Assembly (NCBI GenBank): GCA_041674185.1
Contig: JBAYWE010000003.1
Span: 896-64,895 of the forward strand
Direction: 5' to 3'
Source of the DNA: Minisyncoccota bacterium
Lineage (GTDB): Bacteria > Patescibacteriota > Minisyncoccia > UBA6257 > JAGOQP01
Length of the DNA: 64,000 nucleotides
In this document: positions 1 to 64,000 of the stretch, piece by piece
How positions within the stretch are numbered: position 1 is the first letter of the stretch
Layout: each line of letters opens with the position of its first letter
Translations under genes and position numbers: made by a program
Notes under the pieces: generated by a model
What the model was told of the DNA's origin: nothing
The model's input: the letters and a program-made list of their open reading frames with translations, nothing else
Database searches by the model: none

Positions 1-685
1 ATCCCCACGTAGCACCATTCACATCGGTTGTTGTCATTATTAAACCTCTTGTTTGTCCTGCTACATATCCAACATCACCAGAACCAAAAATCTTTGCTAT
101 CTTTCCTCCTTGATACAAAGTATTTTCACTTAACACAACATCTCTCATAACTCGAATGAGATATAATACTGGTATTTTACCCACCTCTGTAGCAATTACT
201 TCAATAACGGTTTCTGTTCCAGCAGTTAATGCGATACCCCCCGAAGCACTCCCCGAAGAAACCACATTTCCATTTACGGTGATAACCCCCAATCCCGTTG
301 GCGTTACGGTTACACTAGAAACACCATTTGCTACTAATACCCCATTATAGTTATATGTTGAACCTGAAAATGAATAGTTCGTAGGAGATCCACTAATTAC
401 CAGGTTAGTCAAATTTGCAGAAGTATTTGCTGTTGCTGATGGACCAGTTCCATTCTTCACCATGTAAATATTCCCCGCTTCATTCATCTGCACTGTTGAA
501 TTAGAGGTTGCCCCACTTTTTAAGGATTGTGGTGTTGCTGTTGGGGCAGATGCAATAGGAGGAGTCGTGTCAGCCGCAGAAACTATTTGCGGATTATAAG
601 AAAGAGACAGAATAGAGAATAGTAAAACAAAACAAACAACTGCCTTACCCTTTATTCCCTTGCATTGTATATTTTTTATATTCAT
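1..685 (-). CDS. secreted Thr/Ser/Gly-rich protein, 5' end only (start ATG at 683-685; the gene continues off the window start)
   Basis: Reverse-strand translation from the ATG at 683-685 gives MNIKNIQCKGIKGKAVVCFVLLFSILSLSYNPQIVSAADTTPPIASAPTATPQ...VTVTPTGLGVITVNGNVVSSGSASGG... with no stop before base 1. It starts with a signal-peptide-like hydrophobic N-terminus. The ORF track missed it because no stop lies inside the window. Confidence 0.45.
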   Translation of the reverse strand, partial: MNIKNIQCKGIKGKAVVCFVLLFSILSLSYNPQIVSAADTTPPIASAPTATPQSLKSGATSNSTVQMNEAGNIYMVKNGTGPSATANTSANLTNLVISGSPTNYSFSGSTYNYNGVLVANGVSSVTVTPTGLGVITVNGNVVSSGSASGGIALTAGTETVIEVIATEVGKIPVLYLIRVMRDVVLSENTLYQGGKIAKIFGSGDVGYVAGQTRGLIMTTTDVNGATWG

Positions 686-861
686 GTGTATGACGTACTG
701 TTATTATGTTATATTTTCTGCTCTATCTTAATGTTTGTGTACAGTAATAAGAACAAAGTTAGTGTCAATTGTACATGAATAGACAGTTGAAAGCAATTTT
801 CTATTCCATTAAAAACATACACCAGTTCTGTGTATGTTTTTAATTTATAGAATAAAACTTA

Positions 862-2151
862 TTATGCGCGCACTTCTTCTACTACCTTGTCCAATTCAAG
901 AGAATGAGACCCTTTTACGAGTATAATATCTCCCGCTTTCATTATTTCTTGCAATTTAAGTCCTGCTTCCTGCGCAGTATCAAACGAATGTACTGCCGCT
1001 TCATACATTCCTTTTTCTATCGCTTTCTGTGCTATCAATTTTGCACGAGATCCTACCGTAATAAGTACATCGATACATTGAGCAGCAAGTATTCCCGCTT
1101 TCTCATGAGCCTCTATAGAGAAAGATCCTAATTCCAACATATCACCAAGAACCGCTACACGACGCGTATGAGCAACAAGTTGCATGGTTTTTAATGCCGT
1201 CTCGAGAGCTAAAGGAGATGAATTATAACTTTCGTCAATTACTTGTGTATTTTTAATTCCTTTTAAAATAACTGACCTTCCTTCCATGGGGCGATACTGT
1301 TTTTCAATAGAATCAAAAATGGCTATAAGATTTAATTTCATATATTCACTCGCCACTGCAACAGCACATGCAACCGCATACGCATGCGCTATAGAGAAAG
1401 CATTTTGAACAGTAAACGGAACCTCCGATCCCGCATATTTTAATTTAAACGTGATTCCTATAATACGATTGTGTTCTACTATATGTCGTATATGAGAAAT
1501 ACTTACATCCGCAGAATCTGTACACCCATACGTAATTATATGTGCTCGTATTTTTTCTGAAATTAATTTTGTGTGAGGATCATCAGCATTGAGAACAGCA
1601 CTATCACGAATATTTAATGCATGAACCAAACGTGATTTTTCTTTTACAATTGAACTTACTCCTGAAGGATAGAACTCTACATGAACGGGCATTTCTCCTA
1701 TAGCTGAGATAACTCCTGTATTCGGATGCGCAATAGATAATAGATGCGCAATATCACCTGGTCTATCTGCCCCATATTCAAGCACTAAAACTTCTGGATA
1801 TTGTTTCCGTAATGGAAATAAGATTTTAAAAAAAGATCCCACAATAACTCGAATCCAAAACCACCCTACGGGTCGCGTGATTGTATGCCAATTTCCTAGA
1901 ATAGTAAGTGGAACCCCTAATTCATTATTAAAATTTGCTTGTGTTTTTCGCACTCGACGTGCTTCACAGAGTGCCGCATAAATTGCCTCTTTTGCAGATG
2001 TTTTTCCTACACTCCCTGTGATAGCAATAATATATGGTTTATAGGTACGTATGGTTTGACGTGCGAGCCAATGCACTATGCGATGTAATATACGTACCAT
2101 TGTTTTTTTCATATTATGCATATGTTTTTTAGGAATGAGTTGATGATGCAT
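862..2151 (-). CDS. murF: UDP-N-acetylmuramoyl-tripeptide--D-alanyl-D-alanine ligase
   Basis: Mur ligase P-loop ITGSVGKTS and the NFNNELGVPLT motif characteristic of MurF. It lies directly downstream of ftsI in the mraZ-rsmH-ftsL-ftsI-murF arrangement. Confidence 0.85.
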   Translation of the reverse strand: MHHQLIPKKHMHNMKKTMVRILHRIVHWLARQTIRTYKPYIIAITGSVGKTSAKEAIYAALCEARRVRKTQANFNNELGVPLTILGNWHTITRPVGWFWIRVIVGSFFKILFPLRKQYPEVLVLEYGADRPGDIAHLLSIAHPNTGVISAIGEMPVHVEFYPSGVSSIVKEKSRLVHALNIRDSAVLNADDPHTKLISEKIRAHIITYGCTDSADVSISHIRHIVEHNRIIGITFKLKYAGSEVPFTVQNAFSIAHAYAVACAVAVASEYMKLNLIAIFDSIEKQYRPMEGRSVILKGIKNTQVIDESYNSSPLALETALKTMQLVAHTRRVAVLGDMLELGSFSIEAHEKAGILAAQCIDVLITVGSRAKLIAQKAIEKGMYEAAVHSFDTAQEAGLKLQEIMKAGDIILVKGSHSLELDKVVEEVRA

Positions 2152-3781
2152 TAGGGGTTATTCTATCTGGTCCAATCTCATAATAATTAAGAATAAATTG
2201 AGCTAAAGCTTTAAATGCAGGTACCACTGTTTGTCCTGCGAGTGGCGCATTGCGTGGTTTTACTAATTTAATAAGAATAACAAATTGAGGGTGTGATGCA
2301 GGAGCTGAACCTATATAGGTATTAATAACTTGTTCAGTGTACCCATTGCGTCCGAAATCGGGAATAAAGGCGGTACCTGTTTTTCCTGCTACATTGTACT
2401 GAGGAATCGCCGCGAGAATATTTTTATCTACCGCCGATACCATCATGTCCATTACTTTGCGAGATGTATCTTCACTAATAACTCGTCGCACCACCTGTGT
2501 CTCATCATCTTTTAGAATAAGAGGCTTTAAAAGTAATCCGCCATTTGCAATTGCTGACGCAGCACTAATCATACGAATCGGTGTCACTGAAATACCCTGT
2601 CCATAAGAAGCAGTTACATAGTTTATCTCTTCTTTTGTATTTTCAATATTTCTAATATTTCCTTTTACTTCTCCTGGTAATTGGATTCCCGTAATTTCTC
2701 CAAATCCAAAATCTCTTACATACGTACGAAAAATTTCATTCCCCATGGTGCGTTGTGCGAATGCAGTCCCTGTATTTAACGATTGCTCAATAACATTCGT
2801 CATAGTAAGTGTTCCGTGTGCTTTCCCATCCCAATTTCTAATAGTACGTCCATTTACTGTCAAAGAACCCGTATCTCGATACGTAGTCTGAGGAGTAATT
2901 TTTCCTGAATCAATCCCCGCCGCCATGGTTATCATTTTAAATACTGACCCAGGTTCATATAAAGATTGGATGGAATTATTTAAAAAACTTCCTACGTTGA
3001 ACTTTGCATATTCATTCGGATCAAACGTGGGCATATTTGCCATAGCAAGAATTTTTCCACTGTAAGGATCCTGTACAATCACACTTGCCGATTCTGCAGT
3101 CCACGTCTTTATTAAATCTTTAATAATCTTTTCAGCTTCCGCTTGAATATTTCTATCAAGTGTTGTGTATATATCTTTCCCCCGTTGTGGTCCCTGCGTC
3201 GTATCTCCCGTGACGATACCATCAATCCCTCGTAATTCCTTATCAAATTGTAATTCTAATCCATATCGTCCTGCCATGATATCATCCTGACCCGATGAAA
3301 CAAATCCAAAGACATGTGCCGCCATATCTTTTGAAGGGTAAAATCGAAATGTTTCGTTCTTTACATACAATCCCTTAATACCTAGTGCGCGTACCTGATC
3401 AACTTCATTTTGCGTTGCTTTTTCTTTGATTAATTCATATAAATCATTTTTTTTACTCAATGATTTTTCCAATGTTTCATTAGAGATGCCCACTAAAGGA
3501 GCTACCGCAAGTGCTGTTTCTAATGGTTTTTCTATTTCTTTTGGAACTGCATATATGAGAGGATATTCTTTATTTAATACACTAGAAATATCCGTTCCAT
3601 TTTTATCAGTCATATATATAGTTCCTCGACGTGCCTCGAGGGCTCCTGAGGCTTGATCTTGCGCTTGAGCTTTCTGTGTATAAAACTGCCCCTGAGAAAC
3701 TTGAATCACATATAAATTGGCGACCAAAACGCCAAAAATAAGTACAAATCCTATGCGAATAAACCAAAATTTAAACTTCAT
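2129..3781 (-). CDS. ftsI: penicillin-binding protein 2 / FtsI-type peptidoglycan transpeptidase
   Basis: N-terminal membrane anchor, PBP dimerisation region, and transpeptidase motifs SVFK (SxxK) and KTGTA (KTG). It sits between ftsL and murF. Confidence 0.85.
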   Translation of the reverse strand: MKFKFWFIRIGFVLIFGVLVANLYVIQVSQGQFYTQKAQAQDQASGALEARRGTIYMTDKNGTDISSVLNKEYPLIYAVPKEIEKPLETALAVAPLVGISNETLEKSLSKKNDLYELIKEKATQNEVDQVRALGIKGLYVKNETFRFYPSKDMAAHVFGFVSSGQDDIMAGRYGLELQFDKELRGIDGIVTGDTTQGPQRGKDIYTTLDRNIQAEAEKIIKDLIKTWTAESASVIVQDPYSGKILAMANMPTFDPNEYAKFNVGSFLNNSIQSLYEPGSVFKMITMAAGIDSGKITPQTTYRDTGSLTVNGRTIRNWDGKAHGTLTMTNVIEQSLNTGTAFAQRTMGNEIFRTYVRDFGFGEITGIQLPGEVKGNIRNIENTKEEINYVTASYGQGISVTPIRMISAASAIANGGLLLKPLILKDDETQVVRRVISEDTSRKVMDMMVSAVDKNILAAIPQYNVAGKTGTAFIPDFGRNGYTEQVINTYIGSAPASHPQFVILIKLVKPRNAPLAGQTVVPAFKALAQFILNYYEIGPDRITPNASSTHS

Positions 3782-3849
3782 CCCCGTAACGTTACTTTAA
3801 TTAGTACAGATCACCTTCCGTTGGAATCTCATTCGCGTACATTTTTGCA

Positions 3850-4164
3850 CTAAGGACGTTGTGTTGCCACTGTCGATGCTGTTTCTGAATATTGAGGATG
3901 TTTTTCAGAAATTAATCCTCGTGATTGAAGAAATGTTTCTTGAGTTGCTTCATCAAGAAATTGATACATATCATTTTTTAATTCAGCATTTCGTACTTGT
4001 GCGTGCGCGAGAACTGTTCTCTTACTTGCAATGTCTTGTCGTAATGCAGCAACTTCATTATACAGGAAAACTCCTCCAATAAAAGAGGCGAAGATAAGTG
4101 TGATGGTTGACAGTATAAAAATATTTCCTCTGAGTTCTCTTTTTTTGAATTCAATGACAGTCAT
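3850..4164 (-). CDS. ftsL: cell division protein FtsL-like (small bitopic coiled-coil protein)
   Basis: 104 aa with a short cytoplasmic N-terminus, one TM helix (IFILSTITLIFASFIGGVFLY) and a coiled-coil tail. It occupies the conserved position between rsmH and ftsI. Confidence 0.55.
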   Translation of the reverse strand: MTVIEFKKRELRGNIFILSTITLIFASFIGGVFLYNEVAALRQDIASKRTVLAHAQVRNAELKNDMYQFLDEATQETFLQSRGLISEKHPQYSETASTVATQRP

Positions 4165-4198
4165 AAGTTTTGAAATCTCTAATTATTAATTTCTAATT

Positions 4199-5092
4199 TT
4201 ATATTTTTTCAAATACACGAAGTTTTGCAGAGCGCGCACGTGGATTTTCTTGTATATCTTTTTCTGTAGGAATGAGTGGTCGTTTCGTGATACTAATTCC
4301 TATTCCTTGATCTACTAAGTCTTTAAATCCTTGCTTTATTCTCCTATCCTCCAGAGAATGGAACGTAATGATTCCCAATCTTCCCTGTGGAGCGAGTATA
4401 GATGGAGCATCTGTGAGTAATTTTTGTATATTCTCAAATTCTCCATTCACATATATACGTAACGCTTGAAATGTTCTGGTCGCAGGATGAATACCTCCCC
4501 GCTTATACTGTGGCACCATCTGTTCAATCAATTCTGCTAACTGCCGTGTAGTGTAGATGCGTTCTTTTTTTCTCTCGATGACTATTTTTTCTGCAATTGC
4601 ACGGGCATATCGTTCTTCTCCGTAGGTATGTATGATATCGGCAAGCGCTTCCTTAGAAAACGAGTTAATGACTTCGTATGCGGGAATGCGCGATGAGATA
4701 TTATATCTCATATCAAGAGGACCTTCACGCATAAAACTCATTCCTCGCTGTGGACTTTCAATTTGCAAAGAAGAAAATCCTAAATCAGCAATAATTGCAT
4801 TCACTGAAGTAATTTTTTCTTTTTCACACACGTTTTGAATATCAGCGTAATTACTCCACACAAATTTCAATTTTGATTGATCCTGTGAAGAAAATTCTGT
4901 TCTGATTTCTTTTTCGGTGCGCTCAATAATCTCTCTATCCCAATCAATACCCACAAACACACCACCGGGAAAGATGCGCTTAATAATTTCTCGTGCATGT
5001 CCTCCTCCATTCGTTGTCGCATCTATCACCGTCATCCCTGGGATACATTTGAGCGTCTCTATAACTTCATGTAAAAGTACTGGAATATGCAT
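4199..5092 (-). CDS. rsmH: 16S rRNA (cytosine1402-N4)-methyltransferase RsmH/MraW
   Basis: N-terminal MHIPVLLHEVIE...TVIDATTNGGGHA, typical of the RsmH SAM-binding region. It is adjacent to mraZ. Confidence 0.9.
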   Translation of the reverse strand: MHIPVLLHEVIETLKCIPGMTVIDATTNGGGHAREIIKRIFPGGVFVGIDWDREIIERTEKEIRTEFSSQDQSKLKFVWSNYADIQNVCEKEKITSVNAIIADLGFSSLQIESPQRGMSFMREGPLDMRYNISSRIPAYEVINSFSKEALADIIHTYGEERYARAIAEKIVIERKKERIYTTRQLAELIEQMVPQYKRGGIHPATRTFQALRIYVNGEFENIQKLLTDAPSILAPQGRLGIITFHSLEDRRIKQGFKDLVDQGIGISITKRPLIPTEKDIQENPRARSAKLRVFEKI

Positions 5093-5094
5093 GT

Positions 5095-5526
5095 CTATAT
5101 TCCTAATTCGCCTAACTGCTCGGCGATCTGATCTGACTCTCGTTCGGTTTTTGTTTTATACGCTTTCCATTCAACATCATTCCAAATTTCAATACGGTTA
5201 TATAATCCGGTTACGATGACATTTTTTCCTAAACGTGCATACGTACGTAAATGTTCTGGAATTAAGATACGTCCTTGTGTATCAAATTCTACTTCACCCG
5301 CACCCGCTAACATGAGTCGTACAAACGCGCGTGATCCTGATTGTGCCAATGGTAATGAAATTAATTTTTGTGCAAGGGTATCCCATTCCTTTTGTGTGAA
5401 CACAAACAAACAATGATCCAATCCTCTAGTAATAATCGCCCCTCCATCTAATTTGGAACGAAACTTAGCAGGAATAGCCATTCTGCCTTTGGGATCAATA
5501 CTGTGTTTGAATTCTCCTAGAAACAT
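5095..5526 (-). CDS. mraZ: transcriptional regulator MraZ
   Basis: MFLGEFKHSIDPKGRMAIPAKFR... with duplicated MraZ/SpoVT-AbrB-like halves. It is the first gene of the division/cell-wall cluster. Confidence 0.9.
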   Translation of the reverse strand: MFLGEFKHSIDPKGRMAIPAKFRSKLDGGAIITRGLDHCLFVFTQKEWDTLAQKLISLPLAQSGSRAFVRLMLAGAGEVEFDTQGRILIPEHLRTYARLGKNVIVTGLYNRIEIWNDVEWKAYKTKTERESDQIAEQLGELGI

Positions 5527-5574
5527 ACGTGTAAATTAATAGTCACCACCCCATTTATATGAAAAAACTTTGTT

Positions 5575-5634
5575 TTCTTCTTTGTCTGCGTCGTTCCCCG
5601 ATGCCTCATGCCCATCAGGGCAGACAAAGAAGAA
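5575..5634. promoter_or_regulatory. 15-bp perfect inverted repeat (ttcttctttgtctgc ... gcagacaaagaagaa) with a GC-rich internal hairpin, in the mraZ upstream region
   Basis: Read directly from the sequence. The left arm is at 5575-5589 and the right arm at 5620-5634, with about 30 nt between them containing a second small stem (gatg...catc). Its function is unknown; it could be an operator or a terminator. Confidence 0.4.
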
Positions 5635-5841
5635 AACATCAACCTTTTTTAACTTATCCACACAGTTATCCACTTTTCACCACTTTTATTTAATTATACC
5701 CACTCTACACACCTTTGCAACACCTCCCCTGTGCATAACTTTATATATTCTCACCGTAAAAATGAATCTCACTCAATACATAAAAAAACAAACTAAGATA
5801 GACAACTCTACTATTTTTTTGTACACTTGATACACTTGAAT

Positions 5842-5913
5842 GCATCCTTAGTTTAGTGGTAGAACGTCGCATTCACATTGCGAAGGTCGTAGGTTCGATC
5901 CCTACAGGGTGCA
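5842..5913 (+). tRNA. tRNA-Val (anticodon CAC)
   Basis: Hand-folded cloverleaf: acceptor GCATCCT/AGGGTGC, D-stem GTTT/GAAC, anticodon stem TCGCA/TGCGA with loop TTCACAT, T-arm GTAGG-TTCGATC-CCTAC, discriminator A. CCA is not encoded. Confidence 0.85.
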
Positions 5914-5921
5914 CATAAAAA

Positions 5922-5957
5922 AATAACCCCGTTTGATAACGTGGTTATTTTTTATAG
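5922..5957. terminator. bidirectional hairpin terminator between tRNA-Val (+) and rplL (-)
   Basis: aaataacc...ggttattt stem followed by a T-run on the plus strand and an A/T-run on the minus strand. Confidence 0.5.
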
Positions 5958-5971
5958 AACAATAAACTAAT

Positions 5972-6337
5972 TTATTGTAATTCTACAACAGCACCTGCTT
6001 CCATTAATTTCTTTTTCAATTCTTCTGCCTCTTCTTTCTTTACTCCTTCTTTTACTGCTTTGGGAGCTCCATCAACAATATCTTTTGCTTCTTTCAAACC
6101 AAGACCAGTAATTTCTTTTACTACTTTAATCACGTTAATCTTTTGCTCTCCAGCTTCTTTTAAGATAACAGTATACGCTGATTTTTCTTCTGCTGCTCCC
6201 GCTCCTGCTCCCGCTCCTGCGGCTGCGACCGGCATCGCTGCAGTTACTCCAAATTTTTCTTCTAAAGCTTTCACTAAATCTGCTAATTCAAGCGCAGTCA
6301 TAGATTCAACTTTTTCGATAATATCTTTAAATTCCAT
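5972..6337 (-). CDS. rplL: 50S ribosomal protein L7/L12
   Basis: [31 protein letters not shown], an Ala/Gly-rich hinge, and a C-terminal domain [51 protein letters not shown]. Confidence 0.95.
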
Positions 6338-6364
6338 AGTTGTAATGAATTAATTTATAATTTT

Positions 6365-6862
6365 TTATTTTTGTTTTGCAATCTGATCCAGGGTATACAC
6401 TAAAGATTTCACCGGGGCCTGCAACATACCCAATAATTGCGCGAGTAAAATATCACGCGAAGGTAATTGACCAATGCGTTGCATCTCACTATCAGAGAAA
6501 TACGTTTTTGATTTCAAATCATATCCTCCCAAAATTTTAAACGCCGATCCTTTTCCAAATCCTCTTGAGAAACGATATACGATTCCACCCGCTTCGGAAA
6601 TATCTTTCGGACTAAATACGGTTGCAAGTTGTCCTCCAAATCCTTTCGTATCAACGGAAACTCCTTGTTCAGTGAATGCGCGTTGCAATAAACGTTTCTT
6701 AATGACGCGATACACCCCCCCTATCGTCCGTACTTCATTTTTAAGTTCGGTAATATTTTTTACCGGTGTCTTTGCAAAATCAACGAATACCATTGAAACT
6801 GCATCTTTTGCCAATACTACCCCATCTTCTATTTCTTGTTTTTTTTGTGCTTTTGTCTTCAT
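6365..6862 (-). CDS. rplJ: 50S ribosomal protein L10
   Basis: L10 family sequence immediately upstream of rplL, in the conserved rplJ-rplL order. Confidence 0.9.
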   Translation of the reverse strand: MKTKAQKKQEIEDGVVLAKDAVSMVFVDFAKTPVKNITELKNEVRTIGGVYRVIKKRLLQRAFTEQGVSVDTKGFGGQLATVFSPKDISEAGGIVYRFSRGFGKGSAFKILGGYDLKSKTYFSDSEMQRIGQLPSRDILLAQLLGMLQAPVKSLVYTLDQIAKQK

Positions 6863-7060
6863 AATAATTTTATTATCAATTCCGACATATGTCGGATGAT
6901 CCTGTTATAGCCCTACACGGTTCTATACCATACGTCAAAAAAACGACCTTTGAGATCGCAGTACATAAAAGAATGTATCCTCGGTAGGTCTTATATTCCT
7001 TGCGGAATGCCTATCCCGACATGTTAGTCGAGATCCCTTGCGGGACGGTCTGCAGATCTT
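6863..7060 (-). promoter_or_regulatory. putative rplJ (L10) leader / structured 5' UTR
   Basis: The ~200-nt untranslated region upstream of rplJ contains several palindromes (tccgacatatgtcgga; gatcccttgcgggac...gtctgcagatc). Established knowledge: many bacteria carry an autoregulatory L10 leader at this position. This assignment is an inference, not a model match. Confidence 0.3.
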
Positions 7061-7201
7061 GTATATATACTACTTTACTATAATTATATTGTCAATAAAA
7101 ATTAATGGAAATTAGAAATTAAAGATTACCATTCTCCCTATAGCTAAAAAATCTCTTGTTAACAAGAGATTTTTTAGTATCTTTATTGGTAGAGAAAGTT
7201 T

Positions 7202-10200
7202 TTATGCTTTCAACACATCAATATCCTCTTCCACCACCTCTTCTTCTTTCTTTTTAAAGAAGATCCAATAGATAAGGAATATAATAATGAGTAAGAGAAG
7301 CAAACTAAACCACCATGATCCGAAAAGTCCTTGGAACGCATCAAATATACTTGCCGTCAAAGTGCGTCCTGAGAGAGTTTCCGCGGTTAGATAAGAACTT
7401 ACCGATTGTGGACGATTCTTACTATCGGTGAAATTAAATACTGAGCTGAAAATAAGAATATCTCCTTTATTAACCCCTGTACTTACTTCACCCTGAATAG
7501 TCACTGAACCTTGATCACCTGACAATACAGTACCAAGATCATAGGTTACCTCGTTTACATTCTGTTCTTTAACACCTCGATCACTTGAAACAAGTTGTAT
7601 GTCGGTTTCGTCAGGAGCAATAATTTTTAAGAATGAATTTGTTAATGGATACGTACACCCATTACGATAGGTTAATGTATAGGTATACGCTTCTCCTGCG
7701 TTTATATTTTGAGGAGCTATACTAGGAACAACTATTAAACAAGAAGATCCTCCTGTTGTTGTATTGGTAAAACTCGTAGTATTTACCGTTGTAATAGTAT
7801 TACCCGTAAATGTTTGCCCTCCCGATTGTGTTTGAACAGCAAGAATATATCCATATACTGTTCCATAACTGTTTTGTGCAACAACTCGATAGAAATATGT
7901 TGTTCCTGGAGTAAGTCGTGTTAATGCATATGATGTTTGTGCATCATTTGTTCCATTTCCTATTTGCTGAGCTGTCGTACGTGATCCCAATCCTGCACTC
8001 GTACCATATTCAAACCATGCAGTTGTATTTGTTATACCATTAGGATTTACCGTTGCATTTAACAATGCAGAGTTCTGAGAAATAAAGGTAGGAGCCTTTG
8101 TTAATACAGTTGCTAATTTTCCAGATGCTTGAGTACCAAATGTATTAAAGGTAAGTATATTTCCATATGAAGTATTTACTTGATTCCGTGCCGCGGCGCG
8201 ATAGTAATATGTTTTCCCAGTTTGTAGTCCAGAAAGTTCTACACTAAAAGGAACAAAGTTTTGAGAATTTTGTATAGATTTCTCATTTGTCTTTGCATCC
8301 ATAGCATCCTTTGTAAGACCATACTCAAACCATGCATATCCTGCGTACCCATTGGTAAACATAGATCCATAAATGGTTGCGCCTGTAAGTGAGATTGCTG
8401 ATGCATTATCAGTGTTTACCAGTGGTCCTCCCGCACTACTTCCTCCACCTCCACCACCTCCGCCACCACCAGAACTTGTTGTAGTAAATGAAAGCACCGT
8501 TCCTTGTGAGCGTCCCCTGGTGTTTTCAGCAACGACACGGAAATAATATACTGTACCCGCACTCAATCCTGAAATATTCGCGGTTACATTTTGTGCTGTA
8601 GAAAGCGTCTGAGATGCTGTCTTTTGACCCAAAGAAGAATCGGCTCCATATTCAAACCAATAGGTACTCGTTAATCCATTTGGATGTATATATCCTGCAA
8701 GTGTTGCATTCGTTTGAGTAATATTAGTTGCATTCTGAGTAGTCACTGTTGGTGCTGAAATACCACCACTTACTGTTGTAATAAATGAAAGTACATTTCC
8801 ATACACACGTCCCTTACTGTTTTGAGAAGCAACACGGAAGTAATATGTCGTATTTGCGCTTAATCCTGAAATGTTTGTGTATATAGGATTTGTTTGTGAT
8901 CCAGATCCTCCATTCTGTGTTGCGCTTCGGCTTCCCAATGTTTGATCAGTACCATATTCAAACCAGTAGGTAGTGGTAAGACTTCCTGGATTCACTGATC
9001 CATTTAAACGAGCGCTTGTACTTGTAATAGTATCTGCAGCGATAGTCTGTGCAATAGGAGCTGTTGTTGTATCTCCTCCTCCCGTTGTTGTAGTAAATGA
9101 AAGCACCGTTCCTTGTGAGCGTCCCATAGTGTTTTCAGCAACGACACGGAAATAATATACTGTACCCGCACTCAATCCTGAAATATTCGCGGTTACATTT
9201 TGTGCTGCATTTATATTTTGTGATGTCGTTATTTGTCCCAATGATTGTGTGGTTCCATATTCAAACCAATAGGTACTCGTTAATCCATTTGGATGTATAT
9301 ATCCTGCAAGTGTTGCATTCGTTTGAGTAATATTAGTTGCATTCTGAGTAGTCACTGTTGGTTTTGAATTTCCCCCATTTCCATTCGTTGTTGAAAAATT
9401 TAATATAGATCCATATGAAGTTCCCTTACTATTTTGAGCTACAGCACGGAAATAGTATGTCGTATTTGCAACCAATCCTGAAATACTGCCTGATATTGCT
9501 TGTACTACTGATCCATTCGTACTTTGTGTTGCGCTTCGGCTTCCCAATGTTTGATCAGTACCATATTCAAACCAGTAGGTAGTGGTAAGACTTCCTGGAT
9601 TCACTGATCCATTTAAACGAGCGCTCGTACTTGTAATAGTATCTGCAGCGATAGTTTGTGCAATAGGAGCTGTTGTTGTATCTCCCCCTCCCGTTGTCGT
9701 AATAAAACTCATAACATTCCCATAAGTACGTCCTTTACTATTTTGAGCTACGGCACGGAAATAGTATGTCGTATTTGCGCTTAATCCTGAGATGCTCGTA
9801 GAAACATCATTTGTTTGTGATCCAGTCCCCGCACCTTGTACTGCTGTACGGCTCCCTAATGTTTGATCAGTACCATATTCAAACCAATAGGTCGTTGCAA
9901 GATTATTTGCATTAATTTGTCCATGGAGCTGAGCTCCTGAAATAGAAGTCGCACTTGCTGCTTGTGTTGAAACTGAGGGTTGTGCGGTGGTATCCCCATT
10001 TGCCCCGGTCGTCGTAAATGAAAGAATTGAACCAGTAGTTCTTCCTTTATTATTCTCTCCAACGACACGATAATAATAGGTGGTGTTTGCAGATAATTGA
10101 GATATTAAAGCACTTACTGACTGCTTTGAGGTAAGCGATTGCGTTAGTGATTGCGTTGCGGTTCTTTGTCCCAAGGAAGAAGTTGTTCCATATTCAAACC

Positions 10201-11287
10201 AATAGTTTGTATCTTGTTTATTGGGAGTAATATCTCCTCGCACGGTTGCAGCTGAAGCTGAAAGACCCGTTGCTAAAATAGTTGTTACAGAAGGAGCTGC
10301 TCCTGTATCATCACTCGCTGCGGTAAAACGGAAACGCACGATAAGAGATCCTTGTGTGCTCCATCCTCCCGCAACGTCTCCAATATTTATACCATTTGAT
10401 GAGGTTATCTCTGCTCCACTCTGTCCAGAAGGAAGCGGTGCACTGGTGCTTACCATTTGATTGGGACGCCATGCAACAGAATCGAATACCATATTCCATG
10501 GTGTTTGAGGTGCTCCCTGAATTTGTATAGTTGTAAATCCTGAAACTGACGCTGCGTTATCTGCCCATAATTTTGAAGTTGCTTGAATTTTTCCTGATAT
10601 AGGATCCACATTGAACGAAAGATTCATGCGTGTGTTTAATGCGGTTGTCCCCGATGTATTGTGATAATACAAACTATAACTCACCACATCTCCTGCTTTT
10701 ACATCGGTTTGATTGCTCCAGGTAGGAGTACCTGGATTGTTTGTATAATTTGAGACACGTAAAGAAGCATAATCCTGTGGATCATTATTAAATATAGGAT
10801 TGCTCAGAACTGCGGTTCTCCCGCTTGAAGTTCCCGCCGGAGATCCAGTCGAGGTTGGATTTGAAGTTGGAGTTCCTCCCGTGCTTTCGTTACTTACTGT
10901 TGTAAACGAAACAATTGATCCCTCCCCTTTTCCATACTGGTTCTGCGCTACTGCACGAAAATAATATGTCGTTCCCGCAGTTAATCCAGAGAGAGAAGCA
11001 GAAACTGCTGATGCAGAGGTTGCATCGCCTCCTGCTTGTACGCTCGTATGACTTCCCAATGATTGAGAGGTGCCGTATTCAAACCAGTATGAAGTTGGTG
11101 CTCCGTTTGCATTTACCTGACCATTCACGGTTGCTCCTGAAGTAGAAACACCACTTGCAGAAGCTGTGGTAACAGTGGGAGTCGCTCCCGCGGCCAGTAC
11201 TGATATATCAGAAAATGGCAAAATGCCGTTTCCTAAGATAAGGCTGATGAGTATTACGAAAATGTTTATTTTTTGTATGTATTTCAT
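7202..11287 (-). CDS. giant cell-surface protein with more than 10 Fn3-like repeats, a DUF11-like C-terminal region and a C-terminal TM anchor
   Basis: N-terminal signal peptide MKYIQKINIFVILISLILG. Repeats of about 90 aa carry the conserved pattern TxTSAxLxGxVNPNGxxTxYWFEYGTxxxLGxxT...ISGLxAxTTYYFRxVAQNxxGxxxGxxxSFTT. A poly-Gly linker SSGGGGGGGGGGSS follows. A CxxVVPSIAPQNINAGEAYTYTLTYRNG region resembles the conserved-repeat DUF11 type. A C-terminal hydrophobic anchor WWFSLLLLLIIIFLIYWIFF is followed by KKKEEE. Confidence 0.7.
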   Translation of the reverse strand: MKYIQKINIFVILISLILGNGILPFSDISVLAAGATPTVTTASASGVSTSGATVNGQVNANGAPTSYWFEYGTSQSLGSHTSVQAGGDATSASAVSASLSGLTAGTTYYFRAVAQNQYGKGEGSIVSFTTVSNESTGGTPTSNPTSTGSPAGTSSGRTAVLSNPIFNNDPQDYASLRVSNYTNNPGTPTWSNQTDVKAGDVVSYSLYYHNTSGTTALNTRMNLSFNVDPISGKIQATSKLWADNAASVSGFTTIQIQGAPQTPWNMVFDSVAWRPNQMVSTSAPLPSGQSGAEITSSNGINIGDVAGGWSTQGSLIVRFRFTAASDDTGAAPSVTTILATGLSASAATVRGDITPNKQDTNYWFEYGTTSSLGQRTATQSLTQSLTSKQSVSALISQLSANTTYYYRVVGENNKGRTTGSILSFTTTGANGDTTAQPSVSTQAASATSISGAQLHGQINANNLATTYWFEYGTDQTLGSRTAVQGAGTGSQTNDVSTSISGLSANTTYYFRAVAQNSKGRTYGNVMSFITTTGGGDTTTAPIAQTIAADTITSTSARLNGSVNPGSLTTTYWFEYGTDQTLGSRSATQSTNGSVVQAISGSISGLVANTTYYFRAVAQNSKGTSYGSILNFSTTNGNGGNSKPTVTTQNATNITQTNATLAGYIHPNGLTSTYWFEYGTTQSLGQITTSQNINAAQNVTANISGLSAGTVYYFRVVAENTMGRSQGTVLSFTTTTGGGDTTTAPIAQTIAADTITSTSARLNGSVNPGSLTTTYWFEYGTDQTLGSRSATQNGGSGSQTNPIYTNISGLSANTTYYFRVASQNSKGRVYGNVLSFITTVSGGISAPTVTTQNATNITQTNATLAGYIHPNGLTSTYWFEYGADSSLGQKTASQTLSTAQNVTANISGLSAGTVYYFRVVAENTRGRSQGTVLSFTTTSSGGGGGGGGGGSSAGGPLVNTDNASAISLTGATIYGSMFTNGYAGYAWFEYGLTKDAMDAKTNEKSIQNSQNFVPFSVELSGLQTGKTYYYRAAARNQVNTSYGNILTFNTFGTQASGKLATVLTKAPTFISQNSALLNATVNPNGITNTTAWFEYGTSAGLGSRTTAQQIGNGTNDAQTSYALTRLTPGTTYFYRVVAQNSYGTVYGYILAVQTQSGGQTFTGNTITTVNTTSFTNTTTGGSSCLIVVPSIAPQNINAGEAYTYTLTYRNGCTYPLTNSFLKIIAPDETDIQLVSSDRGVKEQNVNEVTYDLGTVLSGDQGSVTIQGEVSTGVNKGDILIFSSVFNFTDSKNRPQSVSSYLTAETLSGRTLTASIFDAFQGLFGSWWFSLLLLLIIIFLIYWIFFKKKEEEVVEEDIDVLKA
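8481..9698. repeat. two near-identical 609-bp tandem copies inside the giant surface-protein gene
   Basis: gtagtaaatgaaagcaccgttccttgtgagcgtccc occurs at 8481 and 9090. tttgatcagtaccatattcaaaccagtaggtagtggtaagacttcctgg occurs at 8941 and 9550. The period is 609 bp (203 aa, two Fn3-like modules). More diverged copies flank this pair. Confidence 0.7.
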
Positions 11288-11470
11288 ACGTATATTGATT
11301 ATTATTTAAAATGTTAGTTGTGGCTTGTATTATATCACAATGATATTTCTATGTCAATATGCTCCACATATAAAATCTCAAACTGCCACACAGCTTAAAA
11401 ACTTATATATGGAGCCGTTTTGAGCCAAGGGTTATTACGCCCTCGCTTAAAACGGCTTCTAAAAAATAAA

Positions 11471-12301
11471 TCAAAATCTTACACCGAATGAGAGACCAAA
11501 TCCTCCTCCTGGCGCCATGGAGTTATTTGGATTTGCGGGACCGCCCGTTGGTGGTGTAATTGGTGGATTTACAATGATAGTAGTTCCATTATCTTTCTGC
11601 TGGAGTAACTTATATGTTATAACTCCTAGAGTAATAACGCCCACAGCTCCAAGTGCCCATTTCCACCAATCAGAAGAAGATTCAATTTTCTCTTCATCTT
11701 CCTTTTTTCCTTCTTTTTGAGATTCAAGCCATTCTTCTAAAGTCATTCTAATATTATGTAATTCACCTCCTATAATATCTAACCTTCTATCCATATCACT
11801 TCCGATACTAATAGATATACTTTGAAGCCCTTTTTGAATCAGAAACAAAACACTATCCGATGATGCTGATTGATTCTCTGTTCTTATTTTTTCAACAAAA
11901 GCATCATAATCAACGATTAAAGTGGTCTCAGAAAGATCTAATTCTGTTAGGGATTTTCCCTTTGCATTCTTAATTGGAATTGTTTCATTCTTACAATTTA
12001 CAATTAAAAATTCTTTTATGTGTCCGGACAGGAAAACTTCCCTAGGAACAGAGAGTACGGCCCCCCTATTCATAAGAATAGTAATTTTCTTTCCACTTCC
12101 TGAGTTTGTTCTTACCCAAACATCAGTTCTGGTTTTAAATAGAACCATTCCTGGACCAAATCCAGTAAATGTAAACGTTGGGTCTTGTGGATCATTCCCC
12201 ACCTTAGAATACGGTTGGATATTTTTTGAATCTTGCGCATATGTGTTTATCACCAGCGCAGAAAAAATGAATATAACAAAAATGAATATAATTTTTTTCA
12301 A
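11471..12301 (-). CDS. hypothetical membrane-anchored secreted protein
   Basis: Signal peptide MKKIIFIFVIFIFSALVINTYA, an acidic coiled-coil segment, a C-terminal TM helix WALGAVGVITLGVITYKLL and a Pro/Gly-rich tail. I recognise no family. Confidence 0.45.
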   Translation of the reverse strand: MKKIIFIFVIFIFSALVINTYAQDSKNIQPYSKVGNDPQDPTFTFTGFGPGMVLFKTRTDVWVRTNSGSGKKITILMNRGAVLSVPREVFLSGHIKEFLIVNCKNETIPIKNAKGKSLTELDLSETTLIVDYDAFVEKIRTENQSASSDSVLFLIQKGLQSISISIGSDMDRRLDIIGGELHNIRMTLEEWLESQKEGKKEDEEKIESSSDWWKWALGAVGVITLGVITYKLLQQKDNGTTIIVNPPITPPTGGPANPNNSMAPGGGFGLSFGVRF

Positions 12302-12545
12302 CTGACACCTCTTCTGTTTAGTTTTTGATTTATTTTTATAAAATTTTTCTCAATTTGCTTCCTTTAGTCTACCACAAGATAATAAAAATGTCAATTATAT
12401 ACTATTCCCCCATATACAAAAAGAGATACACAAAATGCACCTTTTTTGTACTCATACAGAAAAACTTTAACTCTGCGGGAGTTGAGGCCTGCCTGCCGGT
12501 AGGCAGGGAATCTTATATCATCTTCTGAGATAGTTTACATTTGAG

Positions 12546-12616
12546 CGGGGACACTAGGATTCGAACCTAGATACCTGGTTTTGGAGACCAGAGTCTTACC
12601 ATTGGACGATATCCCC
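12546..12616 (-). tRNA. tRNA-Trp (anticodon CCA)
   Basis: The reverse complement folds with acceptor GGGGATA/TGTCCCC, anticodon stem CTGGT/ACCAG with loop CTCCAAA, and T-arm CTAGG-TTCGAAT-CCTAG. It lies downstream of rpmG, as in the conserved rpmG-tRNA-Trp linkage. Confidence 0.85.
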
Positions 12617-12640
12617 TTCTTTTTATTTTATCACGTATAT

Positions 12641-12674
12641 AAAACAAAATCACCCGTGAGGTGATTTTGTTTTA
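12641..12674. terminator. perfect palindromic hairpin (aaaacaaaatcacc-cgtgag-ggtgattttgtttt) between rpmG and tRNA-Trp
   Basis: A 14-bp perfect stem flanked by T/A runs on both strands. It could be a terminator, attenuator or processing site. Confidence 0.5.
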
Positions 12675-12699
12675 TAGTACTAGCCTTTTAATTGCTTCA

Positions 12700-12867
12700 T
12701 TACACCTTCACTTGTTTGTGGTTCGTATGTATGCGACACCACGGACAATGCTTCTTCACCGCAAGTTTCCCCTCTGATTTTTTATTTCTGCTCGTATAAT
12801 AATTGCGCCGTTTACATTCGGTACATTGTAATCCTATTAAATTCTCACGAAATTTTGACTTTGCCAT
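12700..12867 (-). CDS. rpmG: 50S ribosomal protein L33
   Basis: Manual translation gives MAKSKFRENLIGLQCTECKRRNYYTSRNKKSEGKLAVKKHCPWCRIHTNHKQVKV (55 aa). It carries the L33 Cys4 zinc-ribbon (CxxC...CxxC). It falls below the ORF-track length cutoff. Confidence 0.8.
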   Translation of the reverse strand: MAKSKFRENLIGLQCTECKRRNYYTSRNKKSEGKLAVKKHCPWCRIHTNHKQVKV

Positions 12868-12911
12868 ATTGGTTTGGACTATATCTTATTTTTGAATAGA
12901 AATCAATACTG

Positions 12912-12984
12912 AGCCGATGCGCGGATTTGAACCGCGGACCTACTCCTTACCATGGAGTTGCTCTACCAACTGAGCTACATCGGC
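12912..12984 (-). tRNA. tRNA-Thr (anticodon GGT)
   Basis: The reverse complement is GCCGATGTAGCTCAGTTGGTAGAGCAACTCCATGGTAAGGAGTAGGTCCGCGGTTCAAATCCGCGCATCGGCT. The anticodon stem is ACTCC/GGAGT with loop ATGGTAA. Confidence 0.8.
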
Positions 12985-13053
12985 ACATACCATCTATCAA
13001 TCTGATTTATACTAAAGGAAAATATATAGAAATTCAACTATCTATTTTCTCTG

Positions 13054-13126
13054 AGCCACCTCGCGGACTCGAACCGCGGACCTTCGCTTTACAAAAGCGT
13101 TGCTCTACCAGCTGAGCTAAGGTGGC
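13054..13126 (-). tRNA. tRNA-Thr (anticodon TGT)
   Basis: The reverse complement is GCCACCTTAGCTCAGCTGGTAGAGCAACGCTTTTGTAAAGCGAAGGTCCGCGGTTCGAGTCCGCGAGGTGGCT. The anticodon loop is TTTGTAA. Confidence 0.8.
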
Positions 13127-13150
13127 ACCTCTCCTTATAACAAGTCGAAG

Positions 13151-13336
13151 TGTGCACGGGGAAGGATTTTCCCTCGCCTCTCGTCGCGTCGCCACGCTCC
13201 TCGGGTTAGGCACCGCCTCGCTGTGCTCATTGCTATTTGCACATGCTCCGGCGTTCAAATCCTTACGTTTCGCACGCAGGTGCGAAACTCCTCCAATCAT
13301 ATTATACACCCCCATTAAGGGAGATTATAATATATG
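13151..13336 (-). other. GC-rich structured element E1 immediately 3' of tRNA-Tyr, ending in a 19-nt direct repeat of the tRNA-Tyr 3' end
   Basis: tgtgcacggggaaggattt occurs at 13335-13353, where it covers the tRNA-Tyr T-arm and acceptor 3' end. It occurs again at 13151-13169. The ~165 nt between the copies are much more GC-rich than the surrounding DNA and contain hairpins (TTTCGCAC-CTGC-GTGCGAAA). The core is homologous to element E2 at 38138..38334 (shared GCGAGGnGGnGCCT...CGAG...GAGCG.GGCGA...AGGCGA blocks). The tRNA-proximal end, CATATATTATAATCTCCCTT, resembles that of E2. Confidence 0.55.
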
Positions 13337-13420
13337 TGCACGGGGAAGGATTTGAACCTTCGTAGCCCGTAGGGCGTCAGATTTACAGTCTGATGCGATT
13401 GACCGCTCCGCCACCCGTGC
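13337..13420 (-). tRNA. tRNA-Tyr (anticodon GTA, long variable arm)
   Basis: The reverse complement is GCACGGGTGGCGGAGCGGTCAATCGCATCAGACTGTAAATCTGACGCCCTACGGGCTACGAAGGTTCAAATCCTTCCCCGTGCA. The anticodon loop is CTGTAAA, the variable stem-loop is GCCC-TAC-GGGC, and the discriminator is A. Confidence 0.85.
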
Positions 13421-13424
13421 ATTT

Positions 13425-13775
13425 TTATTCATTACCCGTACTATCAGTATTTTTATCCTTTTTCTCAAGTTCAGTAAATACTTCTAGTGAATTTTTTTCA
13501 TGTGCTCGACTTTTTTTCTTCACTGTATCGAGTTTCTGAGAAACAGCGTGATCAACCTTGAGAATTGCCACTCGCGCTTTGCGTAAACCCTTTTCAATAA
13601 ATACAAGAATCTTTTTATCAAGCTCATACATAGTATCACTCGCACCCTGTGGCTTTTTTGTGGTGGACTCTTCTTGCTCCTGTTCTTCCTGAACCAAAGG
13701 ATACGTACGAATTATAAGATATATAATTCCTGCGAGTGCCACCACAAATATTCCCTTCGTAATATACAGCCACAT
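13425..13775 (-). CDS. hypothetical small membrane protein
   Basis: 116 aa with an N-terminal TM helix (IFVVALAGIIYLII) followed by a charged coiled-coil region. I recognise no family. Confidence 0.4.
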   Translation of the reverse strand: MWLYITKGIFVVALAGIIYLIIRTYPLVQEEQEQEESTTKKPQGASDTMYELDKKILVFIEKGLRKARVAILKVDHAVSQKLDTVKKKSRAHEKNSLEVFTELEKKDKNTDSTGNE

Positions 13776-13832
13776 AGTTTTTAAGTTTAAAATAAAAAGT
13801 CGAAAAAGATATACTATATCAATACAAGAAAT

Positions 13833-14276
13833 TTATATCTCGTATCGACAAAATCGTTCTATTTTTATATTTTCTCCAATCGTTGCAATTGCTTGAACCA
13901 CACACTGCTCAATCGTTTTACTTGAATCTTTTATGAATGCTTGCGCTAACAAAGATTCAACTGAGTCTGGATTCATAGAAGCAATTTGCATTGCAATATC
14001 ATGTGCTAATTCAATAAATTTTTCATTTCGTGCAACAAAATCTGTTTCACACCTCATTTCCAATAATACCCCAATTCGTCCTGCGTGAATATAGGTCTCA
14101 AGGTATCCTGATCCCGTTTTGCGCTCTTCTTTCTTTGCCGCCTTGGCGAATCCGCGCTCAAAAATAAGTTCCTTTGCTTTTTCAATGTCTCCCTGAGCAT
14201 CATCAAGTGCGCGTTTACAATCCATCATTCCCGCACCCGTTACTTCACGCAATCGTACAATAGCTTCGTTTCCCAT
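13833..14276 (-). CDS. tsf: elongation factor Ts (short form)
   Basis: N-terminal UBA-like EF-Ts signature IVRLREVTGAGMMDCKRALDDAQGDIEKA. It is adjacent to rpsB, the conserved rpsB-tsf pair. At 147 aa it is roughly half the E. coli length. Confidence 0.8.
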   Translation of the reverse strand: MGNEAIVRLREVTGAGMMDCKRALDDAQGDIEKAKELIFERGFAKAAKKEERKTGSGYLETYIHAGRIGVLLEMRCETDFVARNEKFIELAHDIAMQIASMNPDSVESLLAQAFIKDSSKTIEQCVVQAIATIGENIKIERFCRYEI

Positions 14277-14306
14277 AAAATAAAGTACGTAATTAATTAT
14301 TAATTA

Positions 14307-15086
14307 TTATTTACTTAATTGTGCTACCAATCTCGTTATAACCCAATTTATAGATGAAAGTGAATGATCGTTTGCAGGAATAAAGAATGAAAAAGAAGTT
14401 GGATCATCATCGTTATCAATAATACCCACTACTTGAATTTTCTTCACTTTTGCTTCATGGAGAGCGGTTTTATGACCGCGTACAGAACTATCAATTACAA
14501 ACATAATATCAGGAACTCCTTTGAAATCCTCTAATCCTTTAAATTTGTTTTCCATTTTCGAAATTTCTCGTTCCATGAGTAATCGCTCACGCTTCGTATA
14601 TTTCGCAAATGCTCCTTCTGCTAATCCCTTTTTTTGACGTTTAAAATAATCTAAACGTTTTGAAAGTACTGAGAAATTAGTAATTAATCCCCCAATCCAT
14701 TTATCTACTACAAAAGGACAATTTCCCAATGCGACAGAAAGTTTTTCAACCCCCTCTCGTGCTGCTGCTTGCGTGCCCACGATTAAAATATTTTTTCCCT
14801 CCGCTTTATTCTTCTTCAAGAATTGCGCAACAATTTCAATCGCATGTAAGGTCTTGGTGATATCAATCAACTCAATTCCATTACGCACGGAAAAAACGTA
14901 TTCGCTGAAGCGTGGATTTTTTCGTGATTTTTTGTGTCCATAGACAACACCTGCTTTCGTCATTTCAACTAAAACATCTTCGTCTATAGGCGCCTGTTGC
15001 AACGCAAACAAGGACGCGAGTTGATCGTTTTTCTTTTCTTCTCCTGCATCGGTCTGTATTGCCCCTGTTTTTTCTTCGTTTGCCAT
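14307..15086 (-). CDS. rpsB: 30S ribosomal protein S2
   Basis: S2 core (VYGHKKSRKNPRFSEY ... ILIVGTQ ... VVDKWIGGLITNF) with an acidic N-terminal extension of about 40 aa. Confidence 0.9.
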   Translation of the reverse strand: MANEEKTGAIQTDAGEEKKNDQLASLFALQQAPIDEDVLVEMTKAGVVYGHKKSRKNPRFSEYVFSVRNGIELIDITKTLHAIEIVAQFLKKNKAEGKNILIVGTQAAAREGVEKLSVALGNCPFVVDKWIGGLITNFSVLSKRLDYFKRQKKGLAEGAFAKYTKRERLLMEREISKMENKFKGLEDFKGVPDIMFVIDSSVRGHKTALHEAKVKKIQVVGIIDNDDDPTSFSFFIPANDHSLSSINWVITRLVAQLSK

Positions 15087-15195
15087 AGGTTTATTTTTTA
15101 TTATTCGACGTATCCGAGATTACCATAAAAAGAAGCTTATTGCAAGATTTTTAGAATAAAAACCGCCCAAACTACAGGCGGATTACTTAACCCAT

Positions 15196-15357
15196 TCAAC
15201 ATTGAGCCGATTTTGTGAGATGTAAGTTGCGTCTAAAATTCGCAAAATCTTTCTTTAAAATCTTAACCCCTTCTACAAGAACAATACTAATTCCCAAAGT
15301 GAGAAGAATATTTCCCCAACGAGGAATATTTCTAGAACTATCAGTTTTTTGTTTCAT
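15196..15357 (-). CDS. hypothetical 53-aa membrane peptide
   Basis: Manual translation gives MKQKTDSSRNIPRWGNILLTLGISIVLVEGVKILKKDFANFRRNLHLTKSAQC. A GC hairpin followed by a T-run (ccgcctgtagtttgggcgg-ttttt) lies 10 nt past its stop. It falls below the ORF-track cutoff, and I cannot tell whether it is real. Confidence 0.25.
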   Translation of the reverse strand: MKQKTDSSRNIPRWGNILLTLGISIVLVEGVKILKKDFANFRRNLHLTKSAQC

Positions 15358-15422
15358 TTTAAACCTCTCCCAGTAATTTTAGTTGCTCTCAATAAGATAA
15401 ATAGAAGAATAAAATTTGTCAA

Positions 15423-16082
15423 TTATTTCTTTCTCCATTCCTCTATCTGCTTATGATTCCCCGAAAGTAGCTCTTTGGGAACCCCCCATGCCTTCTTCTT
15501 CGTATTCTTTTTATCAGGTATATACTGCTCTGGTCTTGTATAGACAGGATAACTTCCCTTAATATCCTCAAGAGATTCTGTTTTCCCTAAGACCCCCGGA
15601 ATGAAACGGACAATAGCATCAATAATCATCATTGCGGGAATCTCTCCTCCCGAAAGTACCACATCTCCTATTGAAATTTCCTCATCAGCAATATGAGTTG
15701 CCACTCGCTCATCTACTCCTTCGTATCTGCCACAAATAAAAACAAGATGATTATATTTTGCCAGACGCTTTGCATGTGTAGTATTAAAAACTGCTCCTCG
15801 TGTGCTTAATAAAATTACTCGTGTCTTTTGTTTCTTCTTACTCTTGTGAATCTTTTTGGTTATTGCTGTCACTCCTTTATAAATAGGATCCACCATAAGC
15901 ACCATGCCCGGCCCCCCTCCATAAGGACTATTGTCTACTTTATGATGTTTGTCACTCGCCCATTGTCTCAATTGATACGCTCGTACCTGAAATATTTTTT
16001 TTTCTTGTGCCTTACCCAAAATAGACGTCTGAAAATACGATTCAAAAAGTTCTGGAAAAAGAGTAATAATATGAAACTGCAT
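15423..16082 (-). CDS. trmD: tRNA (guanine37-N1)-methyltransferase
   Basis: MQFHIITLFPELFESYF...SPYGGGPGMVLMVDPIYKG...VFICGRYEGVDERV, which are TrmD SPOUT motifs. An AGGAGG Shine-Dalgarno sequence lies upstream. Confidence 0.9.
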   Translation of the reverse strand: MQFHIITLFPELFESYFQTSILGKAQEKKIFQVRAYQLRQWASDKHHKVDNSPYGGGPGMVLMVDPIYKGVTAITKKIHKSKKKQKTRVILLSTRGAVFNTTHAKRLAKYNHLVFICGRYEGVDERVATHIADEEISIGDVVLSGGEIPAMMIIDAIVRFIPGVLGKTESLEDIKGSYPVYTRPEQYIPDKKNTKKKAWGVPKELLSGNHKQIEEWRKK

Positions 16083-16123
16083 ATACCGAACGATTACTAT
16101 AAATAATACCCTCCTATTAAATC

Positions 16124-16154
16124 ATAAACCCCGCTCTTTTTACAGAAGCGGGGT
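16124..16154 (-). terminator. intrinsic terminator hairpin between the KH-protein gene and trmD
   Basis: aaaccccgctctttttacagaagcggggttt is followed on the minus strand by a T-rich tract and then the trmD Shine-Dalgarno sequence. Confidence 0.55.
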
Positions 16155-16175
16155 TTATATATATCGTAAACTAAT

Positions 16176-16505
16176 TTAGAGATTCTTCAACTCTTCCATT
16201 GCTCGATCAACATCTGAAGGCTCTGATTCGATTTCTTGACGAGGCATTGATCCTCCTTCGGGCTCAAGGATTTTGAGGTTCACTCGGGCATTATTTTTCA
16301 TACCCACGATACGAAGCAAAGACCGAATCGCTTTTGCGGTTGATCCTTGGCGTCCAACTACTTGACCCATGTCAGCGCGGTTTACCTTAAGGGTAAGAAG
16401 AACTCCCATTTCATCAATCTTGCGTTCTACTACTACATCAGCAGGAGTATCCACGATTGATTTTACGAGAAACTCAAGAAATTCCTGATCTTTAAACTGT
16501 TCCAT
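16176..16505 (-). CDS. KH-domain RNA-binding protein (UPF0109/YlqC-like)
   Basis: KH fold with the GxxG motif (VVGRQGSTAKAIRSLL). It lies in the conserved rpsP-KH-trmD neighbourhood. Confidence 0.75.
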   Translation of the reverse strand: MEQFKDQEFLEFLVKSIVDTPADVVVERKIDEMGVLLTLKVNRADMGQVVGRQGSTAKAIRSLLRIVGMKNNARVNLKILEPEGGSMPRQEIESEPSDVDRAMEELKNL

Positions 16506-16561
16506 GAATGTCTATTCTTTCTTGTTTGAAACGACCTTTTTTCTTTACAGATGATAAATGA

Positions 16562-16846
16562 TTATGACTTCTTTACCTCTTTCTTTTTTTTATGCAATGC
16601 AATCTTTGTTCCCTCTATTAACTTTGCAGTAACTAAAATATTATGCACAGAATCAGTAGGCATGGCGCCAGATTTCATCCAATACTGCACTCGTTCTGCA
16701 TTTACAGAAAATTTATTGGTGTGTGGATTATACCATCCAATGTCCTCTAATGATTTACCATCTAATTTTGAGCGCTTTTCACCGATTACAATACGGTACG
16801 AAATTTGCTTCTTTTTTCCTATCGGTCGTAATTTAATTGCTAACAT
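16562..16846 (-). CDS. rpsP: 30S ribosomal protein S16
   Basis: MLAIKLRPIGKKKQISYRIVIGEKRSKLDGKSLEDIGWYNPHT, S16 family. Confidence 0.9.
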   Translation of the reverse strand: MLAIKLRPIGKKKQISYRIVIGEKRSKLDGKSLEDIGWYNPHTNKFSVNAERVQYWMKSGAMPTDSVHNILVTAKLIEGTKIALHKKKKEVKKS

Positions 16847-16910
16847 GAGTATAAATTTATTATGGGGTAATAGTAGACAAAAATAGTATATAAGTCAAGA
16901 ATTTAGGCTC

Positions 16911-19103
16911 TTATACCATCTTCAAAGAAAGCACCTTTGATCCCCCTCCCTCATCCATGGTGACTCCATATAATACATCTGCCGCTTCCATAGTTACTCG
17001 ATTATGAGTCACAATGACGAATTGTGTGTGCGTCGCAAAAGTTTTCACTAATTCAGAAAATCGACGTGAATTCTTCTCGTCAAGAGCGCTGTCCACCTCA
17101 TCAAGAACCAAAAATGGCGGAGGACTCACTGAAATTAAAGCGAAAAGTACCGCGAGCGAAATAAGACTCTTCTCTCCCCCCGAGAGCATCTCCAGACTAG
17201 TAATCTTTTTCTGTGGAATAGAAATTTCTATATCAATACCCAGCGCCTCATCCTGTGATTCCTTCTCTTCTTCGTTCGGTATGACAACCGAATCTTCAGT
17301 TTCTCCATCTAAAGATGCAGCGGTCGGATGTTCCTTTTTGATAACCTTCATTTTTCCAAATCCTCCTCCAAACATTAATCTGAAAAATGTATTGAATTCT
17401 TCATTTACTTTCTTAAATGATTCTTGAAACTGTGTCGTGATTTTTTCATTCAACTCAATAATAAGTTTAAATAAATCAGCTGAGGCGTTTTCTAAATCCT
17501 GTGATTCTTTTGTGAGATGCTCATAATGTGTTTCAACTTCTTGTGCTTCAGTAATAAGCCCTTCGTCTATCTCTCCAATACTTGCAATTTCTCCTCGTAA
17601 ACGCATACTTTCCCGCTCTTTCTCAGTGAGTTCACGTTCATCTCGTATAGGTTCAAATCCTGATATGTGCGCACACGCAACGAAGGATTCATATGAACCA
17701 CCAATTGAGTTAATATAATTTCGCAACTCTTCTTGTTTATATTTATTTTTTTCCTGTTCAAATCGAATGTGTTCTATATTCCCCTGCATGTCTCGCATAT
17801 GCATCCGAATCGTTTCAAGGTGAGCAAACGCATTCTTAAATCGTTTATTAAATGATTCAAAACCTTGTGAAACTTCTTGTTCCTGAATATCAATCGCATG
17901 AATTTCCTCCTCTATAGTATGAATAGAGTTAATAAGATTTTCTTTTTCTTTTATTTTAACCTCCCGTTCTTTAACCTCTTCCTGAGAAATCTCCTTTTCT
18001 CTAGGAGAATAAAATATTTCTATGGACTCTAGAGCTGATTGTAGCATCGAAATTACCTGAGATATATCTCCTATTTTTAAAGCACCCAACAAAATCTGAC
18101 GTACTTTCTGTATAACATCTTTTGCATCATCAAGAGACGCGCCTCCTTGTTTTTCTTGAGCATGTACTCGTTCCAACTCTGCCTCTAAACGATACATCCT
18201 TCTTTCTATATCTGATTTTTTATCAAATAAAATGCGTTTTTTCTCTTGTACTTCTCGCATACGATCCGTGCTGAGAGATGTTTTTTCTAACTCTTCAAGT
18301 GCTTTTTGCCCCTCTGCTTCTTGTTGTTTTAATTCTGTGAGTTTTTCCTCATATCCAGAAATTGGTTTGGTAATATGATTCGCTTCATGAGTGAGTGTAT
18401 AAATTTTACTTGCAAATAAAAGTTGCTCCACATCTTTCAATTTTTGTTCTATTTCAAATCGACGCTCCCATCGTGAGGTCTGCCTTTTCAACATGCGAAG
18501 CCGAGGACCCACTTCTTGAATCATCGCCTGAATCTTTTCTAAATTAATTTTGGTATTTTTTAATTTACGTTGAGCCTCTGTCTTCTTTAACTGATATTCC
18601 CGCAATCCTAAAATTTCTTGCACCATCATCATGCGCTCTTGAGGGGTCGCTTTTACAAAAATATCTCCTGCTCCTTGTCCAATAATCGTTAATCCCTTTG
18701 TCCCTAATTTTATTTTAGAGAAAAAATCTATAATATCTTTTAGGCGTACCTCAGCATCATTAATAAAATATTCTGATACTCCTGCTCTACTCACTTTTCT
18801 CGTAATAACTACTTCCTTAAAGTCTATGGGTAATTTTCCCAGTACATTATCAAAAACCAAACTTACCTGCGCTTGAGACATGCGCGGTTTTTTTGCAGTT
18901 CCTGCAAAAATAAGATCTTCAATTTTAGCTCCTCGTAAATTCTTTGCTTCACGCTCCCCCAATAACCACCGCATCGCATCAATAACATTTGATTTTCCTG
19001 ATCCATTGGGACCCACCACACCCACAATTCCCGCAGAGAATTCAAACGTGGTCTTTGTAGCAAATGATTTAAATCCGTTAATTTCTAATCGTTTAAGAAA
19101 CAT
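16911..19103 (-). CDS. smc: chromosome segregation protein SMC, unusually short (730 aa)
   Basis: Walker A GPNGSGKSN at the N-terminus, the ABC signature LSGGEKSL and Walker B FLVLDEVDSALD at the C-terminus, and a long coiled-coil middle. It is immediately downstream of rnc, the conserved rnc-smc synteny. Confidence 0.75.
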   Translation of the reverse strand: MFLKRLEINGFKSFATKTTFEFSAGIVGVVGPNGSGKSNVIDAMRWLLGEREAKNLRGAKIEDLIFAGTAKKPRMSQAQVSLVFDNVLGKLPIDFKEVVITRKVSRAGVSEYFINDAEVRLKDIIDFFSKIKLGTKGLTIIGQGAGDIFVKATPQERMMMVQEILGLREYQLKKTEAQRKLKNTKINLEKIQAMIQEVGPRLRMLKRQTSRWERRFEIEQKLKDVEQLLFASKIYTLTHEANHITKPISGYEEKLTELKQQEAEGQKALEELEKTSLSTDRMREVQEKKRILFDKKSDIERRMYRLEAELERVHAQEKQGGASLDDAKDVIQKVRQILLGALKIGDISQVISMLQSALESIEIFYSPREKEISQEEVKEREVKIKEKENLINSIHTIEEEIHAIDIQEQEVSQGFESFNKRFKNAFAHLETIRMHMRDMQGNIEHIRFEQEKNKYKQEELRNYINSIGGSYESFVACAHISGFEPIRDERELTEKERESMRLRGEIASIGEIDEGLITEAQEVETHYEHLTKESQDLENASADLFKLIIELNEKITTQFQESFKKVNEEFNTFFRLMFGGGFGKMKVIKKEHPTAASLDGETEDSVVIPNEEEKESQDEALGIDIEISIPQKKITSLEMLSGGEKSLISLAVLFALISVSPPPFLVLDEVDSALDEKNSRRFSELVKTFATHTQFVIVTHNRVTMEAADVLYGVTMDEGGGSKVLSLKMV

Positions 19104-19192
19104 CCCAGTAACTTTACTTTATTTGGTAAAAATATCAACTTCTTTTGAAGCGATACAATCGTCTTAATAAAAATCTATAATTTCATACTATC

Positions 19193-19888
19193 TTATTTTT
19201 CACTCAGACCCTCAAGCGCAGTCTTTGCCGCCTCAACTTCCGCTTCCTGCTTTGAATACCCGCGTCCTTCTGCAATTTTTTTATCTTTAAAAAAGACTCC
19301 TACCAAGAATTCCTTTCTGTGGTCGGGACCTGATTCATCTAATACTTGATACACAGGTGTTGTTTTAAATTTTTCTTGAGCGCGTTCTTGTAATAAACTT
19401 TTTGCATCTTTAAATAATTGTTTATCAATTATCTCCTGTGTATGCACAAACACATAGGTATCAATAAAATCAGCAACAACGGCATATCCCCCATCAAGAT
19501 ATATTGCTCCCAAAAGAGCTTCAAACGCATTCGCTAAAATCACTTCACGCGCACGACCCGTATCTTTTTCTTCCCCTTTGGAAAGAAGAATAAAATCTCC
19601 AAGAGAAATATCGCGAGCTACCTGAGCAAGCGATATATAATTCACTAATGCCGCGCGAACACTGGTTAAATGTCCCTCATCATCATCGGGATATTTTTTA
19701 AATAATCGTTCAGTGATAACTAATTCCAAAACAGCGTCTCCTAGGAACTCAAGTCTCTCATTATGAGAAAATGGCCAATCTTGATTCTCATTTAAGTATG
19801 AACGATGTGTACACGCTTCTTTGAGAAGATCTGTGTGTGAAAAAGAAATGCCAATTTTTTTCTGAAATACATCAAAGTCTCGAGACAT
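19193..19888 (-). CDS. rnc: ribonuclease III
   Basis: RNase III signature ERLEFLGDAVLELVITERLF plus a C-terminal dsRBD. Confidence 0.9.
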   Translation of the reverse strand: MSRDFDVFQKKIGISFSHTDLLKEACTHRSYLNENQDWPFSHNERLEFLGDAVLELVITERLFKKYPDDDEGHLTSVRAALVNYISLAQVARDISLGDFILLSKGEEKDTGRAREVILANAFEALLGAIYLDGGYAVVADFIDTYVFVHTQEIIDKQLFKDAKSLLQERAQEKFKTTPVYQVLDESGPDHRKEFLVGVFFKDKKIAEGRGYSKQEAEVEAAKTALEGLSEK

Positions 19889-19922
19889 ACACGATGAATA
19901 GATGGTTAATAGTCGTTAGTGA

Positions 19923-20444
19923 TTACAATGTTGCTGTGGGTTGAATTTCTGTCGCTGAGTCTGATTCTGATTCTTTCTGTACCTGTTCAATCTGTTTAAA
20001 AACAGTCCCCAACACTCCATTAATAAATTTACCCGAATTGATCCCTCCGTAATTTTTTGCAAGTTCAATAGCTTCATTAATAGCCACCTTAAACGGCACC
20101 TCATCATGGTTGGCATACATAAGTTCATATATACCAATACGCAAAACATTTCTATCAATCAAAGTTATTTGATCAAAAGGCCATTCCACTGCAGACGTCG
20201 TAATAATAGTGTCTATTTGAGATAAATTTTCTGTAATACCTTTAATAATTTTCCACACAAATTCTGGCTCATCAATACCGGGACCAAATTCATCTAAATT
20301 TCGTTGCGTAACTTGAACTAAATCCCCCTCCTTTCCAGAAAAATCCCATTCGTATAATGACTGGAGAATAATTGATCGAGCAAGATGACGTGTAGCCATA
20401 AATGTATAGGTAAAATTTTCAAGTATCAATTTCCAATTTTGCAA
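19923..20444 (-). CDS. nusB: transcription antitermination factor NusB
   Basis: NusB helical-fold sequence ([14 protein letters not shown]...). The true start may be the internal Met at about 20399 (MATRH...). Confidence 0.75.
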
Positions 20445-20503
20445 TCAATGTCCAACTACCCAATAGATCACTTTTAAAAATAAATACTTAGAAAAAATAA
20501 TTA

Positions 20504-20689
20504 TTATTTTTTCTTTACTGCAATTTTTCGTCCTCGATAAAACCCACATGCTGAACACGCACGGTGTGACATAACAGGATGCTTACACTCAGGACATGGT
20601 GCAATGTGTTGTTTTGGCGTTAATGCTTCGTGTGATCGGCGACGTCCCACTTTAGAACTCGTATGATGTCGCATTGGTACTCCTCCCAT
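20504..20689 (-). CDS. rpmF: 50S ribosomal protein L32
   Basis: 61 aa, MGGVPMRHHTSSKVGRRRSH... with a CPECKHP...CSACG zinc ribbon, typical of L32. Confidence 0.85.
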   Translation of the reverse strand: MGGVPMRHHTSSKVGRRRSHEALTPKQHIAPCPECKHPVMSHRACSACGFYRGRKIAVKKK

Positions 20690-20772
20690 AGTAGATAAAT
20701 ATTAAGTATTTAGTATTAAGTATTTAGTATTAAGCATAAGAAAACCTAATACCAAAAACGAGAAAAGAAAAC

Positions 20773-21450
20773 TTATTTCCTTTTCTGTATTCTATGCAAA
20801 GACCGTAGGAAAGTCAAACGATGAATAGGACTCAATCCATGTTGGTAGAGTGCGTGATAGTGTTTTTTTGTTCCATACCCTTTATGCACATCAAACGCAT
20901 AGTGAGGATACTCCACATGCATACGTTTCATATACGCATCCCTTTTTACTTTCGCTACAATAGAGGCTAATGATACCGCTGGTATGAGCTCATCGGCTTT
21001 CGGATAGTGTTGAAAAACAATGTTTTTTTGTACAGAAATAGTTATTCCCCCATCCGCGATTACTCTTGCACCTCCCTGTTTAATTTGTTTTCTATTATTT
21101 GTTTTTAATTTTTGGTTTTTAGTTGTTAGTTTATTATATGCTTTCTGTGCAGCACAATCACAGGCACGTGCAATGTTTATAGTATCTATCTGTTTTGGCG
21201 TTGCGGTTGCATATGCATACAAAATTTTATTCTTCTGTATCCATGAAAACCATTCTTCTCGCTGTTTCTCTGAAAGTTTCTTTGAATCTGCTAATTTCTT
21301 CGGTGTATTTGTTTTTTTGAATACTGACTTATAGTTTTTTGGCAGCGCAACCACACCTACATACACACTTCCTGCAAGTGGTCCCCGCCCAGCCTCATCA
21401 ATACCGATTATATATTCAGATTTCTTGTTCACCTGTATATCATGCCACAC
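20773..21450 (-). CDS. rnhB: ribonuclease HII
   Basis: IIGIDEAGRGPLAGSVYVGVV catalytic motif of RNase HII. Confidence 0.85.
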   Translation of the reverse strand: MWHDIQVNKKSEYIIGIDEAGRGPLAGSVYVGVVALPKNYKSVFKKTNTPKKLADSKKLSEKQREEWFSWIQKNKILYAYATATPKQIDTINIARACDCAAQKAYNKLTTKNQKLKTNNRKQIKQGGARVIADGGITISVQKNIVFQHYPKADELIPAVSLASIVAKVKRDAYMKRMHVEYPHYAFDVHKGYGTKKHYHALYQHGLSPIHRLTFLRSLHRIQKRK

Positions 21451-21504
21451 TTATTTATAAAAATAAAAATGACGCCCCCTAAAAATCGGGCGTCACAAAA
21501 AAAT

Positions 21505-21945
21505 TCAGAACATAGTTATCGGAGAATGAGCTTCTAGAATAGAAGTAAACCAAAAAGATTCAATAACGGTAGTAGATATACAAAGATGAATCTTTCTATC
21601 CACAGAGACAAAAACAATATTAAATGATTCTAATTCTTCTTCATTTCTTTCCGGCTGAAGTAGTATCTGCTTCTCTTTATAATATTTTATAACTGCCTCC
21701 GACACTTCTTCGTTCTCACAAGAAGAAATTTTATCGGCATTTTTAAAAACAATGTCACGAAGTGAAATTCCAAGTATTTCATTTCCTTCTTTTAAGTTTT
21801 TTTGTCTACCTAATTTAGCATAAAAATTGGCAGCTCTCGTATTTTTCTCCTCGTCCTCTTCGGAGATTTTATTCACAATTTCCAGCCCTAATTCTTGAGC
21901 AATAAAATCTTCAAGAGAAAGACTTATTCCTTCTTTTCCGTTCAC
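21505..21945 (-). CDS. hypothetical acidic protein
   Basis: A 146-aa ORF in a compact gene array. I recognise no motifs. Confidence 0.35.
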   Translation of the reverse strand: MNGKEGISLSLEDFIAQELGLEIVNKISEEDEEKNTRAANFYAKLGRQKNLKEGNEILGISLRDIVFKNADKISSCENEEVSEAVIKYYKEKQILLQPERNEEELESFNIVFVSVDRKIHLCISTTVIESFWFTSILEAHSPITMF

Positions 21946-22103
21946 GGTTTCCTCCGTTTTCTCGTTATTTTTTTGGTTGATTTATATAAAATATACTGAT
22001 CAAACAGTACAACTATATATACATGCTGTCAATATTTTGCATCTCACATCCTGATGAGTATAATACAAGCAATCTTTCAAGTAACTAAATTCCATAATCC
22101 GAC

Positions 22104-25100
22104 ATGCCAAATAAATTTGTCCATCTTCATACTCATTCTCACTATTCACTCCTTGACGGATTAGCAAAAATTGAAGACTTAGTGGCTCGCGTAAAAGAAT
22201 TGGGTATGGATACTATCGCACTCACTGATCATGGAAATTTATACGGCGCGATAGAATTTTATCAAAAGGCAAAAAAAGCAGGTATTAAACCCATTTTGGG
22301 TGTTGAAGCCTATATTGCTCCTCGCAGTAGGCACGATAGAGCAAATGGCGGTACTGAAAAGTATTATCATATTACCCTCCTTGCTAAAAATAACGTAGGG
22401 TGGAAAAATATTTTACAACTCGTCACGCTCGCTAACTTAGAAGGGTTTTATTATAAACCTCGTATTGATAAGGAGCTCCTCACTCAGTATCACGAAGGAC
22501 TTATTGTACTTTCGGGATGTATGAGTGGAGAAATTTCTCGACTCCTTTCGCATAATAAAAAAGAAGAAGCTCGATCAACGGCTCAATTTTATAAAAAATT
22601 ATTTGGAGATGATTTTTATATTGAAATCTGGGATCAAGAAAATATTCCCGATTTACAAAAAATACGCCCTCTCCTGATACGTCTTGCACAGGAAGAAAAA
22701 ATTCCTCTTGTTGCTACACAAGATATTCACTATCTACGAAAAGAAGATTCGTTTTATCACGATATTCTTCTGGCAGTACAAACAGGAAACAAAGTAACTG
22801 ATGATGATCGATTGACTTTGCGTGCAGGTGATTTTTCTATGCGTTCTCCCGAAGAAATGACCACTCTTTTTTTAGAACATCCTGAAGCTATTACGAATAC
22901 CGTTGTTATTGCAGATAAATGCGATGTACAAATAGAGCTCGGGAAAACATTTCTCCCTAAATTTTCAGTACCAAATGGAAAAACTCCCACCGCATATATG
23001 CGTGAATTGATAGATGCGCGTATTGTACACCGTTACCCCATCCTCACTCCTGAAATTACTCAACGCTTAGAATATGAACTCGGTGTTATTCAAAATATGG
23101 GATTTGAAGATTATTTCTTAATCGTACAAGATTTTATTAACTGGGCAAAAGATAGAAAAATTGTTGTAGGTCCTGGGAGAGGCAGTGCGGCAGGAAGTAT
23201 TGTTTCATATATTTTACGCATCACAGACGTCGACCCTATTCAATACGATCTTCTCTTTGAACGTTTCCTTAATCCTGAGCGTATTCAAATGCCTGATATC
23301 GACATCGATTTCACCGATGTACGTCGTGACGAAGTGATGGGATATCTAGAAGAAAAATATGGCAAAAACAGCGTTGCCCACATTATCACCTTTGGAACCA
23401 TGGCGGCACGTGCAGCGGTGCGCGATGTAGGACGTGCGCTAGGACTTTCGTATGGATTTTGTGATCAAGTTGCAAAATTAATTCCTTTTACAACCGAACA
23501 GACTCGCAAACCATTGCGCATAGTTGTCGACGAAACTCCTGATCTGAAAAAATTATACGATTCAAATTCAGACGCACGAAAACTTATCGATGCGGCATCA
23601 CGACTTGAGGGAGTTGCGCGTCATGCCTCAGTACACGCCTGTGGTACCGTTATTTCGGAAAAACCACTCACGGAATATATTGCACTCCAACACGCTCCTC
23701 AAGATGATAACGTTATCATTACTCAATTTGAAGGACACACTATTGAAGCACTGGGTTTATTAAAAATGGATTTACTGGGGCTCAAAAACCTCACCATTAT
23801 TGAAGAAACATTACGTTTAGTGAAAATGATTCACGATGTCGATATAGATATCTCCAAAATTCCCCTTGACGACACCGATACATTCAAAACCTTACAAAAG
23901 GGAGATACCACAGGGGTATTTCAATTAGAATCAAGTGGCATGCGTCGCTATCTCAAAGAATTAAAACCAACGGAATTAGAAGATATTATTGCTATGGTTG
24001 CGCTCTATCGTCCGGGTCCTATGGAACTGATCCCCCAATATATTGCGCGTAAACATGGAAAAGAAGAGGTTACCTATCTGCATCCTAAATTAGAGCCTGT
24101 ACTCAAAACAACGCACGGTATTGGTATTTATCAAGAACAAATGATGCGTATTGCCCGTGACTTAGCTGGATTTTCTCTCGCACAAGCAGACACCCTTCGG
24201 AAAGCTATTGGTAAAAAAATTAAAGAGCTTCTCGCAAAACAAGAAGAGCTCCTTATAGAAGGTATGATTCGAAATGGTATCGATAAACGAACCGCTCGAA
24301 AAATCTGGGATCTTTTTCCTCCCTTTGCACGCTATGGATTTAATCGTAGTCATGCCGCATGTTATGCGTTCATCGCCTATCGCACCGCGTGGCTCAAAAC
24401 AAAATATCCGATTGAATTAATGACCGCTTTGTTTAATGCAGATCGAGGTGATATTGATCGAATTTCATTTTTAATTTCTGAAGCACGACGTGCAGGAGTC
24501 GGCATACTTCCCCCAGACATCAATCAAAGTTATGCCTTATTTATGCCAGAAGGACACGCAATTCGTTTTGGACTCACGGCTATTAAAAATGTGGGAGAAG
24601 CAATTGTGGCAGAAATTGCACAAGAACGGCAACGAGGGGGCCCGTTTAAAAATTTTTCAGATGTACTTACGCGTGTACTTCACAAAGATTTAAATAAGAA
24701 GTCACTTGAAAGTATGATTAAAGGAGGAGTTTTTGATTCTTTAGAAACAGAACGACAAAACCTTCTTGATAATCTTGATGCTATTTTACAGTTTGCTCAA
24801 GAAGCACGAAAACACACCGCGTGTAAACAAAATAGTTTATTTGGATCATCGTCTGCTCCCGCAGGTATTTATATTCAATTAAAGCCAAGTAGTCCTGCTC
24901 GAACCGAAGACATATTGTTTTGGGAAAAGGAACTTTTGGGGTTTTATCTTTCAGATCATCCGATGCGTTCCTATGAAAAAACACTCAAAGAAAAAAATGT
25001 ACTTCCGATAAAAACTACTCTTGCTGATACGACCCTTGCCGCAAAAGGAACCACTATACGCGTTGCGGGTGTGGTTACGCTGGTAAAAAAAATAATCACA

Positions 25101-25295
25101 AAAACGAAAAAACAGATTGCATTTGTGACCATAGAAGACATGAGTGACACGACTGAAATTATTGTATTTGAAGAAGTACTTCTCCGTCGCCCCGAAGCAT
25201 GGCAAGAAAAGAATATTCTCATTGTGCAAGGAAAACTTTCCACCAGAGATAATGAAACAAAAATAGTCTGTGATCAGGTACTAAAGCTGAATTAG
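22104..25295 (+). CDS. dnaE: DNA polymerase III alpha subunit
   Basis: N-terminal PHP domain HLHTHSHYSLLDG, the polymerase core (GPGRGSAAGS, PDIDIDF) and a C-terminal OB-like region. Confidence 0.9.
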   Translation: MPNKFVHLHTHSHYSLLDGLAKIEDLVARVKELGMDTIALTDHGNLYGAIEFYQKAKKAGIKPILGVEAYIAPRSRHDRANGGTEKYYHITLLAKNNVGWKNILQLVTLANLEGFYYKPRIDKELLTQYHEGLIVLSGCMSGEISRLLSHNKKEEARSTAQFYKKLFGDDFYIEIWDQENIPDLQKIRPLLIRLAQEEKIPLVATQDIHYLRKEDSFYHDILLAVQTGNKVTDDDRLTLRAGDFSMRSPEEMTTLFLEHPEAITNTVVIADKCDVQIELGKTFLPKFSVPNGKTPTAYMRELIDARIVHRYPILTPEITQRLEYELGVIQNMGFEDYFLIVQDFINWAKDRKIVVGPGRGSAAGSIVSYILRITDVDPIQYDLLFERFLNPERIQMPDIDIDFTDVRRDEVMGYLEEKYGKNSVAHIITFGTMAARAAVRDVGRALGLSYGFCDQVAKLIPFTTEQTRKPLRIVVDETPDLKKLYDSNSDARKLIDAASRLEGVARHASVHACGTVISEKPLTEYIALQHAPQDDNVIITQFEGHTIEALGLLKMDLLGLKNLTIIEETLRLVKMIHDVDIDISKIPLDDTDTFKTLQKGDTTGVFQLESSGMRRYLKELKPTELEDIIAMVALYRPGPMELIPQYIARKHGKEEVTYLHPKLEPVLKTTHGIGIYQEQMMRIARDLAGFSLAQADTLRKAIGKKIKELLAKQEELLIEGMIRNGIDKRTARKIWDLFPPFARYGFNRSHAACYAFIAYRTAWLKTKYPIELMTALFNADRGDIDRISFLISEARRAGVGILPPDINQSYALFMPEGHAIRFGLTAIKNVGEAIVAEIAQERQRGGPFKNFSDVLTRVLHKDLNKKSLESMIKGGVFDSLETERQNLLDNLDAILQFAQEARKHTACKQNSLFGSSSAPAGIYIQLKPSSPARTEDILFWEKELLGFYLSDHPMRSYEKTLKEKNVLPIKTTLADTTLAAKGTTIRVAGVVTLVKKIITKTKKQIAFVTIEDMSDTTEIIVFEEVLLRRPEAWQEKNILIVQGKLSTRDNETKIVCDQVLKLN

Positions 25296-25382
25296 GAATT
25301 AGTTACTAGTCGTTAGGGGTTAGAGACCATAAGTAGAAGTTAGCATATAGTCATATTTATATACACATTTTTGTATAAAATA

Positions 25383-25410
25383 GGACTCAAGCGTAATTAC
25401 GTTTGAGTCC
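25383..25410. terminator. hairpin terminator downstream of dnaE, shared with the convergent gene
   Basis: ggactcaa-gcgtaattacgt-ttgagtcc stem-loop followed by an A/T-rich run. Confidence 0.5.
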
Positions 25411-25443
25411 ATAAAACAAATCATAAGAGAAAAAATGAGAAAA

Positions 25444-26307
25444 TTATGAAATTACCTGACGAATACCACCAATTGGATAGTAGTCGTCCATACTACTGTT
25501 ACCCACGAATACCGAATGATTATCTGGATACCAACGCATACGTGGTACAAGACCATCAACGGTACGGGAGCCGGAACAAATTGTTAATCCTTTTTCATCG
25601 AGATGCTTCTTCGTCTCAATAAAATAAACGATTCCGTAAATCATCCTTTCCAGCAATGTTATGCCAATTAATTTGTTCGGATCTGCCTGTTTGGCTGATT
25701 GTCCATAAAACTCTTCATCGCTTTCTTGTCCATCGCGAACCCAGATTGCATACGAATCGTCTTTAGGGTTACGAATATTATCGTTTACTCTGTAGTCAAT
25801 GGAAGCACTATAATAACCATCTCTCTGCATTTTTGAATTATGTATTTTCATAACTCTCCTATAGACACTACATGCATCTTCTATCATTAATCCTTGAGCG
25901 ATAAACAACAATCGCCATTTGCCTCCATTTGGTTTCGAAGGGACACTAACATTAGTGAAATCGACATGCATATCAAAATGTTTTTTATAGATCCCCTGCC
26001 AATAAACTTTTGTTTCAACAAATTCACCCTGGTTTACTGCAAAAACAAAAACGAGAGCATTATAAATCTTTTTAGCAAATGCATCTTTGTTTTGTAACAA
26101 CTTATTTTTCTCATCTCTACTTAATGAGAAAAAATAATGTGAAATTATGGAACTTAGTATTGACATGATATAGCCAATGAAAATTCCAAATTGTTTAATT
26201 TCTGATTTTGTTACAGTTATGTTTGTAACAATCGCGGGGTTGGTTCCATGATCATTTTTCACGGTCTTTTCTCCTTTTTTGTTATGTAATGTACAACACA
26301 TAATCAC
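25444..26307 (-). CDS. hypothetical protein (orphan)
   Basis: 287 aa with one hydrophobic segment (IFIGYIMSILSSIISHYFF). I see no recognisable catalytic motifs. Confidence 0.45.
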   Translation of the reverse strand: MIMCCTLHNKKGEKTVKNDHGTNPAIVTNITVTKSEIKQFGIFIGYIMSILSSIISHYFFSLSRDEKNKLLQNKDAFAKKIYNALVFVFAVNQGEFVETKVYWQGIYKKHFDMHVDFTNVSVPSKPNGGKWRLLFIAQGLMIEDACSVYRRVMKIHNSKMQRDGYYSASIDYRVNDNIRNPKDDSYAIWVRDGQESDEEFYGQSAKQADPNKLIGITLLERMIYGIVYFIETKKHLDEKGLTICSGSRTVDGLVPRMRWYPDNHSVFVGNSSMDDYYPIGGIRQVIS

Positions 26308-26402
26308 CTTGACTATGCAATTATATTATAGCATATCGTAATTAAAAAGTCAATTCACTACAGTATACAAATAACCCGCTTTTCTGCTACACTATTTTCT
26401 AT

Positions 26403-28193
26403 ATGAAACATAGTAAAAAACAGACAAAAGAAGAAGAACAACTTCATAAGGTCAGACATTCACTTTCTCACCTGCTTGCAACAGCGGTGCTTGAACAATA
26501 TCCTAAAACTACGTTGGGCATTGGCCCCGTCATTGATAATGGATTCTATTATGACTTTGATTTTGTGACTCCTATTTCAGATAAAGATTTAGAGGGTTTA
26601 GAGAAACGTGTGCGAGAACTTATTCAGGAAAATCTTACTTTCACCAAGAAATCAATTACTCCTCAAAAGGCAGCGCTTGCATTCAAAAAAGCTCCCTACA
26701 AAAAAGAACTCATTGCTGATTTACGAAAACAAAAGTCCCCTCTTTCTGTATATGAAACCACGCGTGGCACAGGAGCAAAGAAAGAAGTGGTGTTTATGGA
26801 CTTGTGTTCAGGGCCTCATATAAAAAACACCTCCGAGATTAACCCCGAAGGATTTAAACTCACTCATCTTGCGGGAGCCTATTGGCGCGGAGATGAAAAG
26901 AATAAAATGCTGACTCGTATCTATGGCGTTGCATTTGCAACAAAACAAGAATTAGACACATATTTAGAACTTCAAGAAGAAGCAAAAAGACGCGATCACA
27001 AAAAATTAGGTCCCGAGCTAGATTTGTTTACATTTTCTGAATTAGTAGGGGCCGGACTTCCCTTATGGACGCCCCGAGGAACTCTCGTGCGCAACTTATT
27101 GGACAATTTTGTATGGGAACTTCGTCATGCCTATGGATATGAACAAGTAGACATTCCTCACATTACCAAAAAAGATTTATACGAGACCAGTGGACATTGG
27201 GATAAATTTAAAGAAGATCTTTTCAAAATTAATACTCGTGAAGGACATCTATTTGCTATGAAACCTATGAATTGTCCTCACCACACACAAATCTATGCAC
27301 GAAAAGCATGGAGCTATCGAGAACTCCCCCAACGATACGCAAACACTACAAAAGTATATCGAGACGAACAATCAGGAGAACTTTCGGGACTTTCTCGAGT
27401 TCTTTCCATTACTCAAGATGACGCACATGTATTTTGTCGACTTTCTCAAGCAAAAGAAGAATTCTTAAAAATTTGGGATATTATTCATACTTTTTATGGC
27501 GTCTTTGGGTTTCAGCTTCGTATTCGTGTTTCGACACATGATCCGAAGCATCCTGAAAAATATTTAGGAGATACAAAAAAATGGAAGTTTGCAGAATCCA
27601 TGTTGAAAGAAATTATTGCAGAGAAGAACGTTGATTCATTCTTAGGTGTCGGAGAAGCTGCGTTTTATGGACCAAAGTTAGATTTTATGGCAAAAGATTC
27701 ATTGGGACGTGAATGGCAGGTTGCCACCATACAATTAGATGTAAACATGCCGGAACGATTTAACCTTACCTGTACAAATGAAGAGGGAAAACCTGAACGC
27801 ATTGTTATGATTCACGCGGCAATTATGGGATCTATTGAACGTTTTCTCTCTATCTTAATTGAACACTACGCGGGAGTATTCCCCGCATGGCTTGCTCCGA
27901 CACAAGTTGCCCTTATCCCTGTTTCTGATAAACAGGTTGGGTACGCAGTGATAGTTGCGCAAGATTTACATCTCAATGGTATTCGCACAAAACTATATGG
28001 TGACAACGAAACATTAGGGAAACGCATTCGTGAAGCGGAGATGCAAAAGATTCCTTATATCATAGTAGTGGGAGATAAAGAAAAAGAATCAAAAACTGTT
28101 GCCGTGCGTATACGCGGACAGAAAGAAACTCAAACTATTTCTAGTGAAGAATTTATTGAAGGTATTTTGAAGAAAATACACGATCGCTCATAG
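26403..28193 (+). CDS. thrS: threonyl-tRNA synthetase (short form without the N-terminal TGS domain)
   Basis: Editing/second additional domain HLLATAVLEQYP, the class II core (motif 2/3 region), and the C-terminal anticodon-binding domain. Confidence 0.9.
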   Translation: MKHSKKQTKEEEQLHKVRHSLSHLLATAVLEQYPKTTLGIGPVIDNGFYYDFDFVTPISDKDLEGLEKRVRELIQENLTFTKKSITPQKAALAFKKAPYKKELIADLRKQKSPLSVYETTRGTGAKKEVVFMDLCSGPHIKNTSEINPEGFKLTHLAGAYWRGDEKNKMLTRIYGVAFATKQELDTYLELQEEAKRRDHKKLGPELDLFTFSELVGAGLPLWTPRGTLVRNLLDNFVWELRHAYGYEQVDIPHITKKDLYETSGHWDKFKEDLFKINTREGHLFAMKPMNCPHHTQIYARKAWSYRELPQRYANTTKVYRDEQSGELSGLSRVLSITQDDAHVFCRLSQAKEEFLKIWDIIHTFYGVFGFQLRIRVSTHDPKHPEKYLGDTKKWKFAESMLKEIIAEKNVDSFLGVGEAAFYGPKLDFMAKDSLGREWQVATIQLDVNMPERFNLTCTNEEGKPERIVMIHAAIMGSIERFLSILIEHYAGVFPAWLAPTQVALIPVSDKQVGYAVIVAQDLHLNGIRTKLYGDNETLGKRIREAEMQKIPYIIVVGDKEKESKTVAVRIRGQKETQTISSEEFIEGILKKIHDRS

Positions 28194-28314
28194 GAATATA
28201 CTCCTCATAAAAAAAGACACGTATATAAACAATCTATTTGTATTCTGAGGATCTAATACTCCTCCAGGTAAAATCCAAACATCATCGACACACATCAACA
28301 ATAATAGATGTTTT

Positions 28315-29331
28315 TTGGGTGTTATAGATATTCCCCGAACCGTGACGATGGACATACCACCTCCTTCTATGATTTACTCATTTCATGCTAATCATGTTAT
28401 GAAAATAAGTCAACCTCAAAAAATAATCATTGTTCTTGGACCCACGGCGAGTGGAAAATCCGATTTGGCAGTAAAAATAGCGCTTTATATAAAAAAACAG
28501 AAGAACTTGGGTCTCTTCAATACGGCTATTATTTCGGCTGATTCACGACAAGTATATAAGGGATTCAACATTGGATCGGGTAAGATTACTTCCCAAGAAA
28601 TGCGGGGCATCCCCCATTATGCACTTGATATCGCATCTCCTCAAAGACGTTTCACTGTTTCTCAGTATCAACAGTATGTTAAAAAAATATTAAAAAAACT
28701 CATCAAACAAAAAACATTTCCTATACTCTGTGGAGGTACGGGTCTTTATATTGATTCAGTTTTATATAACTATATACTCCCCCATGTAAAACCAAATCTT
28801 GTTTTACGTATGCAGTTAGAAAAATTGACCACAGAAAAATTATTCCTCATGCTCACAAAAAAAGATTCTGTGCGTGCACAAACCATAGATAGACATAATC
28901 GCAGACGACTTATTCGTGCACTTGAAATACTACACGAACAAAAAACTATCCCCCCACTTGAGAAAACAGCGACTTTTAATGCTCTTATAATAGGAATCAA
29001 TCCCACCCAATCTACTTTATATAAAAGAATACACGTGCGACTTCTGAAGCGGTTGCGCGGAGGTATGATTACTGAAGTAAAACAACTCCACGCGAAAGGA
29101 CTCTCATATGCACGACTCGAATCATTCGGTCTAGAATATAGATATATCGCCCAATTTCTTCAGAAGAAATTATCAAAAAAAGAGATGGAAGAATTATTAG
29201 AAAAAGAAATTCAACACTATACGAAGCGTCAAATGACGTGGTTTAAAAAAAATAAGGATATTACATGGATAGAAAAACCAGATTTAACCAAAACACTCCA
29301 AAACAACATTCTCACATTCTTGAGAATGTGA
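28315..29331 (+). CDS. miaA: tRNA dimethylallyltransferase
   Basis: P-loop IIVLGPTASGKSDLAV and a SADSRQVYKG-like motif. The true start is probably the internal Met at about 28399 (MKISQPQKIII...). Confidence 0.85.
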   Translation: MGVIDIPRTVTMDIPPPSMIYSFHANHVMKISQPQKIIIVLGPTASGKSDLAVKIALYIKKQKNLGLFNTAIISADSRQVYKGFNIGSGKITSQEMRGIPHYALDIASPQRRFTVSQYQQYVKKILKKLIKQKTFPILCGGTGLYIDSVLYNYILPHVKPNLVLRMQLEKLTTEKLFLMLTKKDSVRAQTIDRHNRRRLIRALEILHEQKTIPPLEKTATFNALIIGINPTQSTLYKRIHVRLLKRLRGGMITEVKQLHAKGLSYARLESFGLEYRYIAQFLQKKLSKKEMEELLEKEIQHYTKRQMTWFKKNKDITWIEKPDLTKTLQNNILTFLRM

Positions 29332-29351
29332 GAATGTTGTTTTACTAGCTC

Positions 29352-30803
29352 CTATTTTGCCAACTCTTTTTCCAGCATTGTTCTCACCATTCCTGGATTT
29401 GCGGCTCCTTTGGTTTTTGCCATTACTTGCCCTACAAGAAATTGTACTACACTTACTTTTCCTTTCTTGTATTCTTCTACCACAGATACATTTCCGAGAA
29501 TAACTTCCGCGATTATCTTTTGGAGAGCAGATTCATCAGATACTTGCGTAAGTCCTTTTTGTTCAACGATATCTTGCGGTGAACTACCAGAATCAAATGC
29601 TTCTTTCAACACATCTTTTGCAACACGACTTGATATTTTATTTTCACCAATAAGCGCTACAATTTGCGCCACATGAACTGGTTTTATTTTTGATTCATTT
29701 ATAAGAATTCTGGAATCTTTTTGAATTCCTTGCAAATCACTCGCAATATAGTTGTATATCATTTCCACATTCCCTTTTGGATTTATGGCTTTTAATTCAG
29801 AGACCGCTTCTTCAAAGAAAGAACACAAAAATATATCTCGCACTAATAATTCTACCTGTTTTTCTGAAAGATTATATTCTTGCGAAAGTCGTTCTCTTCG
29901 TTGCGCAGGAAGCTCCACAATAGACGCCTTTATTTTCTCTATATCGACATCACTCAATTCTATGGAGGGTAAATCAGGATCGGGGAAATACCGGTAATCG
30001 TGTGCATCCTCTTTTGAACGCTGAGAAAATGTTTCTTGTTTTGCTTCATTCCACCCCCGTGTCTCTTGTATAATTTCTTTTTCTCTTCCTTCCTCCCATA
30101 ATGCCGTGTGGCGTTCTATTTCATATTGAACGGCACGAAACACAGCTTGGAACGAATTGAGGTTTTTTACCTCTACTTTAGTACCTAGTTTTTCTTGACC
30201 CTCTGGCGCAATGGAAATATTCGCCTCCAAACGTAAGTGCCCCTTTTCCATATCTCCATCCGAGACTCCTAAATATCGAAGTATTAATTGAAATTCTTGC
30301 GCAAATGCAACTACACTTTCTGCGCTATGAAAGTCGGGCTCAGTGACGAGTTCCATCAAGGGCACTCCAGCGCGATTAAAATCAACAAGAGAATGCTTCC
30401 CATCCGCCGCATGTGTTAACTTTGCTGTATCCTCTTCTAAATGAATGCGAGTAATTCCTATTTTTATATTGCTTTCAGGAAGCACAATATATCCATTTTT
30501 ACAGAACGGTTGATCATATTGACTAATTTGATACGCCTTTGGAAGATCGGGGTAAAAATAATTCTTTCTATCAAATTTTGAAATTTTGTTTATTTCACAA
30601 TGGAGCGCAAGTCCTGTTTTGATGACAAAATCAATTGCTTGTTTATTTGCAACAGGAAGCGTGCCTGGGTGAGCCAGACAAACAGGACATATGTTCGTAT
30701 TCGCGACTAATTGTGTTTCATCATTCAAACACTCACAAAACATCTTTGTTTGCGTCAACAATTCGGCGTGGACTTCTAATCCGATAGTCGGTATGTATTT
30801 CAT
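29352..30803 (-). CDS. gatB: aspartyl/glutamyl-tRNA(Asn/Gln) amidotransferase subunit B
   Basis: MKYIPTIGLEVHAELLTQTKMFC...GatB N-terminal catalytic domain with a C-terminal YqeY-like tail. Confidence 0.9.
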   Translation of the reverse strand: MKYIPTIGLEVHAELLTQTKMFCECLNDETQLVANTNICPVCLAHPGTLPVANKQAIDFVIKTGLALHCEINKISKFDRKNYFYPDLPKAYQISQYDQPFCKNGYIVLPESNIKIGITRIHLEEDTAKLTHAADGKHSLVDFNRAGVPLMELVTEPDFHSAESVVAFAQEFQLILRYLGVSDGDMEKGHLRLEANISIAPEGQEKLGTKVEVKNLNSFQAVFRAVQYEIERHTALWEEGREKEIIQETRGWNEAKQETFSQRSKEDAHDYRYFPDPDLPSIELSDVDIEKIKASIVELPAQRRERLSQEYNLSEKQVELLVRDIFLCSFFEEAVSELKAINPKGNVEMIYNYIASDLQGIQKDSRILINESKIKPVHVAQIVALIGENKISSRVAKDVLKEAFDSGSSPQDIVEQKGLTQVSDESALQKIIAEVILGNVSVVEEYKKGKVSVVQFLVGQVMAKTKGAANPGMVRTMLEKELAK

Positions 30804-30838
30804 ATGTTTTTAGTATATAGAAACACTTTTATTTATGC

Positions 30839-30861
30839 AAAACCCCGCTCAAGCGGGGTTT
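30839..30861. terminator. hairpin terminator between rplK and gatB
   Basis: aaaaccccgc-tcaa-gcggggttt. A T-run follows on the plus strand and a weaker U-tract on the minus strand. Confidence 0.5.
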
Positions 30862-30884
30862 ATTATTTTGCTGATTACTCGTTA

Positions 30885-31310
30885 TTATTCCACCACCTCA
30901 ATTCCCATAGAACGAGCAGTTCCTTCAATAATTTTCATTGCTCCTTCAATATTGACTGCGTTCAGATCCACCATCTTTTTTTCTGCAATTTCTTTAATTT
31001 GAGCTTTGGTTACTTTACCTACTTTATTGCGCAATGGATTCGCCGCCCCCTTTTCTATACCAGCCGCTTTACGCAACATATCAGATGCTGGAGAGGTTTT
31101 TAATTTAAATTCAAACGTGCGATCTTCATAGATAGTAATTTCTGCAGGAACAATGTTTCCTGTCATATCTTTCGTTGCTTCATTAAACTGTTGGCAGAAT
31201 TGACCAATGTTAATACCGTGTGGTCCTAATGCGGTTCCGACTGGAGGTGCGGGATTTGCCTTTCCTGCCTCAAGTTGTAATTTAATAACTGTTTTAATTG
31301 CTTTTGCCAT
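30885..31310 (-). CDS. rplK: 50S ribosomal protein L11
   Basis: [35 protein letters not shown]..., a canonical L11. Confidence 0.9.
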
Positions 31311-31423
31311 ATCTATATAATATTTAATTTTTTAATTTTTTAAATAAATCCTAAATTCTAATTTTTAAACATTGAGGTTTAAATATTATTTAAAAATTAA
31401 AAATTGGAAATTAAAAATTCTTC

Positions 31424-32017
31424 TTATATTTTCTGTAACTGTCCTGAATCAATTTCTATAATGGTATCCCGTCCAAACACAGGCACAGACACTTTCACTC
31501 GTCCATGCTCTTCGTCTACTTCCAAAACTTTTCCTTCATAGTCGCGGAACGGTCCATCTATAATTTTAACCAAATCATCAACAACACACTCAATCTTAAA
31601 TCGCGCTTCTTTATTCTCTCCTTCACTCATGCGTGCCATAAGATATTCAATTTCATCTTGTGAAAGGGGTGTCGGCTTTGTTGAATCGGGTCCCACAAAT
31701 CCCATAACGCGAGGCGTATTCCGTACCACATACCATGAATCTTCCGAAAGGATCATTTGTACTAATACATATCCCGGATAAATCTTTTCCTCCACTGATT
31801 TCTTTTTATTATTCTTAATGCGAATTTTCTTTTCTTTTGGGACAATAACATTAAAAATTTTATCATTCATTGAAAGTGATTCGACGCGTTGTTTCAGATA
31901 TCGGGCAACCGCATCCTCATATCCTGAGTATGTATGGATGGCATACCACGCTTTCTGTGTTTTCGCTTTTTCATCAAAAGCGAGGTGTTTCGTATTTTCT
32001 TTTTTCTCTGGTTCCAT
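31424..32017 (-). CDS. nusG: transcription termination/antitermination factor NusG
   Basis: NGN domain (WYAIHTYSGYEDAV) plus a KOW domain (GPFRDYEGKVLEVD). The start is set at the Met of MEPEKKEN (32017). The ORF track extends it to 32050, which overlaps secE. Confidence 0.8.
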   Translation of the reverse strand: MEPEKKENTKHLAFDEKAKTQKAWYAIHTYSGYEDAVARYLKQRVESLSMNDKIFNVIVPKEKKIRIKNNKKKSVEEKIYPGYVLVQMILSEDSWYVVRNTPRVMGFVGPDSTKPTPLSQDEIEYLMARMSEGENKEARFKIECVVDDLVKIIDGPFRDYEGKVLEVDEEHGRVKVSVPVFGRDTIIEIDSGQLQKI

Positions 32018-32031
32018 AATGTATGTATATA

Positions 32032-32217
32032 TTACGAAGTTATAAACCATTTAATACCATAGGAAAACATCATGTCGAGAATTCCCAAAAATATAGCCAC
32101 ACTTAATGAAAAACCAATAACCACTATGGTTAAGTGTATTGTATCTTTTCGTGTCGGCCAATTTACTTTACGTAATTCCTGATATGATTCAGAAAAATAT
32201 GATTTTATTTTTGACAT
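32032..32217 (-). CDS. secE: preprotein translocase subunit SecE
   Basis: 61 aa with a single TM helix (LTIVVIGFSLSVAIFLGILD). It lies directly upstream of nusG, the conserved secE-nusG-rplK order. Confidence 0.7.
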   Translation of the reverse strand: MSKIKSYFSESYQELRKVNWPTRKDTIHLTIVVIGFSLSVAIFLGILDMMFSYGIKWFITS

Positions 32218-32293
32218 ATGTATATGTGTAATAAAAAACCCCCTTTCTCTATATACCTAACTGGGGTATATAGAGATACTACAAGCCAATGAC

Positions 32294-34315
32294 CTATATG
32301 TCAAGATTTTTTACGGTCGTTGCTCGACTTTGAATAAAGTGCTTCCGAGGAGCGACTTTTTCTCCCATAAGCACATCAAACAAGCGATCAGCCTCTTGTG
32401 CGTCATCAATATTCACCTTCTTTAGAACGCGGGTACTCGGATCCATTGTGGTTTCCCATAATTGCTCAGGATTCATTTCTCCTAAACCTTTATATCTCTG
32501 CACACTAATTCCTTTTATGGACTCACCTCCTTCTCCATTCTCTCCTTGTGATTCATCAATATCTTCAGTTTTTATTTTTTTATTTTCAGTTCTCTCTTTT
32601 TTCTTCTCTCCTTTTATTTTCTGTATTTCGAGAATAATTTTTTCTTTTTCATCATCTGAAAATGCATACCGAATCTCTTTTCCTGATTTTATTTGATACA
32701 ACGGTGGTTGTGCAATATACAAAAAACCACTCTCAATCACTGGTCTGAAATAACGGAAGAACAGGGTGAGTAATAAAGTACAAATATGAGCACCGTCTAC
32801 ATCAGCATCAGTCATGATGACGATTTTATGATATCGAATTTTTTCAATGGAGAAATCATTTCCAATGGCAGTTCCTAGTGCGATAACCATTGATTTAATT
32901 TCATTATTTGCCAACATTTTATCAAGACGCGCTTTTTCTACATTGAGAATCTTTCCTCGTAAAGGCAAAATAGCCTGATATCGTCTATCACGCCCTTGTT
33001 TTCCACTTCCTCCTGCACTGTCTCCCTCCACAATAAACAATTCTGATTCTACGGCATCTCGTGAGGTACAATCCGCAAGTTTTCCTGGTAAGGTGAGTCC
33101 TTCAAAAGGACCTTTGCGTAATACTGTTTCCTTTGCTGCTTTTGCCGCTTTCCGCGCCTTCACCGCAAGTAATGCCTTCCCCACAATTGCTTTTGCTTCC
33201 GCAGAATGTTTTTGTAAGAATTCCTTCAGTGCTTCAGAGACAATACTCTCTACGGCGCTTCGTGCAGGAGGATTCCCTAATCGTGCTTTTGTTTGTCCTT
33301 CAAATTGAGGTTCTCGTAATTTAAGAGAAACAACCGCAACTAATCCCTCACGAACGTCATCTCCGGTAAAATTTTCTTCCTTCTCTTTTATATATCCTTG
33401 TTCACGCGCATAATCGTTTAATACACGCGTCAAAGCGCTTCGAAATCCTGTTAAATGCATTCCCCCATCGGGAGTATAAATATTATTTGCAAAACTTAAT
33501 TCCTGTGTTTCCGTATCATCGTTGTAAACAAAAGCCGCTTCAACGGGCATACCATCATATTCCTTGTCTACATAAAATGGCTCATCTTGAATCTGATCGT
33601 TGTATTCATTGAGATATTTTAAGAACGAAATAATTCCTCCTTCAAAACAAAAAGAATAATATACGGGAACTTCTTCTCGTTGATCAATAATTTCGATGCG
33701 AAGCCCTTTAACAAGAAACGCTTGCTGACGTAAATGATCAATAATCTTTTTCCTATCGTATTTTATTTCAGTGAAGATTGATTCGTCGGCACGGAATGTT
33801 ATTTTTGTTCCAGTTTTTTCAGTCTTTCCAATTTTCTTAACCGCATACTGAGGGACTCCGATTTTGTATTCTTGTGTATATATACCTCCATCTTTATGTA
33901 CTTCTGCTTTCAAAGAAGTAGAAAGTGCATTTACCACCGAAACTCCTACTCCGTGTAATCCCCCCGAAACTTTATATGAATCACCACCAAATTTACCTCC
34001 GGCATGCAATGTACACAATGCTGTTTCTAATGCCGATTTTTTGGTTTTTGGATGAATGTCTACCGGAATACCGCGTCCATCATCAGTAACAGAAATAAAA
34101 CTATCTGGTAATAATTCTACTCGGATATTTTTTGCATACCCTGCCATCGCCTCATCTATAGAGTTATCAACAACTTCCCAAATAAGGTGATGCAATCCTT
34201 CAGGACCCGTTGATCCGATATACATACCGGGACGTTTGCGTACTGGCTCGAGTCCCTCTAATACAAATATATCCTTTGCACTATATGATGATTCTTTTTT
34301 TGCTTCTTTTGGCAT
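32294..34315 (-). CDS. gyrB: DNA gyrase subunit B / type IIA topoisomerase ATPase subunit
   Basis: GHKL ATPase motifs (GLHHLIWEVVDNSIDEA), the transducer, and TOPRIM motifs (EGDSAGGS, MTDADVDGAHI). A Lys/Glu-rich insertion lies near the C-terminus. Confidence 0.85.
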   Translation of the reverse strand: MPKEAKKESSYSAKDIFVLEGLEPVRKRPGMYIGSTGPEGLHHLIWEVVDNSIDEAMAGYAKNIRVELLPDSFISVTDDGRGIPVDIHPKTKKSALETALCTLHAGGKFGGDSYKVSGGLHGVGVSVVNALSTSLKAEVHKDGGIYTQEYKIGVPQYAVKKIGKTEKTGTKITFRADESIFTEIKYDRKKIIDHLRQQAFLVKGLRIEIIDQREEVPVYYSFCFEGGIISFLKYLNEYNDQIQDEPFYVDKEYDGMPVEAAFVYNDDTETQELSFANNIYTPDGGMHLTGFRSALTRVLNDYAREQGYIKEKEENFTGDDVREGLVAVVSLKLREPQFEGQTKARLGNPPARSAVESIVSEALKEFLQKHSAEAKAIVGKALLAVKARKAAKAAKETVLRKGPFEGLTLPGKLADCTSRDAVESELFIVEGDSAGGSGKQGRDRRYQAILPLRGKILNVEKARLDKMLANNEIKSMVIALGTAIGNDFSIEKIRYHKIVIMTDADVDGAHICTLLLTLFFRYFRPVIESGFLYIAQPPLYQIKSGKEIRYAFSDDEKEKIILEIQKIKGEKKKERTENKKIKTEDIDESQGENGEGGESIKGISVQRYKGLGEMNPEQLWETTMDPSTRVLKKVNIDDAQEADRLFDVLMGEKVAPRKHFIQSRATTVKNLDI

Positions 34316-34469
34316 GATGGTATGATGGTATGAAATAAAAAACGCCTAAACGTTGGCTTTATTCTATCATAAGATAATACTGAATACAACTCATTATAAC
34401 CTTAAAAAAGCAAGTATACACGCCATTTTTTAGCATAAAGCCATCTCGAAAGATGGCTTTTATAAAAAA

Positions 34470-34796
34470 CTAATATTCAAAGTCTATGAGTATACTATTG
34501 AGAGCAGCGGCATATGCAGATCGAGAACCATTTCCACAGAATTGCCACTCATTTTCTCCCTCGTTAAACTTTAGATCTAATATCCATTCCTTATTCTTAT
34601 TGAGAAGAAAAGAGTGCTGCCTTCCTGTCTGATCTATAATACTCTTGACGGCAACAGTTAAACAGCCATTCTGAATTATGGGTTTTTCCTTAAGAACGAC
34701 CTCATATCCCATTGTCCCAGGAACCATAATAACAGACCCTTCTTTGATATTATCAAACTGGTGATACTCTGCGCTTTCTTTCATAAATGACTCCAT
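34470..34796 (-). CDS. hypothetical protein
   Basis: The start is trimmed to the internal Met (MESFMKESAEY...) to avoid a 50-nt overlap with alr. I recognise no family. Confidence 0.35.
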   Translation of the reverse strand: MESFMKESAEYHQFDNIKEGSVIMVPGTMGYEVVLKEKPIIQNGCLTVAVKSIIDQTGRQHSFLLNKNKEWILDLKFNEGENEWQFCGNGSRSAYAAALNSILIDFEY

Positions 34797-34848
34797 TTTT
34801 TGTTCTAAATTTAGAGTAAAACATAATATTTTTGATGTCAATTTCTTC

Positions 34849-35994
34849 TCATTTCCATACTCTTCGTATTTTTTCAGGTAACGCAACAAGAATTTCATAT
34901 GGAATCTGAGAAGTATGTGTCATAGCAATGATTGAATTTTTATCATCTACGCGAGAGCTTATTATTTCCACTCCATTTCCTTCTACAACGTTTGGTACGT
35001 TTGATACATCAATACTCATCATATTCATACTCACCCGTCCTATAATCGGACAATACTCCCCTTTCACTTTTACATATCCTTTATTCGAGAGCCCTCGAGG
35101 AATTCCCTCAAAATATCCCACAGGTATTACCCCAATGGTCATGTCCTGTGAAGCGACATACGTACCGTTATACCCAACCTTCTCTCCCTTTTGTATGTGT
35201 TTTATACCAACCACAATTGATTCCATAGATAACACCGGGAGAAGATTTCCCTTTTGATAAGAAGGAGAATCTATTCCGTACAATCCCAATCCTATGCGTG
35301 CGACATTCGCATGAATCTTATCGGCATACAGAATACCGGCGGTAGCTTCCACGTGAGTGTATCGTATGGTAGAAAATTCTTTTTGAAAACGACCACCCCA
35401 TTCATTCCATATCTCTATCTGTCTTTGGGTCTGTGGCGAGTCTTTTGTATCTGCATCAGCAAGATGAGAACAGACTCCTTCAAGATATATATTTTTATTG
35501 TTCCGAATACTATTAATTGCTTCTAGTATATTTTCAAGCACAATACCTTGGCGATGCATGCCGGTATCTATTTTTATGTGAAATCGTGTTTTGTGAGTAC
35601 AGATATTCGCTATTTCTTTTAATTGATCAAACGAAACGATAGTGAAGATTATCCCTTTTTGTTTTGCGTTCTGTATAATTTCTGGGCGTGTATAGCCAAT
35701 GACCAATATATCAGAAATAATCCCTTCATTTTTTAGTATAAGCGCTTCATAGTACGAATCCACTACAAAAAATGGAACGTTCTCTTTGTCTAATTTTTGA
35801 GCGATCAAAATGAGTCCGTGTCCATACGCATTACTTTTAAGCACGGGCGCTACACGTAATCCAGGTTGAATAGTATTAAATAATGCGTAGTTATGCATCA
35901 GCGCTTTGCCATCCAACACAATTTTTACCAGCGGTTCGTATAAGAATCTTTTGGCACGAATTCTTCTAAAGATTTTTTTTAAGAGAGATATCAT
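34849..35994 (-). CDS. alr: alanine racemase
   Basis: PLP-lysine motif APVLKSNAYGHG and the overall Alr N-terminal/C-terminal domain pattern. Confidence 0.85.
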   Translation of the reverse strand: MISLLKKIFRRIRAKRFLYEPLVKIVLDGKALMHNYALFNTIQPGLRVAPVLKSNAYGHGLILIAQKLDKENVPFFVVDSYYEALILKNEGIISDILVIGYTRPEIIQNAKQKGIIFTIVSFDQLKEIANICTHKTRFHIKIDTGMHRQGIVLENILEAINSIRNNKNIYLEGVCSHLADADTKDSPQTQRQIEIWNEWGGRFQKEFSTIRYTHVEATAGILYADKIHANVARIGLGLYGIDSPSYQKGNLLPVLSMESIVVGIKHIQKGEKVGYNGTYVASQDMTIGVIPVGYFEGIPRGLSNKGYVKVKGEYCPIIGRVSMNMMSIDVSNVPNVVEGNGVEIISSRVDDKNSIIAMTHTSQIPYEILVALPEKIRRVWK

Positions 35995-36377
35995 AGCAAC
36001 GCAAGTTTTGATTTCATATCTTCGTAAGAAGTATAGAAAATAATTTTTTGAGCAACTCCTTTCACAGTATTAGAAATATCACTTCCCTCACGCGCAATGA
36101 CAATAATTGGTTTTTTATGAGCGTGAGCATATCCTATTTCAATACCTATCCCCACTCCTTTCTCCGAGAATTCAACAAGCAACGCATCACATGCATCTAT
36201 CTCAACAAATGTTTTTTTCATAAGTTCCTGTGGAGAGAATTTTATCTCCCCCCATTTTTCACCATCTCGAATTATACATGAAACTCTATGGGCTGGCTGT
36301 ATAAAATTATATATGTTTTCTATTAATTCACGATTCTGATTGTCCGAATAATATTTTATTGAGAGATATATTTTCAT
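35991..36377 (-). CDS. nucleoside 2-deoxyribosyltransferase-like (flavodoxin-like fold) protein
   Basis: A GIGIEIGYA motif resembling the FEIGYA motif of the nucleoside deoxyribosyltransferase family. This is a weak assignment. Confidence 0.35.
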   Translation of the reverse strand: MKIYLSIKYYSDNQNRELIENIYNFIQPAHRVSCIIRDGEKWGEIKFSPQELMKKTFVEIDACDALLVEFSEKGVGIGIEIGYAHAHKKPIIVIAREGSDISNTVKGVAQKIIFYTSYEDMKSKLALL

Positions 36378-36425
36378 ATCTTTAGTATATCAAGCAAAAC
36401 AAAAAACAGCTATCGTGCTGTTTTT

Positions 36426-36497
36426 TGTTTTATGGGGTGGCTAGAGGGAATTGAACCCTCGACACCAGTGCCACAAACTGGAGTTTTACCACTAAAC
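36426..36497 (-). tRNA. tRNA-His (anticodon GTG) with encoded G-1; CCA appears to be encoded (36423-36425)
   Basis: The reverse complement is G-GTGGCTATAGTTTAGTGGTAAAACTCCAGTTTGTGGCACTGGTGTCGAGGGTTCAATTCCCTCTAGCCACC followed by CCA. The anticodon stem is CCAGT/ACTGG with loop TTGTGGC. Confidence 0.8.
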
Positions 36498-36552
36498 TAT
36501 AGCCACCATACTTCTTCGTGTTTACACTGAGTGAATACAGTGAATCGAAGTG

Positions 36553-36624
36553 TGCCGCGGGAGGGAATTGGACCCCCGACACGACGCTCTTCAGGCGTCT
36601 GCTCTACCACTGAGCTACCGCGGC
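36553..36624 (-). tRNA. tRNA-Phe (anticodon GAA)
   Basis: The reverse complement is GCCGCGGTAGCTCAGTGGTAGAGCAGACGCCTGAAGAGCGTCGTGTCGGGGGTCCAATTCCCTCCCGCGGCA. The anticodon loop is CTGAAGA. Confidence 0.85.
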
Positions 36625-36685
36625 ATTTGGTATACAGTATAGTATATAAAATACAAGAAAAAATCAACTGAATCTCTATATTCTG

Positions 36686-36757
36686 TACTCCCACTAGGAA
36701 TCGAACCTAGATCTACTCCTTAGAAGGGAGTCGTTCTATCCATTGAACTATGGAAGC
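36686..36757 (-). tRNA. tRNA-Arg (anticodon TCT)
   Basis: The reverse complement is GCTTCCATAGTTCAATGGATAGAACGACTCCCTTCTAAGGAGTAGATCTAGGTTCGATTCCTAGTGGGAGTA. The anticodon stem is ACTCC/GGAGT with loop CTTCTAA. Confidence 0.8.
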
Positions 36758-36825
36758 AGTACAAAAGTATCGTACCTAAAAGCCTGTTGAGAATCAAGAA
36801 ATAGTGTGCTATGGTGTTTTTACTT

Positions 36826-36897
36826 CGGGGCGTAGTGTAACGGCTAGCACGAGTCCTTTGGGAGGATTTATTCCGGGTTCGAATCCCGGCGCCCCGA
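36826..36897 (+). tRNA. tRNA-Pro (anticodon TGG)
   Basis: CGGGGCGTAGTGTAACGGCTAGCACGAGTCCTTTGGGAGGATTTATTCCGGGTTCGAATCCCGGCGCCCCGA. The anticodon loop is TTTGGGA and the T-arm is CCGGG-TTCGAAT-CCCGG. Confidence 0.8.
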
Positions 36898-36905
36898 CAA
36901 AATAA

Positions 36906-36935
36906 GAGAACTCTGTAAGGAGTTTTTTGTTTTTT
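36906..36935 (+). terminator. intrinsic terminator after tRNA-Pro
   Basis: gagaactc-tgtaagg-agtt hairpin followed by ttttttgtttttt. Confidence 0.55.
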
Positions 36936-37130
36936 ACAGAAAAAAATGTTCAAATTTTGAATATTAAAAGATGTTTATTATTCTCCATATTTTTTCGCGA
37001 TCGCGAAAAAATATGGAGAATAGTTGAAAAACTATATAACCTTAATACCAATACTGTTATTCAGAAACTTAGCATCATTGCTGTTTCATACTATTCTATT
37101 TGGATATTCTATCTGAGTTACTTGAGCTCA

Positions 37131-37925
37131 TTAAAACGGACAGATATTATAATACTGAGCTAATGCCCATAGTGATAACGCTGTGGTATGAGGATTATCC
37201 ACTCCTTCAAGATAGAGAGGATCTTGCCACGCACCACCACTCTGTTGCATGCCCAGTATTTCTTGAATTTCTTTTTCGTTTATAAGATTTGTATACCCCG
37301 CAAATTCAATAAAGGCAATTTTTTCAGCATATAAATCAACCCCCACTGTATCGAGATCATTGTATATTTGATTCACCATCTGATAGATCACTCCGTCAGC
37401 GGTATCAGAATCGATACAATTATTCTGTTTTAAAAATAAGAGTGCAAGTAATCTATGGGTAAGATCATATCCATATACAGATGTATTAAATATTTCTTTT
37501 TGTGTCGCGGTGGCTATAGTTTTCTGATCACAATATATTACTGGTAAAAGTAAATTATCATACTGCGTCTCTCTCGCTTGTAACCTCGCGTTATCTATTT
37601 CGTACTCAATTGGAATTTCTAAGAGTCTTCCGTACCCTTTTTGTATAGGATCATGTGCAAATTCTCTTTGGAATGTGCTCTTAATAAATTGAGTAACGGA
37701 TTCTTTATTACAATATTTTTTATTTATTTTTGATAATATCCATAAAATTCCCGGATCACGAAACTCTCCCTCGTAGCGTAAGAGCCATTCCCCTCCCTTG
37801 AGGATTTTTGAGGTCACTTCTTTATGAATCGTTTGAGAACGAAACGGTCCCGTAGTGCTCAAAAAAATCAGCACAAAAATACTTAGAAGAAGCGTTGTTA
37901 CTAAAAAAATATGTTTCTTAGACAT
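37131..37925 (-). CDS. hypothetical secreted/membrane-anchored protein with a QxxxGxW-type (terpenoid cyclase/prenyltransferase-like) repeat
   Basis: N-terminal TM helix (IFLVTTLLLSIFVLIFL). QQSGGAWQD and ALSLWALAQYY motifs resemble alpha-alpha toroid QW repeats. The start is moved to the Met of MSKKHIF to avoid overlap with tRNA-Arg. Confidence 0.35.
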   Translation of the reverse strand: MSKKHIFLVTTLLLSIFVLIFLSTTGPFRSQTIHKEVTSKILKGGEWLLRYEGEFRDPGILWILSKINKKYCNKESVTQFIKSTFQREFAHDPIQKGYGRLLEIPIEYEIDNARLQARETQYDNLLLPVIYCDQKTIATATQKEIFNTSVYGYDLTHRLLALLFLKQNNCIDSDTADGVIYQMVNQIYNDLDTVGVDLYAEKIAFIEFAGYTNLINEKEIQEILGMQQSGGAWQDPLYLEGVDNPHTTALSLWALAQYYNICPF

Positions 37926-37940
37926 TGAAAATATATTCAG

Positions 37941-38012
37941 TGCCCCCACCTTGAATCGAACAAGGATCTATCCCTTAGGACGGGACTGTTTTATCCATTA
38001 AACTACAGGGGC
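37941..38012 (-). tRNA. tRNA-Arg (anticodon CCT)
   Basis: The reverse complement is GCCCCTGTAGTTTAATGGATAAAACAGTCCCGTCCTAAGGGATAGATCCTTGTTCGATTCAAGGTGGGGGCA. The anticodon loop is GTCCTAA, and the G at position 32 is unusual. Confidence 0.7.
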
Positions 38013-38066
38013 GATTTGAAAAACCATCTCTTGTATTGTATTATACCAGCGCAGAGAAGAAAAGCT

Positions 38067-38137
38067 GGGCCCATAGTATAGCGGTAGAACGATTCCATGG
38101 CATGGAATAGGTCGGGGTTCGACTCCCCGTGGGTCCA
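38067..38137 (+). tRNA. tRNA-Ala (anticodon GGC)
   Basis: GGGCCCATAGTATAGCGGTAGAACGATTCCATGGCATGGAATAGGTCGGGGTTCGACTCCCCGTGGGTCCA. The G3:U70 Ala identity pair is present and the anticodon loop is ATGGCAT. Confidence 0.85.
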
Positions 38138-38334
38138 CATATATAATCCCTTTGTAGAATTTTTATATGTGAAAAAAAATTTCACAACTACTTATGAAAT
38201 GTCGGGGAGGCGAAGACCGCAGCGTTATGCATTCAGTAGAATGCATCGCGAGGGGCGGCCTGCGAGTTTGTTGAGCGACGGCGAAACAAAACTTGTAGGC
38301 GACTCCCCGTGGGTCCACATATATAATCCCTTTG
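38138..38334 (+). other. GC-rich structured element E2 immediately 3' of tRNA-Ala, ending in a 35-nt direct repeat of the tRNA-Ala 3' end plus downstream bases
   Basis: cgactccccgtgggtccacatatataatccctttg occurs at 38120-38154, where it covers the tRNA-Ala T-loop to the 3' end plus 17 downstream nt. It occurs again at 38300-38334. The body contains perfect hairpins (TGTGAAA-AAAA-TTTCACA; ATGCATTC-AGTA-GAATGCAT) and a GC-rich core homologous to E1. Its 5' CGGGGAG can pair with the CTCCCCG inside the terminal repeat. Confidence 0.55.
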
Positions 38335-38399
38335 GGGATTTTATGTGGAGAGACTTTCCAAATTCTATTATTTTTTGTATAGTATATTTATATATTTAT

Positions 38400-38735
38400 A
38401 TGGAAAAACAACCAAGACTTGATTATGTAAAAACAAAGGAAACAAGAGAAAAAGAAGAGAGAAAATTTGAAAAAGACATCGATCGGGTACGAGATATTAT
38501 GAAGAACGAGAACCCCTACGAAGTCACCGAAGATTCCGAGTTTTTTATAATACATTATCCCCATAAAAATGCCCACATACCCAAAAGACAACACATTCCC
38601 CTCGTGAGAGAAAATGGTCTTATTAAAGATGTCGATATAGAAACGTTTGCACATGCAATCTCTTGTTTTCCAGAAGATGAGTTATTAGAAGCTGTGACAA
38701 AATATGAAAAAGAACACCCCAAAAATCAATCGTAG
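38400..38735 (+). CDS. hypothetical protein (111 aa)
   Basis: Trimmed from ORF 38097..38735, whose 5' part overlaps tRNA-Ala and E2. The start is at the Met of MEKQPRLDYVKTKETREKEERKFEKD... It is Lys/Glu-rich with no recognised family. Confidence 0.35.
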   Translation: MEKQPRLDYVKTKETREKEERKFEKDIDRVRDIMKNENPYEVTEDSEFFIIHYPHKNAHIPKRQHIPLVRENGLIKDVDIETFAHAISCFPEDELLEAVTKYEKEHPKNQS

Positions 38736-38846
38736 TATTTTATAGAGGCGTGCCAAAGTCCTATCTGCGCTCTATCGGCTATAGCCTTTAGCAACGTACG
38801 ATCAGTAGGTATAAGTTCAATATGATATACTCACCTCGTACAATAT

Positions 38847-38935
38847 GGAGGGTTCGCATAGTGGTCTAGTGCGGCGCACTCGAAATGCGCTTGGGGAGTC
38901 AAATCCCCTCACAGGTTCAAATCCTGTACCCTCCG
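38847..38935 (+). tRNA. tRNA-Ser (anticodon CGA, long variable arm)
   Basis: GGAGGGTTCGCATAGTGGTCTAGTGCGGCGCACTCGAAATGCGCTTGGGGAGTCAAATCCCCTCACAGGTTCAAATCCTGTACCCTCCG. It has a 3-bp D-stem, anticodon loop CTCGAAA and a variable stem-loop GGGGA...CCCC. Confidence 0.8.
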
Positions 38936-39024
38936 CACATGAAACTTTACTCACTAAAAGTGAAATACATTTCATTCAAATAATAGAGAGAGTCATCTGA
39001 ATGAACAAGAAGAGACACACATCC

Positions 39025-40410
39025 TTACAGTGCACCCCACAATACCCATACACTAAAAAATCCAAAAAATAAAAACGTGGTGATAATAATAATCTTTCGT
39101 GTCCAACTAGGACGAAATGGTTTGGGTAATTCTCTGTGATTTAATATAAAAATCAAAGCAATATGCACAAACATAGCAAACGCGTTAATAACCGCTCCTA
39201 AAACAATAAGAGTTTTAGGTTCATATACATTACATAAAAATAAGATGATCCCAAATAAAATTTGTCCCCATATAAAGACAAAATAAATTTTCGAAAGATT
39301 TATTTTGTTTGTTTTTTTCTTGTCTAATTCTCTTATAGCCACATTCTCTGCCATAATACGAGACGTTGAATCCATAATACCCAATTGGGTTTGAAATAAC
39401 ATAATCGAAACAACCAAGAGAAATAGTACCCCTATAAATGGAGCAATTTCCTGACCAATACTCAGTCCTTCATAAATAACAAAATAAATACCCTCAAAAT
39501 TTCCCGGTGCTCCATATGTGGTACTATATGATAAGAGCATAAGTAAAAGCATAGACACAATTCCCAAAAACCAAAAGACTAATGCATGTTCTACACTTAT
39601 TAATCTCCACCATTTTTTAAAACGAGAAATAGTTTCTTCGTTTATTTCGCAATCCACTCCCCGCAACTGAACCTCACTCTTTTCTTTTTTAGAGAATAAA
39701 CCCGTAATCCTTTGTGCGTAGAATCCCATGCCATATCCTTTTTCTTTAACATAGATTGATTGCGTTAAATTTAAATTTCCCCCAGCTCCAGAATAGGCAA
39801 ACGCAGCGAGAAAAGATGCAATAGCTATCCCCTCTGGCAGAAATAAGAATTGATCTCCCACCCCCACCATACCCCCCAATAAAGCCACCCAATCTGCTTT
39901 TATACTCATAACAATTACTAACAAGAATATAAATGGAATTCCGATAAGCAGTGTCGTTTTAGTGATACGCTCCACAACGCCATACACTGTCTTTCCAACA
40001 CTTAAAATAATCCCAATCAATAACAGAAGAACTATGGCGAGCCATTTGAAATCCTCGAGACCAAGAATGTTTCCCATAACTTGAGCAGAAGCAGAAATAA
40101 TCCCTGGTAACCCAAATCCAATGAATGTTGAGATAATAAACCAATATACCGCCGGTTTACAAAATCTATATATTCCCACAAAGACACTCTCTCCTTTTAC
40201 CAAAGCGTACCGTTCGATTTCCATATTCATAAAATATTGAAAGGTAATCCCCAGTATTGCACCCCACGCAATGCCCAACCCATAATTCGCAACGAGGTAT
40301 GGCCATAAGATAATCTCCCCAGATCCAAGTCCCAAAGCAAGAATAATAAAACTGGGACCAAAAAGTTTTTTAAATGAAATGGGTTTAGGAAATGGTTTTA
40401 CTTCTAACAT
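39025..40410 (-). CDS. polytopic membrane transporter, possibly Nramp-related
   Basis: 461 aa with about 11-12 hydrophobic segments. The N-terminal LFGPSFIILALGLGSGEI resembles the Nramp TM1 region (GPGFL...DPGN) but with substitutions. The family assignment is tentative. Confidence 0.4.
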   Translation of the reverse strand: MLEVKPFPKPISFKKLFGPSFIILALGLGSGEIILWPYLVANYGLGIAWGAILGITFQYFMNMEIERYALVKGESVFVGIYRFCKPAVYWFIISTFIGFGLPGIISASAQVMGNILGLEDFKWLAIVLLLLIGIILSVGKTVYGVVERITKTTLLIGIPFIFLLVIVMSIKADWVALLGGMVGVGDQFLFLPEGIAIASFLAAFAYSGAGGNLNLTQSIYVKEKGYGMGFYAQRITGLFSKKEKSEVQLRGVDCEINEETISRFKKWWRLISVEHALVFWFLGIVSMLLLMLLSYSTTYGAPGNFEGIYFVIYEGLSIGQEIAPFIGVLFLLVVSIMLFQTQLGIMDSTSRIMAENVAIRELDKKKTNKINLSKIYFVFIWGQILFGIILFLCNVYEPKTLIVLGAVINAFAMFVHIALIFILNHRELPKPFRPSWTRKIIIITTFLFFGFFSVWVLWGAL

Positions 40411-40509
40411 AATGCAATCATATCAAAATATATTTATAAGTTCTATGTATACAAAAATAAAATATCACTTTATACGTGATATTTTATTTTTGAATTTATA
40501 ATAGGATGA

Positions 40510-40926
40510 TTATTGAATTAAGACTCCAATTTGTAATTTTGCGAGTCCTGCTTCTGGGAGAGGCTGTCCTCCATGTTTACCAGTAAATATACTTGTTCCC
40601 TCAATACCACATATACGCATCATCTTTTCTGCTCCTCCTGGATGTGCATCTATAGCCGGCGTAAGATCATATACATTTCCCTTCACAGCTGTATAACAAC
40701 TTGCCTTCGAAGCATGTTGCGCAACTTCCGCAAGAGTAAATTGTTTTTGTGTTATTGTCTCGGTTGAAGTTCCCACAACTGATTCAGCTGATTGTGTATT
40801 TGTATTTTTTACATCTTGTATAATCGAATCTAATCGAGGAGTCTCTGGTTGATTCACTATAACCACCACACCAACAACAATAAAAATCCATACTATGGCT
40901 CCGATAATAACTGTTTTTTTATTCAT
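40510..40926 (-). CDS. membrane-anchored cytochrome b5-like heme/steroid-binding domain protein
   Basis: N-terminal TM helix. The C-terminal domain carries FTLAEVAQHASKASCYTAVKGNVYDLTPAIDAHPGG, matching the cytochrome b5-like HPGG signature. Confidence 0.5.
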   Translation of the reverse strand: MNKKTVIIGAIVWIFIVVGVVVIVNQPETPRLDSIIQDVKNTNTQSAESVVGTSTETITQKQFTLAEVAQHASKASCYTAVKGNVYDLTPAIDAHPGGAEKMMRICGIEGTSIFTGKHGGQPLPEAGLAKLQIGVLIQ

Positions 40927-40977
40927 TATGTTTCTATTTAATTATTAATTAATTTAGTTGTGTAATATATCTTTTAT

Positions 40978-41110
40978 CTACTCATATCGTAATGCATCAA
41001 TAGGGTTTAATTTTGAAGCACTTCGTGCAGGATACCATCCAAACACAATTCCAATTATAGCAGAAACACTAAATGCCAACAAAATAGAAAAAAGAGAAAC
41101 ACTTGTTTGT
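40978..41110 (-). pseudogene. C-terminal fragment of an FtsX/MacB-family ABC-transporter permease (remnant)
   Basis: The last ~40 aa of ORF 40978..41241, VSLFSILLAFSVSAIIGIVFGWYPARSASKLNPIDALRYE, reproduces the characteristic FtsX-family last TM helix and ...PARRAARLDPIEALRYE tail. The upstream ~50 codons show no permease-like sequence and no ATPase gene is adjacent. Confidence 0.45.
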
Positions 41111-41202
41111 ACTACATTAAAATATGCCAGACCAATTATATATTCTCTTTTTTTATATATAAAATAAGGTATACTACATATATTATCAGTTTCATATACC
41201 AT

Positions 41203-41514
41203 ATGTCTCATAATAAATTGGTGCCATATATCGTAAATCAACTACATGCCTGTGTCCCCGAACAAGATATTACCGCCATATTACAAGAGAATAAGTGGCC
41301 CACTCAAGATATAGAAAAAGCATTCCACATCGCACGATCATCACCCCAATCTCAAAACCACGAAGATGTATGTGCGGTACGAGTAGATTTTACAGGAACA
41401 TCCCGACACGTTATAGTTCCTTTGTATAAGGGATCTAAAAAATATATTTTGTTATCTATAGCAACTTTGTTTCTTGCGGGAGGAATTTTTTTCTATATAC
41501 AAACACTTCCCTAA
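41203..41514 (+). CDS. hypothetical protein with a C-terminal TM helix
   Basis: Trimmed from ORF 41107..41514 to the Met of MSHNKLVPYIVNQLHACVPEQD... The C-terminus ILLSIATLFLAGGIFFYI is hydrophobic. Confidence 0.3.
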   Translation: MSHNKLVPYIVNQLHACVPEQDITAILQENKWPTQDIEKAFHIARSSPQSQNHEDVCAVRVDFTGTSRHVIVPLYKGSKKYILLSIATLFLAGGIFFYIQTLP

Positions 41515-41584
41515 TGTACCCTCTCATTAAAAATGAGATAGCGTACTCCATAAATAAAAGCTATACTATTCTGTATCTACATAT

Positions 41585-41734
41585 ATGAAACTGAATCAAA
41601 GAAAAAAAACTATCTTGTTTATTATTGCGATAGCACTCTTATTAACTATTTCATTTTTTGAATGGTCCTTGTGGTCATGGATTGGACTTGGAGGAATTAT
41701 TTGTATGAGTATCGGATGGTATCTGAAGAAATAA
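41585..41734 (+). CDS. hypothetical 49-aa membrane peptide
   Basis: Manual translation gives MKLNQRKKTILFIIAIALLLTISFFEWSLWSWIGLGGIICMSIGWYLKK. It falls below the track cutoff, and I cannot tell whether it is real. Confidence 0.2.
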   Translation: MKLNQRKKTILFIIAIALLLTISFFEWSLWSWIGLGGIICMSIGWYLKK

Positions 41735-41784
41735 CTACACATCATTAAATATCGCCCACTCTCTTATCACTAATCCCCCATTTT

Positions 41785-42834
41785 ATGACTCAAGAAGAAG
41801 AAAATCGTATTGAAATAATAGAACGCTCTCTCCCCGCTATTGTTTCCATTAGCGTTTCAAAAAAGATAACCACCCCCTCTGTTCAAAAAATAAAACAGAG
41901 TTTTCCTGTATTTGAACGCAATAAATCAAAAATTAAAGTCACTCATGATCAGAGAGAAGATGAACAACTTGATTGTGGAGGTGGTTCTGGATTCATTGCT
42001 GATACCACGGGAATTGTTATTACGAATATACATGTTATTAAAGAAGGATCTCTTGATTATGAAGTAACTCTGCATGATAACACCATACATAAAGCACAGC
42101 TTATTGATATGGATCCTGTGCATGATGTAGCATATCTACAAATTATGCATGGAGATACATTTCCCACACTTTCTTTGGGAGATTCCACACAGATAAAATT
42201 AGGACAAACAGTATATGCTATTGGTGATGTATTGGGAGTTTTTCCCGATACTATTTCACGAGGCATTATATCAGGACTCGGAAGAACTATTGAAGCACAT
42301 AGTGAAGATAGAAAAGAAGTACTTCATGATTTAATACAAACCGATGCCGCAATTAACCCTGGAAATTCAGGAGGACCTCTTATTGATAGCAGTGGATCTG
42401 TTATCGGTATTAACTCAGCTAATGTAGCCCGTGCAGAAAATATTGGATTCGCAATACCTATTAATGCAATCAAAAATGATCTTGAGGATATAAAACAATA
42501 TGGGAAAATACGTCGTGCTTTTTTGGGCGTCCGCCATGTTGTTATCACTCCTACTATTTCACTGGGACTCAAACTAGCCCGTACCCATGGTATTTTTGTT
42601 ACCAGTCCCTCTCCTCATCAACCCGCCGTTATCCCTAAAAGTCCTGCTGATCACGCAGGATTGCGAGCAGATGATATTATTATCTCTATTAACGGCACAG
42701 AATTAAACGAACGCTATACATTGGAAGATTTTCTTGAAGACTCATCTGGTGGCATGGAAGCAGAAATGACTGTCCTTCGTAATGATAGAGAAATTAAATT
42801 AGTAGCTACCTTATTAGAACGACCCCAACAATAG
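41785..42834 (+). CDS. htrA: HtrA/DegP-family serine protease with a C-terminal PDZ domain
   Basis: Trypsin-like catalytic triad context: His in TNIHVI, Asp in DVAYLQI, Ser in GNSGGPL. A PDZ-like C-terminal region follows. Confidence 0.8.
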   Translation: MTQEEENRIEIIERSLPAIVSISVSKKITTPSVQKIKQSFPVFERNKSKIKVTHDQREDEQLDCGGGSGFIADTTGIVITNIHVIKEGSLDYEVTLHDNTIHKAQLIDMDPVHDVAYLQIMHGDTFPTLSLGDSTQIKLGQTVYAIGDVLGVFPDTISRGIISGLGRTIEAHSEDRKEVLHDLIQTDAAINPGNSGGPLIDSSGSVIGINSANVARAENIGFAIPINAIKNDLEDIKQYGKIRRAFLGVRHVVITPTISLGLKLARTHGIFVTSPSPHQPAVIPKSPADHAGLRADDIIISINGTELNERYTLEDFLEDSSGGMEAEMTVLRNDREIKLVATLLERPQQ

Positions 42835-43110
42835 ACTTTCAATTCAATTTGATTTTTTCATTTTTTATAGATATCCTAGAGGGGTATTCAGAGGAGATAT
42901 TGTTTTGAAAAAAGTAAAAGTATTTTTAACAATACTTTTCATCATTCTTTTTCTTGTTTTGTTAACATTCACCCCCCGTATATACGGATGATGAAGAGTA
43001 TACTAAAAAAGATCACACACATAATCCTCCTGATCATAGTTCTTCTATATTCGTGGGTGGGTATAACCAACCTAAGCTGGTAGATTCCCCACAGTTCAAA
43101 TTTTTATCAT

Positions 43111-43133
43111 AAGCCCCAAGAACCTTGGGGCTT
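43111..43133. terminator. strong 10-bp hairpin (aagccccaag-aac-cttggggctt) between convergent htrA and leuS
   Basis: A perfect stem. The flanking U-tracts are weak on both strands, so it may act as a bidirectional terminator. Confidence 0.4.
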
Positions 43134-43309
43134 ATCCATATCTAAAAGTATATATAACACCTTCTCAACGGTGCGATCCAATATAGGGTGCAACCCGTTC
43201 AGCTGGTAACTTGTTACGTACTTGTGCTATTGCATTAAAAAAATACAAGAAGAAAAAAACCACAAGCAAGACGAGCATAATATTCTTAATCACGAGAGTA
43301 GAAAATAAA

Positions 43310-45805
43310 TTATTCTTTTACAATAATATTAATAATCTTATCAGGAACAAATATAGACCTCAATACCTCCTTCCCTTGTACATACTTACAGAAGCTATCA
43401 TTTTGTAGAGCAATTTTCATAGCCGCTTCTTTTTCAGTTCCGGTTGGAATTTCAATGACGGCTCGCTTCTTTCCATTCACCTGACAGACGAGAGAAGTTA
43501 CTGTTGACTGTAAATATTTCTTCTCAAATGATGGCCATGGTTCCGTATGAATACTCTTAGTGTGACCCAATTGAGACCATAGTTCTTCAGTAATAAATGG
43601 AGCAAATGGCGCGAGTATACGAAGAAATTGTTCCCATACTTTTTGAGGTATCTGATCCAATCCATAACACGTATTTATAAAAATCATAAGAGAAGAAATG
43701 GCTGTATTAAAACTCATTGTTTCAATATCTTCGCTTACTTTCTTAATCGTCGTATGCAACTGTAATAAGAGAGTATCAGTCGGTGTCCCCCGAGAAACAA
43801 TTTTTTGTGTAGAAATATCCCATACTTTATTCAGAAATCTACTACAACCAGCAATACTCCCCGCATCCCATGCTATCGATTGTGTAAACGGACCCATAAA
43901 CATTTCATACACCCGCAAAGCATCGGCACCATATATTTGTACCACACTATCAGGATTCACTACATTTCCTCTTGATTTAGACATTTTTATTCCTCCTTCT
44001 CCTAGAATCATTCCATGAGATGTTCGTTTTTTGTATGGCTCTGAAACAGGAACAACTCCTATATCATGCAGAAAGATATTCCAAAAACGAGAATAGAGTA
44101 AATGCAATGTCGTATGCTCCATGCCTCCATTATACCAATCAACAGACATCCAATATTTCATTTTCTTATAATCAGCACAGGCCTTCTTATTTTTTGGATC
44201 GCTGTATCGTAAAAAATACCAGCTTGATCCTGCCCAGTTAGGCATTGTGTCGGTTTCTCGAAATGCAGGAGCTCCGCATTTCGGACACGTTGTGTGGACC
44301 CACTTTTTTATTCCCGCGAGAGGAGATTCTCCTGTATGCGTTGGTTCATATTTTCTTACGCGAGGAAGAGTCACAGGAACATCCTTATGAGAAAGTGCAA
44401 TCCACCCCGGATTCAAGAGTTCTCCTTTTGAAAACTCATTCTCCGTATGTGTTCCTTTTTGTATACGTTCCGCACATGCGTTACAAAAGACTAATGGTAT
44501 AGGTTCTCCCCAATAATGTTGTCGTGAAAAAACCCAATCACGCAGATGATATTGTGTCTGAGATTTTCCATGAACAAATTTGGCTATAGCTGACTTCGCG
44601 TGCTTACTCGTCATGCCTGTGAATGTACCCGAATTTATAATAAATCCCTCGCCGGTATACATTTCTTCTTTGTCGAGACGTGATTGTGCGTCTTTAGAAA
44701 CAACAGACACGATCGGTAAATTAAATTTCTTTGCAAATTGAAAATCACGTTCATCATGAGCAGGGACTGCCATAATAGCCCCCGTTCCATACGTAGCTAA
44801 TACATAATCAGAAACAAAAATAGGAATCTCTTTTTTATTCGCAAGATTATGAGCGTGTATCCCCTGTATCAAGACTCCTGTTTTTTCTTTTGAAGTATCA
44901 ATACGTTGTAATTCTGATTTTTTCTTTGCCTGTATGCTATATGCTTCAATCTCATCCCAATTTTGAATATATGCACGATGCGTAGCGAGTATGGGGTGTT
45001 CTGGGTTAACGACGAGATAGGTACATCCAAAGATAGTATCCACCCGTGTCGTAAATACCTCGACACCATCCATAAGTGGCTTTTTTTGAGCGGTCACAAT
45101 CGGAAATTTTACTAAAGCTCCCTCTGAGCGTCCGATCCAATTCTTCTGCTGTGTCTTTGCCGCTTCAATATAATCAACGGTATCTAATCCTGCGAGTAAT
45201 TTATCTGCATATGCGGTAATGCGTAAGAGCCATTGTTCTTTTTCTTTTTGCTCTACTTTTGTCCCACATCGTTCACACGCGCCATCAACTACCTCCTCGT
45301 TTGCAAGTCCGATCTTATCTTTCGGACACCAGTTAATATACATCTTCTTCTTATATGCAAGACCATGCGTATATAACTGCAAAAATATCCATTGCGTCCA
45401 TTTATAATACTCTGGATCAGTGGTGTTTACTTCTCGTTTCCAATCAAATGAAAATCCGAGCGCTTTGAGCTGACGGCGAAATGTGTCGGTATTTTTTTTT
45501 GTAACCACCGAAGGATGAATTCCTTTTTGTATAGCATAATTTTCGGTTGGTAACCCAAATGCATCCCATCCAATAGGATAGAGAACATTATATCCCTCCA
45601 TACGTCGTTTACGCGCGATGATATCCATCGCGGTATATCCGCGCACGTGGCCTGTATGTAATCCATCTCCTGATGGATATGGAAATTCAACAAGAGTATA
45701 ATATTTTTTCTTTTTAGAAAAATCTTTTGCGCTATATATATTTTTTGATTCCCACTCTTTTTGCCACTTTTTTTCTATCTGTTTTGGTAAAAATTTTTTC
45801 TTCAT
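43310..45805 (-). CDS. leuS: leucyl-tRNA synthetase
   Basis: HIGH region (PYPSGDGLHTGHV), KMSKS (IKMSKSRGN), and the editing (CP1) and anticodon-binding domains. Confidence 0.9.
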   Translation of the reverse strand: MKKKFLPKQIEKKWQKEWESKNIYSAKDFSKKKKYYTLVEFPYPSGDGLHTGHVRGYTAMDIIARKRRMEGYNVLYPIGWDAFGLPTENYAIQKGIHPSVVTKKNTDTFRRQLKALGFSFDWKREVNTTDPEYYKWTQWIFLQLYTHGLAYKKKMYINWCPKDKIGLANEEVVDGACERCGTKVEQKEKEQWLLRITAYADKLLAGLDTVDYIEAAKTQQKNWIGRSEGALVKFPIVTAQKKPLMDGVEVFTTRVDTIFGCTYLVVNPEHPILATHRAYIQNWDEIEAYSIQAKKKSELQRIDTSKEKTGVLIQGIHAHNLANKKEIPIFVSDYVLATYGTGAIMAVPAHDERDFQFAKKFNLPIVSVVSKDAQSRLDKEEMYTGEGFIINSGTFTGMTSKHAKSAIAKFVHGKSQTQYHLRDWVFSRQHYWGEPIPLVFCNACAERIQKGTHTENEFSKGELLNPGWIALSHKDVPVTLPRVRKYEPTHTGESPLAGIKKWVHTTCPKCGAPAFRETDTMPNWAGSSWYFLRYSDPKNKKACADYKKMKYWMSVDWYNGGMEHTTLHLLYSRFWNIFLHDIGVVPVSEPYKKRTSHGMILGEGGIKMSKSRGNVVNPDSVVQIYGADALRVYEMFMGPFTQSIAWDAGSIAGCSRFLNKVWDISTQKIVSRGTPTDTLLLQLHTTIKKVSEDIETMSFNTAISSLMIFINTCYGLDQIPQKVWEQFLRILAPFAPFITEELWSQLGHTKSIHTEPWPSFEKKYLQSTVTSLVCQVNGKKRAVIEIPTGTEKEAAMKIALQNDSFCKYVQGKEVLRSIFVPDKIINIIVKE

Positions 45806-45813
45806 TCCAGTGT

Positions 45814-47322
45814 TTATTTCTTATTCATAGTAATCTTGAAAACGATGGTGTTTTGATCTACCTGCGTAATACTTGTGAGAGGAAGTTGTACGTTTGTTAC
45901 AGAGGAAAGTTGCTCAAGTTTCCTTTTGAATTCAATCGCGGATTCTTCTTTATTTGTTCGAGCATTTAACGTAATACCCGAATCTGATGACTGTACATAG
46001 ATTCTATCGATCGCTACCAAGGGACCTGTTTGATTATATAAATCTGAGAGTACTGCGTGCCATCGTACTTGTTGATTTTGTACGGTAGATGCGCGTACTA
46101 CCGCATCATTAAATGCGGTTGCTTCCTGTTTTAATTCATTGTATCGCGTAACACTCGCAGAGGTAATTGAGGTATTCAAATCATCAGAAATAGTTCCCAC
46201 TAAATGGTTTAAAAATATATAAATTCCGATAAATGCCGCGAGAATAATAGTTCCTGATATGAGTATCATCGTACGCCACGCACCAATAAACGTATTTATT
46301 TGCGCTTGCAATAACATGCTTCGTGTATCTTCGGGAGTTAAGCTAATAGCTGTATCTTCTGAGCGGTCAATAACTCCTCGGAGTGCAGCACCTGCCCCCA
46401 CAAACCACGCCTCATCACTTGGTGCATTCGTAACGGTAAGAGGAAACACTCCAAATGAAAATTTATTTTTAAGAACTTCAAGAAGCTGTTTTTCCATAGC
46501 TCCCCCTATAATATATACTCCCGCAATAGGATCGTGATGCCTCCCTACAAAAAAGTTAGTCACCTGATGTATCTCTCGTATAATAAGCGTTGCAAAATCT
46601 GAAAAAATAATATCTCGCGTTGCGTGTATTTCTTTTAAAATTGTTTGCCATGAAGAAAATTTATCAAAGCAAAGATGTCCTCGAGTAATCACAGCCATAG
46701 TGATTCCATCACCTCCTATATGAAGTAATAAATATGATTTTGTTTTTACAAATGATGGTTCGCGTTGCACAATAAAACGAGCAAGAGACATGGACCTATG
46801 TTCAATTGCAACAGCTGAAAATCCCCCCTTTCTCAAACATCTTAAAAATATATCAATGATAGACTTTTCTACAAAAGAAGAAATAATTTCTACATCTGGA
46901 ACGTGTACCGTGGATTCTATTTTTTCCCATCCAGAATATGCCTCAGAAAAATTAATGGGAGAAATCGTCTGCATATTAAGTCGGACAGCCTCCTCAAACG
47001 ATCCCTCTGACAACTGAGGAAGGGTAAATAATTGCGTAAAAATATTCTCATCAGAAATAGTTACAATAACTGGAATTTCCTTTTTTTCTTTTGAGGTGAT
47101 CTGTTTATGTAACAGTTTTAGACTTTTTATAAATGCTTCTTGTTGTTTTATTTTTCCCTCTTGAATAATACCCGCTTCGAGAGGAACTGAATGCCGAGTA
47201 ACTCGGAGTGTTTCTGGCGCGATAGAAAAAAACACAATTCCTGCATCAGTTATTTCAAGCCCCCCAATCTCAATTTGAGGACGTACAATTCGTATAATTT
47301 TCTTTAGAAATAAAATATTCAT
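45814..47322 (-). CDS. type IV pilus assembly protein PilM-like fused to a PilN/PilO-like C-terminal region
   Basis: The N-terminal ~330 aa match an actin-like ATPase-fold PilM pattern. They are followed by a single TM helix (TMILISGTIILAAFIGIYIF) and a coiled-coil/periplasmic region as in PilN. The call rests on sequence pattern, not an HMM hit. Confidence 0.5.
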   Translation of the reverse strand: MNILFLKKIIRIVRPQIEIGGLEITDAGIVFFSIAPETLRVTRHSVPLEAGIIQEGKIKQQEAFIKSLKLLHKQITSKEKKEIPVIVTISDENIFTQLFTLPQLSEGSFEEAVRLNMQTISPINFSEAYSGWEKIESTVHVPDVEIISSFVEKSIIDIFLRCLRKGGFSAVAIEHRSMSLARFIVQREPSFVKTKSYLLLHIGGDGITMAVITRGHLCFDKFSSWQTILKEIHATRDIIFSDFATLIIREIHQVTNFFVGRHHDPIAGVYIIGGAMEKQLLEVLKNKFSFGVFPLTVTNAPSDEAWFVGAGAALRGVIDRSEDTAISLTPEDTRSMLLQAQINTFIGAWRTMILISGTIILAAFIGIYIFLNHLVGTISDDLNTSITSASVTRYNELKQEATAFNDAVVRASTVQNQQVRWHAVLSDLYNQTGPLVAIDRIYVQSSDSGITLNARTNKEESAIEFKRKLEQLSSVTNVQLPLTSITQVDQNTIVFKITMNKK

Positions 47323-47401
47323 GAGTCTTCGTTCCTGTCTTTTAGTATAATATAAAAACTATCGATTCACAAAATAAATCTGTCGCACCATGCTACTTTA
47401 T

Positions 47402-47860
47402 TTATAACTCGGTCAGTGACTGTTGATTTACTGAACCCAAATAACCATCTACCACAAAGATACTTTGAATTTGCACTCTCTTTGTTAATGCTCTTCCTGT
47501 TGCCACAACAGTATATTGACTAAATCGTGAGTCAATTGGTGTTTTTGTTACTGCAACTTGAACTGTAAAACTTCCTACTTGTATAGTATATGGACTTATT
47601 GAAGGTACCCAATCTTTGTTTCGTGCAATATGTAATAGTACATCAGAGATACCTGATTCCGCAGCTGCGGTCGCACTATATGACGCGCGTACCCCCATTC
47701 CTTGTTCACCCACTAGATACGCAACAACAAGCCCTACTAAAGCAGTTTCCATAATCACCGTACCAATAATCATTACCGTAGTAATAGAAACAACACCTCT
47801 CCGTACAGAATAATTCGAAGACGAACGAAGTTTTTGAAATATATTCAAAATCATATACAT
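47402..47860 (-). CDS. hypothetical membrane protein in the pilus-like cluster
   Basis: An N-terminal hydrophobic helix (VVSITTVMIIGTVIMETALVGLVVAYLV) followed by a Ser/Thr-rich beta-rich region. It has no canonical prepilin motif. Confidence 0.35.
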   Translation of the reverse strand: MYMILNIFQKLRSSSNYSVRRGVVSITTVMIIGTVIMETALVGLVVAYLVGEQGMGVRASYSATAAAESGISDVLLHIARNKDWVPSISPYTIQVGSFTVQVAVTKTPIDSRFSQYTVVATGRALTKRVQIQSIFVVDGYLGSVNQQSLTEL

Positions 47861-47871
47861 AGTCGTTATGT

Positions 47872-49479
47872 TTATTTACTCCAGTTAATCATTGATCCCA
47901 TGACTATAGGACCGGCTCCCCCACTGGGATTCAGGAAAATTTTATATCTAAAATATCGATAGTTATGAAAATTTTCTACATCAACTGATATATTAGAAGA
48001 TGCAGGAGAAAAATACGTTGATCCAGAGCCATCATATCCAGCATACCCCCATGGCCCGTCGGCATTGTTCGACATTGCGATCTGAAACTTTACATTTGTT
48101 CCCACCGGCTGTACCCCTTGCCATAACACACTATTAATCGCTGCACCTTGCGGTGTTTGAGTATCAAGTGTTGCTGACTCAAGCCATCCACTCACCGTAG
48201 TTGTTGCAAGACTAATCTGCCCCACCGTTGAAGTTGCGATATTATACGATGCAGCAAACGTACTGGTTGCGCTGGTAGTTGTTCCTGTGTTTCCAGGCCC
48301 TCCACTCCAATTATTATTATGTAATACAAAAATAGTATTTCTCATAAAATAATGGTAGAGCTGTAATTGTCTCCCCCCTTCCCACGTGACTCCCACAGTT
48401 ACTTTCTGAGTTGAAGGATCAACCACCCCTCCACTTGAAACAATATTTAAGTTTGTATCTCTATTTGTATTCTCTGTGAAAAAATATCTGTCATAAATAG
48501 GACTTTCATAAAGGCTTTTTATTTCTTCCGCACTTAATGCGCGATTATAGACCCGCGCATCATCAACAAGACCATTTAATCTGTAATTACCCACATACGC
48601 ATACGACCACTGTCCTACAAATATTTTATCAGGAGTAAACCTAACTGTTTTACTTAAATTCCACTTACTATCAAATTCACCGTTGATATAAAAACTAATG
48701 GAATTATCGTTTGTGCTGTATATAAGAACAACGTGGGACCACGTATTCGTGGGTACCACAAAATTACTTTGTTTAGAATTATATTCTCTCGTCCCATCGG
48801 TATATCCTATAGATGGAGCAAATCTACTGCTCACAATATTGATTCCGATATTTGATGGAACGGTATAATTATGAGTCGTTAAAACTCCAACCAGACTACT
48901 AACTGCTCGTGGATACACCCATACGGAATATGTTTGATCTGAACTTAAAGACACATCATTATCGCTCTTCGCATATGCATTATTAGTCCCATTAAAATCT
49001 AGGCATCCACCCGCTATACAACCGGGGGAAGAGATACGAGCAGGATCTCCTGTTGTAACTCCATCATTTCCATTTCCTGAAGTATCATATGTGGTTGTTC
49101 CTATATCTTCATCAAACTTCCACTGCCCTATCAACCCAGCAGTCACATCATTATATAAAACACTTTCAGTACCTGGAATAATAACGGTTGCTGATCCTCG
49201 TTGATTTAAAAAATAGTGATTCGTAGATCCTTTTGAAAGGTCATATAGTCCATGCCAATCTGAATTAGCTAATAACTGTACCTGATTTAAAACATCGTTT
49301 GCATATCCCGACGCAGCTTGATTTCCTCGCGTCTCAAAACTGTAGCGTAAAATAGAAGTTACCCCTAACGTTGCTCCTAACAAAAACATACCTCCCACAA
49401 ACAACGAAATTAACAACTCGATGAGAAGTTGTCCGTCATTTGCGTTTTTAAGCTTTTTGAAAAAATCTAACATACACAA
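47872..49479 (-). CDS. type IV pilin-like protein with a LamG/concanavalin-like domain
   Basis: The N-terminal class-III-type signal DGQLLIELLISLFVGG has Gly at -1 and Glu at +5. A W.FDEDIG....D.SGNGNDG motif is typical of the LamG-like jellyroll. Confidence 0.55.
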   Translation of the reverse strand: MCMLDFFKKLKNANDGQLLIELLISLFVGGMFLLGATLGVTSILRYSFETRGNQAASGYANDVLNQVQLLANSDWHGLYDLSKGSTNHYFLNQRGSATVIIPGTESVLYNDVTAGLIGQWKFDEDIGTTTYDTSGNGNDGVTTGDPARISSPGCIAGGCLDFNGTNNAYAKSDNDVSLSSDQTYSVWVYPRAVSSLVGVLTTHNYTVPSNIGINIVSSRFAPSIGYTDGTREYNSKQSNFVVPTNTWSHVVLIYSTNDNSISFYINGEFDSKWNLSKTVRFTPDKIFVGQWSYAYVGNYRLNGLVDDARVYNRALSAEEIKSLYESPIYDRYFFTENTNRDTNLNIVSSGGVVDPSTQKVTVGVTWEGGRQLQLYHYFMRNTIFVLHNNNWSGGPGNTGTTTSATSTFAASYNIATSTVGQISLATTTVSGWLESATLDTQTPQGAAINSVLWQGVQPVGTNVKFQIAMSNNADGPWGYAGYDGSGSTYFSPASSNISVDVENFHNYRYFRYKIFLNPSGGAGPIVMGSMINWSK

Positions 49480-49584
49480 TTTTTAAGCACACATTTTTGA
49501 ATTTTTAAATAAGGTATCAATGTTTTAAATTTTAAAAATTAGGTTTTATTTATAAAATTACAAAATTAAAAATTATAAAACTTT

Positions 49585-50712
49585 CTAATAGCTCTCATAT
49601 AATGCTTTCACCTCACTTGTTGCAAGCGCACGATTATACACCCGCACATCATCTAATAATCCCTTTACCCTATCCCAATGTCCAGAGAAAAAAAGTGGAT
49701 TTGATTGATACGATATTGACCCTGTTACTGTCTGACATTCCTTCATAACTCCATTCATATAAATACATTGCTGTTTTGATGTATTATCAAAAGTTCCCGT
49801 GAGATACACCCACTCATTCCAATTTATTTTCTGCGTTCCAAAATATTGACCCGTAAGACCATTTAATCCCCACTTAAAAGTTCCATCAGAATTTACTTCA
49901 GTCGTATATCCATACCACGTAGTTACCAACACGTGCCGTTTTGATTGATTTTGTAGATTAGCCCAAAAACTAAGCGTTATAGAACTCGGTTTATAAGTCG
50001 CATTATTGGGAATACTGATTTCATCATTAATTCCATCAAAACCCAAACACCCCCCTGTCCTGCACAGTCCTGAACTTGAAGATTGCCATGTTGGACTATT
50101 ATTGAGAGTTCCTGTATGTCCTTTCCCCGATGCATCATACGCGTTCACTCCTATCTCCTCGTCAAGAGGCCAATATGCCACCAAATCTTTTCCCGATAAT
50201 TGACTTACGGATGATGATTTACTAACGGAGATAATATTCGCATCACCTCCCGCTGCTGTTTGAATACCAACGGTTTGTGCTACATCTGGCACTCCTGTTG
50301 TTTTAGAAAAAATAATAACCTTAGAAAAACCAGTTGAAGGATTAGAAAATTTTGAAGCACGGCTCAATGTTTGAGTTGTTACTACTGAAGATGTGGTATA
50401 TGTGGTACCTGAAAATATCTGGTAGGTATCACTTTCTGAACCAGTACTGGGATTAAATTTAATTCCCCACGCAGTCCCCTCCTCTCCTAAAATAGCTTTA
50501 TTTTGAGCACTACGAATACCTTCTAATATATTGGTACTATCTAATTGAAAACTGTGACGATTCTTATAACTCGTTAAATTGAGAATACCTATTCCAGTAA
50601 TAATAGAAAGAATTGTTACGGAAATAAGCATTTCTATCAACGTAAATCCTCCCCGCGCAGAATACGATGGTGTACAAATTTTATTATATTCTTCTCTGAA
50701 CGCATCTTTCAT
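49585..50712 (-). CDS. type IV pilin-like protein with a LamG/concanavalin-like domain
   Basis: A canonical prepilin N-terminus, RGGFTLIEMLISVTILSIITGIGIL, and an AYWPLDEEIGVNAYDASGKGHTG LamG-like motif. Confidence 0.6.
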   Translation of the reverse strand: MKDAFREEYNKICTPSYSARGGFTLIEMLISVTILSIITGIGILNLTSYKNRHSFQLDSTNILEGIRSAQNKAILGEEGTAWGIKFNPSTGSESDTYQIFSGTTYTTSSVVTTQTLSRASKFSNPSTGFSKVIIFSKTTGVPDVAQTVGIQTAAGGDANIISVSKSSSVSQLSGKDLVAYWPLDEEIGVNAYDASGKGHTGTLNNSPTWQSSSSGLCRTGGCLGFDGINDEISIPNNATYKPSSITLSFWANLQNQSKRHVLVTTWYGYTTEVNSDGTFKWGLNGLTGQYFGTQKINWNEWVYLTGTFDNTSKQQCIYMNGVMKECQTVTGSISYQSNPLFFSGHWDRVKGLLDDVRVYNRALATSEVKALYESY

Positions 50713-50794
50713 AAAAAACTCTTCTCGTATACCTCTATGATATGCACCAAGTATATCACATACAGAGATACTTCTTATAGAGACCTAAAAAATT

Positions 50795-51385
50795 CTACAA
50801 ATCTTTTTCATATCCCTTCTCTCCATTCCATACGCCCGAAGCCCCCACAAAAATAATATGTGTATTATTTCGTTGTTCCATAAGCCACGGAAGTATTTCC
50901 TTCTGTTGTAGGGTAAATAAATCAGTTAAAAGCTGTCCTCGTGCAATATGATTTAAAAGATATATACGAGAATCTGATTCTGATTCTTGTGTTAATGCAA
51001 GCATCTGTATCCGCCCATCTCCTGAAGAAATCATAGCATCCACCTGTTCTTCTGTTTTTTGATCTAATTCACGAGGAGTCATCTGTGTATGAAGTTCATC
51101 AGTCATAAGAATATCATCAACCAATCCATCAAATACTATTTTTTCAAGTTCGGTATTTTGTGGAACGCGCATCTTTGTTTGTTTTGCAATACTACTATAA
51201 AAATTATGCGTTAATCGTAATGACATACGATATTCACTCGCCCATACTGCAGTTCCATTTACATATACCAAAGGGTACCACCCCATCCGGTAACAGACGT
51301 ATCCGCCGACTATAAGAATCAACGCACAAAATACACCCACACGCACCCCCCAAGAACGCCAAAAATATTTATATAATGGTACCAT
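50795..51385 (-). CDS. hypothetical membrane protein
   Basis: An N-terminal TM helix (VGVFCALILIVGGYVCY). I recognise no family. Confidence 0.4.
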   Translation of the reverse strand: MVPLYKYFWRSWGVRVGVFCALILIVGGYVCYRMGWYPLVYVNGTAVWASEYRMSLRLTHNFYSSIAKQTKMRVPQNTELEKIVFDGLVDDILMTDELHTQMTPRELDQKTEEQVDAMISSGDGRIQMLALTQESESDSRIYLLNHIARGQLLTDLFTLQQKEILPWLMEQRNNTHIIFVGASGVWNGEKGYEKDL

Positions 51386-51387
51386 AG

Positions 51388-51738
51388 TTATGGTTGTTTT
51401 TCTGGAACTACAATAATCATTATCTCTCCAGATCTTTTATAATTAAATTTCTCTCGCAAACTTTTCTCTAAATTATCAGGATTTTTATAGTATACTTGAT
51501 TATCTTCAACATCTTTATTCTCTTCTTCAATCGCCTGTAATTTCTGAGTTACTTCGACATGTTCTTGTCTTAATTTTTTAGCATCCGCAAGCATAGAAAA
51601 TAACTCCACACCTATTAAGATGAGAACAACTAACAAAATACTAAAAGTAACCACGCGCTTGAGAGACATGTCATTAGTATACATTAAAAAACTGATTTTG
51701 TAATTTCTGTTAAAAATAAATAACAAAAAAATACACAC
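51388..51738 (-). CDS. ftsB: septum formation initiator FtsB/DivIC-like
   Basis: TM helix (VVTFSILLVVLILIGVELF), a coiled coil, and a C-terminal FNYKRSGEIMIIV motif typical of FtsB/DivIC. The start is probably the internal Met of MSLKRVV. Confidence 0.55.
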   Translation of the reverse strand: MCIFLLFIFNRNYKISFLMYTNDMSLKRVVTFSILLVVLILIGVELFSMLADAKKLRQEHVEVTQKLQAIEEENKDVEDNQVYYKNPDNLEKSLREKFNYKRSGEIMIIVVPEKQP

Positions 51739-51766
51739 TCAGTTTTCTATTTCTCCTTGGAGATTA

Positions 51767-53644
51767 TTACTTTGAGAGAAGTTTTTTAAAATCTTCCGGA
51801 GAAATACGCACTTTTGCCATAGAAAGCAATTTCTTTTTCCCTTCTTTTTGTTTCTTCCACAATTTCATTTTACGCGTACGATCCCCTCCATTTTTTCCAA
51901 AATTTCCAAGATCTTTTTTCATTGCAGGAATTGTTTCTCGTGCCACAAATCTTCCAAATGCTTGTGCCTGAATAGCCTGTGTAAATTGCTGACGCGGTAA
52001 TACTTCTTTCAGTTGAATAACCATTTTACGCGCTTCACGTTCAAGTGTATTTTTAGGTAAGATGCGTGACAATCCAGGAACAAACTCCCCTGCTACTAAA
52101 ATATCCATACGGGCTAACTCACTCTTCTGATATCCATCTGCCTCATAGTTAAATGAAGCAAATCCTCCTGAGATAGATTTCAGTCTATCGTCAAAATCAG
52201 ATATTAATTCTGCAAGTGGCATACGGGTACGAATAATAACCCGATCTCCTAGTGTTTCGGTCATAACCTGCTCCCATCGAAACGATTCTTGTAATCCTAA
52301 CACCGGACCAATGAGATGTGACGGACACACAAGCTCTATTTTTATGAGAGGTTCTAAAATTTCTTCAAATTCCATAGGAAGATCTTTCGGATTCTGTATG
52401 TGCACATATCCTGCTTCATCTCGTTTAATATGCGGTAATAATTTTGGTGCCACCTTCAATTTATATGAAACAGAGGGAAATGAAGTAATAGTGCGGATAT
52501 GAAATTCTCTATCTAATCGTTGTGCAATAATTTCAAAATGTAGTTTACCCAAAAATCCCCCTTTAAATCCACGCCCCAATACTTCGTTAAAATCAGGTTC
52601 ATATGAAAAAGAAGAATCATTTAATTTCAAACGTTCTAATGATTTTTTTAAATCATCATAATCATCAGCCTCATCAGGAAAGAAAGAAACGAATACGACG
52701 GGATTTGGTTCTTTATATCCAGGTAGTGCGAGTGTAATCGCATGAGAAACGTGAGTAAGTGTATTTTTTACTAAAATAGTATCTCCAATTTTTATCTTAT
52801 GAGGATCTTTTAACCCCGTTACCACATAGCCAATTTCTCCCTCACCAACCTCTGGTGACTCATTCATTTTAGGAGTTACATACCCCACTTCTTTAATTAC
52901 AATTTTTTCTCTAACCGCCATAAGTTCAGCAGTCATGCCTTTCCGCAATACGCCATCAAATAAACGCACCACCGCAATAATTCCTTTATGATCATCATAA
53001 AAAGAATCAAAAACAAGTGCTCGTGAAACTCCCTGAGGAACAGATTCTTTTTTACGGGGAGGAGGAACAAGACGAACAATATCTTCTAATAAAGCTGCAA
53101 CTCCTTCACCCGTCTTTCCTGAAATCCGATGAATCTTATCTGGTGTTGTATTAATAAGTTTTGCTGTTTCCTCTAACACTATATCAATATTGGGAATATG
53201 CATATCAACTTTATTCACCGCACCAACAATCGTAAGCCCTGCTTTCTGTGCAGAATATAAATTAGAAAGTGTTTGGGCTTGAATTCCCTGCATACCATCA
53301 ACTAACAAAATAGCACCCTCTACTGCTTCCAGTGCACGTGACACCTCATATCCAAAATCAGGATGCCCTGGCGTATCAATAAGATTTAATACATATACTG
53401 TGCCATCGGGAGCGGTATAATGCATACGTACTGGAGTCATTTTTATAGTAATACCTCGCTCTCGCTCCAATTCTAATTGATCAAGGAACTGATTCTTCAT
53501 TTTTCGTTTATCAATCGTTCCGGTCACTTCAAGTAATCGATCTGCGAGGGTCGATTTTCCATGGTCTATATGTGCGATAATACAAAAATTCCGTATCTGT
53601 TCCATAATAGGTATTATCATGTCATGCAAAATCAAAAAAGGCAA
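51767..53644 (-). CDS. lepA: elongation factor 4 (LepA)
   Basis: G-domain NFCIIAHIDHGKSTLADRLL, DTPGHPDF, and the LepA-specific C-terminal domain. The start is probably the Met of MEQIRNF (about 53605). Confidence 0.9.
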   Translation of the reverse strand: MPFLILHDMIIPIMEQIRNFCIIAHIDHGKSTLADRLLEVTGTIDKRKMKNQFLDQLELERERGITIKMTPVRMHYTAPDGTVYVLNLIDTPGHPDFGYEVSRALEAVEGAILLVDGMQGIQAQTLSNLYSAQKAGLTIVGAVNKVDMHIPNIDIVLEETAKLINTTPDKIHRISGKTGEGVAALLEDIVRLVPPPRKKESVPQGVSRALVFDSFYDDHKGIIAVVRLFDGVLRKGMTAELMAVREKIVIKEVGYVTPKMNESPEVGEGEIGYVVTGLKDPHKIKIGDTILVKNTLTHVSHAITLALPGYKEPNPVVFVSFFPDEADDYDDLKKSLERLKLNDSSFSYEPDFNEVLGRGFKGGFLGKLHFEIIAQRLDREFHIRTITSFPSVSYKLKVAPKLLPHIKRDEAGYVHIQNPKDLPMEFEEILEPLIKIELVCPSHLIGPVLGLQESFRWEQVMTETLGDRVIIRTRMPLAELISDFDDRLKSISGGFASFNYEADGYQKSELARMDILVAGEFVPGLSRILPKNTLEREARKMVIQLKEVLPRQQFTQAIQAQAFGRFVARETIPAMKKDLGNFGKNGGDRTRKMKLWKKQKEGKKKLLSMAKVRISPEDFKKLLSK

Positions 53645-53715
53645 TAAAAATGTACAAAAATCACCCTTCTCTCCAAATTATGCATACATTAGAAGTATTC
53701 TGAAATCCCCCCCTA

Positions 53716-54578
53716 TTTACGATTCCCGACATCGTAAGATATAATAATAGAAACAAATAAATATGAGAAAAATATCTTTCTCCAATGACGGTATCTATCA
53801 TATTTTTAATAGAGGAGTCGATAAAAGAACTATATTTCTAGAAGACGGTGATTATTTTAGATTCATACATGATTTATATGAATTTAATGACGAATCACCA
53901 GCGGAGAATATTTATTACAAAACCTCCTCCTTACAATCTTACGATGTCGGGAATCGTAAGATACAAAAAAAGGTGCGAACCTTACTTGTTGATATTATTG
54001 CATTTTGTATAATGCCCAATCATTTTCATTTACTTGTAAAACAACGTGTAGAAAATGGCATTACATTGTTTATGAAAAAACTCGGAGGAGGATATGCAAA
54101 TTATTTTAATACAAAAAATGAACGATCAGGAACCTTGTTTCAAGGACGGTTTCAGGCAGTTCCTATTGATACAGATGAATATCTCACGTACATTCCATTT
54201 TATATTCACGCCAACCCCATAGAACTGTATGATCCAGGGTGTAAAGAATCTGGTTTTTCAAAAAACAAAAAAGATGTTTTACATTTCTTAGAATCTTATA
54301 GGTGGTCAAATTTTCCAGATTGTATAGGTAAGAAAAATTTTCCCTCGGTTACACAAAGAGATTTTATTCTGAATTATTTTGGCGGACCTCTTCAATATAA
54401 AAAATATATGCTGAATTGGATGGATCGATTTGCTTCTTCAAAAATTTCTGCAAATACAACTACAAAAATAGAAGTGTCGGACAGAGACATGCGAGATATC
54501 ACCCTAGACTAGAGACTAGACTCGAAACTACTAGACTAAAAGTTATATTTATGTTCTTACGATTCCGGGAATCGTAAG
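53716..54578 (+). mobile_element. IS200/RAYT-like HUH transposase unit with REP-like hairpins
   Basis: Three copies of the 23-bp imperfect palindrome CTTACGAT-N7-ATCGTAAG lie at 53716-53738 (upstream, inverted loop), 53938-53960 (inside the CDS) and 54556-54578 (downstream). They bracket the transposase gene 53763..54512. Confidence 0.5.
53763..54512 (+). CDS. IS200/IS605-family (Y1 HUH) transposase / REP-associated tyrosine transposase-like
   Basis: YHIFNRG near the N-terminus, the HUH motif MPNHFHLLV, and a catalytic Tyr region YIPFYIHANPI, matching the Y1 transposase (Transposase_17) pattern. A C-terminal extension of about 100 aa is present. Confidence 0.65.
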   Translation: MRKISFSNDGIYHIFNRGVDKRTIFLEDGDYFRFIHDLYEFNDESPAENIYYKTSSLQSYDVGNRKIQKKVRTLLVDIIAFCIMPNHFHLLVKQRVENGITLFMKKLGGGYANYFNTKNERSGTLFQGRFQAVPIDTDEYLTYIPFYIHANPIELYDPGCKESGFSKNKKDVLHFLESYRWSNFPDCIGKKNFPSVTQRDFILNYFGGPLQYKKYMLNWMDRFASSKISANTTTKIEVSDRDMRDITLD

Positions 54579-54741
54579 ATGGGTACGGGGGGAAGGGGGC
54601 GCAGAAAAGTTGTACACATTTTTTCATAGCGTATTACCCGTGAATACGGTATACTATCTGTATGTACTATAGTATATGTATAGATACTATTCATTTATAC
54701 ATTCACTGTACTATATATAATACACAGTTAGTACCACACGT

Positions 54742-57700
54742 ATGATACGCGTACCATTTTTACAACAGCGGAGAGGTTTTTCGTTGGCCGAACTTATTAT
54801 CTATTTGGGTATTCTCGGTATATCAGCCGGGATTTTCGGTGGTATGTTAAATACCATCAGCACTACTCAAATTGCGGAGTTTAATCAGAATGAAGTTTCT
54901 GGACAATTAAACTTTGCTATACAAACTATTCAACGTTATGTACGCGCGGCAAGTATTATAGAAGGAGAATCAGGAATTCCGAGTTCTACGCTTGTATTAC
55001 AGATGCCTGTTGCCGCACAAAATCCAACAAGCATTTCTCTGCAGAATAATCGTATTTATATTACTCAGGGAGCAACGGGGACACCACTTGCCATTACGAA
55101 TGATAAAGTTTCTATTGATAATTTAGAATTTCGTCGTTTTGCACAACCTGCCTCAAAAGATGTTGTCCAAATTGATATTGCTATCTCACAAGAATCAGCC
55201 GGAGGAAAACGTATTGCTCGTTCATTGCGCTCCGCTATTACTCGTGTGAACGCCGCTGCATTTGATAGCGATCTTATTCCTAATTCCGACGGTTCATATA
55301 ATGTGGGTACGTACCCTTCCGCACGATGGCGTGACGGATCATTTTCTGGACAAGTTTCCGCTGGATCATTTTGTTTTGCTTCTGATTGTCGTACATCGTG
55401 GGCAAACATCGCAGGAGTAAGTGGAAGTGGAAGCGCAAATTATATTGCAAAATGGAATACTGCAAGTACCATTAACGCCTCAACTCTTATTTATGATAAC
55501 GGCACCAATGTAGGAATCGGTGCTATTAACCCTGGATACAAACTCGATGTACAAGGCGGACAAATTAATACTTCAGGTGGACTTTGTATTAACGGTGATT
55601 GTAAAACAGCGTGGTCTCAAATTGCGGGCACCCAGGCGTGGACGGCAACCGGAACCAGTATTTATTACAACACGGGAAATGTAGGGATTGGAATGGTAAA
55701 TCCGGGATCAAAACTAGATGTTTTAGGTGATATTCGATCAGGAACTTCGTACCGAACCAGCATCCAAGGAGATGGTTCTGGAGCAAGGGTTCTATTTGGA
55801 TCTGAAGGAGATCCAGATTATTTAGGTATTATTGGAGCTTTCGCATCAATGATGCAAATTGATAGTTATAATGGACCACTTGTATTTAAGGAGGCTGGTT
55901 CTGAAAAAGTTAGAATTACTTCCGGTAACGTTGGCATTGGAACAACAGCACCTGGTGCCAAACTACATGTTTCTGGAGGGAGTATTTTAATGGATAATAA
56001 CCTTGCATTTAAATTCAAAGATTCCACAGGAACTGCACAAAATGTATTCTTCGCTGGTACTGATAACGTACTCTATATTCAACCGCTTAACGTAACCAAG
56101 GGAACTTCTATTCAATATGGAAATCTTGGTGTAGGTACTAACGTACCCACCGCAAAGCTACAAGTGAATCCCGGAACCGCGGTTGAAGGAATTCGTATTA
56201 TTTCGAGTGACTACTCCCCTTTTATTATTCGTAACTCTGCCGACACTGCTGATTTGTTCCGCGTAGATCAAAATGGAAATATTACTGGAGGAACAGGAAA
56301 TGCAAGTGCATGGACACGTAATTCAACCAGTGGCTATTTATATACAAGTACTTTAACCGACAAAGTTGGTATTGGAACAGCAACACCCGGAACCTATAAC
56401 GGCGTCGTATCTGGTTTAGAAGTAAAAGGATCTAGTCATACCGGAATAGCGATTAATTCTCCAACGGATTATGCGGCAAGTCTTACTTTGGCTGAAAATA
56501 ATAATCCTATGTGGCACTTACTCTCCAGAGGAGATTCTGCTAATAGATTTGAATTATATGCTGCTGATGGAACAAGTAATGGAGCAAAAATAACTGTATT
56601 GCAAGGTGGAAATGTGGGTATTGGAACGATAGCACCAACATCAAGATTGGTAGTAAGTTCCTCAGGTATATCAGCTGGAACACCAGAATTTGTTGTTGGT
56701 GATTATGGAACAATAAAATTAAAAACATATCAAACTGGAAGTACTTATGCTGCGATTTATACAGGAGCTAATGAAGATTTAAGAATTACTGCTGGGACAG
56801 ATAGTTCTCAATTAGTATTAAAAGCAAACAATGGAAACGTCGGTATCGGGACTGCCTCCCCTGCTCAAAAACTATCTGTTGCGGGAACTATAGAATCAAC
56901 TTCAGGTGGTGTTAAGTTTCCTGACGGCACCACACAAACCACTGCATATGCAGGAGGGACTCAAACAATTGTTTCCGGAAATGTTTCCTCAGGTGCGTTT
57001 GGTAGTAATACGGGGGGTGGAAATTATAGTTTTCCGGGTAATGTGGGGATAGGGACAACAAGTCCGGGAAAAACCTTGCATGTGGTAGGCGATGTTCGTG
57101 GTGGAGCTTATTATAATACGAACTCTGGCGACGGTTGGTTGATAAATCAGGATTCGGGAACAAACCGAGGACTATATTATTACAATACCGCAGGAACTTG
57201 GGATTTCTTTGACGGAGGTACATCAAAGGTAAGTATCAACACCAGTGGGAATATACAAATGGACGGAGTATTAACAATAAGTGGGACAGGAAATACAACA
57301 ATAGCCGGTAACGTCGGTATCGGAACAACGGCACCTCAATCTACTGTTAAACTTGATGTTCGACAAAGCCTCACAAACGGCACTGCTATTGCTGGATATG
57401 TTTATGACGCTACCCAAGAAATAACGGCACTATACGGTGTTGCCTATCCAACAACAGGTAGCGCGGCAGCGTATGGAATGCGAGGTGAGGCAGGTGGCAC
57501 ACGTACAACTGGAACAAATATCGGTGGTTACTTTTCTGCAAGTGGTGCAACAAATAATTATGCTTTGATTACAGGAGGTGGCAACGTCGGTATCGGTACT
57601 GCCTCCCCTGCTCAAAAACTATCTGTTGCGGGAACTATAGAATCAACTTCAGGTGGTGTTAAGTTTCCTGATGGTACTACACAGACAACTGCATATGCAG

Positions 57701-59970
57701 GAGGAACCCAGACAGTGGTAGCGGGAAATGTATCTTCGGGTGCGTTTGGTGCAAATACTGGCGGTGGAAATTATAGTTTTCCAGGTAATATGGGAATTGG
57801 AGTAGCAAGTCCTTCGTATAAATTGGAGATTGGAGCTTTGAGTGGTTCTGTAGAACCCACGAGCTTGAAAATAAATGGTGGTGCAACCAATGTTACTCAG
57901 ATTCGTATTGGTGATAACTATACCGCAGCAGTTGGTACTCGATATTCTGGAGCAGAGGCTTACCTATCGAGTAACTCTTATCAGAATACATTAGGAGCTG
58001 ACTCATGGGCTAAAACAGCAACCACATACGGATCAACCATGCTTTCTTTGGGAATTAGTTCTACTTTAACTTCACCAGCACTTCAAGTTAAATTTTCTCC
58101 GGCAAGTACAGCAAATGGAGCTATAGCCTCTTTCTTCCCAAATGATTTATTTACTATTCTCGGTAATGGAAGTGTTGGTATTGGAACGGTATCACCCGGA
58201 GGAAAATTAACTGTGGATGGATCTGGAGAGACACTCATTAAGTTGCAATCAGGTGGCACTGAGTTTGGTGAAATCGGCACCTATTCGAGTGGTTTGATAA
58301 TAGGTACCAATACCGCTGTTCCGTTGACTTTAGAAACCAGCAATACGGCAAGAGTAACTGTTCTCGGTGGTGGTAATGTGGGTATTGGAACGACGAGTCC
58401 GGGAGCAAAATTACATATCCAAACTGATACCTCAGGAACGCAAATACCATTTGATATCTACGGATATAGAACAGCAGCACCAGCAAGTGCTACTCATTTA
58501 GCCCAAATATCTCAAATAGGAACTTATGGCCAAGGTGTTTTGGATCTATATAACTCCGCCCAGGTTAGTGCTATTCATCTTGCAACAGATGGTAACAGTT
58601 ATATAGTACCGCAAAATTCTGGCAACTTTGGTATCGGAACCACTACTCCTGCTACAGCACTTCATGTCGTTGGTACAGTAACCGCGAGTGCTTTTAGTGG
58701 TGCTCTTTCAGGAACGGTAACCGCCCCGAATGTATCTTCTGGTGCGTTTGGTGCAAATACCGGAGGTGGAAATTATAGCTTCCCTGCTAATGTCGGTATT
58801 GGAATTGCAAGTCCGGGAAGCCAGCTACATGTTTATTCAGCAACAACAGGTATCTTTACTTTAGAGGGGGCTACTACAGGTGCTTATACGGCAGCTGACA
58901 TGCTTCTAAAAAGCAGCGGCTCATCTGGTATGCGGGGTACAGGAGTATTTATGTATGATTCTCTAGCACAGAAAGAATGGTATGCGGGAACTCCATATAG
59001 TGCTACTGATTCTTACATGATTGGAAGAAAATCCTCGGTTGCTAGTCACGATTCATCGATTGCCCAAACATCAAACGCTCTATTGGTTATTAATAACACC
59101 GGCAACGTCGGAATTGGAATAGCAAATCCGGTAAAAAAATTACAGGTACATGGAGATATAGCCCTATCAAATGGAGGAAGGATCGGACAAGGAAATGGAT
59201 GGGGCACTGATGGTAATTCTTATAATGCGACTTTAGAACTATATAATGGAGCAACCGGATATACTACTCTACAATCCGCAACAGCTTATGGGATATTACT
59301 CAATCCTTCGGGTGGCAATGTCGGCATCGGGACGACGGCACCGAACTATAAACTACATACTTATGTTGCTTCTGGAAATACAGAAAATAGATTTCAGACT
59401 GCTGGAACAGGATATGCTGCACTAAGCTTAATTAATAACACAAATAATTTATATGTAGGAGTTAATGATAGTATAGGAACAGGAATGTTTTCTTCGGGAG
59501 GTATAGCAAATGCTGGAGCATTATATACCCTTGGGAGTTATCCATTACAATTAGGAACTTCAAATCTTCCCAGAGTTACAATTGACAGCGCCGGCAACGT
59601 CGGCATCGGGACGACGGGGCCTACCCATAAACTTGATGTATCTGGTTCATTTTATTCTCGTCTTATTACCAAGGGCAATTGTACTGGTGCGGTTACCATT
59701 GATTGGAATGCAGGAAACACCCAACATTGTGTACTTACCGGAAATGTGACCTTCACCTTCTCAAATGGACAAAGCGGAGGTAACTATAAATTGGTCTTAA
59801 AACAAGGCGGTACCGGATCATACACGATCACGTGGCCTGGAACGGTGCGTTGGGGTGGAGCTGTCTCCCCCACACTCACCACTACCGTGGGTAAGAGCGA
59901 CTATGTAGGATTCTTCTACAACGGAGTAGATAGTACGTATGACGGAAATGCATTTAATGCAAACTTCTAA
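54742..59970 (+). CDS. giant (1742 aa) pilin-like protein with a class III signal peptide and tail-fibre-like GNVGIGTTxPxxKLxV repeats
   Basis: The N-terminus QQRRGFSLAELIIYLGILGISAGIFGG has G-F at the cleavage site and Glu at +5. The body holds more than 20 copies of a (G)NVGIGT(T/A)SPxxKL(H/S)VxG motif, which resembles the phage tail-fibre repeat (Phage_fiber_2-like) consensus. The repeats are separated by Gly/Thr/Ser-rich beta segments. Confidence 0.65.
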   Translation: MIRVPFLQQRRGFSLAELIIYLGILGISAGIFGGMLNTISTTQIAEFNQNEVSGQLNFAIQTIQRYVRAASIIEGESGIPSSTLVLQMPVAAQNPTSISLQNNRIYITQGATGTPLAITNDKVSIDNLEFRRFAQPASKDVVQIDIAISQESAGGKRIARSLRSAITRVNAAAFDSDLIPNSDGSYNVGTYPSARWRDGSFSGQVSAGSFCFASDCRTSWANIAGVSGSGSANYIAKWNTASTINASTLIYDNGTNVGIGAINPGYKLDVQGGQINTSGGLCINGDCKTAWSQIAGTQAWTATGTSIYYNTGNVGIGMVNPGSKLDVLGDIRSGTSYRTSIQGDGSGARVLFGSEGDPDYLGIIGAFASMMQIDSYNGPLVFKEAGSEKVRITSGNVGIGTTAPGAKLHVSGGSILMDNNLAFKFKDSTGTAQNVFFAGTDNVLYIQPLNVTKGTSIQYGNLGVGTNVPTAKLQVNPGTAVEGIRIISSDYSPFIIRNSADTADLFRVDQNGNITGGTGNASAWTRNSTSGYLYTSTLTDKVGIGTATPGTYNGVVSGLEVKGSSHTGIAINSPTDYAASLTLAENNNPMWHLLSRGDSANRFELYAADGTSNGAKITVLQGGNVGIGTIAPTSRLVVSSSGISAGTPEFVVGDYGTIKLKTYQTGSTYAAIYTGANEDLRITAGTDSSQLVLKANNGNVGIGTASPAQKLSVAGTIESTSGGVKFPDGTTQTTAYAGGTQTIVSGNVSSGAFGSNTGGGNYSFPGNVGIGTTSPGKTLHVVGDVRGGAYYNTNSGDGWLINQDSGTNRGLYYYNTAGTWDFFDGGTSKVSINTSGNIQMDGVLTISGTGNTTIAGNVGIGTTAPQSTVKLDVRQSLTNGTAIAGYVYDATQEITALYGVAYPTTGSAAAYGMRGEAGGTRTTGTNIGGYFSASGATNNYALITGGGNVGIGTASPAQKLSVAGTIESTSGGVKFPDGTTQTTAYAGGTQTVVAGNVSSGAFGANTGGGNYSFPGNMGIGVASPSYKLEIGALSGSVEPTSLKINGGATNVTQIRIGDNYTAAVGTRYSGAEAYLSSNSYQNTLGADSWAKTATTYGSTMLSLGISSTLTSPALQVKFSPASTANGAIASFFPNDLFTILGNGSVGIGTVSPGGKLTVDGSGETLIKLQSGGTEFGEIGTYSSGLIIGTNTAVPLTLETSNTARVTVLGGGNVGIGTTSPGAKLHIQTDTSGTQIPFDIYGYRTAAPASATHLAQISQIGTYGQGVLDLYNSAQVSAIHLATDGNSYIVPQNSGNFGIGTTTPATALHVVGTVTASAFSGALSGTVTAPNVSSGAFGANTGGGNYSFPANVGIGIASPGSQLHVYSATTGIFTLEGATTGAYTAADMLLKSSGSSGMRGTGVFMYDSLAQKEWYAGTPYSATDSYMIGRKSSVASHDSSIAQTSNALLVINNTGNVGIGIANPVKKLQVHGDIALSNGGRIGQGNGWGTDGNSYNATLELYNGATGYTTLQSATAYGILLNPSGGNVGIGTTAPNYKLHTYVASGNTENRFQTAGTGYAALSLINNTNNLYVGVNDSIGTGMFSSGGIANAGALYTLGSYPLQLGTSNLPRVTIDSAGNVGIGTTGPTHKLDVSGSFYSRLITKGNCTGAVTIDWNAGNTQHCVLTGNVTFTFSNGQSGGNYKLVLKQGGTGSYTITWPGTVRWGGAVSPTLTTTVGKSDYVGFFYNGVDSTYDGNAFNANF
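56839..57800. repeat. near-identical internal DNA repeats (period 747 bp) within the giant pilin-like gene
   Basis: gtcggtatcgg(g/t)actgcctcccctgctcaaaaactatctgttgcgggaactatagaatcaacttcaggtggtgttaagtttcctga occurs at 56839 and 57586. A third, more diverged copy lies near 58736. Confidence 0.6.
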
Positions 59971-60035
59971 TGGATATATTATGGAGTTCGTATTATGAAT
60001 TGTGCTATACTTAAAAAAATAATTAAACGTTTATT

Positions 60036-60608
60036 ATGACTATAGATAAAAAGACTTTATATATTATCATCGGTGTTGTGGTACTTATCATCGCAGGACT
60101 TATTGGATTACTTCTTGCACAAAGTGATAACACCTCTTCTTCAGCCAATCCAGCTAATCCAACTTCTCAAGATGGAGGCTCAGGAACTCCCCTTTCTGAG
60201 ACACACGCAGAAGTTCCTCAAGACATAGAGGTTCCTGATTTAAGCGCAACTGCTACCAGTGTTCCTGAGGACGTTGCTATCCCCAAAGCAGTTACTTCTG
60301 CCGCCCCTGGTGTTTCTGCTTCATTACGCGTATTTGAAATTAAAGGAGAGAATGGTACCTTTAGTCCTTCAACGGTTATTGCCTACACCGGAGATACGAT
60401 ACATGTGAATTTTACCGCCGTTGATAAAGAATATGATATTACGTTTCCTGACTATAATATGAAACAAACGGCATCAAAAGGACAAACAAAAGTTCTTGAG
60501 TTTCAAGCACAAGCAACAGGGAAATTTACCTACTACTGTGATCTCTGTGGTGGATTAAAATCAAAAGCTGTTGGATATATTATTGTAGCTCCTCTGAAGA
60601 CTCAATAA
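60036..60608 (+). CDS. membrane-anchored protein with a cupredoxin-like C-terminal domain (paralog 1 of 3)
   Basis: TM helix, a Ser/Thr/Pro-rich linker, then FSPSTVIAYTGDTIHVNFTAVDKEYDITF...GKFTYYCDLCGG...GYIIV. This resembles the cupredoxin beta-sandwich pattern but lacks the full Cu-ligand set. Confidence 0.35.
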   Translation: MTIDKKTLYIIIGVVVLIIAGLIGLLLAQSDNTSSSANPANPTSQDGGSGTPLSETHAEVPQDIEVPDLSATATSVPEDVAIPKAVTSAAPGVSASLRVFEIKGENGTFSPSTVIAYTGDTIHVNFTAVDKEYDITFPDYNMKQTASKGQTKVLEFQAQATGKFTYYCDLCGGLKSKAVGYIIVAPLKTQ

Positions 60609-60718
60609 ATAAATCTTTTTATTTATCATAAAAACCGTGTTACCTGACACGGTTTTTATATACTTACTTTATGCTATACTAATACATATATTTTTGTGAG
60701 AAAGAATACGTTTCACCT

Positions 60719-61270
60719 ATGCACAAAATTTTAAACCATACCAAAGTTATTTTTGTTATTGTAGGAGTTTTTCTTCTCTGCGGCATTGCTCTGATTATGT
60801 ATTCATCCTCTCCTACTAATTCTCATCAAGACACCTCTCTTATAACACCTATTGCTTCATCAACCACACCTTCTGTATCATCTATCCCCCAACCATCATT
60901 TCAACCATTTACAGAACAACATCCTGATTCTTATACTCTGTCAAAACCAGACCAACTTATTCCTGCACCTATAAAAACAAACGACACCAGAAAGACAAAA
61001 TTGTTTTATTTACAGGAAACGATTGATGGATTTACTCCCGATCATATTGTTATTGAACGAACTGATCGTGTGCGTATTCAATTTACTGCAGTTGATGATG
61101 CATACGATCTTGCTATTGCTCCTCCTATTGGAGCCTACATTGCCGCGGCGCATGGAGGCTCTACTTTATTTGGATTTGACGCACATTATATTACCCCTGG
61201 CATATATACTTTTGTCTGTCAGAAGTCGTGTCCCCCTCGTTACGCACAGGGAACTCTGGTTATTAAATAA
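60719..61270 (+). CDS. membrane-anchored protein with a cupredoxin-like C-terminal domain (paralog 2 of 3)
   Basis: The same architecture as paralog 1: FTPDHIVIERTDRVRIQFTAVDDAYDLAI...GIYTFVCQKSCPPRYAQGTLVIK. Confidence 0.35.
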   Translation: MHKILNHTKVIFVIVGVFLLCGIALIMYSSSPTNSHQDTSLITPIASSTTPSVSSIPQPSFQPFTEQHPDSYTLSKPDQLIPAPIKTNDTRKTKLFYLQETIDGFTPDHIVIERTDRVRIQFTAVDDAYDLAIAPPIGAYIAAAHGGSTLFGFDAHYITPGIYTFVCQKSCPPRYAQGTLVIK

Positions 61271-61325
61271 CAAATGCAGTATAATATTTATATATTAGTA
61301 ATTAATAAGTAACACATAAAAAAAT

Positions 61326-61826
61326 ATGAGTACTGAAAATGGTGGATCAACAAAATCCACAAAAATAGTCACCGGCGTGGTGGCAGTTATCGTTATTATT
61401 ATTATTGCGTTGTTTGTTTTCCTCTCCCCCTCTTCACCGGAGTCAACAACAGACACCACAAACCCAGCTACTGAAGATAGCGCCCTTCCTCCTGAAAATG
61501 CGTCTACTACCGGTGGCGCTGCAGGTGGCGCATTTGGTGATATAAAAGATGTTGATAAGATTTATGAAATAAAAATGGATAAGGGAGCATTTAGTCCTGT
61601 GAGTACTGTTGTTTCTAAGGGCGCAGTTGCTCGTATCGCTTTTTCTGCAATAGATGGGGATTACAATGTTTCATTTGCATCTCCTATTGATATGAATATC
61701 AATTTGAAAAAAGGACAAGCAGCACTCGTTCCGTTTGATGCTCAGAAAAATGAATCGGGAGAATATGCATTTACCTCAAAAGATGCTGAAGGAAAAACCA
61801 TGACGGGAAAAATTGTTATCAAATAG
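61326..61826 (+). CDS. membrane-anchored protein with a cupredoxin-like C-terminal domain (paralog 3 of 3)
   Basis: The same architecture as paralogs 1 and 2: FSPVSTVVSKGAVARIAFSAIDGDYNVSF...GEYAFTSKDAEGKTMTGKIVIK. It contains no Cys. Confidence 0.35.
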   Translation: MSTENGGSTKSTKIVTGVVAVIVIIIIALFVFLSPSSPESTTDTTNPATEDSALPPENASTTGGAAGGAFGDIKDVDKIYEIKMDKGAFSPVSTVVSKGAVARIAFSAIDGDYNVSFASPIDMNINLKKGQAALVPFDAQKNESGEYAFTSKDAEGKTMTGKIVIK

Positions 61827-61847
61827 TTAGTTAATCATCACCATACT

Positions 61848-64000
61848 ATGACACCAACTTTTTTGCGTGATTTTAGTCTTTCTGCACTACTGTCACGCAA
61901 AATATATCTTACGGTCGTCTTTTTCGCTTTCATTGTACTGGCTTCATTTTTCATGGAGCCAGTTTCTATTGCCGAAGCTGCTTTATGGAACAACTGCGAT
62001 GGAGGCTGTCAAACTGAATATTTTTGTTCTGGATATACTCGATACTATAACGAACCTGATTGGGAAGATTGTACCGGAGCCTGTATTCCTTACGTTGTTC
62101 AATATAACTCTCCTGCGTGCGGATGGAATAACTGTGTAGGAGTAACCTGTAATCCTTATTGTTCAGGTACAACGGCTTATTACAATGGATATTGTTCCAA
62201 CGGAGCTTGTTATTATTCTACCGACAACTGCGCAAATGGATTTTGTGATGGTATGACTCCCTATGCAGGAGCGGGTTGTTCTGGTGGATCCTGTATGAGA
62301 ACCGCCGGAAGTGCTTGTCCTTCTTCCACCTGTTCAGGCACCACCTATTTATATAATGGATATTGTTCGGGAGGTGGTTGTGGATATTCTTCTTCATCAA
62401 TTACCGCAGGAACCTGTGGAGCGACCTGCACCCCAGGTGCTTCTCGCGTACGTTATAGAACTTATTCTGTCGCCTGTGGATATAGTGGTGCGAGTGAAAC
62501 GCAATACTGTAATGCGAGTGGTACTGGATGGTCTGGTACATTTACTGATACCACCTATACCACCTCATCTCGTACTGCATATTCAGCACTCACTTCTTCG
62601 TGCGGAACATATGGATATTCGAGTGAATCTCAAATATGTTATAACTCTGGTAGTTGGTCAGGAACATTTACCCTCACCTCACCTCCTACCGTTACCTCAC
62701 GAACACGATATAACCCGCAAACTAATTCATGTGGTACCTACGGATATACGAGTGAGGGTCAAACGTGTCAATCAAATGGTTCTTTCAGTGGATCGTATAC
62801 ACTCACCAGTCCTCCTTCCAATTCAACACGGTATATGTATGCTCCCGCAACTTCTGCGTGCGGAACCTACGGTACCATGGGAGAAACACAAACGTGTTCG
62901 GCGGGTGGATGGAGTGGTACTTTTACTTATTCATCCCCACCTGCATATTCAACACGAGTGAGACATGCAGCAAATACATCTTCTTGCGGAACGTATGGGT
63001 ATTCTTCTGAATCACAAACATGTCTTTCAAGTGGTAGCTGGTCAGGATCCTATACACTTGCCTCACCTCCCTCTACAAGCAGTAGAACTATGTATGCACA
63101 ACTCTTTTCTGCGTGCGGAGCATATGGATCAACTTCAGAAACACAATATTGTCAATCGAGTGGAAGTTGGACTGGAAGTTATACGTGGGCATTTGCACCA
63201 CCCTCTAGCTATAGAACTGTTTATGGACCACTTACTTCAGCGTGTGGTACCTATGGATCAACTGCCGAAACACAATATTGTCAATCGAGTGGCGCATGGA
63301 CTGGTACTGGACTAACCATGGGATCACCTCCCTCAAATACAACTCGCTTACGATATGGAGCGCTTACTTCTGCGTGTGGTACCTATAGCATTGATAGTGA
63401 AACACAAACCTGTTTATCAAATGGATCTTTTAGTGGTACGTATTCTCTAACTTCCCCACCAAGTATAACAACGAGAACTAGATACGGAGCGCGTACCTCT
63501 GCGTGTGGAATATATGGATCAGATAGCGAAACACAGACCTGTGGATATAATGGAGCGTGGTCTTCTGTTATGGGATACACTCTTACCTCTCCTCCATCTG
63601 CTGATACTCGTACACGATATGCTGCTGCAACTTCAGCCTGTGGAACATACGGAGCATCTAGTGAGAGTCAATCGTGTCAGTCAAGCGGTTCTTGGTCTGG
63701 AAGTTATTCACTAACTTCTCCCCCATCTGCTGATACTCGTACACGATACACCTCTCTCACTTCAGCCTGTGGAACGTATAGCTATACAAGTGAGAGTCAA
63801 TCATGTCAGTCAAGCGGTTCTTGGTCTGGAAGTTATTCACTAACTTCTCCCCCATCCAATACAACGAGAACGCGCTATACCGCTTTAACAAGCGCGTGTG
63901 GTACGTATAGCTATGATTCCCAAACTCAAACCTGTCAATCAAATGGAAATTTTGATGGAACGTATGCTCTCGCCTCACCTCCTTCATATCCTACAACTCG
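61848..64000 (+). CDS. secreted Cys-rich protein with 12 or more tandem ~43-aa repeats, 3' partial (continues past the window end)
   Basis: Manual translation from the ATG at 61848 gives MTPTFLRDFSLSALLSRKIYLTVVFFAFIVLASFFMEPVSIAEA, then a region with about 30 Cys (CSGTTAYYNGYCSNGACYY, CSGTTYLYNGYCSGGGCGY). Twelve repeats follow, of the form TRxRYxxLTSACGTYGxxSE(T/S)QxCQSSGSWSGSYxLTSPPS (DNA period about 120-129 bp). There is no stop before base 64000. The ORF track missed it and instead shows spurious ORFs in frame +1 and on the minus strand. Confidence 0.6.
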   Translation, partial: MTPTFLRDFSLSALLSRKIYLTVVFFAFIVLASFFMEPVSIAEAALWNNCDGGCQTEYFCSGYTRYYNEPDWEDCTGACIPYVVQYNSPACGWNNCVGVTCNPYCSGTTAYYNGYCSNGACYYSTDNCANGFCDGMTPYAGAGCSGGSCMRTAGSACPSSTCSGTTYLYNGYCSGGGCGYSSSSITAGTCGATCTPGASRVRYRTYSVACGYSGASETQYCNASGTGWSGTFTDTTYTTSSRTAYSALTSSCGTYGYSSESQICYNSGSWSGTFTLTSPPTVTSRTRYNPQTNSCGTYGYTSEGQTCQSNGSFSGSYTLTSPPSNSTRYMYAPATSACGTYGTMGETQTCSAGGWSGTFTYSSPPAYSTRVRHAANTSSCGTYGYSSESQTCLSSGSWSGSYTLASPPSTSSRTMYAQLFSACGAYGSTSETQYCQSSGSWTGSYTWAFAPPSSYRTVYGPLTSACGTYGSTAETQYCQSSGAWTGTGLTMGSPPSNTTRLRYGALTSACGTYSIDSETQTCLSNGSFSGTYSLTSPPSITTRTRYGARTSACGIYGSDSETQTCGYNGAWSSVMGYTLTSPPSADTRTRYAAATSACGTYGASSESQSCQSSGSWSGSYSLTSPPSADTRTRYTSLTSACGTYSYTSESQSCQSSGSWSGSYSLTSPPSNTTRTRYTALTSACGTYSYDSQTQTCQSNGNFDGTYALASPPSYPTT
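62440..64000 (+). repeat. coding tandem repeats (about 123-129 bp per unit, 12 or more units) within the Cys-rich protein gene
   Basis: For example, ccatctgctgatactcgtacacgata...gtcagtcaagcggttcttggtctggaagttattcactaacttctccccca occurs at 63594 and 63723 with more than 90% identity. Confidence 0.65.

Follow-up and report, generated by a model that had tools for sequence, protein, structure and literature searches.

What is the GC-rich, 185-bp stretch that follows tRNA-Tyr at this locus, and why does it end in a second copy of the tRNA's own 3' end? The first-pass annotation had drawn attention to a 19-nt sequence occurring twice, 184 bp apart, around a structured core with a homolog beside tRNA-Ala, and had proposed three explanations: a family of miniature non-autonomous integrative elements targeting tRNA 3' ends, two homologous remnants of decayed integrated elements, or a small structured RNA family co-transcribed and processed with tRNAs. 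We first asked whether the repeat itself is real within the window (the whole 64-kb stretch of Minisyncoccota DNA that was analyzed), and we confirmed that it is. tRNA-Tyr(GTA) lies on the minus strand, and in tRNA sense the 19-mer AAATCCTTCCCCGTGCACA occurs at 13353-13335 and again at 13169-13151, 184 nt apart. It covers the end of the T-loop, the T-stem 3' strand, the acceptor 3' strand, and the discriminator plus CA. Among the 12 tRNAs of the window, only Tyr (19 nt) and Ala (at least 22 nt by script, 35 nt by eye at 38120-38154/38300-38334) have such a downstream copy; all the others have matches of 13 nt or less, which reflect tRNA-tRNA similarity. The GC content is 0.56-0.58 in the element against about 0.33-0.40 in the flanks, and both elements, hereafter E1 (Tyr) and E2 (Ala), fold better than shuffled sequences (z = -3.5 and -5.5). 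The homology of E1 and E2 was confirmed by a covariance model of the family (R1), although both sequences were among the 71 from which the model was built. Nothing else in the 64 kb scored above 12 bits, and only 2 of the 12 tRNAs carry an element. The parts of the two loci are as follows.

13336..13420, minus strand: tRNA-Tyr(GTA), intact, class II, with a long variable arm (called by ARAGORN; 62.4 bits with the Rfam tRNA model).
13335..13353, minus strand: S1, the first copy of the 19-mer AAATCCTTCCCCGTGCACA, which is the tRNA's own 3' end from the T-loop to the discriminator plus CA.
13298..13334, minus strand: a predicted AT-rich hairpin directly after the tRNA; in other family members this position holds a terminator-like palindrome (A-run, hairpin, T-run), but a terminator scan called none here.
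13289..13296, minus strand: a degenerate outer 5' arm (TTGGAGGA), which in well-preserved members is the reverse complement of the acceptor 3' strand.
13267..13288, minus strand: hairpin Ha (GTTTCGCA CCTGC GTGCGAAAC), conserved and covarying (9 pairs, all with double changes), which splits the inverted copy of the tRNA end at the acceptor/T-stem junction.
13253..13264, minus strand: S'b, AAGGATTT plus GAAC, the reverse complement of the tRNA-Tyr T-loop and T-stem 3' strand (GTTCAAATCCTT; a 12-nt antisense match) and the 5' strand of closing helix P1.
13170..13256, minus strand: the conserved GC-rich three-way-junction core, comprising GAACGCCGGAGC, hairpin hp1, GCGAGGCGGTG, hairpin hp2, and AGAGGCGAGGG.
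13151..13169, minus strand: S2, the second, direct copy of the 19-mer, the first 8 nt of which form the 3' strand of P1.
13145..13300, minus strand: the whole of E1 as matched by R1 (119.7 bits).
38067..38138, plus strand: tRNA-Ala(GGC), the upstream partner of E2.
38120..38154, plus strand: S1 of E2, the first copy of the 35-nt repeat CGACTCCCCGTGGGTCCACATATATAATCCCTTTG, which is the tRNA-Ala 3' end plus 16 nt of trailer.
38167..38325, plus strand: the whole of E2 as matched by R1 (95.8 bits), a diverged variant in which the core starts GCGAAGACCGCAGC, P1 is CGGGGAG/CTCCCCG, and there is no outer 5' arm.
38300..38334, plus strand: S2 of E2, the second copy of the 35-nt repeat, followed by an intact hairpin plus T-run (AATCCCTTTGGGGATTTT).

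The first-pass observation therefore stands, with three corrections. The operon runs on the minus strand. The element also contains an inverted copy of the tRNA T-arm sequence (AAGGATTTGAAC, 13264-13253), which had been missed. Lastly, the statement that the element does not fold as a tRNA is only partly true, since its closing helix is built from tRNA T-stem and T-loop sequence.

Next, we investigated whether E1 and E2 belong to a wider family. One core motif hit at least 120 genome loci, and R1 confirmed at least 77 loci, nearly all behind tRNAs, from about 70 species-level Patescibacteria (CPR) genomes at 56-153 bits, with 92 hits in all, including tandem pairs and several hits per 8-kb locus. 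Of 83 motif hits, a few of which are chance matches in GC-rich genomes, 56 have a same-strand tRNA within 350 nt upstream. The copies sit 26-300 nt behind tRNAs of at least 13 amino-acid identities (Arg, Ser, Pro, Glu, Asp, Gly, Tyr, Ala, Trp, Gln, Leu, Ile, and Lys). As far as sampled, the family is confined to Patescibacteria. We noted that the arms of each copy derive from the local tRNA: 47 of the 56 have a direct copy of 8-27 nt, and 44 of the 56 an inverted copy of 8-16 nt, of that tRNA's end. When the whole locus was searched, four direct repeats ran 30 nt or more, and overall the repeat length varies from about 10 to more than 30 nt. Locus L007, from a relative, has the element after a tRNA-Tyr of quite different sequence, and its arms match that tRNA. 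Inverted copies of 10 nt or more occur at 25 of 70 tRNAs with the element but at only 5 of 93 without, and at least two of those five carry diverged elements.

To test whether the core is conserved as a structure, we examined base-pair covariation. Over 39 pairs, 90.1% of cells are paired, against 37-43% when the partner is slid, and there are 626 double-change cells against 134-177 in the controls. None of 500 shuffles reached the observed values, except for the count of pairs with a double change, which 1 of 500 reached. The Ha, hp1, and hp2 helices are not tRNA-derived, and all or nearly all of their pairs show double changes. By contrast, the apparent covariation of P1 mostly reflects different source tRNAs rather than compensatory change. 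G-U pairs (82) barely outnumber A-C (56), which is unusual for a selected RNA and would fit helices kept perfect at the DNA level, for example by hairpin-templated correction. Nevertheless, unpaired core positions are 73% purine, GGAA (GNRA) loops are present, and GA/AG mismatches outnumber CU/UC (49 to 32), consistent with one strand being read as RNA. Orthologous tRNA-plus-element stretches are 90-96% identical, while adjacent coding DNA is 71-81% identical. Because copies were ascertained with a core motif, core conservation is partly built into the sample. A search for loop-loop kissing between Ha, hp1, and hp2 gave no signal above controls.

We then asked how the copies are related to one another. 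Copies in one genome resemble each other more than copies at the same tRNA in other genomes, with mosaic similarity between them. The nearest core neighbor of L007 (Tyr) is L074, which follows tRNA-Arg(TCT) on the same contig, at 86% identity. This one traceable same-contig pair is a mutual nearest neighbor across different tRNAs. Only 6 of 53 nearest core neighbors sit at a tRNA of the same type, and the same-tRNA effect is small (0.641 against 0.614 mean identity), which led us to reject ancient vertical inheritance per tRNA type. Presence at a given tRNA also varies between relatives: the site equivalent to L074 is empty in the window, where tRNA-Arg(TCT) at 36685-36757 has no element. A synteny-based empty site for E2 was not found, as the Nramp-gene neighborhood is not conserved in relatives.

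No partner in cis or in known catalogs was identified. At Rfam 15 gathering thresholds the whole window gave only the 12 tRNAs, and a permissive search (E up to 10) of both elements gave only the tRNAs and sub-threshold noise, for example tmRNA_permuted at 14.5 bits against a gathering score of 47, a match that runs from the tRNA-Ala T-arm to the downstream copy. A 5S rRNA-like three-way junction was also considered, but there was no Rfam 5S hit. All-against-all clustering of ORFs within 3 kb of about 75 copies found no recurrent recombinase. Of 42 viral contigs that matched the motif, none matched the model, hence a phage origin was rejected. No paper describing such a family was found. The conditions under which the first-pass finding would have failed were thus examined and came out in its favor: homologs are tRNA-associated, the repeats occur in relatives, and no Rfam family matches.

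Collectively, our results suggest, at roughly even confidence, that E1 and E2 are two copies of a large, previously uncatalogued family of about 150-190-nt non-autonomous, structure-dependent repeats, probably also RNAs. Each copy sits just downstream of a tRNA gene, on the same strand, and comprises S', an inverted copy of that tRNA's 3' end interrupted by Ha at the acceptor/T-stem junction; a conserved GC-rich three-way-junction core of about 90-110 nt; and S2, a direct copy of the tRNA 3' end that begins at T-loop position ~56-57 and runs to the discriminator, often into the trailer. Because the tRNA end is duplicated, the tRNA gene stays intact. What the analysis establishes is that the element carries no enzyme, is conserved as a structure, and is dispersed over many different tRNAs within a genome; the rest, including its status as an RNA, is inferred from sequence alone. 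We infer that the repeat spreads, or is homogenized, between tRNA loci of one genome, the likely route being recombination or template switching through the near-universal T-loop sequence that forms the inner part of its closing helix, and that its arms are re-templated on the local tRNA by short-patch conversion between direct and inverted repeats. This copying route is conjecture, as no intermediate, clean empty/filled junction, or mobilizing enzyme was found. On the tRNA-sense strand, the transcript could close P1 (S'b with S2) over the core, and in about half the copies a short acceptor-like helix would extend this to give a tRNA-minihelix-like RNA. However, that helix is well formed in only about 30-50% of copies, and S' matches the real tRNA end better than it matches S2 (21:1 and 21:4), hence P1 may not be the selected pairing. 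The core is probably the module recognized by a trans-acting factor or needed for RNA function.

The earlier interpretation is thus partly supported. Its first option, a family of miniature non-autonomous elements tied to tRNA 3' ends, is supported as a description, but the proposed integrase/att mechanism is not: no recombinase recurs near the copies, att duplication does not explain the inverted copy (found essentially only at tRNAs that carry the element), the copies sit at many different tRNAs with locally matching arms, and the repeat length varies. The second option, two decayed remnants, is not supported, since the core is conserved across CPR lineages with compensatory changes and evolves more slowly than neighboring coding DNA. 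The third, a structured RNA family co-transcribed with tRNAs, fits the covariation, the purine-rich unpaired positions, and the GNRA loops, but remains unproven in the absence of expression data.

Among the alternatives, a cis-acting RNA switch on tRNA folding or maturation survives best; we consider it unlikely but not excluded. In this view S' is a switching strand that can pair with the tRNA's own 3' end, extending the post-tRNA hairpin and unfolding the acceptor and T arms, or instead with the decoy copy S2, closing P1 over an aptamer-like three-way junction, and a ligand or protein bound to the core would decide whether the upstream tRNA matures. The core has about 16 invariant and 20 near-invariant positions, mostly in conserved stretches at the junction and internal loops, as aptamers do. 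S' is kept complementary to the real tRNA end (90%, against 80% to S2), and the acceptor part of S2 decays while the P1 part is kept, for example at locus L119. In 44 of 48 loci the predicted minimum-energy fold of the whole tRNA-plus-element transcript pairs the tRNA 3' end with S' and loses the acceptor stem, and for E1 and E2 the joint fold is about 8.6 kcal/mol more stable than tRNA and element folded separately, although such folds ignore co-transcriptional folding and tRNA tertiary structure. The conservation above neighboring coding DNA is also in line with this view. On the other hand, only a minority of tRNAs carry the element and the set differs between relatives, which is odd for a regulator; in many loci a terminator-like hairpin with a T-run lies between the tRNA and S' and would separate them on RNA; and the S'/S1/S2 identities are close to what neutral decay from one duplication predicts. 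As in riboswitch or attenuator expression platforms, a conserved junction-rich core would be closed by a helix (P1), one strand of which has a predicted alternative upstream partner, and the pairings would be mutually exclusive. Here, however, the alternative partner is a tRNA's own 3' end rather than a terminator or a ribosome-binding site, the element lies downstream of its putative target rather than in a 5' UTR, and no ligand is known. In its boldest form, which we regard as doubtful, the family would be a new class of tRNA-coupled RNA device, in which a three-way-junction sensor uses the decoy copy to hold, or release, an antisense strand that unzips the acceptor and T arms of the tRNA transcribed just upstream. 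It would be a cis-acting switch, or an addictive selfish module, that rebuilds its own guide arms from whichever tRNA it lands behind.

Less likely still is a stand-alone tRNA-like small RNA gene, cut out by RNase P and RNase Z and acting in trans, with an acceptor-like helix, Ha in place of the D and anticodon arms, and an extended T stem capped by the core. Ha sits exactly at the acceptor/T-stem junction of the 5' strand, where the body of a tRNA emerges. A helix of 4 bp or more anchored at that junction occurs in 48% of copies against about 16% in controls, with a full 7-9-bp acceptor-like helix at loci L040, L088, L097, and L109, and P1 (8 bp) is present in about 80% of cells. In tandem arrays, each unit is followed by its own terminator-like hairpin, as tRNA genes are. 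However, the acceptor-like helix is absent or degenerate in about half the copies, including E1 and E2, a trans function gives no reason for the arms to match the neighboring tRNA, and neither ARAGORN nor the Rfam tRNA model detects the element. Like tRNA-like RNAs (the tmRNA tRNA-like domain, bacterial YrlA/Y RNA, mascRNA, viral tRNA-like structures), the element would have a coaxial acceptor/T-stem-like helix built from its 5' and 3' ends, a foreign domain replacing part of the tRNA body, and possible processing by tRNA enzymes. It differs in that the T-loop itself is replaced by the core, the acceptor helix is often degenerate, the helices are copies of the neighboring tRNA rather than of a fixed type, and there is no match to Rfam models of these families.

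Similarly improbable is a DNA-level hairpin element mobilized in trans as single-stranded DNA, like REP/REPIN elements with their RAYT (Y1/HUH) transposase. The near-equal G-U and A-C counts, and the fact that more than 87% of cells are Watson-Crick pairs, are as expected if both strands must pair, and the mosaic similarity between copies in one genome suggests frequent DNA exchange. Moreover, the window encodes an IS200-like/RAYT-like Y1 transposase at 53763-54512, the only candidate enzyme, flanked by hairpins containing CGATTCC/GGAATCG, a T-loop-like 7-mer. However, no copies of the element were found in 138 kb around 38 homologous Y1 genes, each of which has its own short, genome-specific hairpins instead. 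Y1 transposition does not duplicate 20-35 bp of target or create an inverted target copy, and the purine-rich unpaired positions and GNRA loops point to one strand being read as RNA. Like REP/REPIN and MITE-like palindromic repeats (e.g. REP-RAYT, ERIC, Correia, RPE), the element is short, non-coding, hairpin-forming, and multi-copy, has inverted repeats (S' and S2) and no enzyme in cis, and varies in presence between relatives, with copies in a genome resembling each other. Unlike them, its terminal inverted repeats are copied from the adjacent tRNA rather than being element-specific, its location is tRNA-linked and orientation-specific, and its core is a three-way junction shared across CPR lineages rather than a simple palindrome.

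Integrase-mediated attL/attR footprints, whether remnants of larger elements or cis-mobilizable mini-elements (CIMEs), are already largely refuted: the direct repeat starting in the T-loop is the classic signature of T-loop-class integrase sites, and here too the tRNA stays intact with the insert between the two copies, but beyond the objections above (including the absence of one fixed target tRNA) no integrase lies near any of the approximately 75 copies examined, the insert is only about 130-170 nt, the conserved core directly abuts the repeat and is more conserved than the flanking genes, the size of about 150-190 nt holds across CPR lineages, and no viral copies were found.

Other readings were also rejected. 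Group I introns and homing-endonuclease cassettes occur in CPR tRNA genes (PMC13011429), and relatives of this genome carry a group I intron in tRNA-Thr(GGT) and a LAGLIDADG insertion that left a duplicated tRNA-Tyr 5' fragment. However, there was no Intron_gpI hit in the Rfam searches, the tRNA is already complete and needs no splicing, and the splice-site rules (U before the 5' site, G before the 3' site) cannot be met, because inside an exact repeat the base before each splice point is the same; at the left edge of the repeat the bases are C and A. This also excludes a "T-loop" intron. An origin by reverse transcription of a mature tRNA (primer-binding-site-like) is contradicted by inverted and direct copies that continue into the genomic trailer, not into CCA, for example at loci L087, L041, and L109 and in E2. 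A TnpB/IscB-type guide RNA or a homing endonuclease drive was rejected by inference, as the intact upstream tRNA still carries the would-be target and the element-bearing allele would not be immune. Lastly, locus L029 has a 230-aa helix-turn-helix plus LAGLIDADG-like ORF between tRNA-Glu and a core, found once in this position, which might have represented an autonomous version, but its homologs sit after tRNA-Glu without the element, hence we read it as an independent insertion.

In practice, the elements create false att-site signatures and tRNA-fragment calls in genome annotation, and the covariance model built here could annotate them across thousands of metagenome-assembled genomes. CPR bacteria are a large share of bacterial diversity, with tiny genomes in which non-coding DNA is scarce, and a conserved, multi-copy structured element next to many of their tRNA genes is therefore unlikely to be junk. 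If it is a mobile or self-homogenizing DNA repeat, its arms are re-templated from the adjacent gene, which no described repeat family is known to do. If it is an RNA, it is a new widespread RNA class that borrows tRNA helices and may act on tRNA maturation.

The tRNA-Tyr(GTA) gene lies on the minus strand. Read in tRNA sense, the 19-mer AAATCCTTCCCCGTGCACA occurs at its 3' end and again downstream of the gene, and covers the end of the T-loop, the T-stem 3' strand, the acceptor 3' strand and the discriminator plus CA. The DNA between the two copies is 56-58% GC, in a genome of roughly 33-40%, and folds better than shuffled controls (z = -3.5). After tRNA-Ala(GGC), a 35-nt stretch consisting of the tRNA 3' end plus 16 nt of trailer is likewise repeated 180 nt downstream, and flanks a core that is alignable with the first. 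None of the other ten tRNAs in the window has such a copy. The duplicated tRNA 3' end described in the first-pass annotation is confirmed. However, that annotation had missed one feature: each element also holds an inverted copy of the tRNA T-loop and T-stem. The features of the two elements, E1 (behind tRNA-Tyr) and E2 (behind tRNA-Ala), are as follows.

13336-13420, minus strand: tRNA-Tyr(GTA)
13353-13335, minus strand: first copy of the 19-mer AAATCCTTCCCCGTGCACA
13264-13253, minus strand: inverted copy of the T-loop and T-stem in E1, AAGGATTTGAAC
13169-13151, minus strand: second copy of the 19-mer
38067-38138, plus strand: tRNA-Ala(GGC)
38120-38154, plus strand: first copy of the 35-nt repeat
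38203-38209: inverted copy of the T-loop and T-stem in E2, CGGGGAG
38300-38334, plus strand: second copy of the 35-nt repeat

We also noted that, at both elements (13327-13356, minus strand; 38119-38147, plus strand), a sigma-70-like promoter match uses the tRNA T-loop as its -35 hexamer (TTCAAA / TCGACT), while a TATAAT/TATTAT in the trailer (CACATATAT(T)ATAAT) serves as the -10. In E2, the duplicated repeat recreates the same arrangement downstream of the element. Elsewhere in the window (7202-11287, 54742-59970 and 62570-64000), the repeat content is dominated by very large secreted or surface proteins with many internal repeats, namely fn3-like units of about 300 nt, GNVGIGT-type units, and 129-nt units.

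Next, we investigated whether relatives have the element. The window is part of a 73-kb metagenome contig, and its EF-Ts and Nramp proteins place it in Paceibacterota (Parcubacteria), within the candidate phyla radiation (CPR). The syntenic tRNA-Tyr locus looks different in each relative. In L007 (a relative whose EF-Ts is 75% identical), the tRNA-Tyr has a quite different sequence and is followed by a homologous element, both arms of which match that tRNA and not ours. By contrast, in L003 (EF-Ts 82% identical) the element is absent, and the window-type tRNA-Tyr survives only as a 23-nt 5' fragment (GCACGGGTGGCGGAGTGGTCAAT, cut in the D-loop). A 271-aa LAGLIDADG_3 gene sits between this fragment and a complete tRNA-Tyr with a different acceptor stem (L003:10930-11846), an arrangement that looks like a homing-endonuclease cassette that replaced the resident tRNA-Tyr and the element. 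A third relative, L010, carries nested tRNA-Tyr fragments and no element; a 5' tRNA-Tyr fragment comes first, then a 9-bp inverted repeat (CCGATAGTG/CACTATCGG) enclosing a complete tRNA-Tyr, then a 3' tRNA-Tyr fragment ending in CCA (L010:10896-11125). Moreover, tRNA-Thr(GGT) in L010 (11435-11695) and L007 (11895-12150) is interrupted after GGU of the anticodon loop by an insert of about 190-200 nt that ends in G, i.e. a group I-type intron, whereas the tRNA-Thr(GGT) of the window (12911-12984) has no intron. A second small repeat family was seen at L007:11420-11450 and 11725-11890 and at L074:4905-5190 (a locus on the same contig as L007), in which 5' fragments of tRNA-Thr or tRNA-Phe (up to the D-loop, ...AGCTCAGTGG) are fused to a conserved sequence, GGTTTAAAGCAAAC-ATTTTGCTTTAAACGGGAAATCC..., upstream of the complete tRNA. 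This family duplicates tRNA 5' ends, as the family studied here duplicates 3' ends. tRNA loci are evidently hot spots of rearrangement in this lineage.

To estimate the size of the family, we scanned the motif AACGCCGGAGC-N8-38-GCGAGGCGG over one genome per species, which returned at least 120 loci. About two thirds of these are Patescibacteria MAGs (Saccharibacteria, Paceibacterota, and Magasanik-, Yanofsky-, Uhr-, Komeili-, Nomura-, Kuenen-, Kaiser-, Adler-, Portnoy- and Taylorbacteria), while the rest are chance hits in GC-rich genomes. A covariance model (R1), built from 71 aligned copies, confirmed 77 loci at 56-153 bits, with 92 hits in all because several 8-kb loci hold two copies or tandem pairs. 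In the window, with filters off, only E1 (119.7 bits) and E2 (95.8 bits) match R1. None of the 42 viral contigs that matched the motif matches the model. Canonical copies were also present on four contigs labelled as uncultured Gammaproteobacteria in TPA assemblies (L013, L021, L050 and L083); for L013, neighbouring ORFs also cluster with those of Patescibacteria loci. These taxonomic labels are probably wrong. Diverged variants of the core (for example GAAGGCGGAGTG ... ACGAGCCGGGGTC) lie between the tRNA and a canonical copy at L088:3552-3673, L119:4103-4263 and in the gap at 950-1190 of L109, giving tRNA, variant, canonical arrays. The family is broader than the motif used to find it.

Of 83 motif hits, 56 have a same-strand tRNA 26-300 nt upstream, and these tRNAs cover at least 13 amino-acid identities. 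In 47 of the 56, the DNA after the core repeats 8-27 nt of that tRNA's 3' end, and a whole-locus search extends four of these repeats to 30 nt or more. The repeat nearly always starts at CGA(A/T)TCC in the T-loop and often runs into the trailer. In 44 of the 56, the DNA before the core carries 8-16 nt of the reverse complement. The alignment gives the following order of parts, 5' to 3' in tRNA sense.

S'a: the reverse complement of the acceptor 3' strand and trailer
Ha: a hairpin, consensus GCGAGCCAA-CUGC-UUGGCUCGC
S'b: the reverse complement of the T-stem 3' strand and T-loop
GAAC-GCCGGAGC, then hairpin hp1
GCGAGGCGGUG, then hairpin hp2, which has conserved internal loops
AGAGGCGAGG
S2: the direct copy of the tRNA 3' end

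Between the tRNA and S'a many loci have an A-run / hairpin / T-run, and the tRNA end, this hairpin and S'a together form one long palindrome. Inverted copies of the tRNA end of 10 nt or more occur at 25 of 70 tRNAs with the element and at 5 of 93 without, and at least two of those five carry diverged elements. The inverted copy (S') therefore belongs to the element, and is not a general property of CPR terminators.

We then asked whether the structure is under selection. On the 71-sequence alignment, 90.1% of cells form standard pairs, against 37-43% when partners are slid by 1-3 columns, and there are 626 double-change cells, against 134-177 in the slid controls. No shuffle of 500 reached the observed values, except for the count of pairs with a double change, where 1 of 500 did. 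RNAalifold independently found Ha, hp1 and hp2. These three helices are not tRNA-derived, hence their covariation is informative; by contrast, covariation in the closing helix P1 (S'b with S2) mainly reflects the different source tRNAs. Orthologous tRNA-plus-element stretches are 90-96% identical while neighbouring coding DNA is 71-81% identical, which argues for constraint. Evidence on the strand and the molecule is, however, mixed. Unpaired core positions are 73% purine, GGAA tetraloops occur, and GA/AG mismatches exceed CU/UC, all of which speak for an RNA on the tRNA-sense strand. On the other hand, G-U pairs (82) barely exceed A-C (56), which would suit hairpins kept perfect at the DNA level.

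We next considered whether the element is mobile or inherited. No recombinase, transposase or endonuclease family recurs near the copies. One copy (L029) has a 230-aa helix-turn-helix (HTH) plus LAGLIDADG-like ORF (L029:5457-6149) between tRNA-Glu and the core; its homologues sit behind tRNA-Glu in other genomes without the element, so we take it as an independent insertion. At this locus S2, not the tRNA's present 3' end, pairs better with the tRNA's 5' strand. The ORF belongs to a CPR family of about 230-aa proteins (also at L142:2501-3184 and L146:2501-3190) that have no Pfam hit, an N-terminal HTH, and an ALYWGEGYK motif suggesting LAGLIDADG. The gene repeatedly sits about 60-80 nt downstream of tRNA-Glu(TTC), which suggests a free-standing homing endonuclease with that site preference. 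Cores are most similar within a genome, whatever the tRNA: L007 (Tyr) and L074 (Arg-TCT), on the same contig, share 86%. Sharing a tRNA type adds little (mean identity 0.641 against 0.614), and similarity is also mosaic, with hp1 shared in one pair and hp2 in another. The tRNA-Arg(TCT) site that is filled in L074 is empty in the window. Tandem and partial duplications occur, in the loci L083, L059 and L076. Collectively, these results indicate intragenomic spread, frequent short-patch exchange, or both, and do not indicate ancient vertical descent per tRNA.

We also compared the three copies of the tRNA end within each locus. Where they differ, S' matches the real tRNA end (S1) rather than S2, with counts of 21:1 for S'b and 21:4 for S'a. 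The identities (S'-S1 90%, S2-S1 81%, S'-S2 80%) are near what independent decay from one copying event predicts. The acceptor-like helix across Ha is clearly present in only about a third to a half of copies, and E1 and E2 are poor in this respect. Thermodynamically, the whole tRNA-plus-element transcript prefers to pair the tRNA 3' end with S' in 44 of 48 loci, with loss of the acceptor stem, and for E1 and E2 the joint fold beats the separate folds by about 8.6 kcal/mol. So one of three things must hold: transcription normally stops at the intervening hairpin, tRNA processing outruns S', or the competition between S1 and S2 for S' is the point of the device.

Rfam 15 has nothing like the core. 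The element shares alternative pairing with riboswitch platforms, but sits downstream of a tRNA. It shares a minihelix-like closing stem with tRNA-like RNAs, but lacks a T-loop and often lacks an acceptor helix. It shares a multi-copy hairpin character with REP/MITE elements; its termini, however, are copied from the neighbouring gene, and the CPR RAYT-like genes show no association. The window itself encodes an IS200-like / REP-associated (RAYT-like) Y1 transposase at 53763-54512 (Pfam Y1_Tnp, 3e-9), with hairpins at 53717-53740 and 54557-54577 and a third at 53936-53959 inside the ORF; these hairpins contain CGATTCC/GGAATCG. However, 38 metagenomic homologues are each flanked by their own genome-specific hairpins, several of them T-arm-like (GAGGTTCGACCTC), and none has the tRNA-linked element nearby. 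Literature searches found group I introns in Patescibacteria tRNA genes (PMC13011429), which explains the tRNA-Thr intron seen in relatives but not this element. Lastly, the element shares the 3'-end duplication with integrase att sites, but fails on the presence of an integrase, on a single target and on size. The first-pass annotation, which had weighed integrase-mediated insertion at tRNA 3' ends among other options, was partly supported in its interpretation.

The finding is real, and it is larger than could be seen from the single stretch of sequence. The anatomy, the distribution, the covariation and the within-genome similarity rest directly on our analysis. By contrast, the copying mechanism (recombination or template switching through T-loop homology, followed by conversion of the arms) and any RNA function are our inference. 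The elements form a widespread, conserved, tRNA-linked structured family of CPR bacteria that we could not place in any known family. With about even confidence, we read it as a non-autonomous, structure-dependent repeat, probably also expressed as RNA, that disperses or homogenises among the tRNA loci of a genome and takes its arms from the local tRNA.

Follow-up and report, generated by a model that had tools for sequence, protein, structure and literature searches.

A widespread family of small folded non-coding elements behind tRNA genes of CPR-type bacteria, with ends matched to the neighbouring tRNA

In this study, we analysed a stretch of 64,000 nucleotides from a Minisyncoccota bacterium (hereafter the window) and found that a GC-rich block located behind its tRNA-Ala(GGC) gene, designated E1, is one copy of a widespread family of ~120-base folded non-coding elements present in CPR-type ultra-small bacteria. 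The family is apparently undescribed, and a sister copy (E2) lies behind the tRNA-Tyr(GTA) gene of the same window. The finding is more general than what was first noted for this DNA, as it concerns a family of structured tRNA-gene inserts whose ends are matched to their targets. Integration into tRNA genes is in itself known; what is unusual here is the tiny, geneless size, the conserved fold, the antisense copy of the target and the switching from one tRNA to another. With a probability that we put somewhat above one half, the E1/E2 family is a set of tRNA-gene-specific insertion elements, small, non-coding and non-autonomous, which recognize their targets by base pairing and depend on an enzyme provided in trans.

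The E1 locus begins with an intact tRNA-Ala gene (Table 1). The initial annotation had reported a 35-nt direct repeat of the 3' end of this gene, with the two copies 180 bp apart, and both the coordinates and the spacing were confirmed: CGACTCCCCGTGGGTCCACATATATAATCCCTTTG occurs at 38120-38154 and, without any difference, at 38300-38334 (180 nt from start to start). The similarity between the two copies extends further, to 43 nt at 93% identity or to 47 nt with 42 identical positions. The repeat covers T-loop C56, the 3' strands of the T-stem and of the acceptor stem, the discriminator and C74, and beyond these it extends into the trailer; its first part (tail1 in the upstream copy) is the final 19 nt of tRNA-Ala, from C56 to C74. 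Only 161 nt, free of ORFs, lie between the repeats. This repeat is real and far beyond chance, and its form is that of a duplicated integration site with the tRNA gene spared.

Behind the first copy of the repeat, E1 has a spacer hairpin at the place occupied in other members by a hairpin with a CUGC loop (hairpin a). It is followed by a box, CGGGGAGGCGAAG, that is complementary to the T-arm of tRNA-Ala with two mismatches in 13 positions, and then by a scaffold that ends in the second copy of the tRNA tail (tail2). The minimum-free-energy fold closed by helix P1 has an energy of -55.3 kcal/mol (z = -4.4). The pairing of CGGGGAG (38203-38209) with CTCCCCG (38303-38309), which had been predicted from the sequence, closes this fold and is conserved across the family as P1. 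It was previously interpreted as part of a minihelix resembling the T-arm and acceptor stem of a tRNA. However, the helix is instead formed by an antisense box on the T-loop and T-stem 3' nucleotides, and it closes a three-way junction.

Table 1. Features of the two elements of the window and of the tRNA genes that they follow
Feature	Position	Strand	Evidence
tRNA-Ala(GGC), intact	38067..38138	+	ARAGORN; Rfam tRNA 56.8 bits
E1 direct repeat copy 1 (tail1 and trailer)	38120..38166	+	repeat comparison
E1 spacer hairpin GTGAAA/TTTCAC, AT-rich	38169..38185	+	sequence; comparison with family members
E1 antisense box CGGGGAGGCGAAG, 5' strand of helix P1	38203..38215	+	
E1 family-A scaffold and tail2, three-way junction	38201..38317	+	covariance models, covariation
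E1 helix P1	38203-38212 with 38300-38309	+	
E1 helix P2	38217-38220 with 38255-38258	+	
E1 hairpin b, loop AGUA	38227-38246	+	
E1 P3 and hairpin c, tip GAGCGACGGCGA	38258-38300	+	
E1 direct repeat copy 2 (tail2 at 38300-38318, then trailer copy)	38300..38346	+	repeat comparison
E1 copy-2 trailer hairpin, intact (CCACATA..TATGTGG around AATCCC/GGGATT, then TT)	38315..38348	+	sequence
tRNA-Tyr(GTA), intact; 3' end is tail1 of E2	13336..13420	-	ARAGORN; Rfam
E2, sister element of E1	13151..13334	-	R2 covariance model, 77.2 bits, E = 4.4e-15
E2 hairpin a, loop CUGC	13268-13287	-	
E2 box AAGGATTTGAAC	13253-13264	-	
E2 scaffold	13153-13267	-	
E2 tail2	13151-13169	-	

Two of the 12 tRNA genes within the 64-kb window, those for Ala and Tyr, have a copy of their tail nearby, and none of the other ten does. 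Read on the minus strand, the tRNA-Tyr gene is followed by a hairpin and then by hairpin a, the box, the scaffold and tail2, which is an exact 19-nt copy of the tRNA-Tyr tail with the repeat starting from A57 and a spacing of 184 nt. E2 folds like E1, with P1 closing the structure. E1 and E2 had been proposed to be homologous on the basis of an alignment between them. The alignment itself did not hold, since local comparison of the two elements, either whole or core, scored no better than dinucleotide shuffles. The homology did hold. A covariance model (R2) made from 16 elements of other metagenomes, none of them from the window, gave exactly two significant matches in the 64 kb, namely E1 at 38201-38317 (83.9 bits, E = 1.5e-16) and E2 (Table 1), and another model (R1) scored E1 at 98.9 bits. 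Because a model built without either element finds both of them strongly, we regard E1 and E2 as homologous, and they are indeed two instances of one architecture. The short blocks that they had been noted to share are true motifs of the family: GCGAGGnGGnGCC makes up the 3' side of P2 and leads on into P3, and the tip of hairpin c consists of GAGCG..GGCGA.

A covariance search of the window with the filters switched off retrieved nothing beyond E1 and E2. The GC-rich block 3' of tRNA-Trp (12478-12520), once listed as a weaker third case, did not match the family models even under these settings. It is a 20-nt palindrome, CCTGCCTGCCGGTAGGCAGG (12488-12507), which recurs in related metagenome contigs; being unrelated to the scaffold, it was rejected as a member of the family.

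Further copies were found in large number in metagenome contigs. A scan with the 18-nt tRNA-Ala tail yielded 120 contigs, many of which had an E1-like layout, and in ~2.1 Mb of related contigs the same layout was observed at ~24 of ~300 tRNAs. These belong to nine amino-acid types, the elements being located behind Ala, Tyr, Ser (three isoacceptors), Gly, Arg, Leu, Glu, Val and Pro tRNAs. Read in the direction of the tRNA gene, a typical member consists of an intact tRNA, a hairpin (often terminator-like), in many cases hairpin a, the box, a scaffold of ~100 nt and the tail copy. In many members a stretch resembling the complement of the acceptor 3' strand precedes hairpin a, whose loop is CUGC; examples of such acceptor-5'-like segments are GGGCCCA in L174, GTGGACCCA in L123 and GCGAGGGGGTA in L143. 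The box is the reverse complement of the T-loop and T-stem 3' strand of the element's own tRNA (GGGGAGTCGAA for Ala, AAGGATTTGAAC for Tyr and GAGAATCGAAC for Gly), and the tail copy runs from T-loop position 56-60 through C74.

Repeat periods are uniform throughout the family (~125-197 nt, with one exception of 321 nt), and the repeat normally stops exactly at C74. In the genome of the window C74 is the last encoded nucleotide of the tRNA, most genes having C74 without the full CCA. A repeat that ends at C74 is what would be expected if a tail carried by the element must restore the tRNA. In addition, all copies with the scaffold type of E1 and E2 (family A) are located directly after GGTT(C), and the flanking repeat may be interpreted as a tail that the element brought with it and not as a duplication. 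On the other hand, the repeat of E1 reaches 28 nt past the end of the tRNA, which would not be expected to match if the element had arrived horizontally, and this observation speaks against the insertion reading that we favour.

The fold of the family is conserved. Ten members, aligned with plain MAFFT and folded with RNAalifold, gave a three-way junction with compensatory changes in 28 of 33 pairs. In this consensus, box and tail pair to form P1, P2 contains an internal loop (GGA opposite GA) as well as hairpin b with the loop AGCA or AGUA, and P3 bears hairpin c with the tip GAGCGAC(U)GGCGA. When 22 members were aligned to the model, 88.9% of pair cells were standard pairs, compared with 61% after shuffling and 35-40% with slid partners, and double changes were seen in 30 of 33 pairs; as this alignment was fitted to the model, these figures lean towards structure, and the RNAalifold/MAFFT result is the less biased of the two. 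Helix P1 covaries with the identity of the tRNA across the family. Moreover, G.U pairs exceed A.C pairs (29 to 13 overall, and 21 to 7 outside P1), which implies that the folding strand is the tRNA-sense strand.

The excess of G.U pairs is compatible with RNA and with single-stranded DNA alike, and one has to consider that the elements may function as single-stranded DNA without any RNA, either as miniatures of the IS200/IS605 type or as folded attachment sites like those of CTX-phi or the attC sites of integrons. The duplex of box and tail would then recreate a double-stranded tRNA target for an enzyme of the Y1/HUH or Xer/Int type. We think that this is unlikely, although several features agree with it. 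In attP(+) of CTX-phi, an inverted copy is followed by ~90 nt and then by a direct copy, and a similar arrangement is present at one end of the inserts described here. Folding is strand-specific, the element is rich in hairpins and devoid of ORFs, the copies always lie directly after the universal GGTTC, and a Y1 transposase gene exists in the same genome. However, this gene, the only transposase-like one in the window (Y1/IS200-like, 53763-54512; 37.4 bits versus a cut-off of 23), is flanked by hairpins of its own, TTACGATTCCGGGAATCGTAA, that are unrelated to the scaffold, and ~2 Mb of other element-bearing contigs contained no homologue of it. The integron R-box consensus is also absent: the attC pattern (RYYYAAC ... 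GTTRRRY) is not matched by boxes ending with (A/T)TCGAAC or TTTGAAC, nor by T-loops of the form GTTCRAN. Finally, a circle of 150-180 nt would be very small.

The ends of the elements are matched to the neighbouring tRNA. The best box within an element usually has 0-3 mismatches in 13 positions when compared with the reverse complement of the cognate T-arm. Boxes with at most 3/13 mismatches were detected at 12 of the 269 tRNAs without a tail copy, and the control distribution peaks at 5-6 mismatches. In every case, the box fits the T-arm of the intact tRNA at least as well as it fits tail2. Where the T-loop has the rare C55 (L165 and L195), the matching G is present in the box in both instances, and this position is not part of the repeat. 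Old copies of tail2 have decayed (L091, L141 and L182). The better fit of the box to the tRNA, together with the decay of tail2, suggests that the pairing that matters for function may be one other than the cis helix P1.

Nearly identical scaffolds were found to bear different boxes and tails on different tRNAs. The core of E1 shares 90% identity over 59 nt with that of L191, which lies behind tRNA-Ser(UGA), and the core of E2 is 82% identical over 107 nt to L143 behind tRNA-Ser(CGA) and 93% identical over 55 nt to L004. The same end rule is obeyed by family B, whose scaffold (..AGGGGTCGGGAAA..TTTCCCGTGGnGGAAG..) is unrelated, on Arg, Ala, Leu and Gly tRNAs, and by a third scaffold (L174 and L177) on tRNA-Ala. 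Thus, with unrelated scaffolds following one end rule, the logic of box and tail belongs to the process that makes or maintains the inserts, and not to a single RNA family. The favoured insertion reading does not account for the way in which box and tail would be re-set together on a new tRNA, and this counts against it.

Presence of the elements is patchy among related sequences. L185 is 91% identical to the window over the tRNA-Arg/tRNA-Ala region and has the same gene order (tRNA-Arg(CCU), tRNA-Ala, a small ORF and tRNA-Ser(CGA)); it lacks E1, and just 40 nt separate its tRNA-Ala from the ORF. The tRNA-Ala of L143 is also without E1, and its tRNA-Ser(CGA), 100% identical to that of the window, bears an E2-like element that is absent from both the window and L185. 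None of the metagenome contigs compared contained an exact empty site flanked by identical sequence. A search for near-identical contigs by exact-protein match gave, apart from the source contig, a single Logan contig, which breaks off within tail2, and relatives identified through the neighbouring alanine racemase in a scan of genome contigs had no synteny at the tRNA locus.

Tandem and chimeric copies were observed as well. Two elements follow tRNA-Ala in tandem in L123, where the distal tail is decayed, two different scaffolds follow tRNA-Glu in tandem in L182, and elements lie behind two adjacent Ser tRNAs in L163. The second of the L163 elements is a chimera that combines a tRNA-Ser(UGA) box with a tRNA-Ala tail. 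Another chimera, L004, has a box and a tail that fit different variants of tRNA-His; this element is located at the far end of an island of >10 kb with genes for a type I restriction-modification system and for an RNase H, and no tRNA is present within 10 kb.

These observations bear on the possibility that each of the tRNAs concerned has a resident, non-mobile small RNA gene behind it, coding for a tRNA-like or tRNA-antisense RNA. Its ends might mimic or pair with the neighbouring tRNA for maturation by RNase P, RNase Z and CCA addition, or in order to act on the tRNA, and the match to the neighbour would be upheld by selection and local gene conversion. A conserved fold with covariation and G.U bias, a box complementary to the intact T-arm even at positions outside the repeat, the acceptor-5'-like segments of several members (such as L174, L123 and L143) and the promoter-like and terminator-like signals that flank E1 would all be natural for such a gene. 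However, a resident gene would hardly be present in one and absent from another of two close relatives, nor would it be expected to occur in tandem and chimeric copies, to have three unrelated scaffolds at one tRNA type, or to share a scaffold of 82-93% identity with genes behind different tRNAs. The bearing of an element by only 2/12 tRNAs of the window, the lack of a convincing acceptor 5' strand in E1 and E2, and the decay of tail2 in older copies point in the same direction, and we consider a resident RNA gene to be fairly unlikely.

Another possibility is that the copies are functionless, decayed remnants of tRNA islands or prophages that once carried an integrase, that is, attL/attR scars or CIME-like leftovers. 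A direct repeat that begins in the T-loop and extends as far as the tRNA does is reportedly the classic form of integration into tRNA genes, and islands do occur at some of these loci: in L106, two tRNA-Ala tails enclose an island of 2.5 kb, and the scaffold of L004 is found at the far end of the restriction-modification island mentioned above. Nevertheless, the classical islands (L106, L107 and L136) have no scaffold beside their tail copy, not one copy of the element contains an integrase fragment, and the sizes of the elements are too uniform for scars of this kind. Random decay would not yield compensatory structure and a tRNA-specific box, which further weakens this explanation, and we hold it to be quite improbable.

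No recombinase, transposase or reverse transcriptase linked to the elements was found in any copy. E1 has no integrase gene, and none was located beside the other copies inspected. The RNase H gene next to the L004 copy recurs at no other copy, and the window ORFs that were scanned included no DEDD recombinase of the kind that accompanies the IS110 bridge RNA. That RNA has two guide loops, for target and donor; the fold found here is a three-way junction with one contiguous box.

With regard to transcription, a sigma-70-like promoter match (10/12) is present at E1, spanning 38119-38147 and consisting of TCGACT in the T-loop and TATAAT (38142-38147) 17 nt downstream. Three substitutions in copy 1 of the repeat abolish the hairpin AATCCC/GGGATT, which is intact in copy 2. 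A terminator scan of E1 did not call the copy-2 trailer hairpin, which, judged by its sequence, could terminate a transcript of E1. The promoter-like site and the loss of the hairpin in copy 1 only would thus allow a transcript to start after tail1 and to stop after tail2. In many members a terminator-like hairpin lies between the tRNA and the scaffold and leaves little room for a promoter, and many members other than E1 have no obvious promoter.

Integrating islands and prophages restore the tRNA gene into which they insert. For the non-autonomous elements that we favour, a comparable process may be envisaged, in which they move by site-specific insertion, recombining within the T-loop somewhere between positions 55 and 60. 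The element would bring its own tRNA segment, from the T-loop to C74, and in this way regenerate an intact tRNA upstream (tail1), while the original 3' end would be displaced and left downstream as tail2. As a single strand with tRNA-sense polarity, the scaffold folds into the three-way junction closed by the helix of box and tail. This fold may serve as a recognition module that picks the tRNA target by base pairing on behalf of the trans-supplied enzyme, which could be a recombinase or a transposase. The folded module is most likely RNA, and in E1 it might be transcribed from the promoter-like site formed by the T-loop (-35) and the TATAAT of the trailer. We favour a non-autonomous element that works by base pairing on account of the geneless insert of ~125-200 nt, the conserved fold, the antisense copy of the target across the crossover and the many different tRNAs involved.

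As for how such insertion might be directed, a nucleic-acid-guided mechanism is possible, yet we would give it clearly less than an even chance. It can be imagined in two versions. In the first, a scaffold of ~120 nt, of which there are at least two unrelated families, would carry a programmable box, perhaps along with the 3' tail, that steers the enzyme acting in trans to the T-loop. Insertion could then take place at any chosen tRNA gene, and the tRNA would be restored by the spare 3' end of the element. In the second version, the family would represent the first SINE-like retroelement of bacteria, with a tRNA-derived tail that anneals to the nicked target.

Comparison with known systems reveals partial similarities to several of them. 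Islands and prophages with integration sites in tRNA genes (at the T-loop sublocation) share with the elements a repeat that starts in the T-loop and reaches the end of the tRNA gene, a restored tRNA, serial tandems and patchy presence. Unlike these, the elements described here are ~125-200 nt in size, have no integrase or ORF, contain a folded scaffold with an antisense box, and occur with the same scaffold on nine or more tRNA types, their ends matching each time. CIMEs are similar in being non-autonomous, in having att-like flanking repeats and in presumably depending on an enzyme in trans, whereas the present elements have a structured core that is conserved across hosts and tRNA targets. 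We know of no autonomous element that would be cognate to these CIME-like inserts; the island of L004 offers a lead towards one.

Miniatures of IS200/IS605 (PATEs) and the omega-RNA of TnpB are likewise small, hairpin-rich and non-coding, with a scaffold that precedes a target-derived 3' sequence of 16-20 nt, and the position of our copies beside a short constant motif, GGTTC, which would correspond to a TAM, is reminiscent of them. In contrast to these systems, our elements carry a copy of the target (tail1) as well as an internal anti-guide, and neither tnpA nor tnpB is adjacent. An internal complement that spans the insertion point and changes with the target is shared with the bridge RNA (seekRNA) of IS110/IS1111 and with the IGS/EBS of group I/II introns. 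However, there is no recombinase and no intron of ribozyme size, and the box is a contiguous run of 10-14 nt, not a set of split guide loops. Similar to CTX-phi attP(+) and integron attC, inverted target-like arms lie ~60-140 nt apart around a variable structured sequence at one end of the insert. They differ in that the target is a tRNA gene and not dif or attI, conserved R and L boxes are missing, and the cargo is almost nil.

We also searched databases and the literature for previous records of the family. Rfam 15 gave only weak chance matches, and no family, for E1, E2 and six other element-bearing loci. With no Rfam family at gathering or E-value thresholds, identities such as tmRNA, ribozyme, Y RNA and T-box were dropped; the segment GCGAGGGGCGG, which we take to resemble pseudoknot 1 of E. 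coli tmRNA, has a different helix topology. Readings as hammerhead, HDV, group I or K-turn guide RNA were rejected because strand order and core motifs do not fit. When IMG/VR viral contigs were searched for the core motifs, the matches listed, judged with the covariance model and nhmmer, were only chance ones in GC-rich DNA, and BLAST against phage and plasmid collections produced no match. Full-text literature searches retrieved no description of such elements. The group I introns reported in tRNA genes of Patescibacteria are located at position 35/36 in the anticodon loop (PMC13011429) and not in the T-loop, and they are not the elements described here.

If the insertion reading is correct, CPR bacteria would hold tiny RNA-like parasites or tools for which tRNA genes are safe landing sites, and these sites would be chosen by base pairing and not by protein specificity. 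It would also explain the recurrent GC-rich blocks and the assembly breaks that are seen beside tRNA genes in such genomes, and would add to Rfam a structured RNA or DNA family that is missing from it. Furthermore, it would point to an enzyme that could be part of a compact programmable system for site-specific insertion. Should the guided version hold, these genome-reduced bacteria would possess a minimal, naturally retargetable and gene-sparing insertion system. Even in the most conservative reading, the family provides a clean marker of recombination at tRNA loci.

The direct repeats of the elements stop at C74, and in most tRNA genes of the window this C after the discriminator is encoded without a full CCA (all 12 examined). 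The 3' end of the tRNA-His gene of the window reads CCCA.

Within family A, to which the structured inserts behind tRNA-Ala(GGC) (E1) and tRNA-Tyr (E2) belong, we identified a sub-type in which the T-arm is not used and the closing helix is instead formed by the extreme tRNA 3' end and the trailer (TGTGG ... CCACA). In these members the tRNA end and trailer also fold into a long, almost perfect hairpin whose loop is CUGC, located just upstream of the conserved fold (scaffold). Family A is also represented in the closest genome-level relative (L004, MAG FK3.bin40), whose alanine racemase shows 63% identity: here a scaffold whose tail is tRNA-His-like lies directly upstream of alr. The block that ends with this scaffold encodes an RNase H protein of 265 aa, and no tRNA gene was detected by ARAGORN in the 17.9-kb locus.

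Other small sequence features were found in association with these elements or in the same window. In tRNA-Ser(CGA) elements from two different metagenomes (L143 and L182), a conserved hairpin-forming stretch, CTTCGNTCGCCGAAGCGANCTACGG, lies just after the downstream copy of the tRNA tail, and may be an additional module or a different small element. The GC-rich 20-nt palindrome CCTGCCTRCCGGYAGGCAGG, with eight matches in 0.78 Mb of related contigs, often interrupts displaced tRNA tails or scaffolds, and one copy (L161) appears to fall within the D-loop region of a tRNA-Leu gene. The palindrome has the look of a distinct, very small REP-like or MITE-like repeat. In addition, a 21-nt hairpin repeat (TTACGAT..GGAATCGTAA) occurs three times at 53700-54600 of the window, and its copies together with the Y1 transposase ORF represent a RAYT/REP-like arrangement. 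The arms of these hairpins include CGATTCC/GGAATCG, which resembles the T-arm and the complementary box sequences of some tRNAs.

Coordinates of the repeats and element-associated features
Feature	Locus	Position	Remark
Y1 (IS200-like, HUH) transposase ORF	window	53763-54512	
21-nt hairpin repeat	window	53717, 53939, 54557	53939 within Y1 ORF as called
Palindrome	window	12488-12507	
Palindrome	L128	1555, 2710, 3820	
Palindrome	L182	2374, 2501	
Palindrome	L202	2890	
Palindrome	L161	157	
Family-A sub-type	L116, L194, L099, L144		
Family-A sub-type	L189	14498-	
Family-A sub-type	L165	9027-9143	
Restriction-modification block and scaffold upstream of alr	L004	5363-9940	type I (HsdM/HsdS-like) + RNase H, family-A scaffold at end

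With regard to the E1 site, an independently assembled contig from this organism (L445, Logan SRR6484325) ends inside the downstream tail copy, at approximately 38305 of the window, as would be expected if the repeat confused the assembly or the site were polymorphic in the population. Conventional inserts that lack the scaffold are flanked by this tRNA-Ala(GGC) tail as well (L106, L101, L107 and L136), an example being that of L106, where the tails are 2566 nt apart and the 2.5-kb insert carries ORFs. Close to the distal tail, these conventional inserts have a motif in common (..GTTGCCCAAGAA.. / ..CAACCGATCAAAATCGGTTG..). Since conventional inserts are bounded by the same tail, tRNA-Ala(GGC) is a hot spot for integration in general.

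Follow-up and report, generated by a model that had tools for sequence, protein, structure and literature searches.

Results

The 1742-aa ORF at positions 54742–59970 (+) of the window, by which we mean the whole 64,000-nt stretch analyzed, is probably a giant modular type IV minor pilin that displays a phage-like adhesive fiber at the pilus tip, most simply as a trimer in the manner of CofB. Domain, profile, and structure comparisons resolve its architecture into a class III leader, a pilin module, a linker, a long fiber shaft, and a C-terminal tip. The ORF, from an uncultured, ultrasmall bacterium of the CPR (Paceibacteria), is intact, and its product is a 100% match to the NCBI MAG protein WC099_01060 of a Candidatus Paceibacterota bacterium. 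When all ORFs were re-checked, their coordinates agreed with those of the original prediction, which had been made from this DNA alone.

At the N-terminus, which reads RRG/FSLAEL, prepilin peptidase is predicted to cut after G12 and release the leader MIRVPFLQQRRG (residues 1–12, 54742–54777, +). The Pfam N_methyl profile scored the protein just under its cut-off (18.2 bits against 21.2, E 0.0018), and a search with NCBIfam TIGR02532 gave no match. Nevertheless, all 17 aligned relatives keep F+1 and E+5 and have G or A at −1, and a profile of these relatives' N-termini matches those of Geobacter PilA, PilA, and MshA in the PDB (E 1e-4 to 5e-2). The proposal that this N-terminus is a prepilin signal is thereby borne out. 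Across all six frames of the window and contig, only three class III-like N-termini were found.

The pilin module (residues 13 to ∼175, 54778–55266, +) is of the GspJ/PilW-like minor-pilin type, with an alpha1 helix of 55 residues leading into an antiparallel beta-sheet. The AF2 model reaches a pLDDT of 80–90 over residues 15–167 and is unreliable past residue 170; the best structural matches of the module are GspJ/PilW-type modules, not type IVb pilins. Stand-alone pilins of 164–377 aa carry the same module. It is followed by a conserved linker, AAFDSDLIPnsDgSYNVG....RWRDGsFSG (∼residues 171–205, 55252–55356, +), with near-invariant positions F174, D175, S176, P180, G189, and W196 among the aligned relatives; this motif was found in 18 of the 20 pilin-type relatives but is absent from all 230 relatives that are not pilins. 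These comparisons show that the protein joins a class III signal and a GspJ/PilW-like pilin module to a shaft of ∼1450 residues, with a family-specific linker as the junction.

The same N-terminus could serve for export and anchoring only, with no long pilus being made. With or without PilD cleavage, the hydrophobic alpha1 helix would then tether the giant to the cytoplasmic membrane or to a short pseudopilus only a few subunits long, and a trimeric fiber would cross the wall by its own length. Archaeal binding proteins with class III signals are a precedent for such anchoring. However, a complete and conserved pilin module with a globular, GspJ-like beta-sheet, together with a family-specific linker, exceeds what an anchor needs, and E+5, the residue needed for pilin-pilin packing, is invariant. 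We regard this reading as somewhat unlikely, and return to it below.

The shaft (∼residues 206–1640, 55357–59661, +) is rich in Gly, Thr, and Ser and holds at least 15 GNVGIGTxxPxxKLxV motifs. The original prediction had described it as a series of GNVGIGTTxPxxKLxV repeats; the motif is indeed present at least 15 times, but it is no strict tandem repeat, as the 15 copies of G[NS]xG[IV]G are spaced irregularly at 65–163 aa and accompanied by degenerate copies. A 234-nt duplication lies inside the shaft (56832–57065 vs 57579–57812, 87% identical). As had been suggested for a fiber fold, the region matches a solved trimeric beta-helix fiber, Bdellovibrio Bd2133 (PDB 8OND, residues 561–757 of the giant, E 2.2e-17), as well as PDB 8OJN (E 3.7e-7), and it matches the PHROG families phrog_9942 ('tail fiber', E 2e-37) and phrog_18345 (E 2e-21). 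Phage_fiber_2 (PF03406), the family that had been put forward for checking, gave no match. More than 2400 homologs of the fiber were found, many with a Peptidase_S74 end. Judged by sequence, these matches show the shaft to be homologous to the trimeric beta-helical MAT fibers of Bdellovibrio and to phage tail fibers, and it is presumably itself a trimeric beta-helix. Scaled from Bd3182 and Bd2133, the fiber would be ∼60–90 nm long.

The last ∼100 residues (∼1641–1742, 59662–59967, +) form an independent beta-sandwich, a putative receptor-binding tip, which was modeled with a pLDDT of about 96 and has phage tailspikes and tail fibers as structural neighbors. Relatives of the tip are present in 48 viral contigs, showing that this tip type also occurs on phage fibers, whereas no relatives of the pilin module were found in viral contigs. 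Compared with the Bdellovibrio MAT tips in the PDB, the tip has a different fold and gave no match. The viral relatives, the strong tail-fiber PHROG matches, and the NCBI label 'tail fiber domain-containing protein' on many homologs would all fit a prophage or tailocin tail-fiber gene with a pilin-like N-terminus arising by chance. We consider this highly improbable. Phage fibers share with the giant the repeat motif, shaft homology, the tip, and rapid shaft and tip exchange, but the giant gene is cellular and sits at a fixed chromosomal locus; its N-terminus attaches to the fold of a pilus subunit, where phage fibers have a baseplate-binding domain, and it lacks an S74 chaperone.

The giant gene is divergent from lepA, with an IS200/RAYT-like gene (53763–54512) that had previously been overlooked lying between them, and it adjoins lepA in every related GTDB locus with enough upstream sequence, where the pilin products range from 189 to 1931 aa. 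Orthologs of 973–1742 aa are ∼90% identical at their ends and differ in their shafts, which among close orthologs (973–1075 aa) vary in both length and sequence. We infer that shaft length and tip evolve by rapid exchange, as they do in phage receptor-binding proteins.

Directly 3′ of the giant gene lie three paralogous genes for single-pass cupredoxin-like membrane proteins, as had been proposed (pairwise BLAST E 1e-7 to 1e-11). The first (190 aa, 60036–60608, +) has an N-terminal TM segment (Cupredoxin_1, 35.7 bits) and is 42% identical (E 2.5e-40) to the product of the gene 3′ of a distantly related giant pilin (P0030). The second (183 aa, 60719–61270, +) scores 16.5 bits, under the cut-off of 27, and matches its paralogs by BLAST at E 3e-7 to 1e-10; the third (166 aa, 61326–61826, +), which has no Cys, scores 28.4 bits and also matches its paralogs by BLAST. 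In relatives, a gene of this kind comes next after MAT-type pilins, and homologs also accompany non-pilin MAT-like giant genes. The cupredoxin-like proteins appear to be dedicated partners of MAT-type fibers, and our guess is that they act as an extracytoplasmic assembly or anchoring factor. Next comes the expected secreted Cys-rich protein (61848–64000, +), with at least 14 tandem 43-aa repeats of two Cys each (TRF period 129 nt); it is incomplete, continuing past the ends of the window and contig. An 892-aa ortholog is found in one related locus (L004), and searches of Pfam, NCBIfam, and PHROG gave no match.

On the opposite strand lies a second set of pilus-related genes. The 502-aa product of 45814–47322 (−) had been called a PilM/PilN fusion; its PilM part stands (PilM_2, 33.8 bits, cut-off 27), whereas PilN scored 15.4 bits, under the cut-off of 22.8. 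With its one TM segment (residues 345–379) between the PilM and PilN parts, this PilM-TM-PilN fusion is predicted to belong to the alignment or assembly platform of a type IV pilus. Two LamG proteins had both been credited with canonical prepilin N-termini. This holds for the 375-aa protein (49585–50712, −; N_methyl 29.3 bits, cut-off 21.2; TIGR02532 26.2, cut-off 16.3; Laminin_G_3 72 bits), which has weak ComGD/GspH-like matches and is a modular minor pilin bearing a LamG module of the ConA-like lectin type. It does not hold for the 535-aa protein (533 aa by gene call; 47872–49479, −; Laminin_G_3 74 bits; TM segment 15–44), whose N-terminus, G/QLLIE, has E+5 but Q at +1, with no N_methyl or TIGR02532 match and a weak PilV match (E 0.027). 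Between these genes and PilM/N, a 152-aa protein (47402–47860, −) with one N-terminal TM segment (22–52) gave no family match; its position is kept in two related loci (L004 and L005), and it is possibly a PilX/ComGG-like minor component.

The original prediction saw these ∼18 kb, from PilM/N to the Cys-rich protein, as one co-functional pilus locus organized around the giant pilin. In favor of this, the full order LeuRS-PilMN-146aa-LamG-LamG-SurA_N-DivIC-LepA, followed by giant-cupredoxin x3-large protein, is retained in two related MAGs, so that conservation of gene order in relatives was correctly anticipated. However, the genes form two divergent transcription units separated by housekeeping genes (DivIC/FtsB, LepA, and SurA_N-like genes were verified in the window, with ftsB and lepA lying between the LamG genes and the giant as stated); more distant genomes retain the giant with lepA and a cupredoxin gene, without PilM/N or the LamG pair; and the cupredoxin genes travel with MAT-like fibers whether these are pilins or not. 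Because the conserved partners of the giant are lepA, by position, and a cupredoxin-like gene, the PilM/N and LamG genes, adjacent only in close relatives, are not part of one giant-centered neighborhood, and we judge the single-locus reading quite unlikely. They are an ordinary minor-pilin unit, separate from the giant, of the same or another pilus.

Discussion

In the explanation we favor, prepilin peptidase would cut off the 12-residue leader, and the type IV pilus machinery would load the pilin module into the tip complex that initiates the pilus; its simplest form would be a homotrimer, for which CofB on a three-start type IVb pilus is the model. The passenger would then form one trimeric fiber projecting from the pilus tip, whose tip domain would bind to some structure on the surface of a host or partner cell. 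Some points count against this. GspJ-type minor pilins normally enter heterotrimeric, not homotrimeric, tip complexes, and to our knowledge a passenger of ∼1570 residues is far larger than that of any characterized pilin. The trimerization and beta-helix of the giant are deduced from homology alone.

No pilB, pilC, pilD, or pilT lies in the window, as originally reported, or on the whole 73.5-kb contig, nor does a small major pilin. Since a prepilin peptidase, an assembly ATPase, PilC, and a major pilin are all absent from the contig, processing and polymerization stay predictions here, and the missing major pilin and ATPase favor the membrane-anchored fiber. So do the Sec-signal MAT-like giants among the relatives, which bear the same tip and indicate that the fiber works without a pilus, and the scaled length of the passenger, which alone would equal the CPR pili of TM7x (mean 77–122 nm, PMC11623550). 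Against it, a second, sister lineage of giant pilins has a T2SSE (PilB-like) ATPase ∼3 kb away.

The claim that such a protein is not a described pilus component went too far. A class of modular pilins has already been described (Raynaud et al. 2021, PMC8179133), in which LamG (PF13385) pilins are the commonest architecture (229 proteins), the S. sanguinis pilins PilB and PilC carry a vWA and a ConA-like lectin module, respectively, the largest protein singled out has 860 aa, and 29 pilin-S74 tail-fiber fusions are listed in Dataset S1. The giant pilin is thus an unusual variant of a known design, not a new kind, differing in that its passenger is fibrous, presumably a trimeric phage-like shaft with a tip, and bears no InterPro or Pfam signature, which is why proteins of this type escaped that census. 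In the literature searched, we found no experimental study of a modular pilin with a tail-fiber-type passenger.

The closest relatives of the shaft are the mosaic adhesive trimer (MAT) fibers Bd2133, Bd1334, and Bd3182 of Bdellovibrio bacteriovorus, which are trimeric prey adhesins (Caulton et al. 2024, PMC10769870; PDB 8OND, 8OJN). Likeness extends to the GNVGIGTxxPxxKL motif, the segment GTIxSTSGGxKFPDGxxQTTA, a mosaic architecture whose interchangeable tips are either S74 or non-S74, and occurrence in a bacterium living on other cells. In contrast, Bdellovibrio MATs begin with a Sec signal and an invariant beta-rich domain of ∼130 aa, in place of which the giant has a pilin module that would be its anchor; the giant is also ∼1.7 times longer than typical MATs. 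CofB and TcpB (PMC6048534), minor pilins that form trimers at the tips of type IVb pili, likewise have a pilin domain followed by beta-rich homotrimerizing domains; from their place at the tip, the trimers start pilus assembly and mediate adhesion. In their geometry they set a precedent for a pilus that carries a trimeric passenger, although no sequence or fold relation to the giant was detected and the passenger of CofB, ∼300 aa long, has an H-type lectin at its end.

A pilus-displayed adhesin, as first proposed, is the most reasonable function for the giant pilin, which is probably a host-attachment device. Among CPR bacteria, the minor pilins PilX1 and PilX2 of Nanosynbacter lyticus TM7x have lectin-like accessory domains at their C-termini. 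Efficient host binding requires PilX2, and the jelly roll of PilX1, which is L-type-lectin-like, can be compared with the LamG pilins of the window (PMC11623550). Their passengers are single globular domains, not fibers, and they come from Saccharibacteria, a different CPR class from that of the bacterium encoding the giant. Lectin-bearing minor pilins acting in host binding by a CPR bacterium are nonetheless a precedent for the role that the giant pilin may play (PMC11623550).

Results

The 1742-residue product of the plus-strand ORF at 54742-59970 (the giant) matches, at 100% identity, a hypothetical protein (WC099_01060) from a MAG of a 'Candidatus Paceibacterota bacterium'. Its N-terminus reads MIRVPFLQQRRG/FSLAELIIYLGILGISAGIFGG (MIRVPFLQQRRG/FSLAELIIYLGILG...; the slash marks the predicted cut) and has the layout of a class III signal, in which a short polar leader with Gly as its last residue is followed by a hydrophobic +1 (Phe or Met), Glu at +5, and ∼20 hydrophobic residues. 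In an alignment of 17 relatives with such N-termini, Phe+1 and Glu+5 are invariant and position -1 is Gly or Ala, and a profile of this alignment, when compared to the PDB, retrieved the N-termini of Geobacter PilA-N, PilA, and MshA and almost nothing else (E 1e-4), in keeping with the prepilin signal originally proposed. Pfam N_methyl was the sole Pfam match to the giant at E ≤0.1, at 18.2 bits (E 0.0018), just below its cut-off of 21.2, and NCBIfam (TIGR02532 included) returned nothing. Residues 1 to ∼175 are predicted to adopt a pilin fold, with a long alpha1 helix packed on an antiparallel beta-sheet; this module was also found as stand-alone proteins of 164-377 aa, some with N_methyl matches and one labelled pseudopilin PulG at source. 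The linker motif that follows it, FDSDLIP...G....RW.DG.FSG, was found in 18 of the 20 pilin-type relatives, whereas all 230 non-pilin relatives lack it. The giant is thus a modular pilin, i.e., a pilin module joined to a module that is not specific to type IV pili, as the fibre module is homologous to non-pilin proteins.

In the shaft (residues ∼206-1640), whose composition is 15% Gly, 11.5% Thr, and 10% Ser, the GNVGIGTxxPxxKLxV motif occurs at least 15 times, unevenly spaced by 65-163 residues. By phmmer against the PDB, residues 561-757 matched 8OND (Bd2133; E 2.2e-17) and residues 1599-1662 matched 8OJN, a second chain of the mosaic adhesive trimer (MAT) fibres of Bdellovibrio (E 3.7e-7), so the shaft is homologous to the beta-helical fibre region of Bd2133 and Bd1334. 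PHROG tail-fibre families matched it at E 2e-37 and 2e-21. Phage_fiber_2 (PF03406), the family put forward for this body in the original prediction, gave no match on the giant, and the tail-fibre similarity comes from the PHROGs and the PDB instead. In a monomer model the start of the shaft has a pLDDT below 50, which is expected of an obligate trimer and is not proof of one. A word-indexed search returned more than 2400 homologues, most of them Patescibacteria or metagenome proteins of 1000-2900 aa. Peptidase_S74 (S74) is the C-terminal domain of many, NCBI calls several 'tail fiber domain-containing protein', and among the best 120 a prepilin-type N-terminus was found in only ∼14, with Sec signals or phage-like N-termini in the rest. 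Within the gene, a 234-nt segment is directly duplicated (56832-57065 and 57579-57812, 87% identity) and encodes GNVGIGTASPAQKLSVAGTIESTSGGVKFPDGTTQTTA, the element with the best match to Bd2133; an adjacent 86-nt segment has a third partial copy at 58729-58814. This repeat points to a shaft that has lengthened recently through segmental duplication.

The tip, comprising the last ∼100 residues, was confidently modelled as a beta-sandwich (pLDDT ∼96) and matches PHROG tail-fibre and tail-assembly families. No Pfam family matched it in 25 members, and S74 (PF13884) had no Pfam match on the giant. Like a non-S74 MAT tip, it is an independent, putatively adhesive domain that is exchanged between proteins. 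Proteins of 171-6681 aa with Sec signals also have it as their C-terminus, and a Sec-type giant of 2149 aa bears this tip at 74% identity. Close orthologues of 973, 999, and 1075 aa share the first ∼300 residues and the tip at ∼80-90% identity and differ in the length and sequence of the shaft. A search of 2.9 million viral contigs found 48 relatives of the tip, at 27-48% identity, and none of the pilin module. Because of this split among viral contigs, the variable shafts of the orthologues, the shared tip of the Sec-type giant, and the internal duplication, we conclude that the giant is a mosaic, with a cellular pilin at its front, a concatenated shaft of fibre type, and a phage-type tip that can be exchanged.

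Every ORF of the original prediction was present in the window, but what had been described as one 18-kb neighbourhood built around the giant is in fact two units. The plus-strand unit, divergent from lepA, consists of a Y1 transposase gene, the giant, three Cupredoxin_1-like proteins, and a Cys-rich secreted protein. The transposase gene (53763-54512), which had passed without mention, is IS200/RAYT-like (Pfam Y1_Tnp, 37 bits) and lies between lepA and the giant. A 25-nt palindrome, TCTTACGATTCCGGGAATCGTAAGA, perfect or nearly so, occurs twice (53937-53961 and 54555-54579; chance expectation none) and brackets most of the gene, and two related MAGs (L002 and L004) lack the element at their syntenic loci. 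Apart from the transposase, gene order on both strands is wholly kept in two related MAGs; in more distant genomes lepA, the giant pilin, and a cupredoxin-like gene are kept, and PilM/N and the LamG pair described below are missing.

When GTDB species representatives were scanned for the pilin module, using 6 closer sequences, 11 loci (L014-L024) were found, whose titles include Paceibacterota, Paceibacter, Parcubacteria, Wolfebacteria, and, in one case, Saccharibacteria. The pilin gene adjoins lepA in all 10 with enough upstream sequence. Its product ranges from a pilin alone (189 aa) through pilins with other passengers (541-645 aa) to MAT-type proteins (1000-1931 aa), and the gene next to lepA thus behaves as a hypervariable 'passenger slot'. 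The 541-645-aa products bear Gly-rich or Cys-containing C-termini on the same pilin module. A sister lineage has AFTLIE-type giant pilins of 1721-2003 aa with a homologous pilin module and linker at a different locus. There the giant gene is followed by genes for a cupredoxin-like protein and a GGDEF protein, and a T2SSE (PilB-type) ATPase is encoded ∼3 kb further along. The 483-491-aa gene beside this ATPase was tested as a PilM/N homologue and rejected.

The three cupredoxin-like proteins directly downstream of the giant (cup1, 60036-60608; cup2, 60719-61270; cup3, 61326-61826; all plus strand) are single-pass paralogues, two of which exceed the Cupredoxin_1 cut-off. The His...Cys...His...Met copper ligands are not conserved across them, since by inspection cup1 ends in YYCDLCGG and cup2 in C-x3-C, and cup3 has no Cys. 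Some homologues keep a type-1-copper-like C..(P)GH/DH....M motif that the window's three paralogues lack, and a C-x2-G-H-x7-8-M motif is carried by those beside P0007 and P0008, two homologues of the giant. Cup1 is 42% identical (E 2.5e-40) to the gene downstream of the sister-lineage giant, whereas the giants themselves are only ∼30% identical. In the reverse direction, the two cupredoxin-like homologues that were looked up both were embedded in gene arrays for MAT-like giants of the Sec type (2253, 2460, and 2562 aa in one; 1846, 1072, 1160, and 1322 aa in the other, one with S74), each with 5-22 GNVGIGT motifs. We thus conclude that this cupredoxin-like membrane protein accompanies MAT-like fibres generally, rather than pilins. 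In Patescibacteria, genes of this type occur consistently among those for MAT-like giants, pilin and non-pilin alike (L026 7029-7604, L027 10001-10576 and 14120-14794, L006 13275-13844, and L008 15859-16410). In phages, tail-fibre genes are followed by chaperone genes; a comparable guess here would be a role in assembly or anchoring outside the membrane. At another locus (L011), a pilin-type protein of 985 aa (P0079, 10001-12958) ends in ...CDNLYKLACVY and the 172-aa protein downstream of it (12967-13485) in ...CDSLYKLACVY; the likeness of these two ends suggests a shared small Cys-containing domain that would replace the cupredoxin partner.

The last gene of the unit (61848-64000, plus strand) runs off both window and contig and encodes the Cys-rich secreted protein, in which an N-terminal region dense in Cys is followed by a 43-aa repeat with two Cys, present at least 14 times (rough consensus RYxxLTSACGTYGxxSETQxCQSSGSWSGSYxLTSPPSxxTRT). 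It matched nothing in Pfam, NCBIfam, or PHROGs. Loci L001 (17107-19590) and L004 (14617-17295) likewise encode it, and the orthologue of 892 aa has a domain of a different kind at its C-terminus.

The minus-strand unit comprises, in order of transcription, LepA, a DivIC/FtsB-like protein, a SurA_N-like membrane protein, a 375-aa LamG pilin, a 535-aa LamG protein, a 152-aa protein, and a PilM-TM-PilN fusion. A six-frame regex scan of the 64 kb found only three class III-like N-termini, those of both LamG proteins and the giant. The 375-aa protein scores with N_methyl (29.3 bits), TIGR02532 (26.2 bits), and Laminin_G_3 (72 bits). The 535-aa protein, whose N-terminus had been called canonical, obtained no prepilin score; it begins G/QLLIE, with Glu+5 yet Gln+1. 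The fusion has the architecture of an actin-like PilM, a TM segment (345-379), and a periplasmic PilN, with PilM_2 above its cut-off at 33.8 bits (a match to profile positions 15-205 of 340 only) and PilN below its own at 15.4 bits. The 152-aa protein (47402-47860), between the LamG pilins and PilM/N, has one N-terminal hydrophobic segment (RRG/VVSITTVMIIGTVIME...), keeps its position in relatives, and has no family match; possibly it is a minor pilin of PilX/ComGG-like type, though not a canonical one.

As predicted, pilB, pilC, pilD, and pilT are absent from the window, and PilB, PilC, PilD, and PilT are likewise absent from the rest of the 73.5-kb contig: no pilus ATPase, PilC platform, or prepilin peptidase (PilD/Peptidase_A24) was found on it. 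PilM/N is the sole type IV pilus machinery gene in the window, and neither the window nor the other 9 kb of the contig contains a small major pilin. ORFs of 550 and 429 aa at 862-3781 were considered as PilB and PilC and rejected, being a PBP transpeptidase and a Mur ligase. The remaining genes of the window are housekeeping genes (dcw genes, DnaE, ThrRS, GyrB, LeuRS, ribosomal proteins, and 12 tRNAs), and the other 9 kb, upstream, hold dcw genes, an ABC transporter, another giant surface protein, and nothing else. Two minus-strand ORFs, at 39025-40410 (461 aa) and 25444-26307 (287 aa), had no Pfam match at E ≤0.001. A very large surface-type protein of 1361 aa (7202-11287, minus strand) is rich in Fn3/PhoD_N-like repeats and has a match to the Ig-like domain of phage Tip-attachment-protein-J, and one of 1918 aa upstream on the contig (L025 11467-17223) has CHB_HEX_C, Fn3, and bacterial surface Ig-like domains. 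The GC content is 35-40% in the window and 42-45% across the Gly/Thr/Ala-rich genes near its 3' end. Promoter and terminator scans gave scores not above those of shuffled sequence.

Discussion

More than 1200 modular pilins in 264 architectures have been catalogued, the commonest passenger being LamG (PF13385; 229 proteins) and the largest member highlighted having 860 aa; 29 pilin-S74 fusions are among those listed (Raynaud et al. 2021, PMC8179133). The giant differs in having a non-S74, tail-fibre-type passenger with no domain signature and therefore would escape that census, but the original description of it as not a described pilus component was overstated in view of the fusions already listed. 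What stands is a pilin-like giant with a tail-fibre-like body, evident in its class III signal and MAT-homologous shaft; the single neighbourhood and the undescribed component do not. In Saccharibacteria, minor pilins with lectin-like C-terminal domains occur, one of which is required for efficient host binding (PMC11623550). Because of this precedent, and because LamG is the commonest passenger, the window's two LamG pilins and PilM/N are ordinary. We found no published description of pilin-MAT or pilin-tail-fibre giants in Patescibacteria, which, as our coverage of the literature was incomplete, is weak evidence of absence.

MAT fibres are trimeric beta-helical surface fibres with exchangeable tips that serve prey recognition (Caulton et al. 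2024, PMC10769870). Canonical members have a Sec signal and an invariant beta-rich N-terminal domain of ∼130 aa, both of which the giant lacks; because its N-terminus is instead a class III signal and pilin fold, it is MAT-like in shaft and logic and not a canonical MAT. The anchoring partner of the invariant domain was stated to be unknown, with type IV pili mentioned as possibly interesting (PMC10769870).

The giant is a real pilin-fibre chimera and plausibly a host-attachment device. It would be cleaved after Gly12 and enter the pilus-initiating tip complex, whereupon its passenger would trimerise and adhere via the tip. The trimeric passenger presumed for the giant would not be the first on a pilus: in CofB, the beta-rich domains form a homotrimer at the tip of the three-start type IVb pilus (PMC6048534). 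Size is the main argument for a different arrangement, in which the pilin module would serve only to fix the fibre to the membrane or a short pseudopilus. Bd3182 (922 aa) measures ∼550 Å and 370 aa of Bd2133 measure ∼145 Å (PMC10769870); scaled from these, the passenger would be roughly 60-90 nm long, similar to the averages of 77-122 nm for whole pili of TM7x, another CPR bacterium (PMC11623550). We nevertheless consider such an anchor unlikely and prefer a pilus-borne fibre. Giant surface proteins are a heavy investment by a small genome. A more far-reaching reading, which we regard as doubtful, is that Paceibacteria converted a receptor-binding fibre of phage type into a device for host recognition borne on a pilus. 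A type IV pilus would then be capped by three GspJ-like modules, which together would bear a single trimeric fibre of 60-90 nm whose tip can be swapped. On this reading the hypervariable slot adjacent to lepA (189-1931 aa) would set host range, and the cupredoxin-like proteins, invariably encoded next to MAT-type fibres, would form a novel class of extracytoplasmic factors for fibre assembly or anchoring, comparable to phage tail-fibre chaperones.

Type IV pili are nearly universal in CPR bacteria. How uncultivated members recognise and attach to their hosts is largely unknown beyond Saccharibacteria. A pilin bearing a phage- or MAT-like fibre joins two systems that have been studied separately, type IV pili and the chimeric trimeric prey-recognition fibres of Bdellovibrio, and offers one concrete answer to the open question of what anchors the cell-proximal end of a MAT, as the pilus itself would be the anchor. 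The hypervariable lepA-adjacent locus and its exchangeable tips are candidate host-range determinants that can be read from metagenomes, and the constant cupredoxin-like neighbour is a candidate accessory factor. Because the finding is computational and the modular-pilin design, S74 fusions included, is already catalogued, it refines rather than overturns current understanding. As a computational inference, the giant is a concrete candidate for host recognition in uncultivated Paceibacteria.
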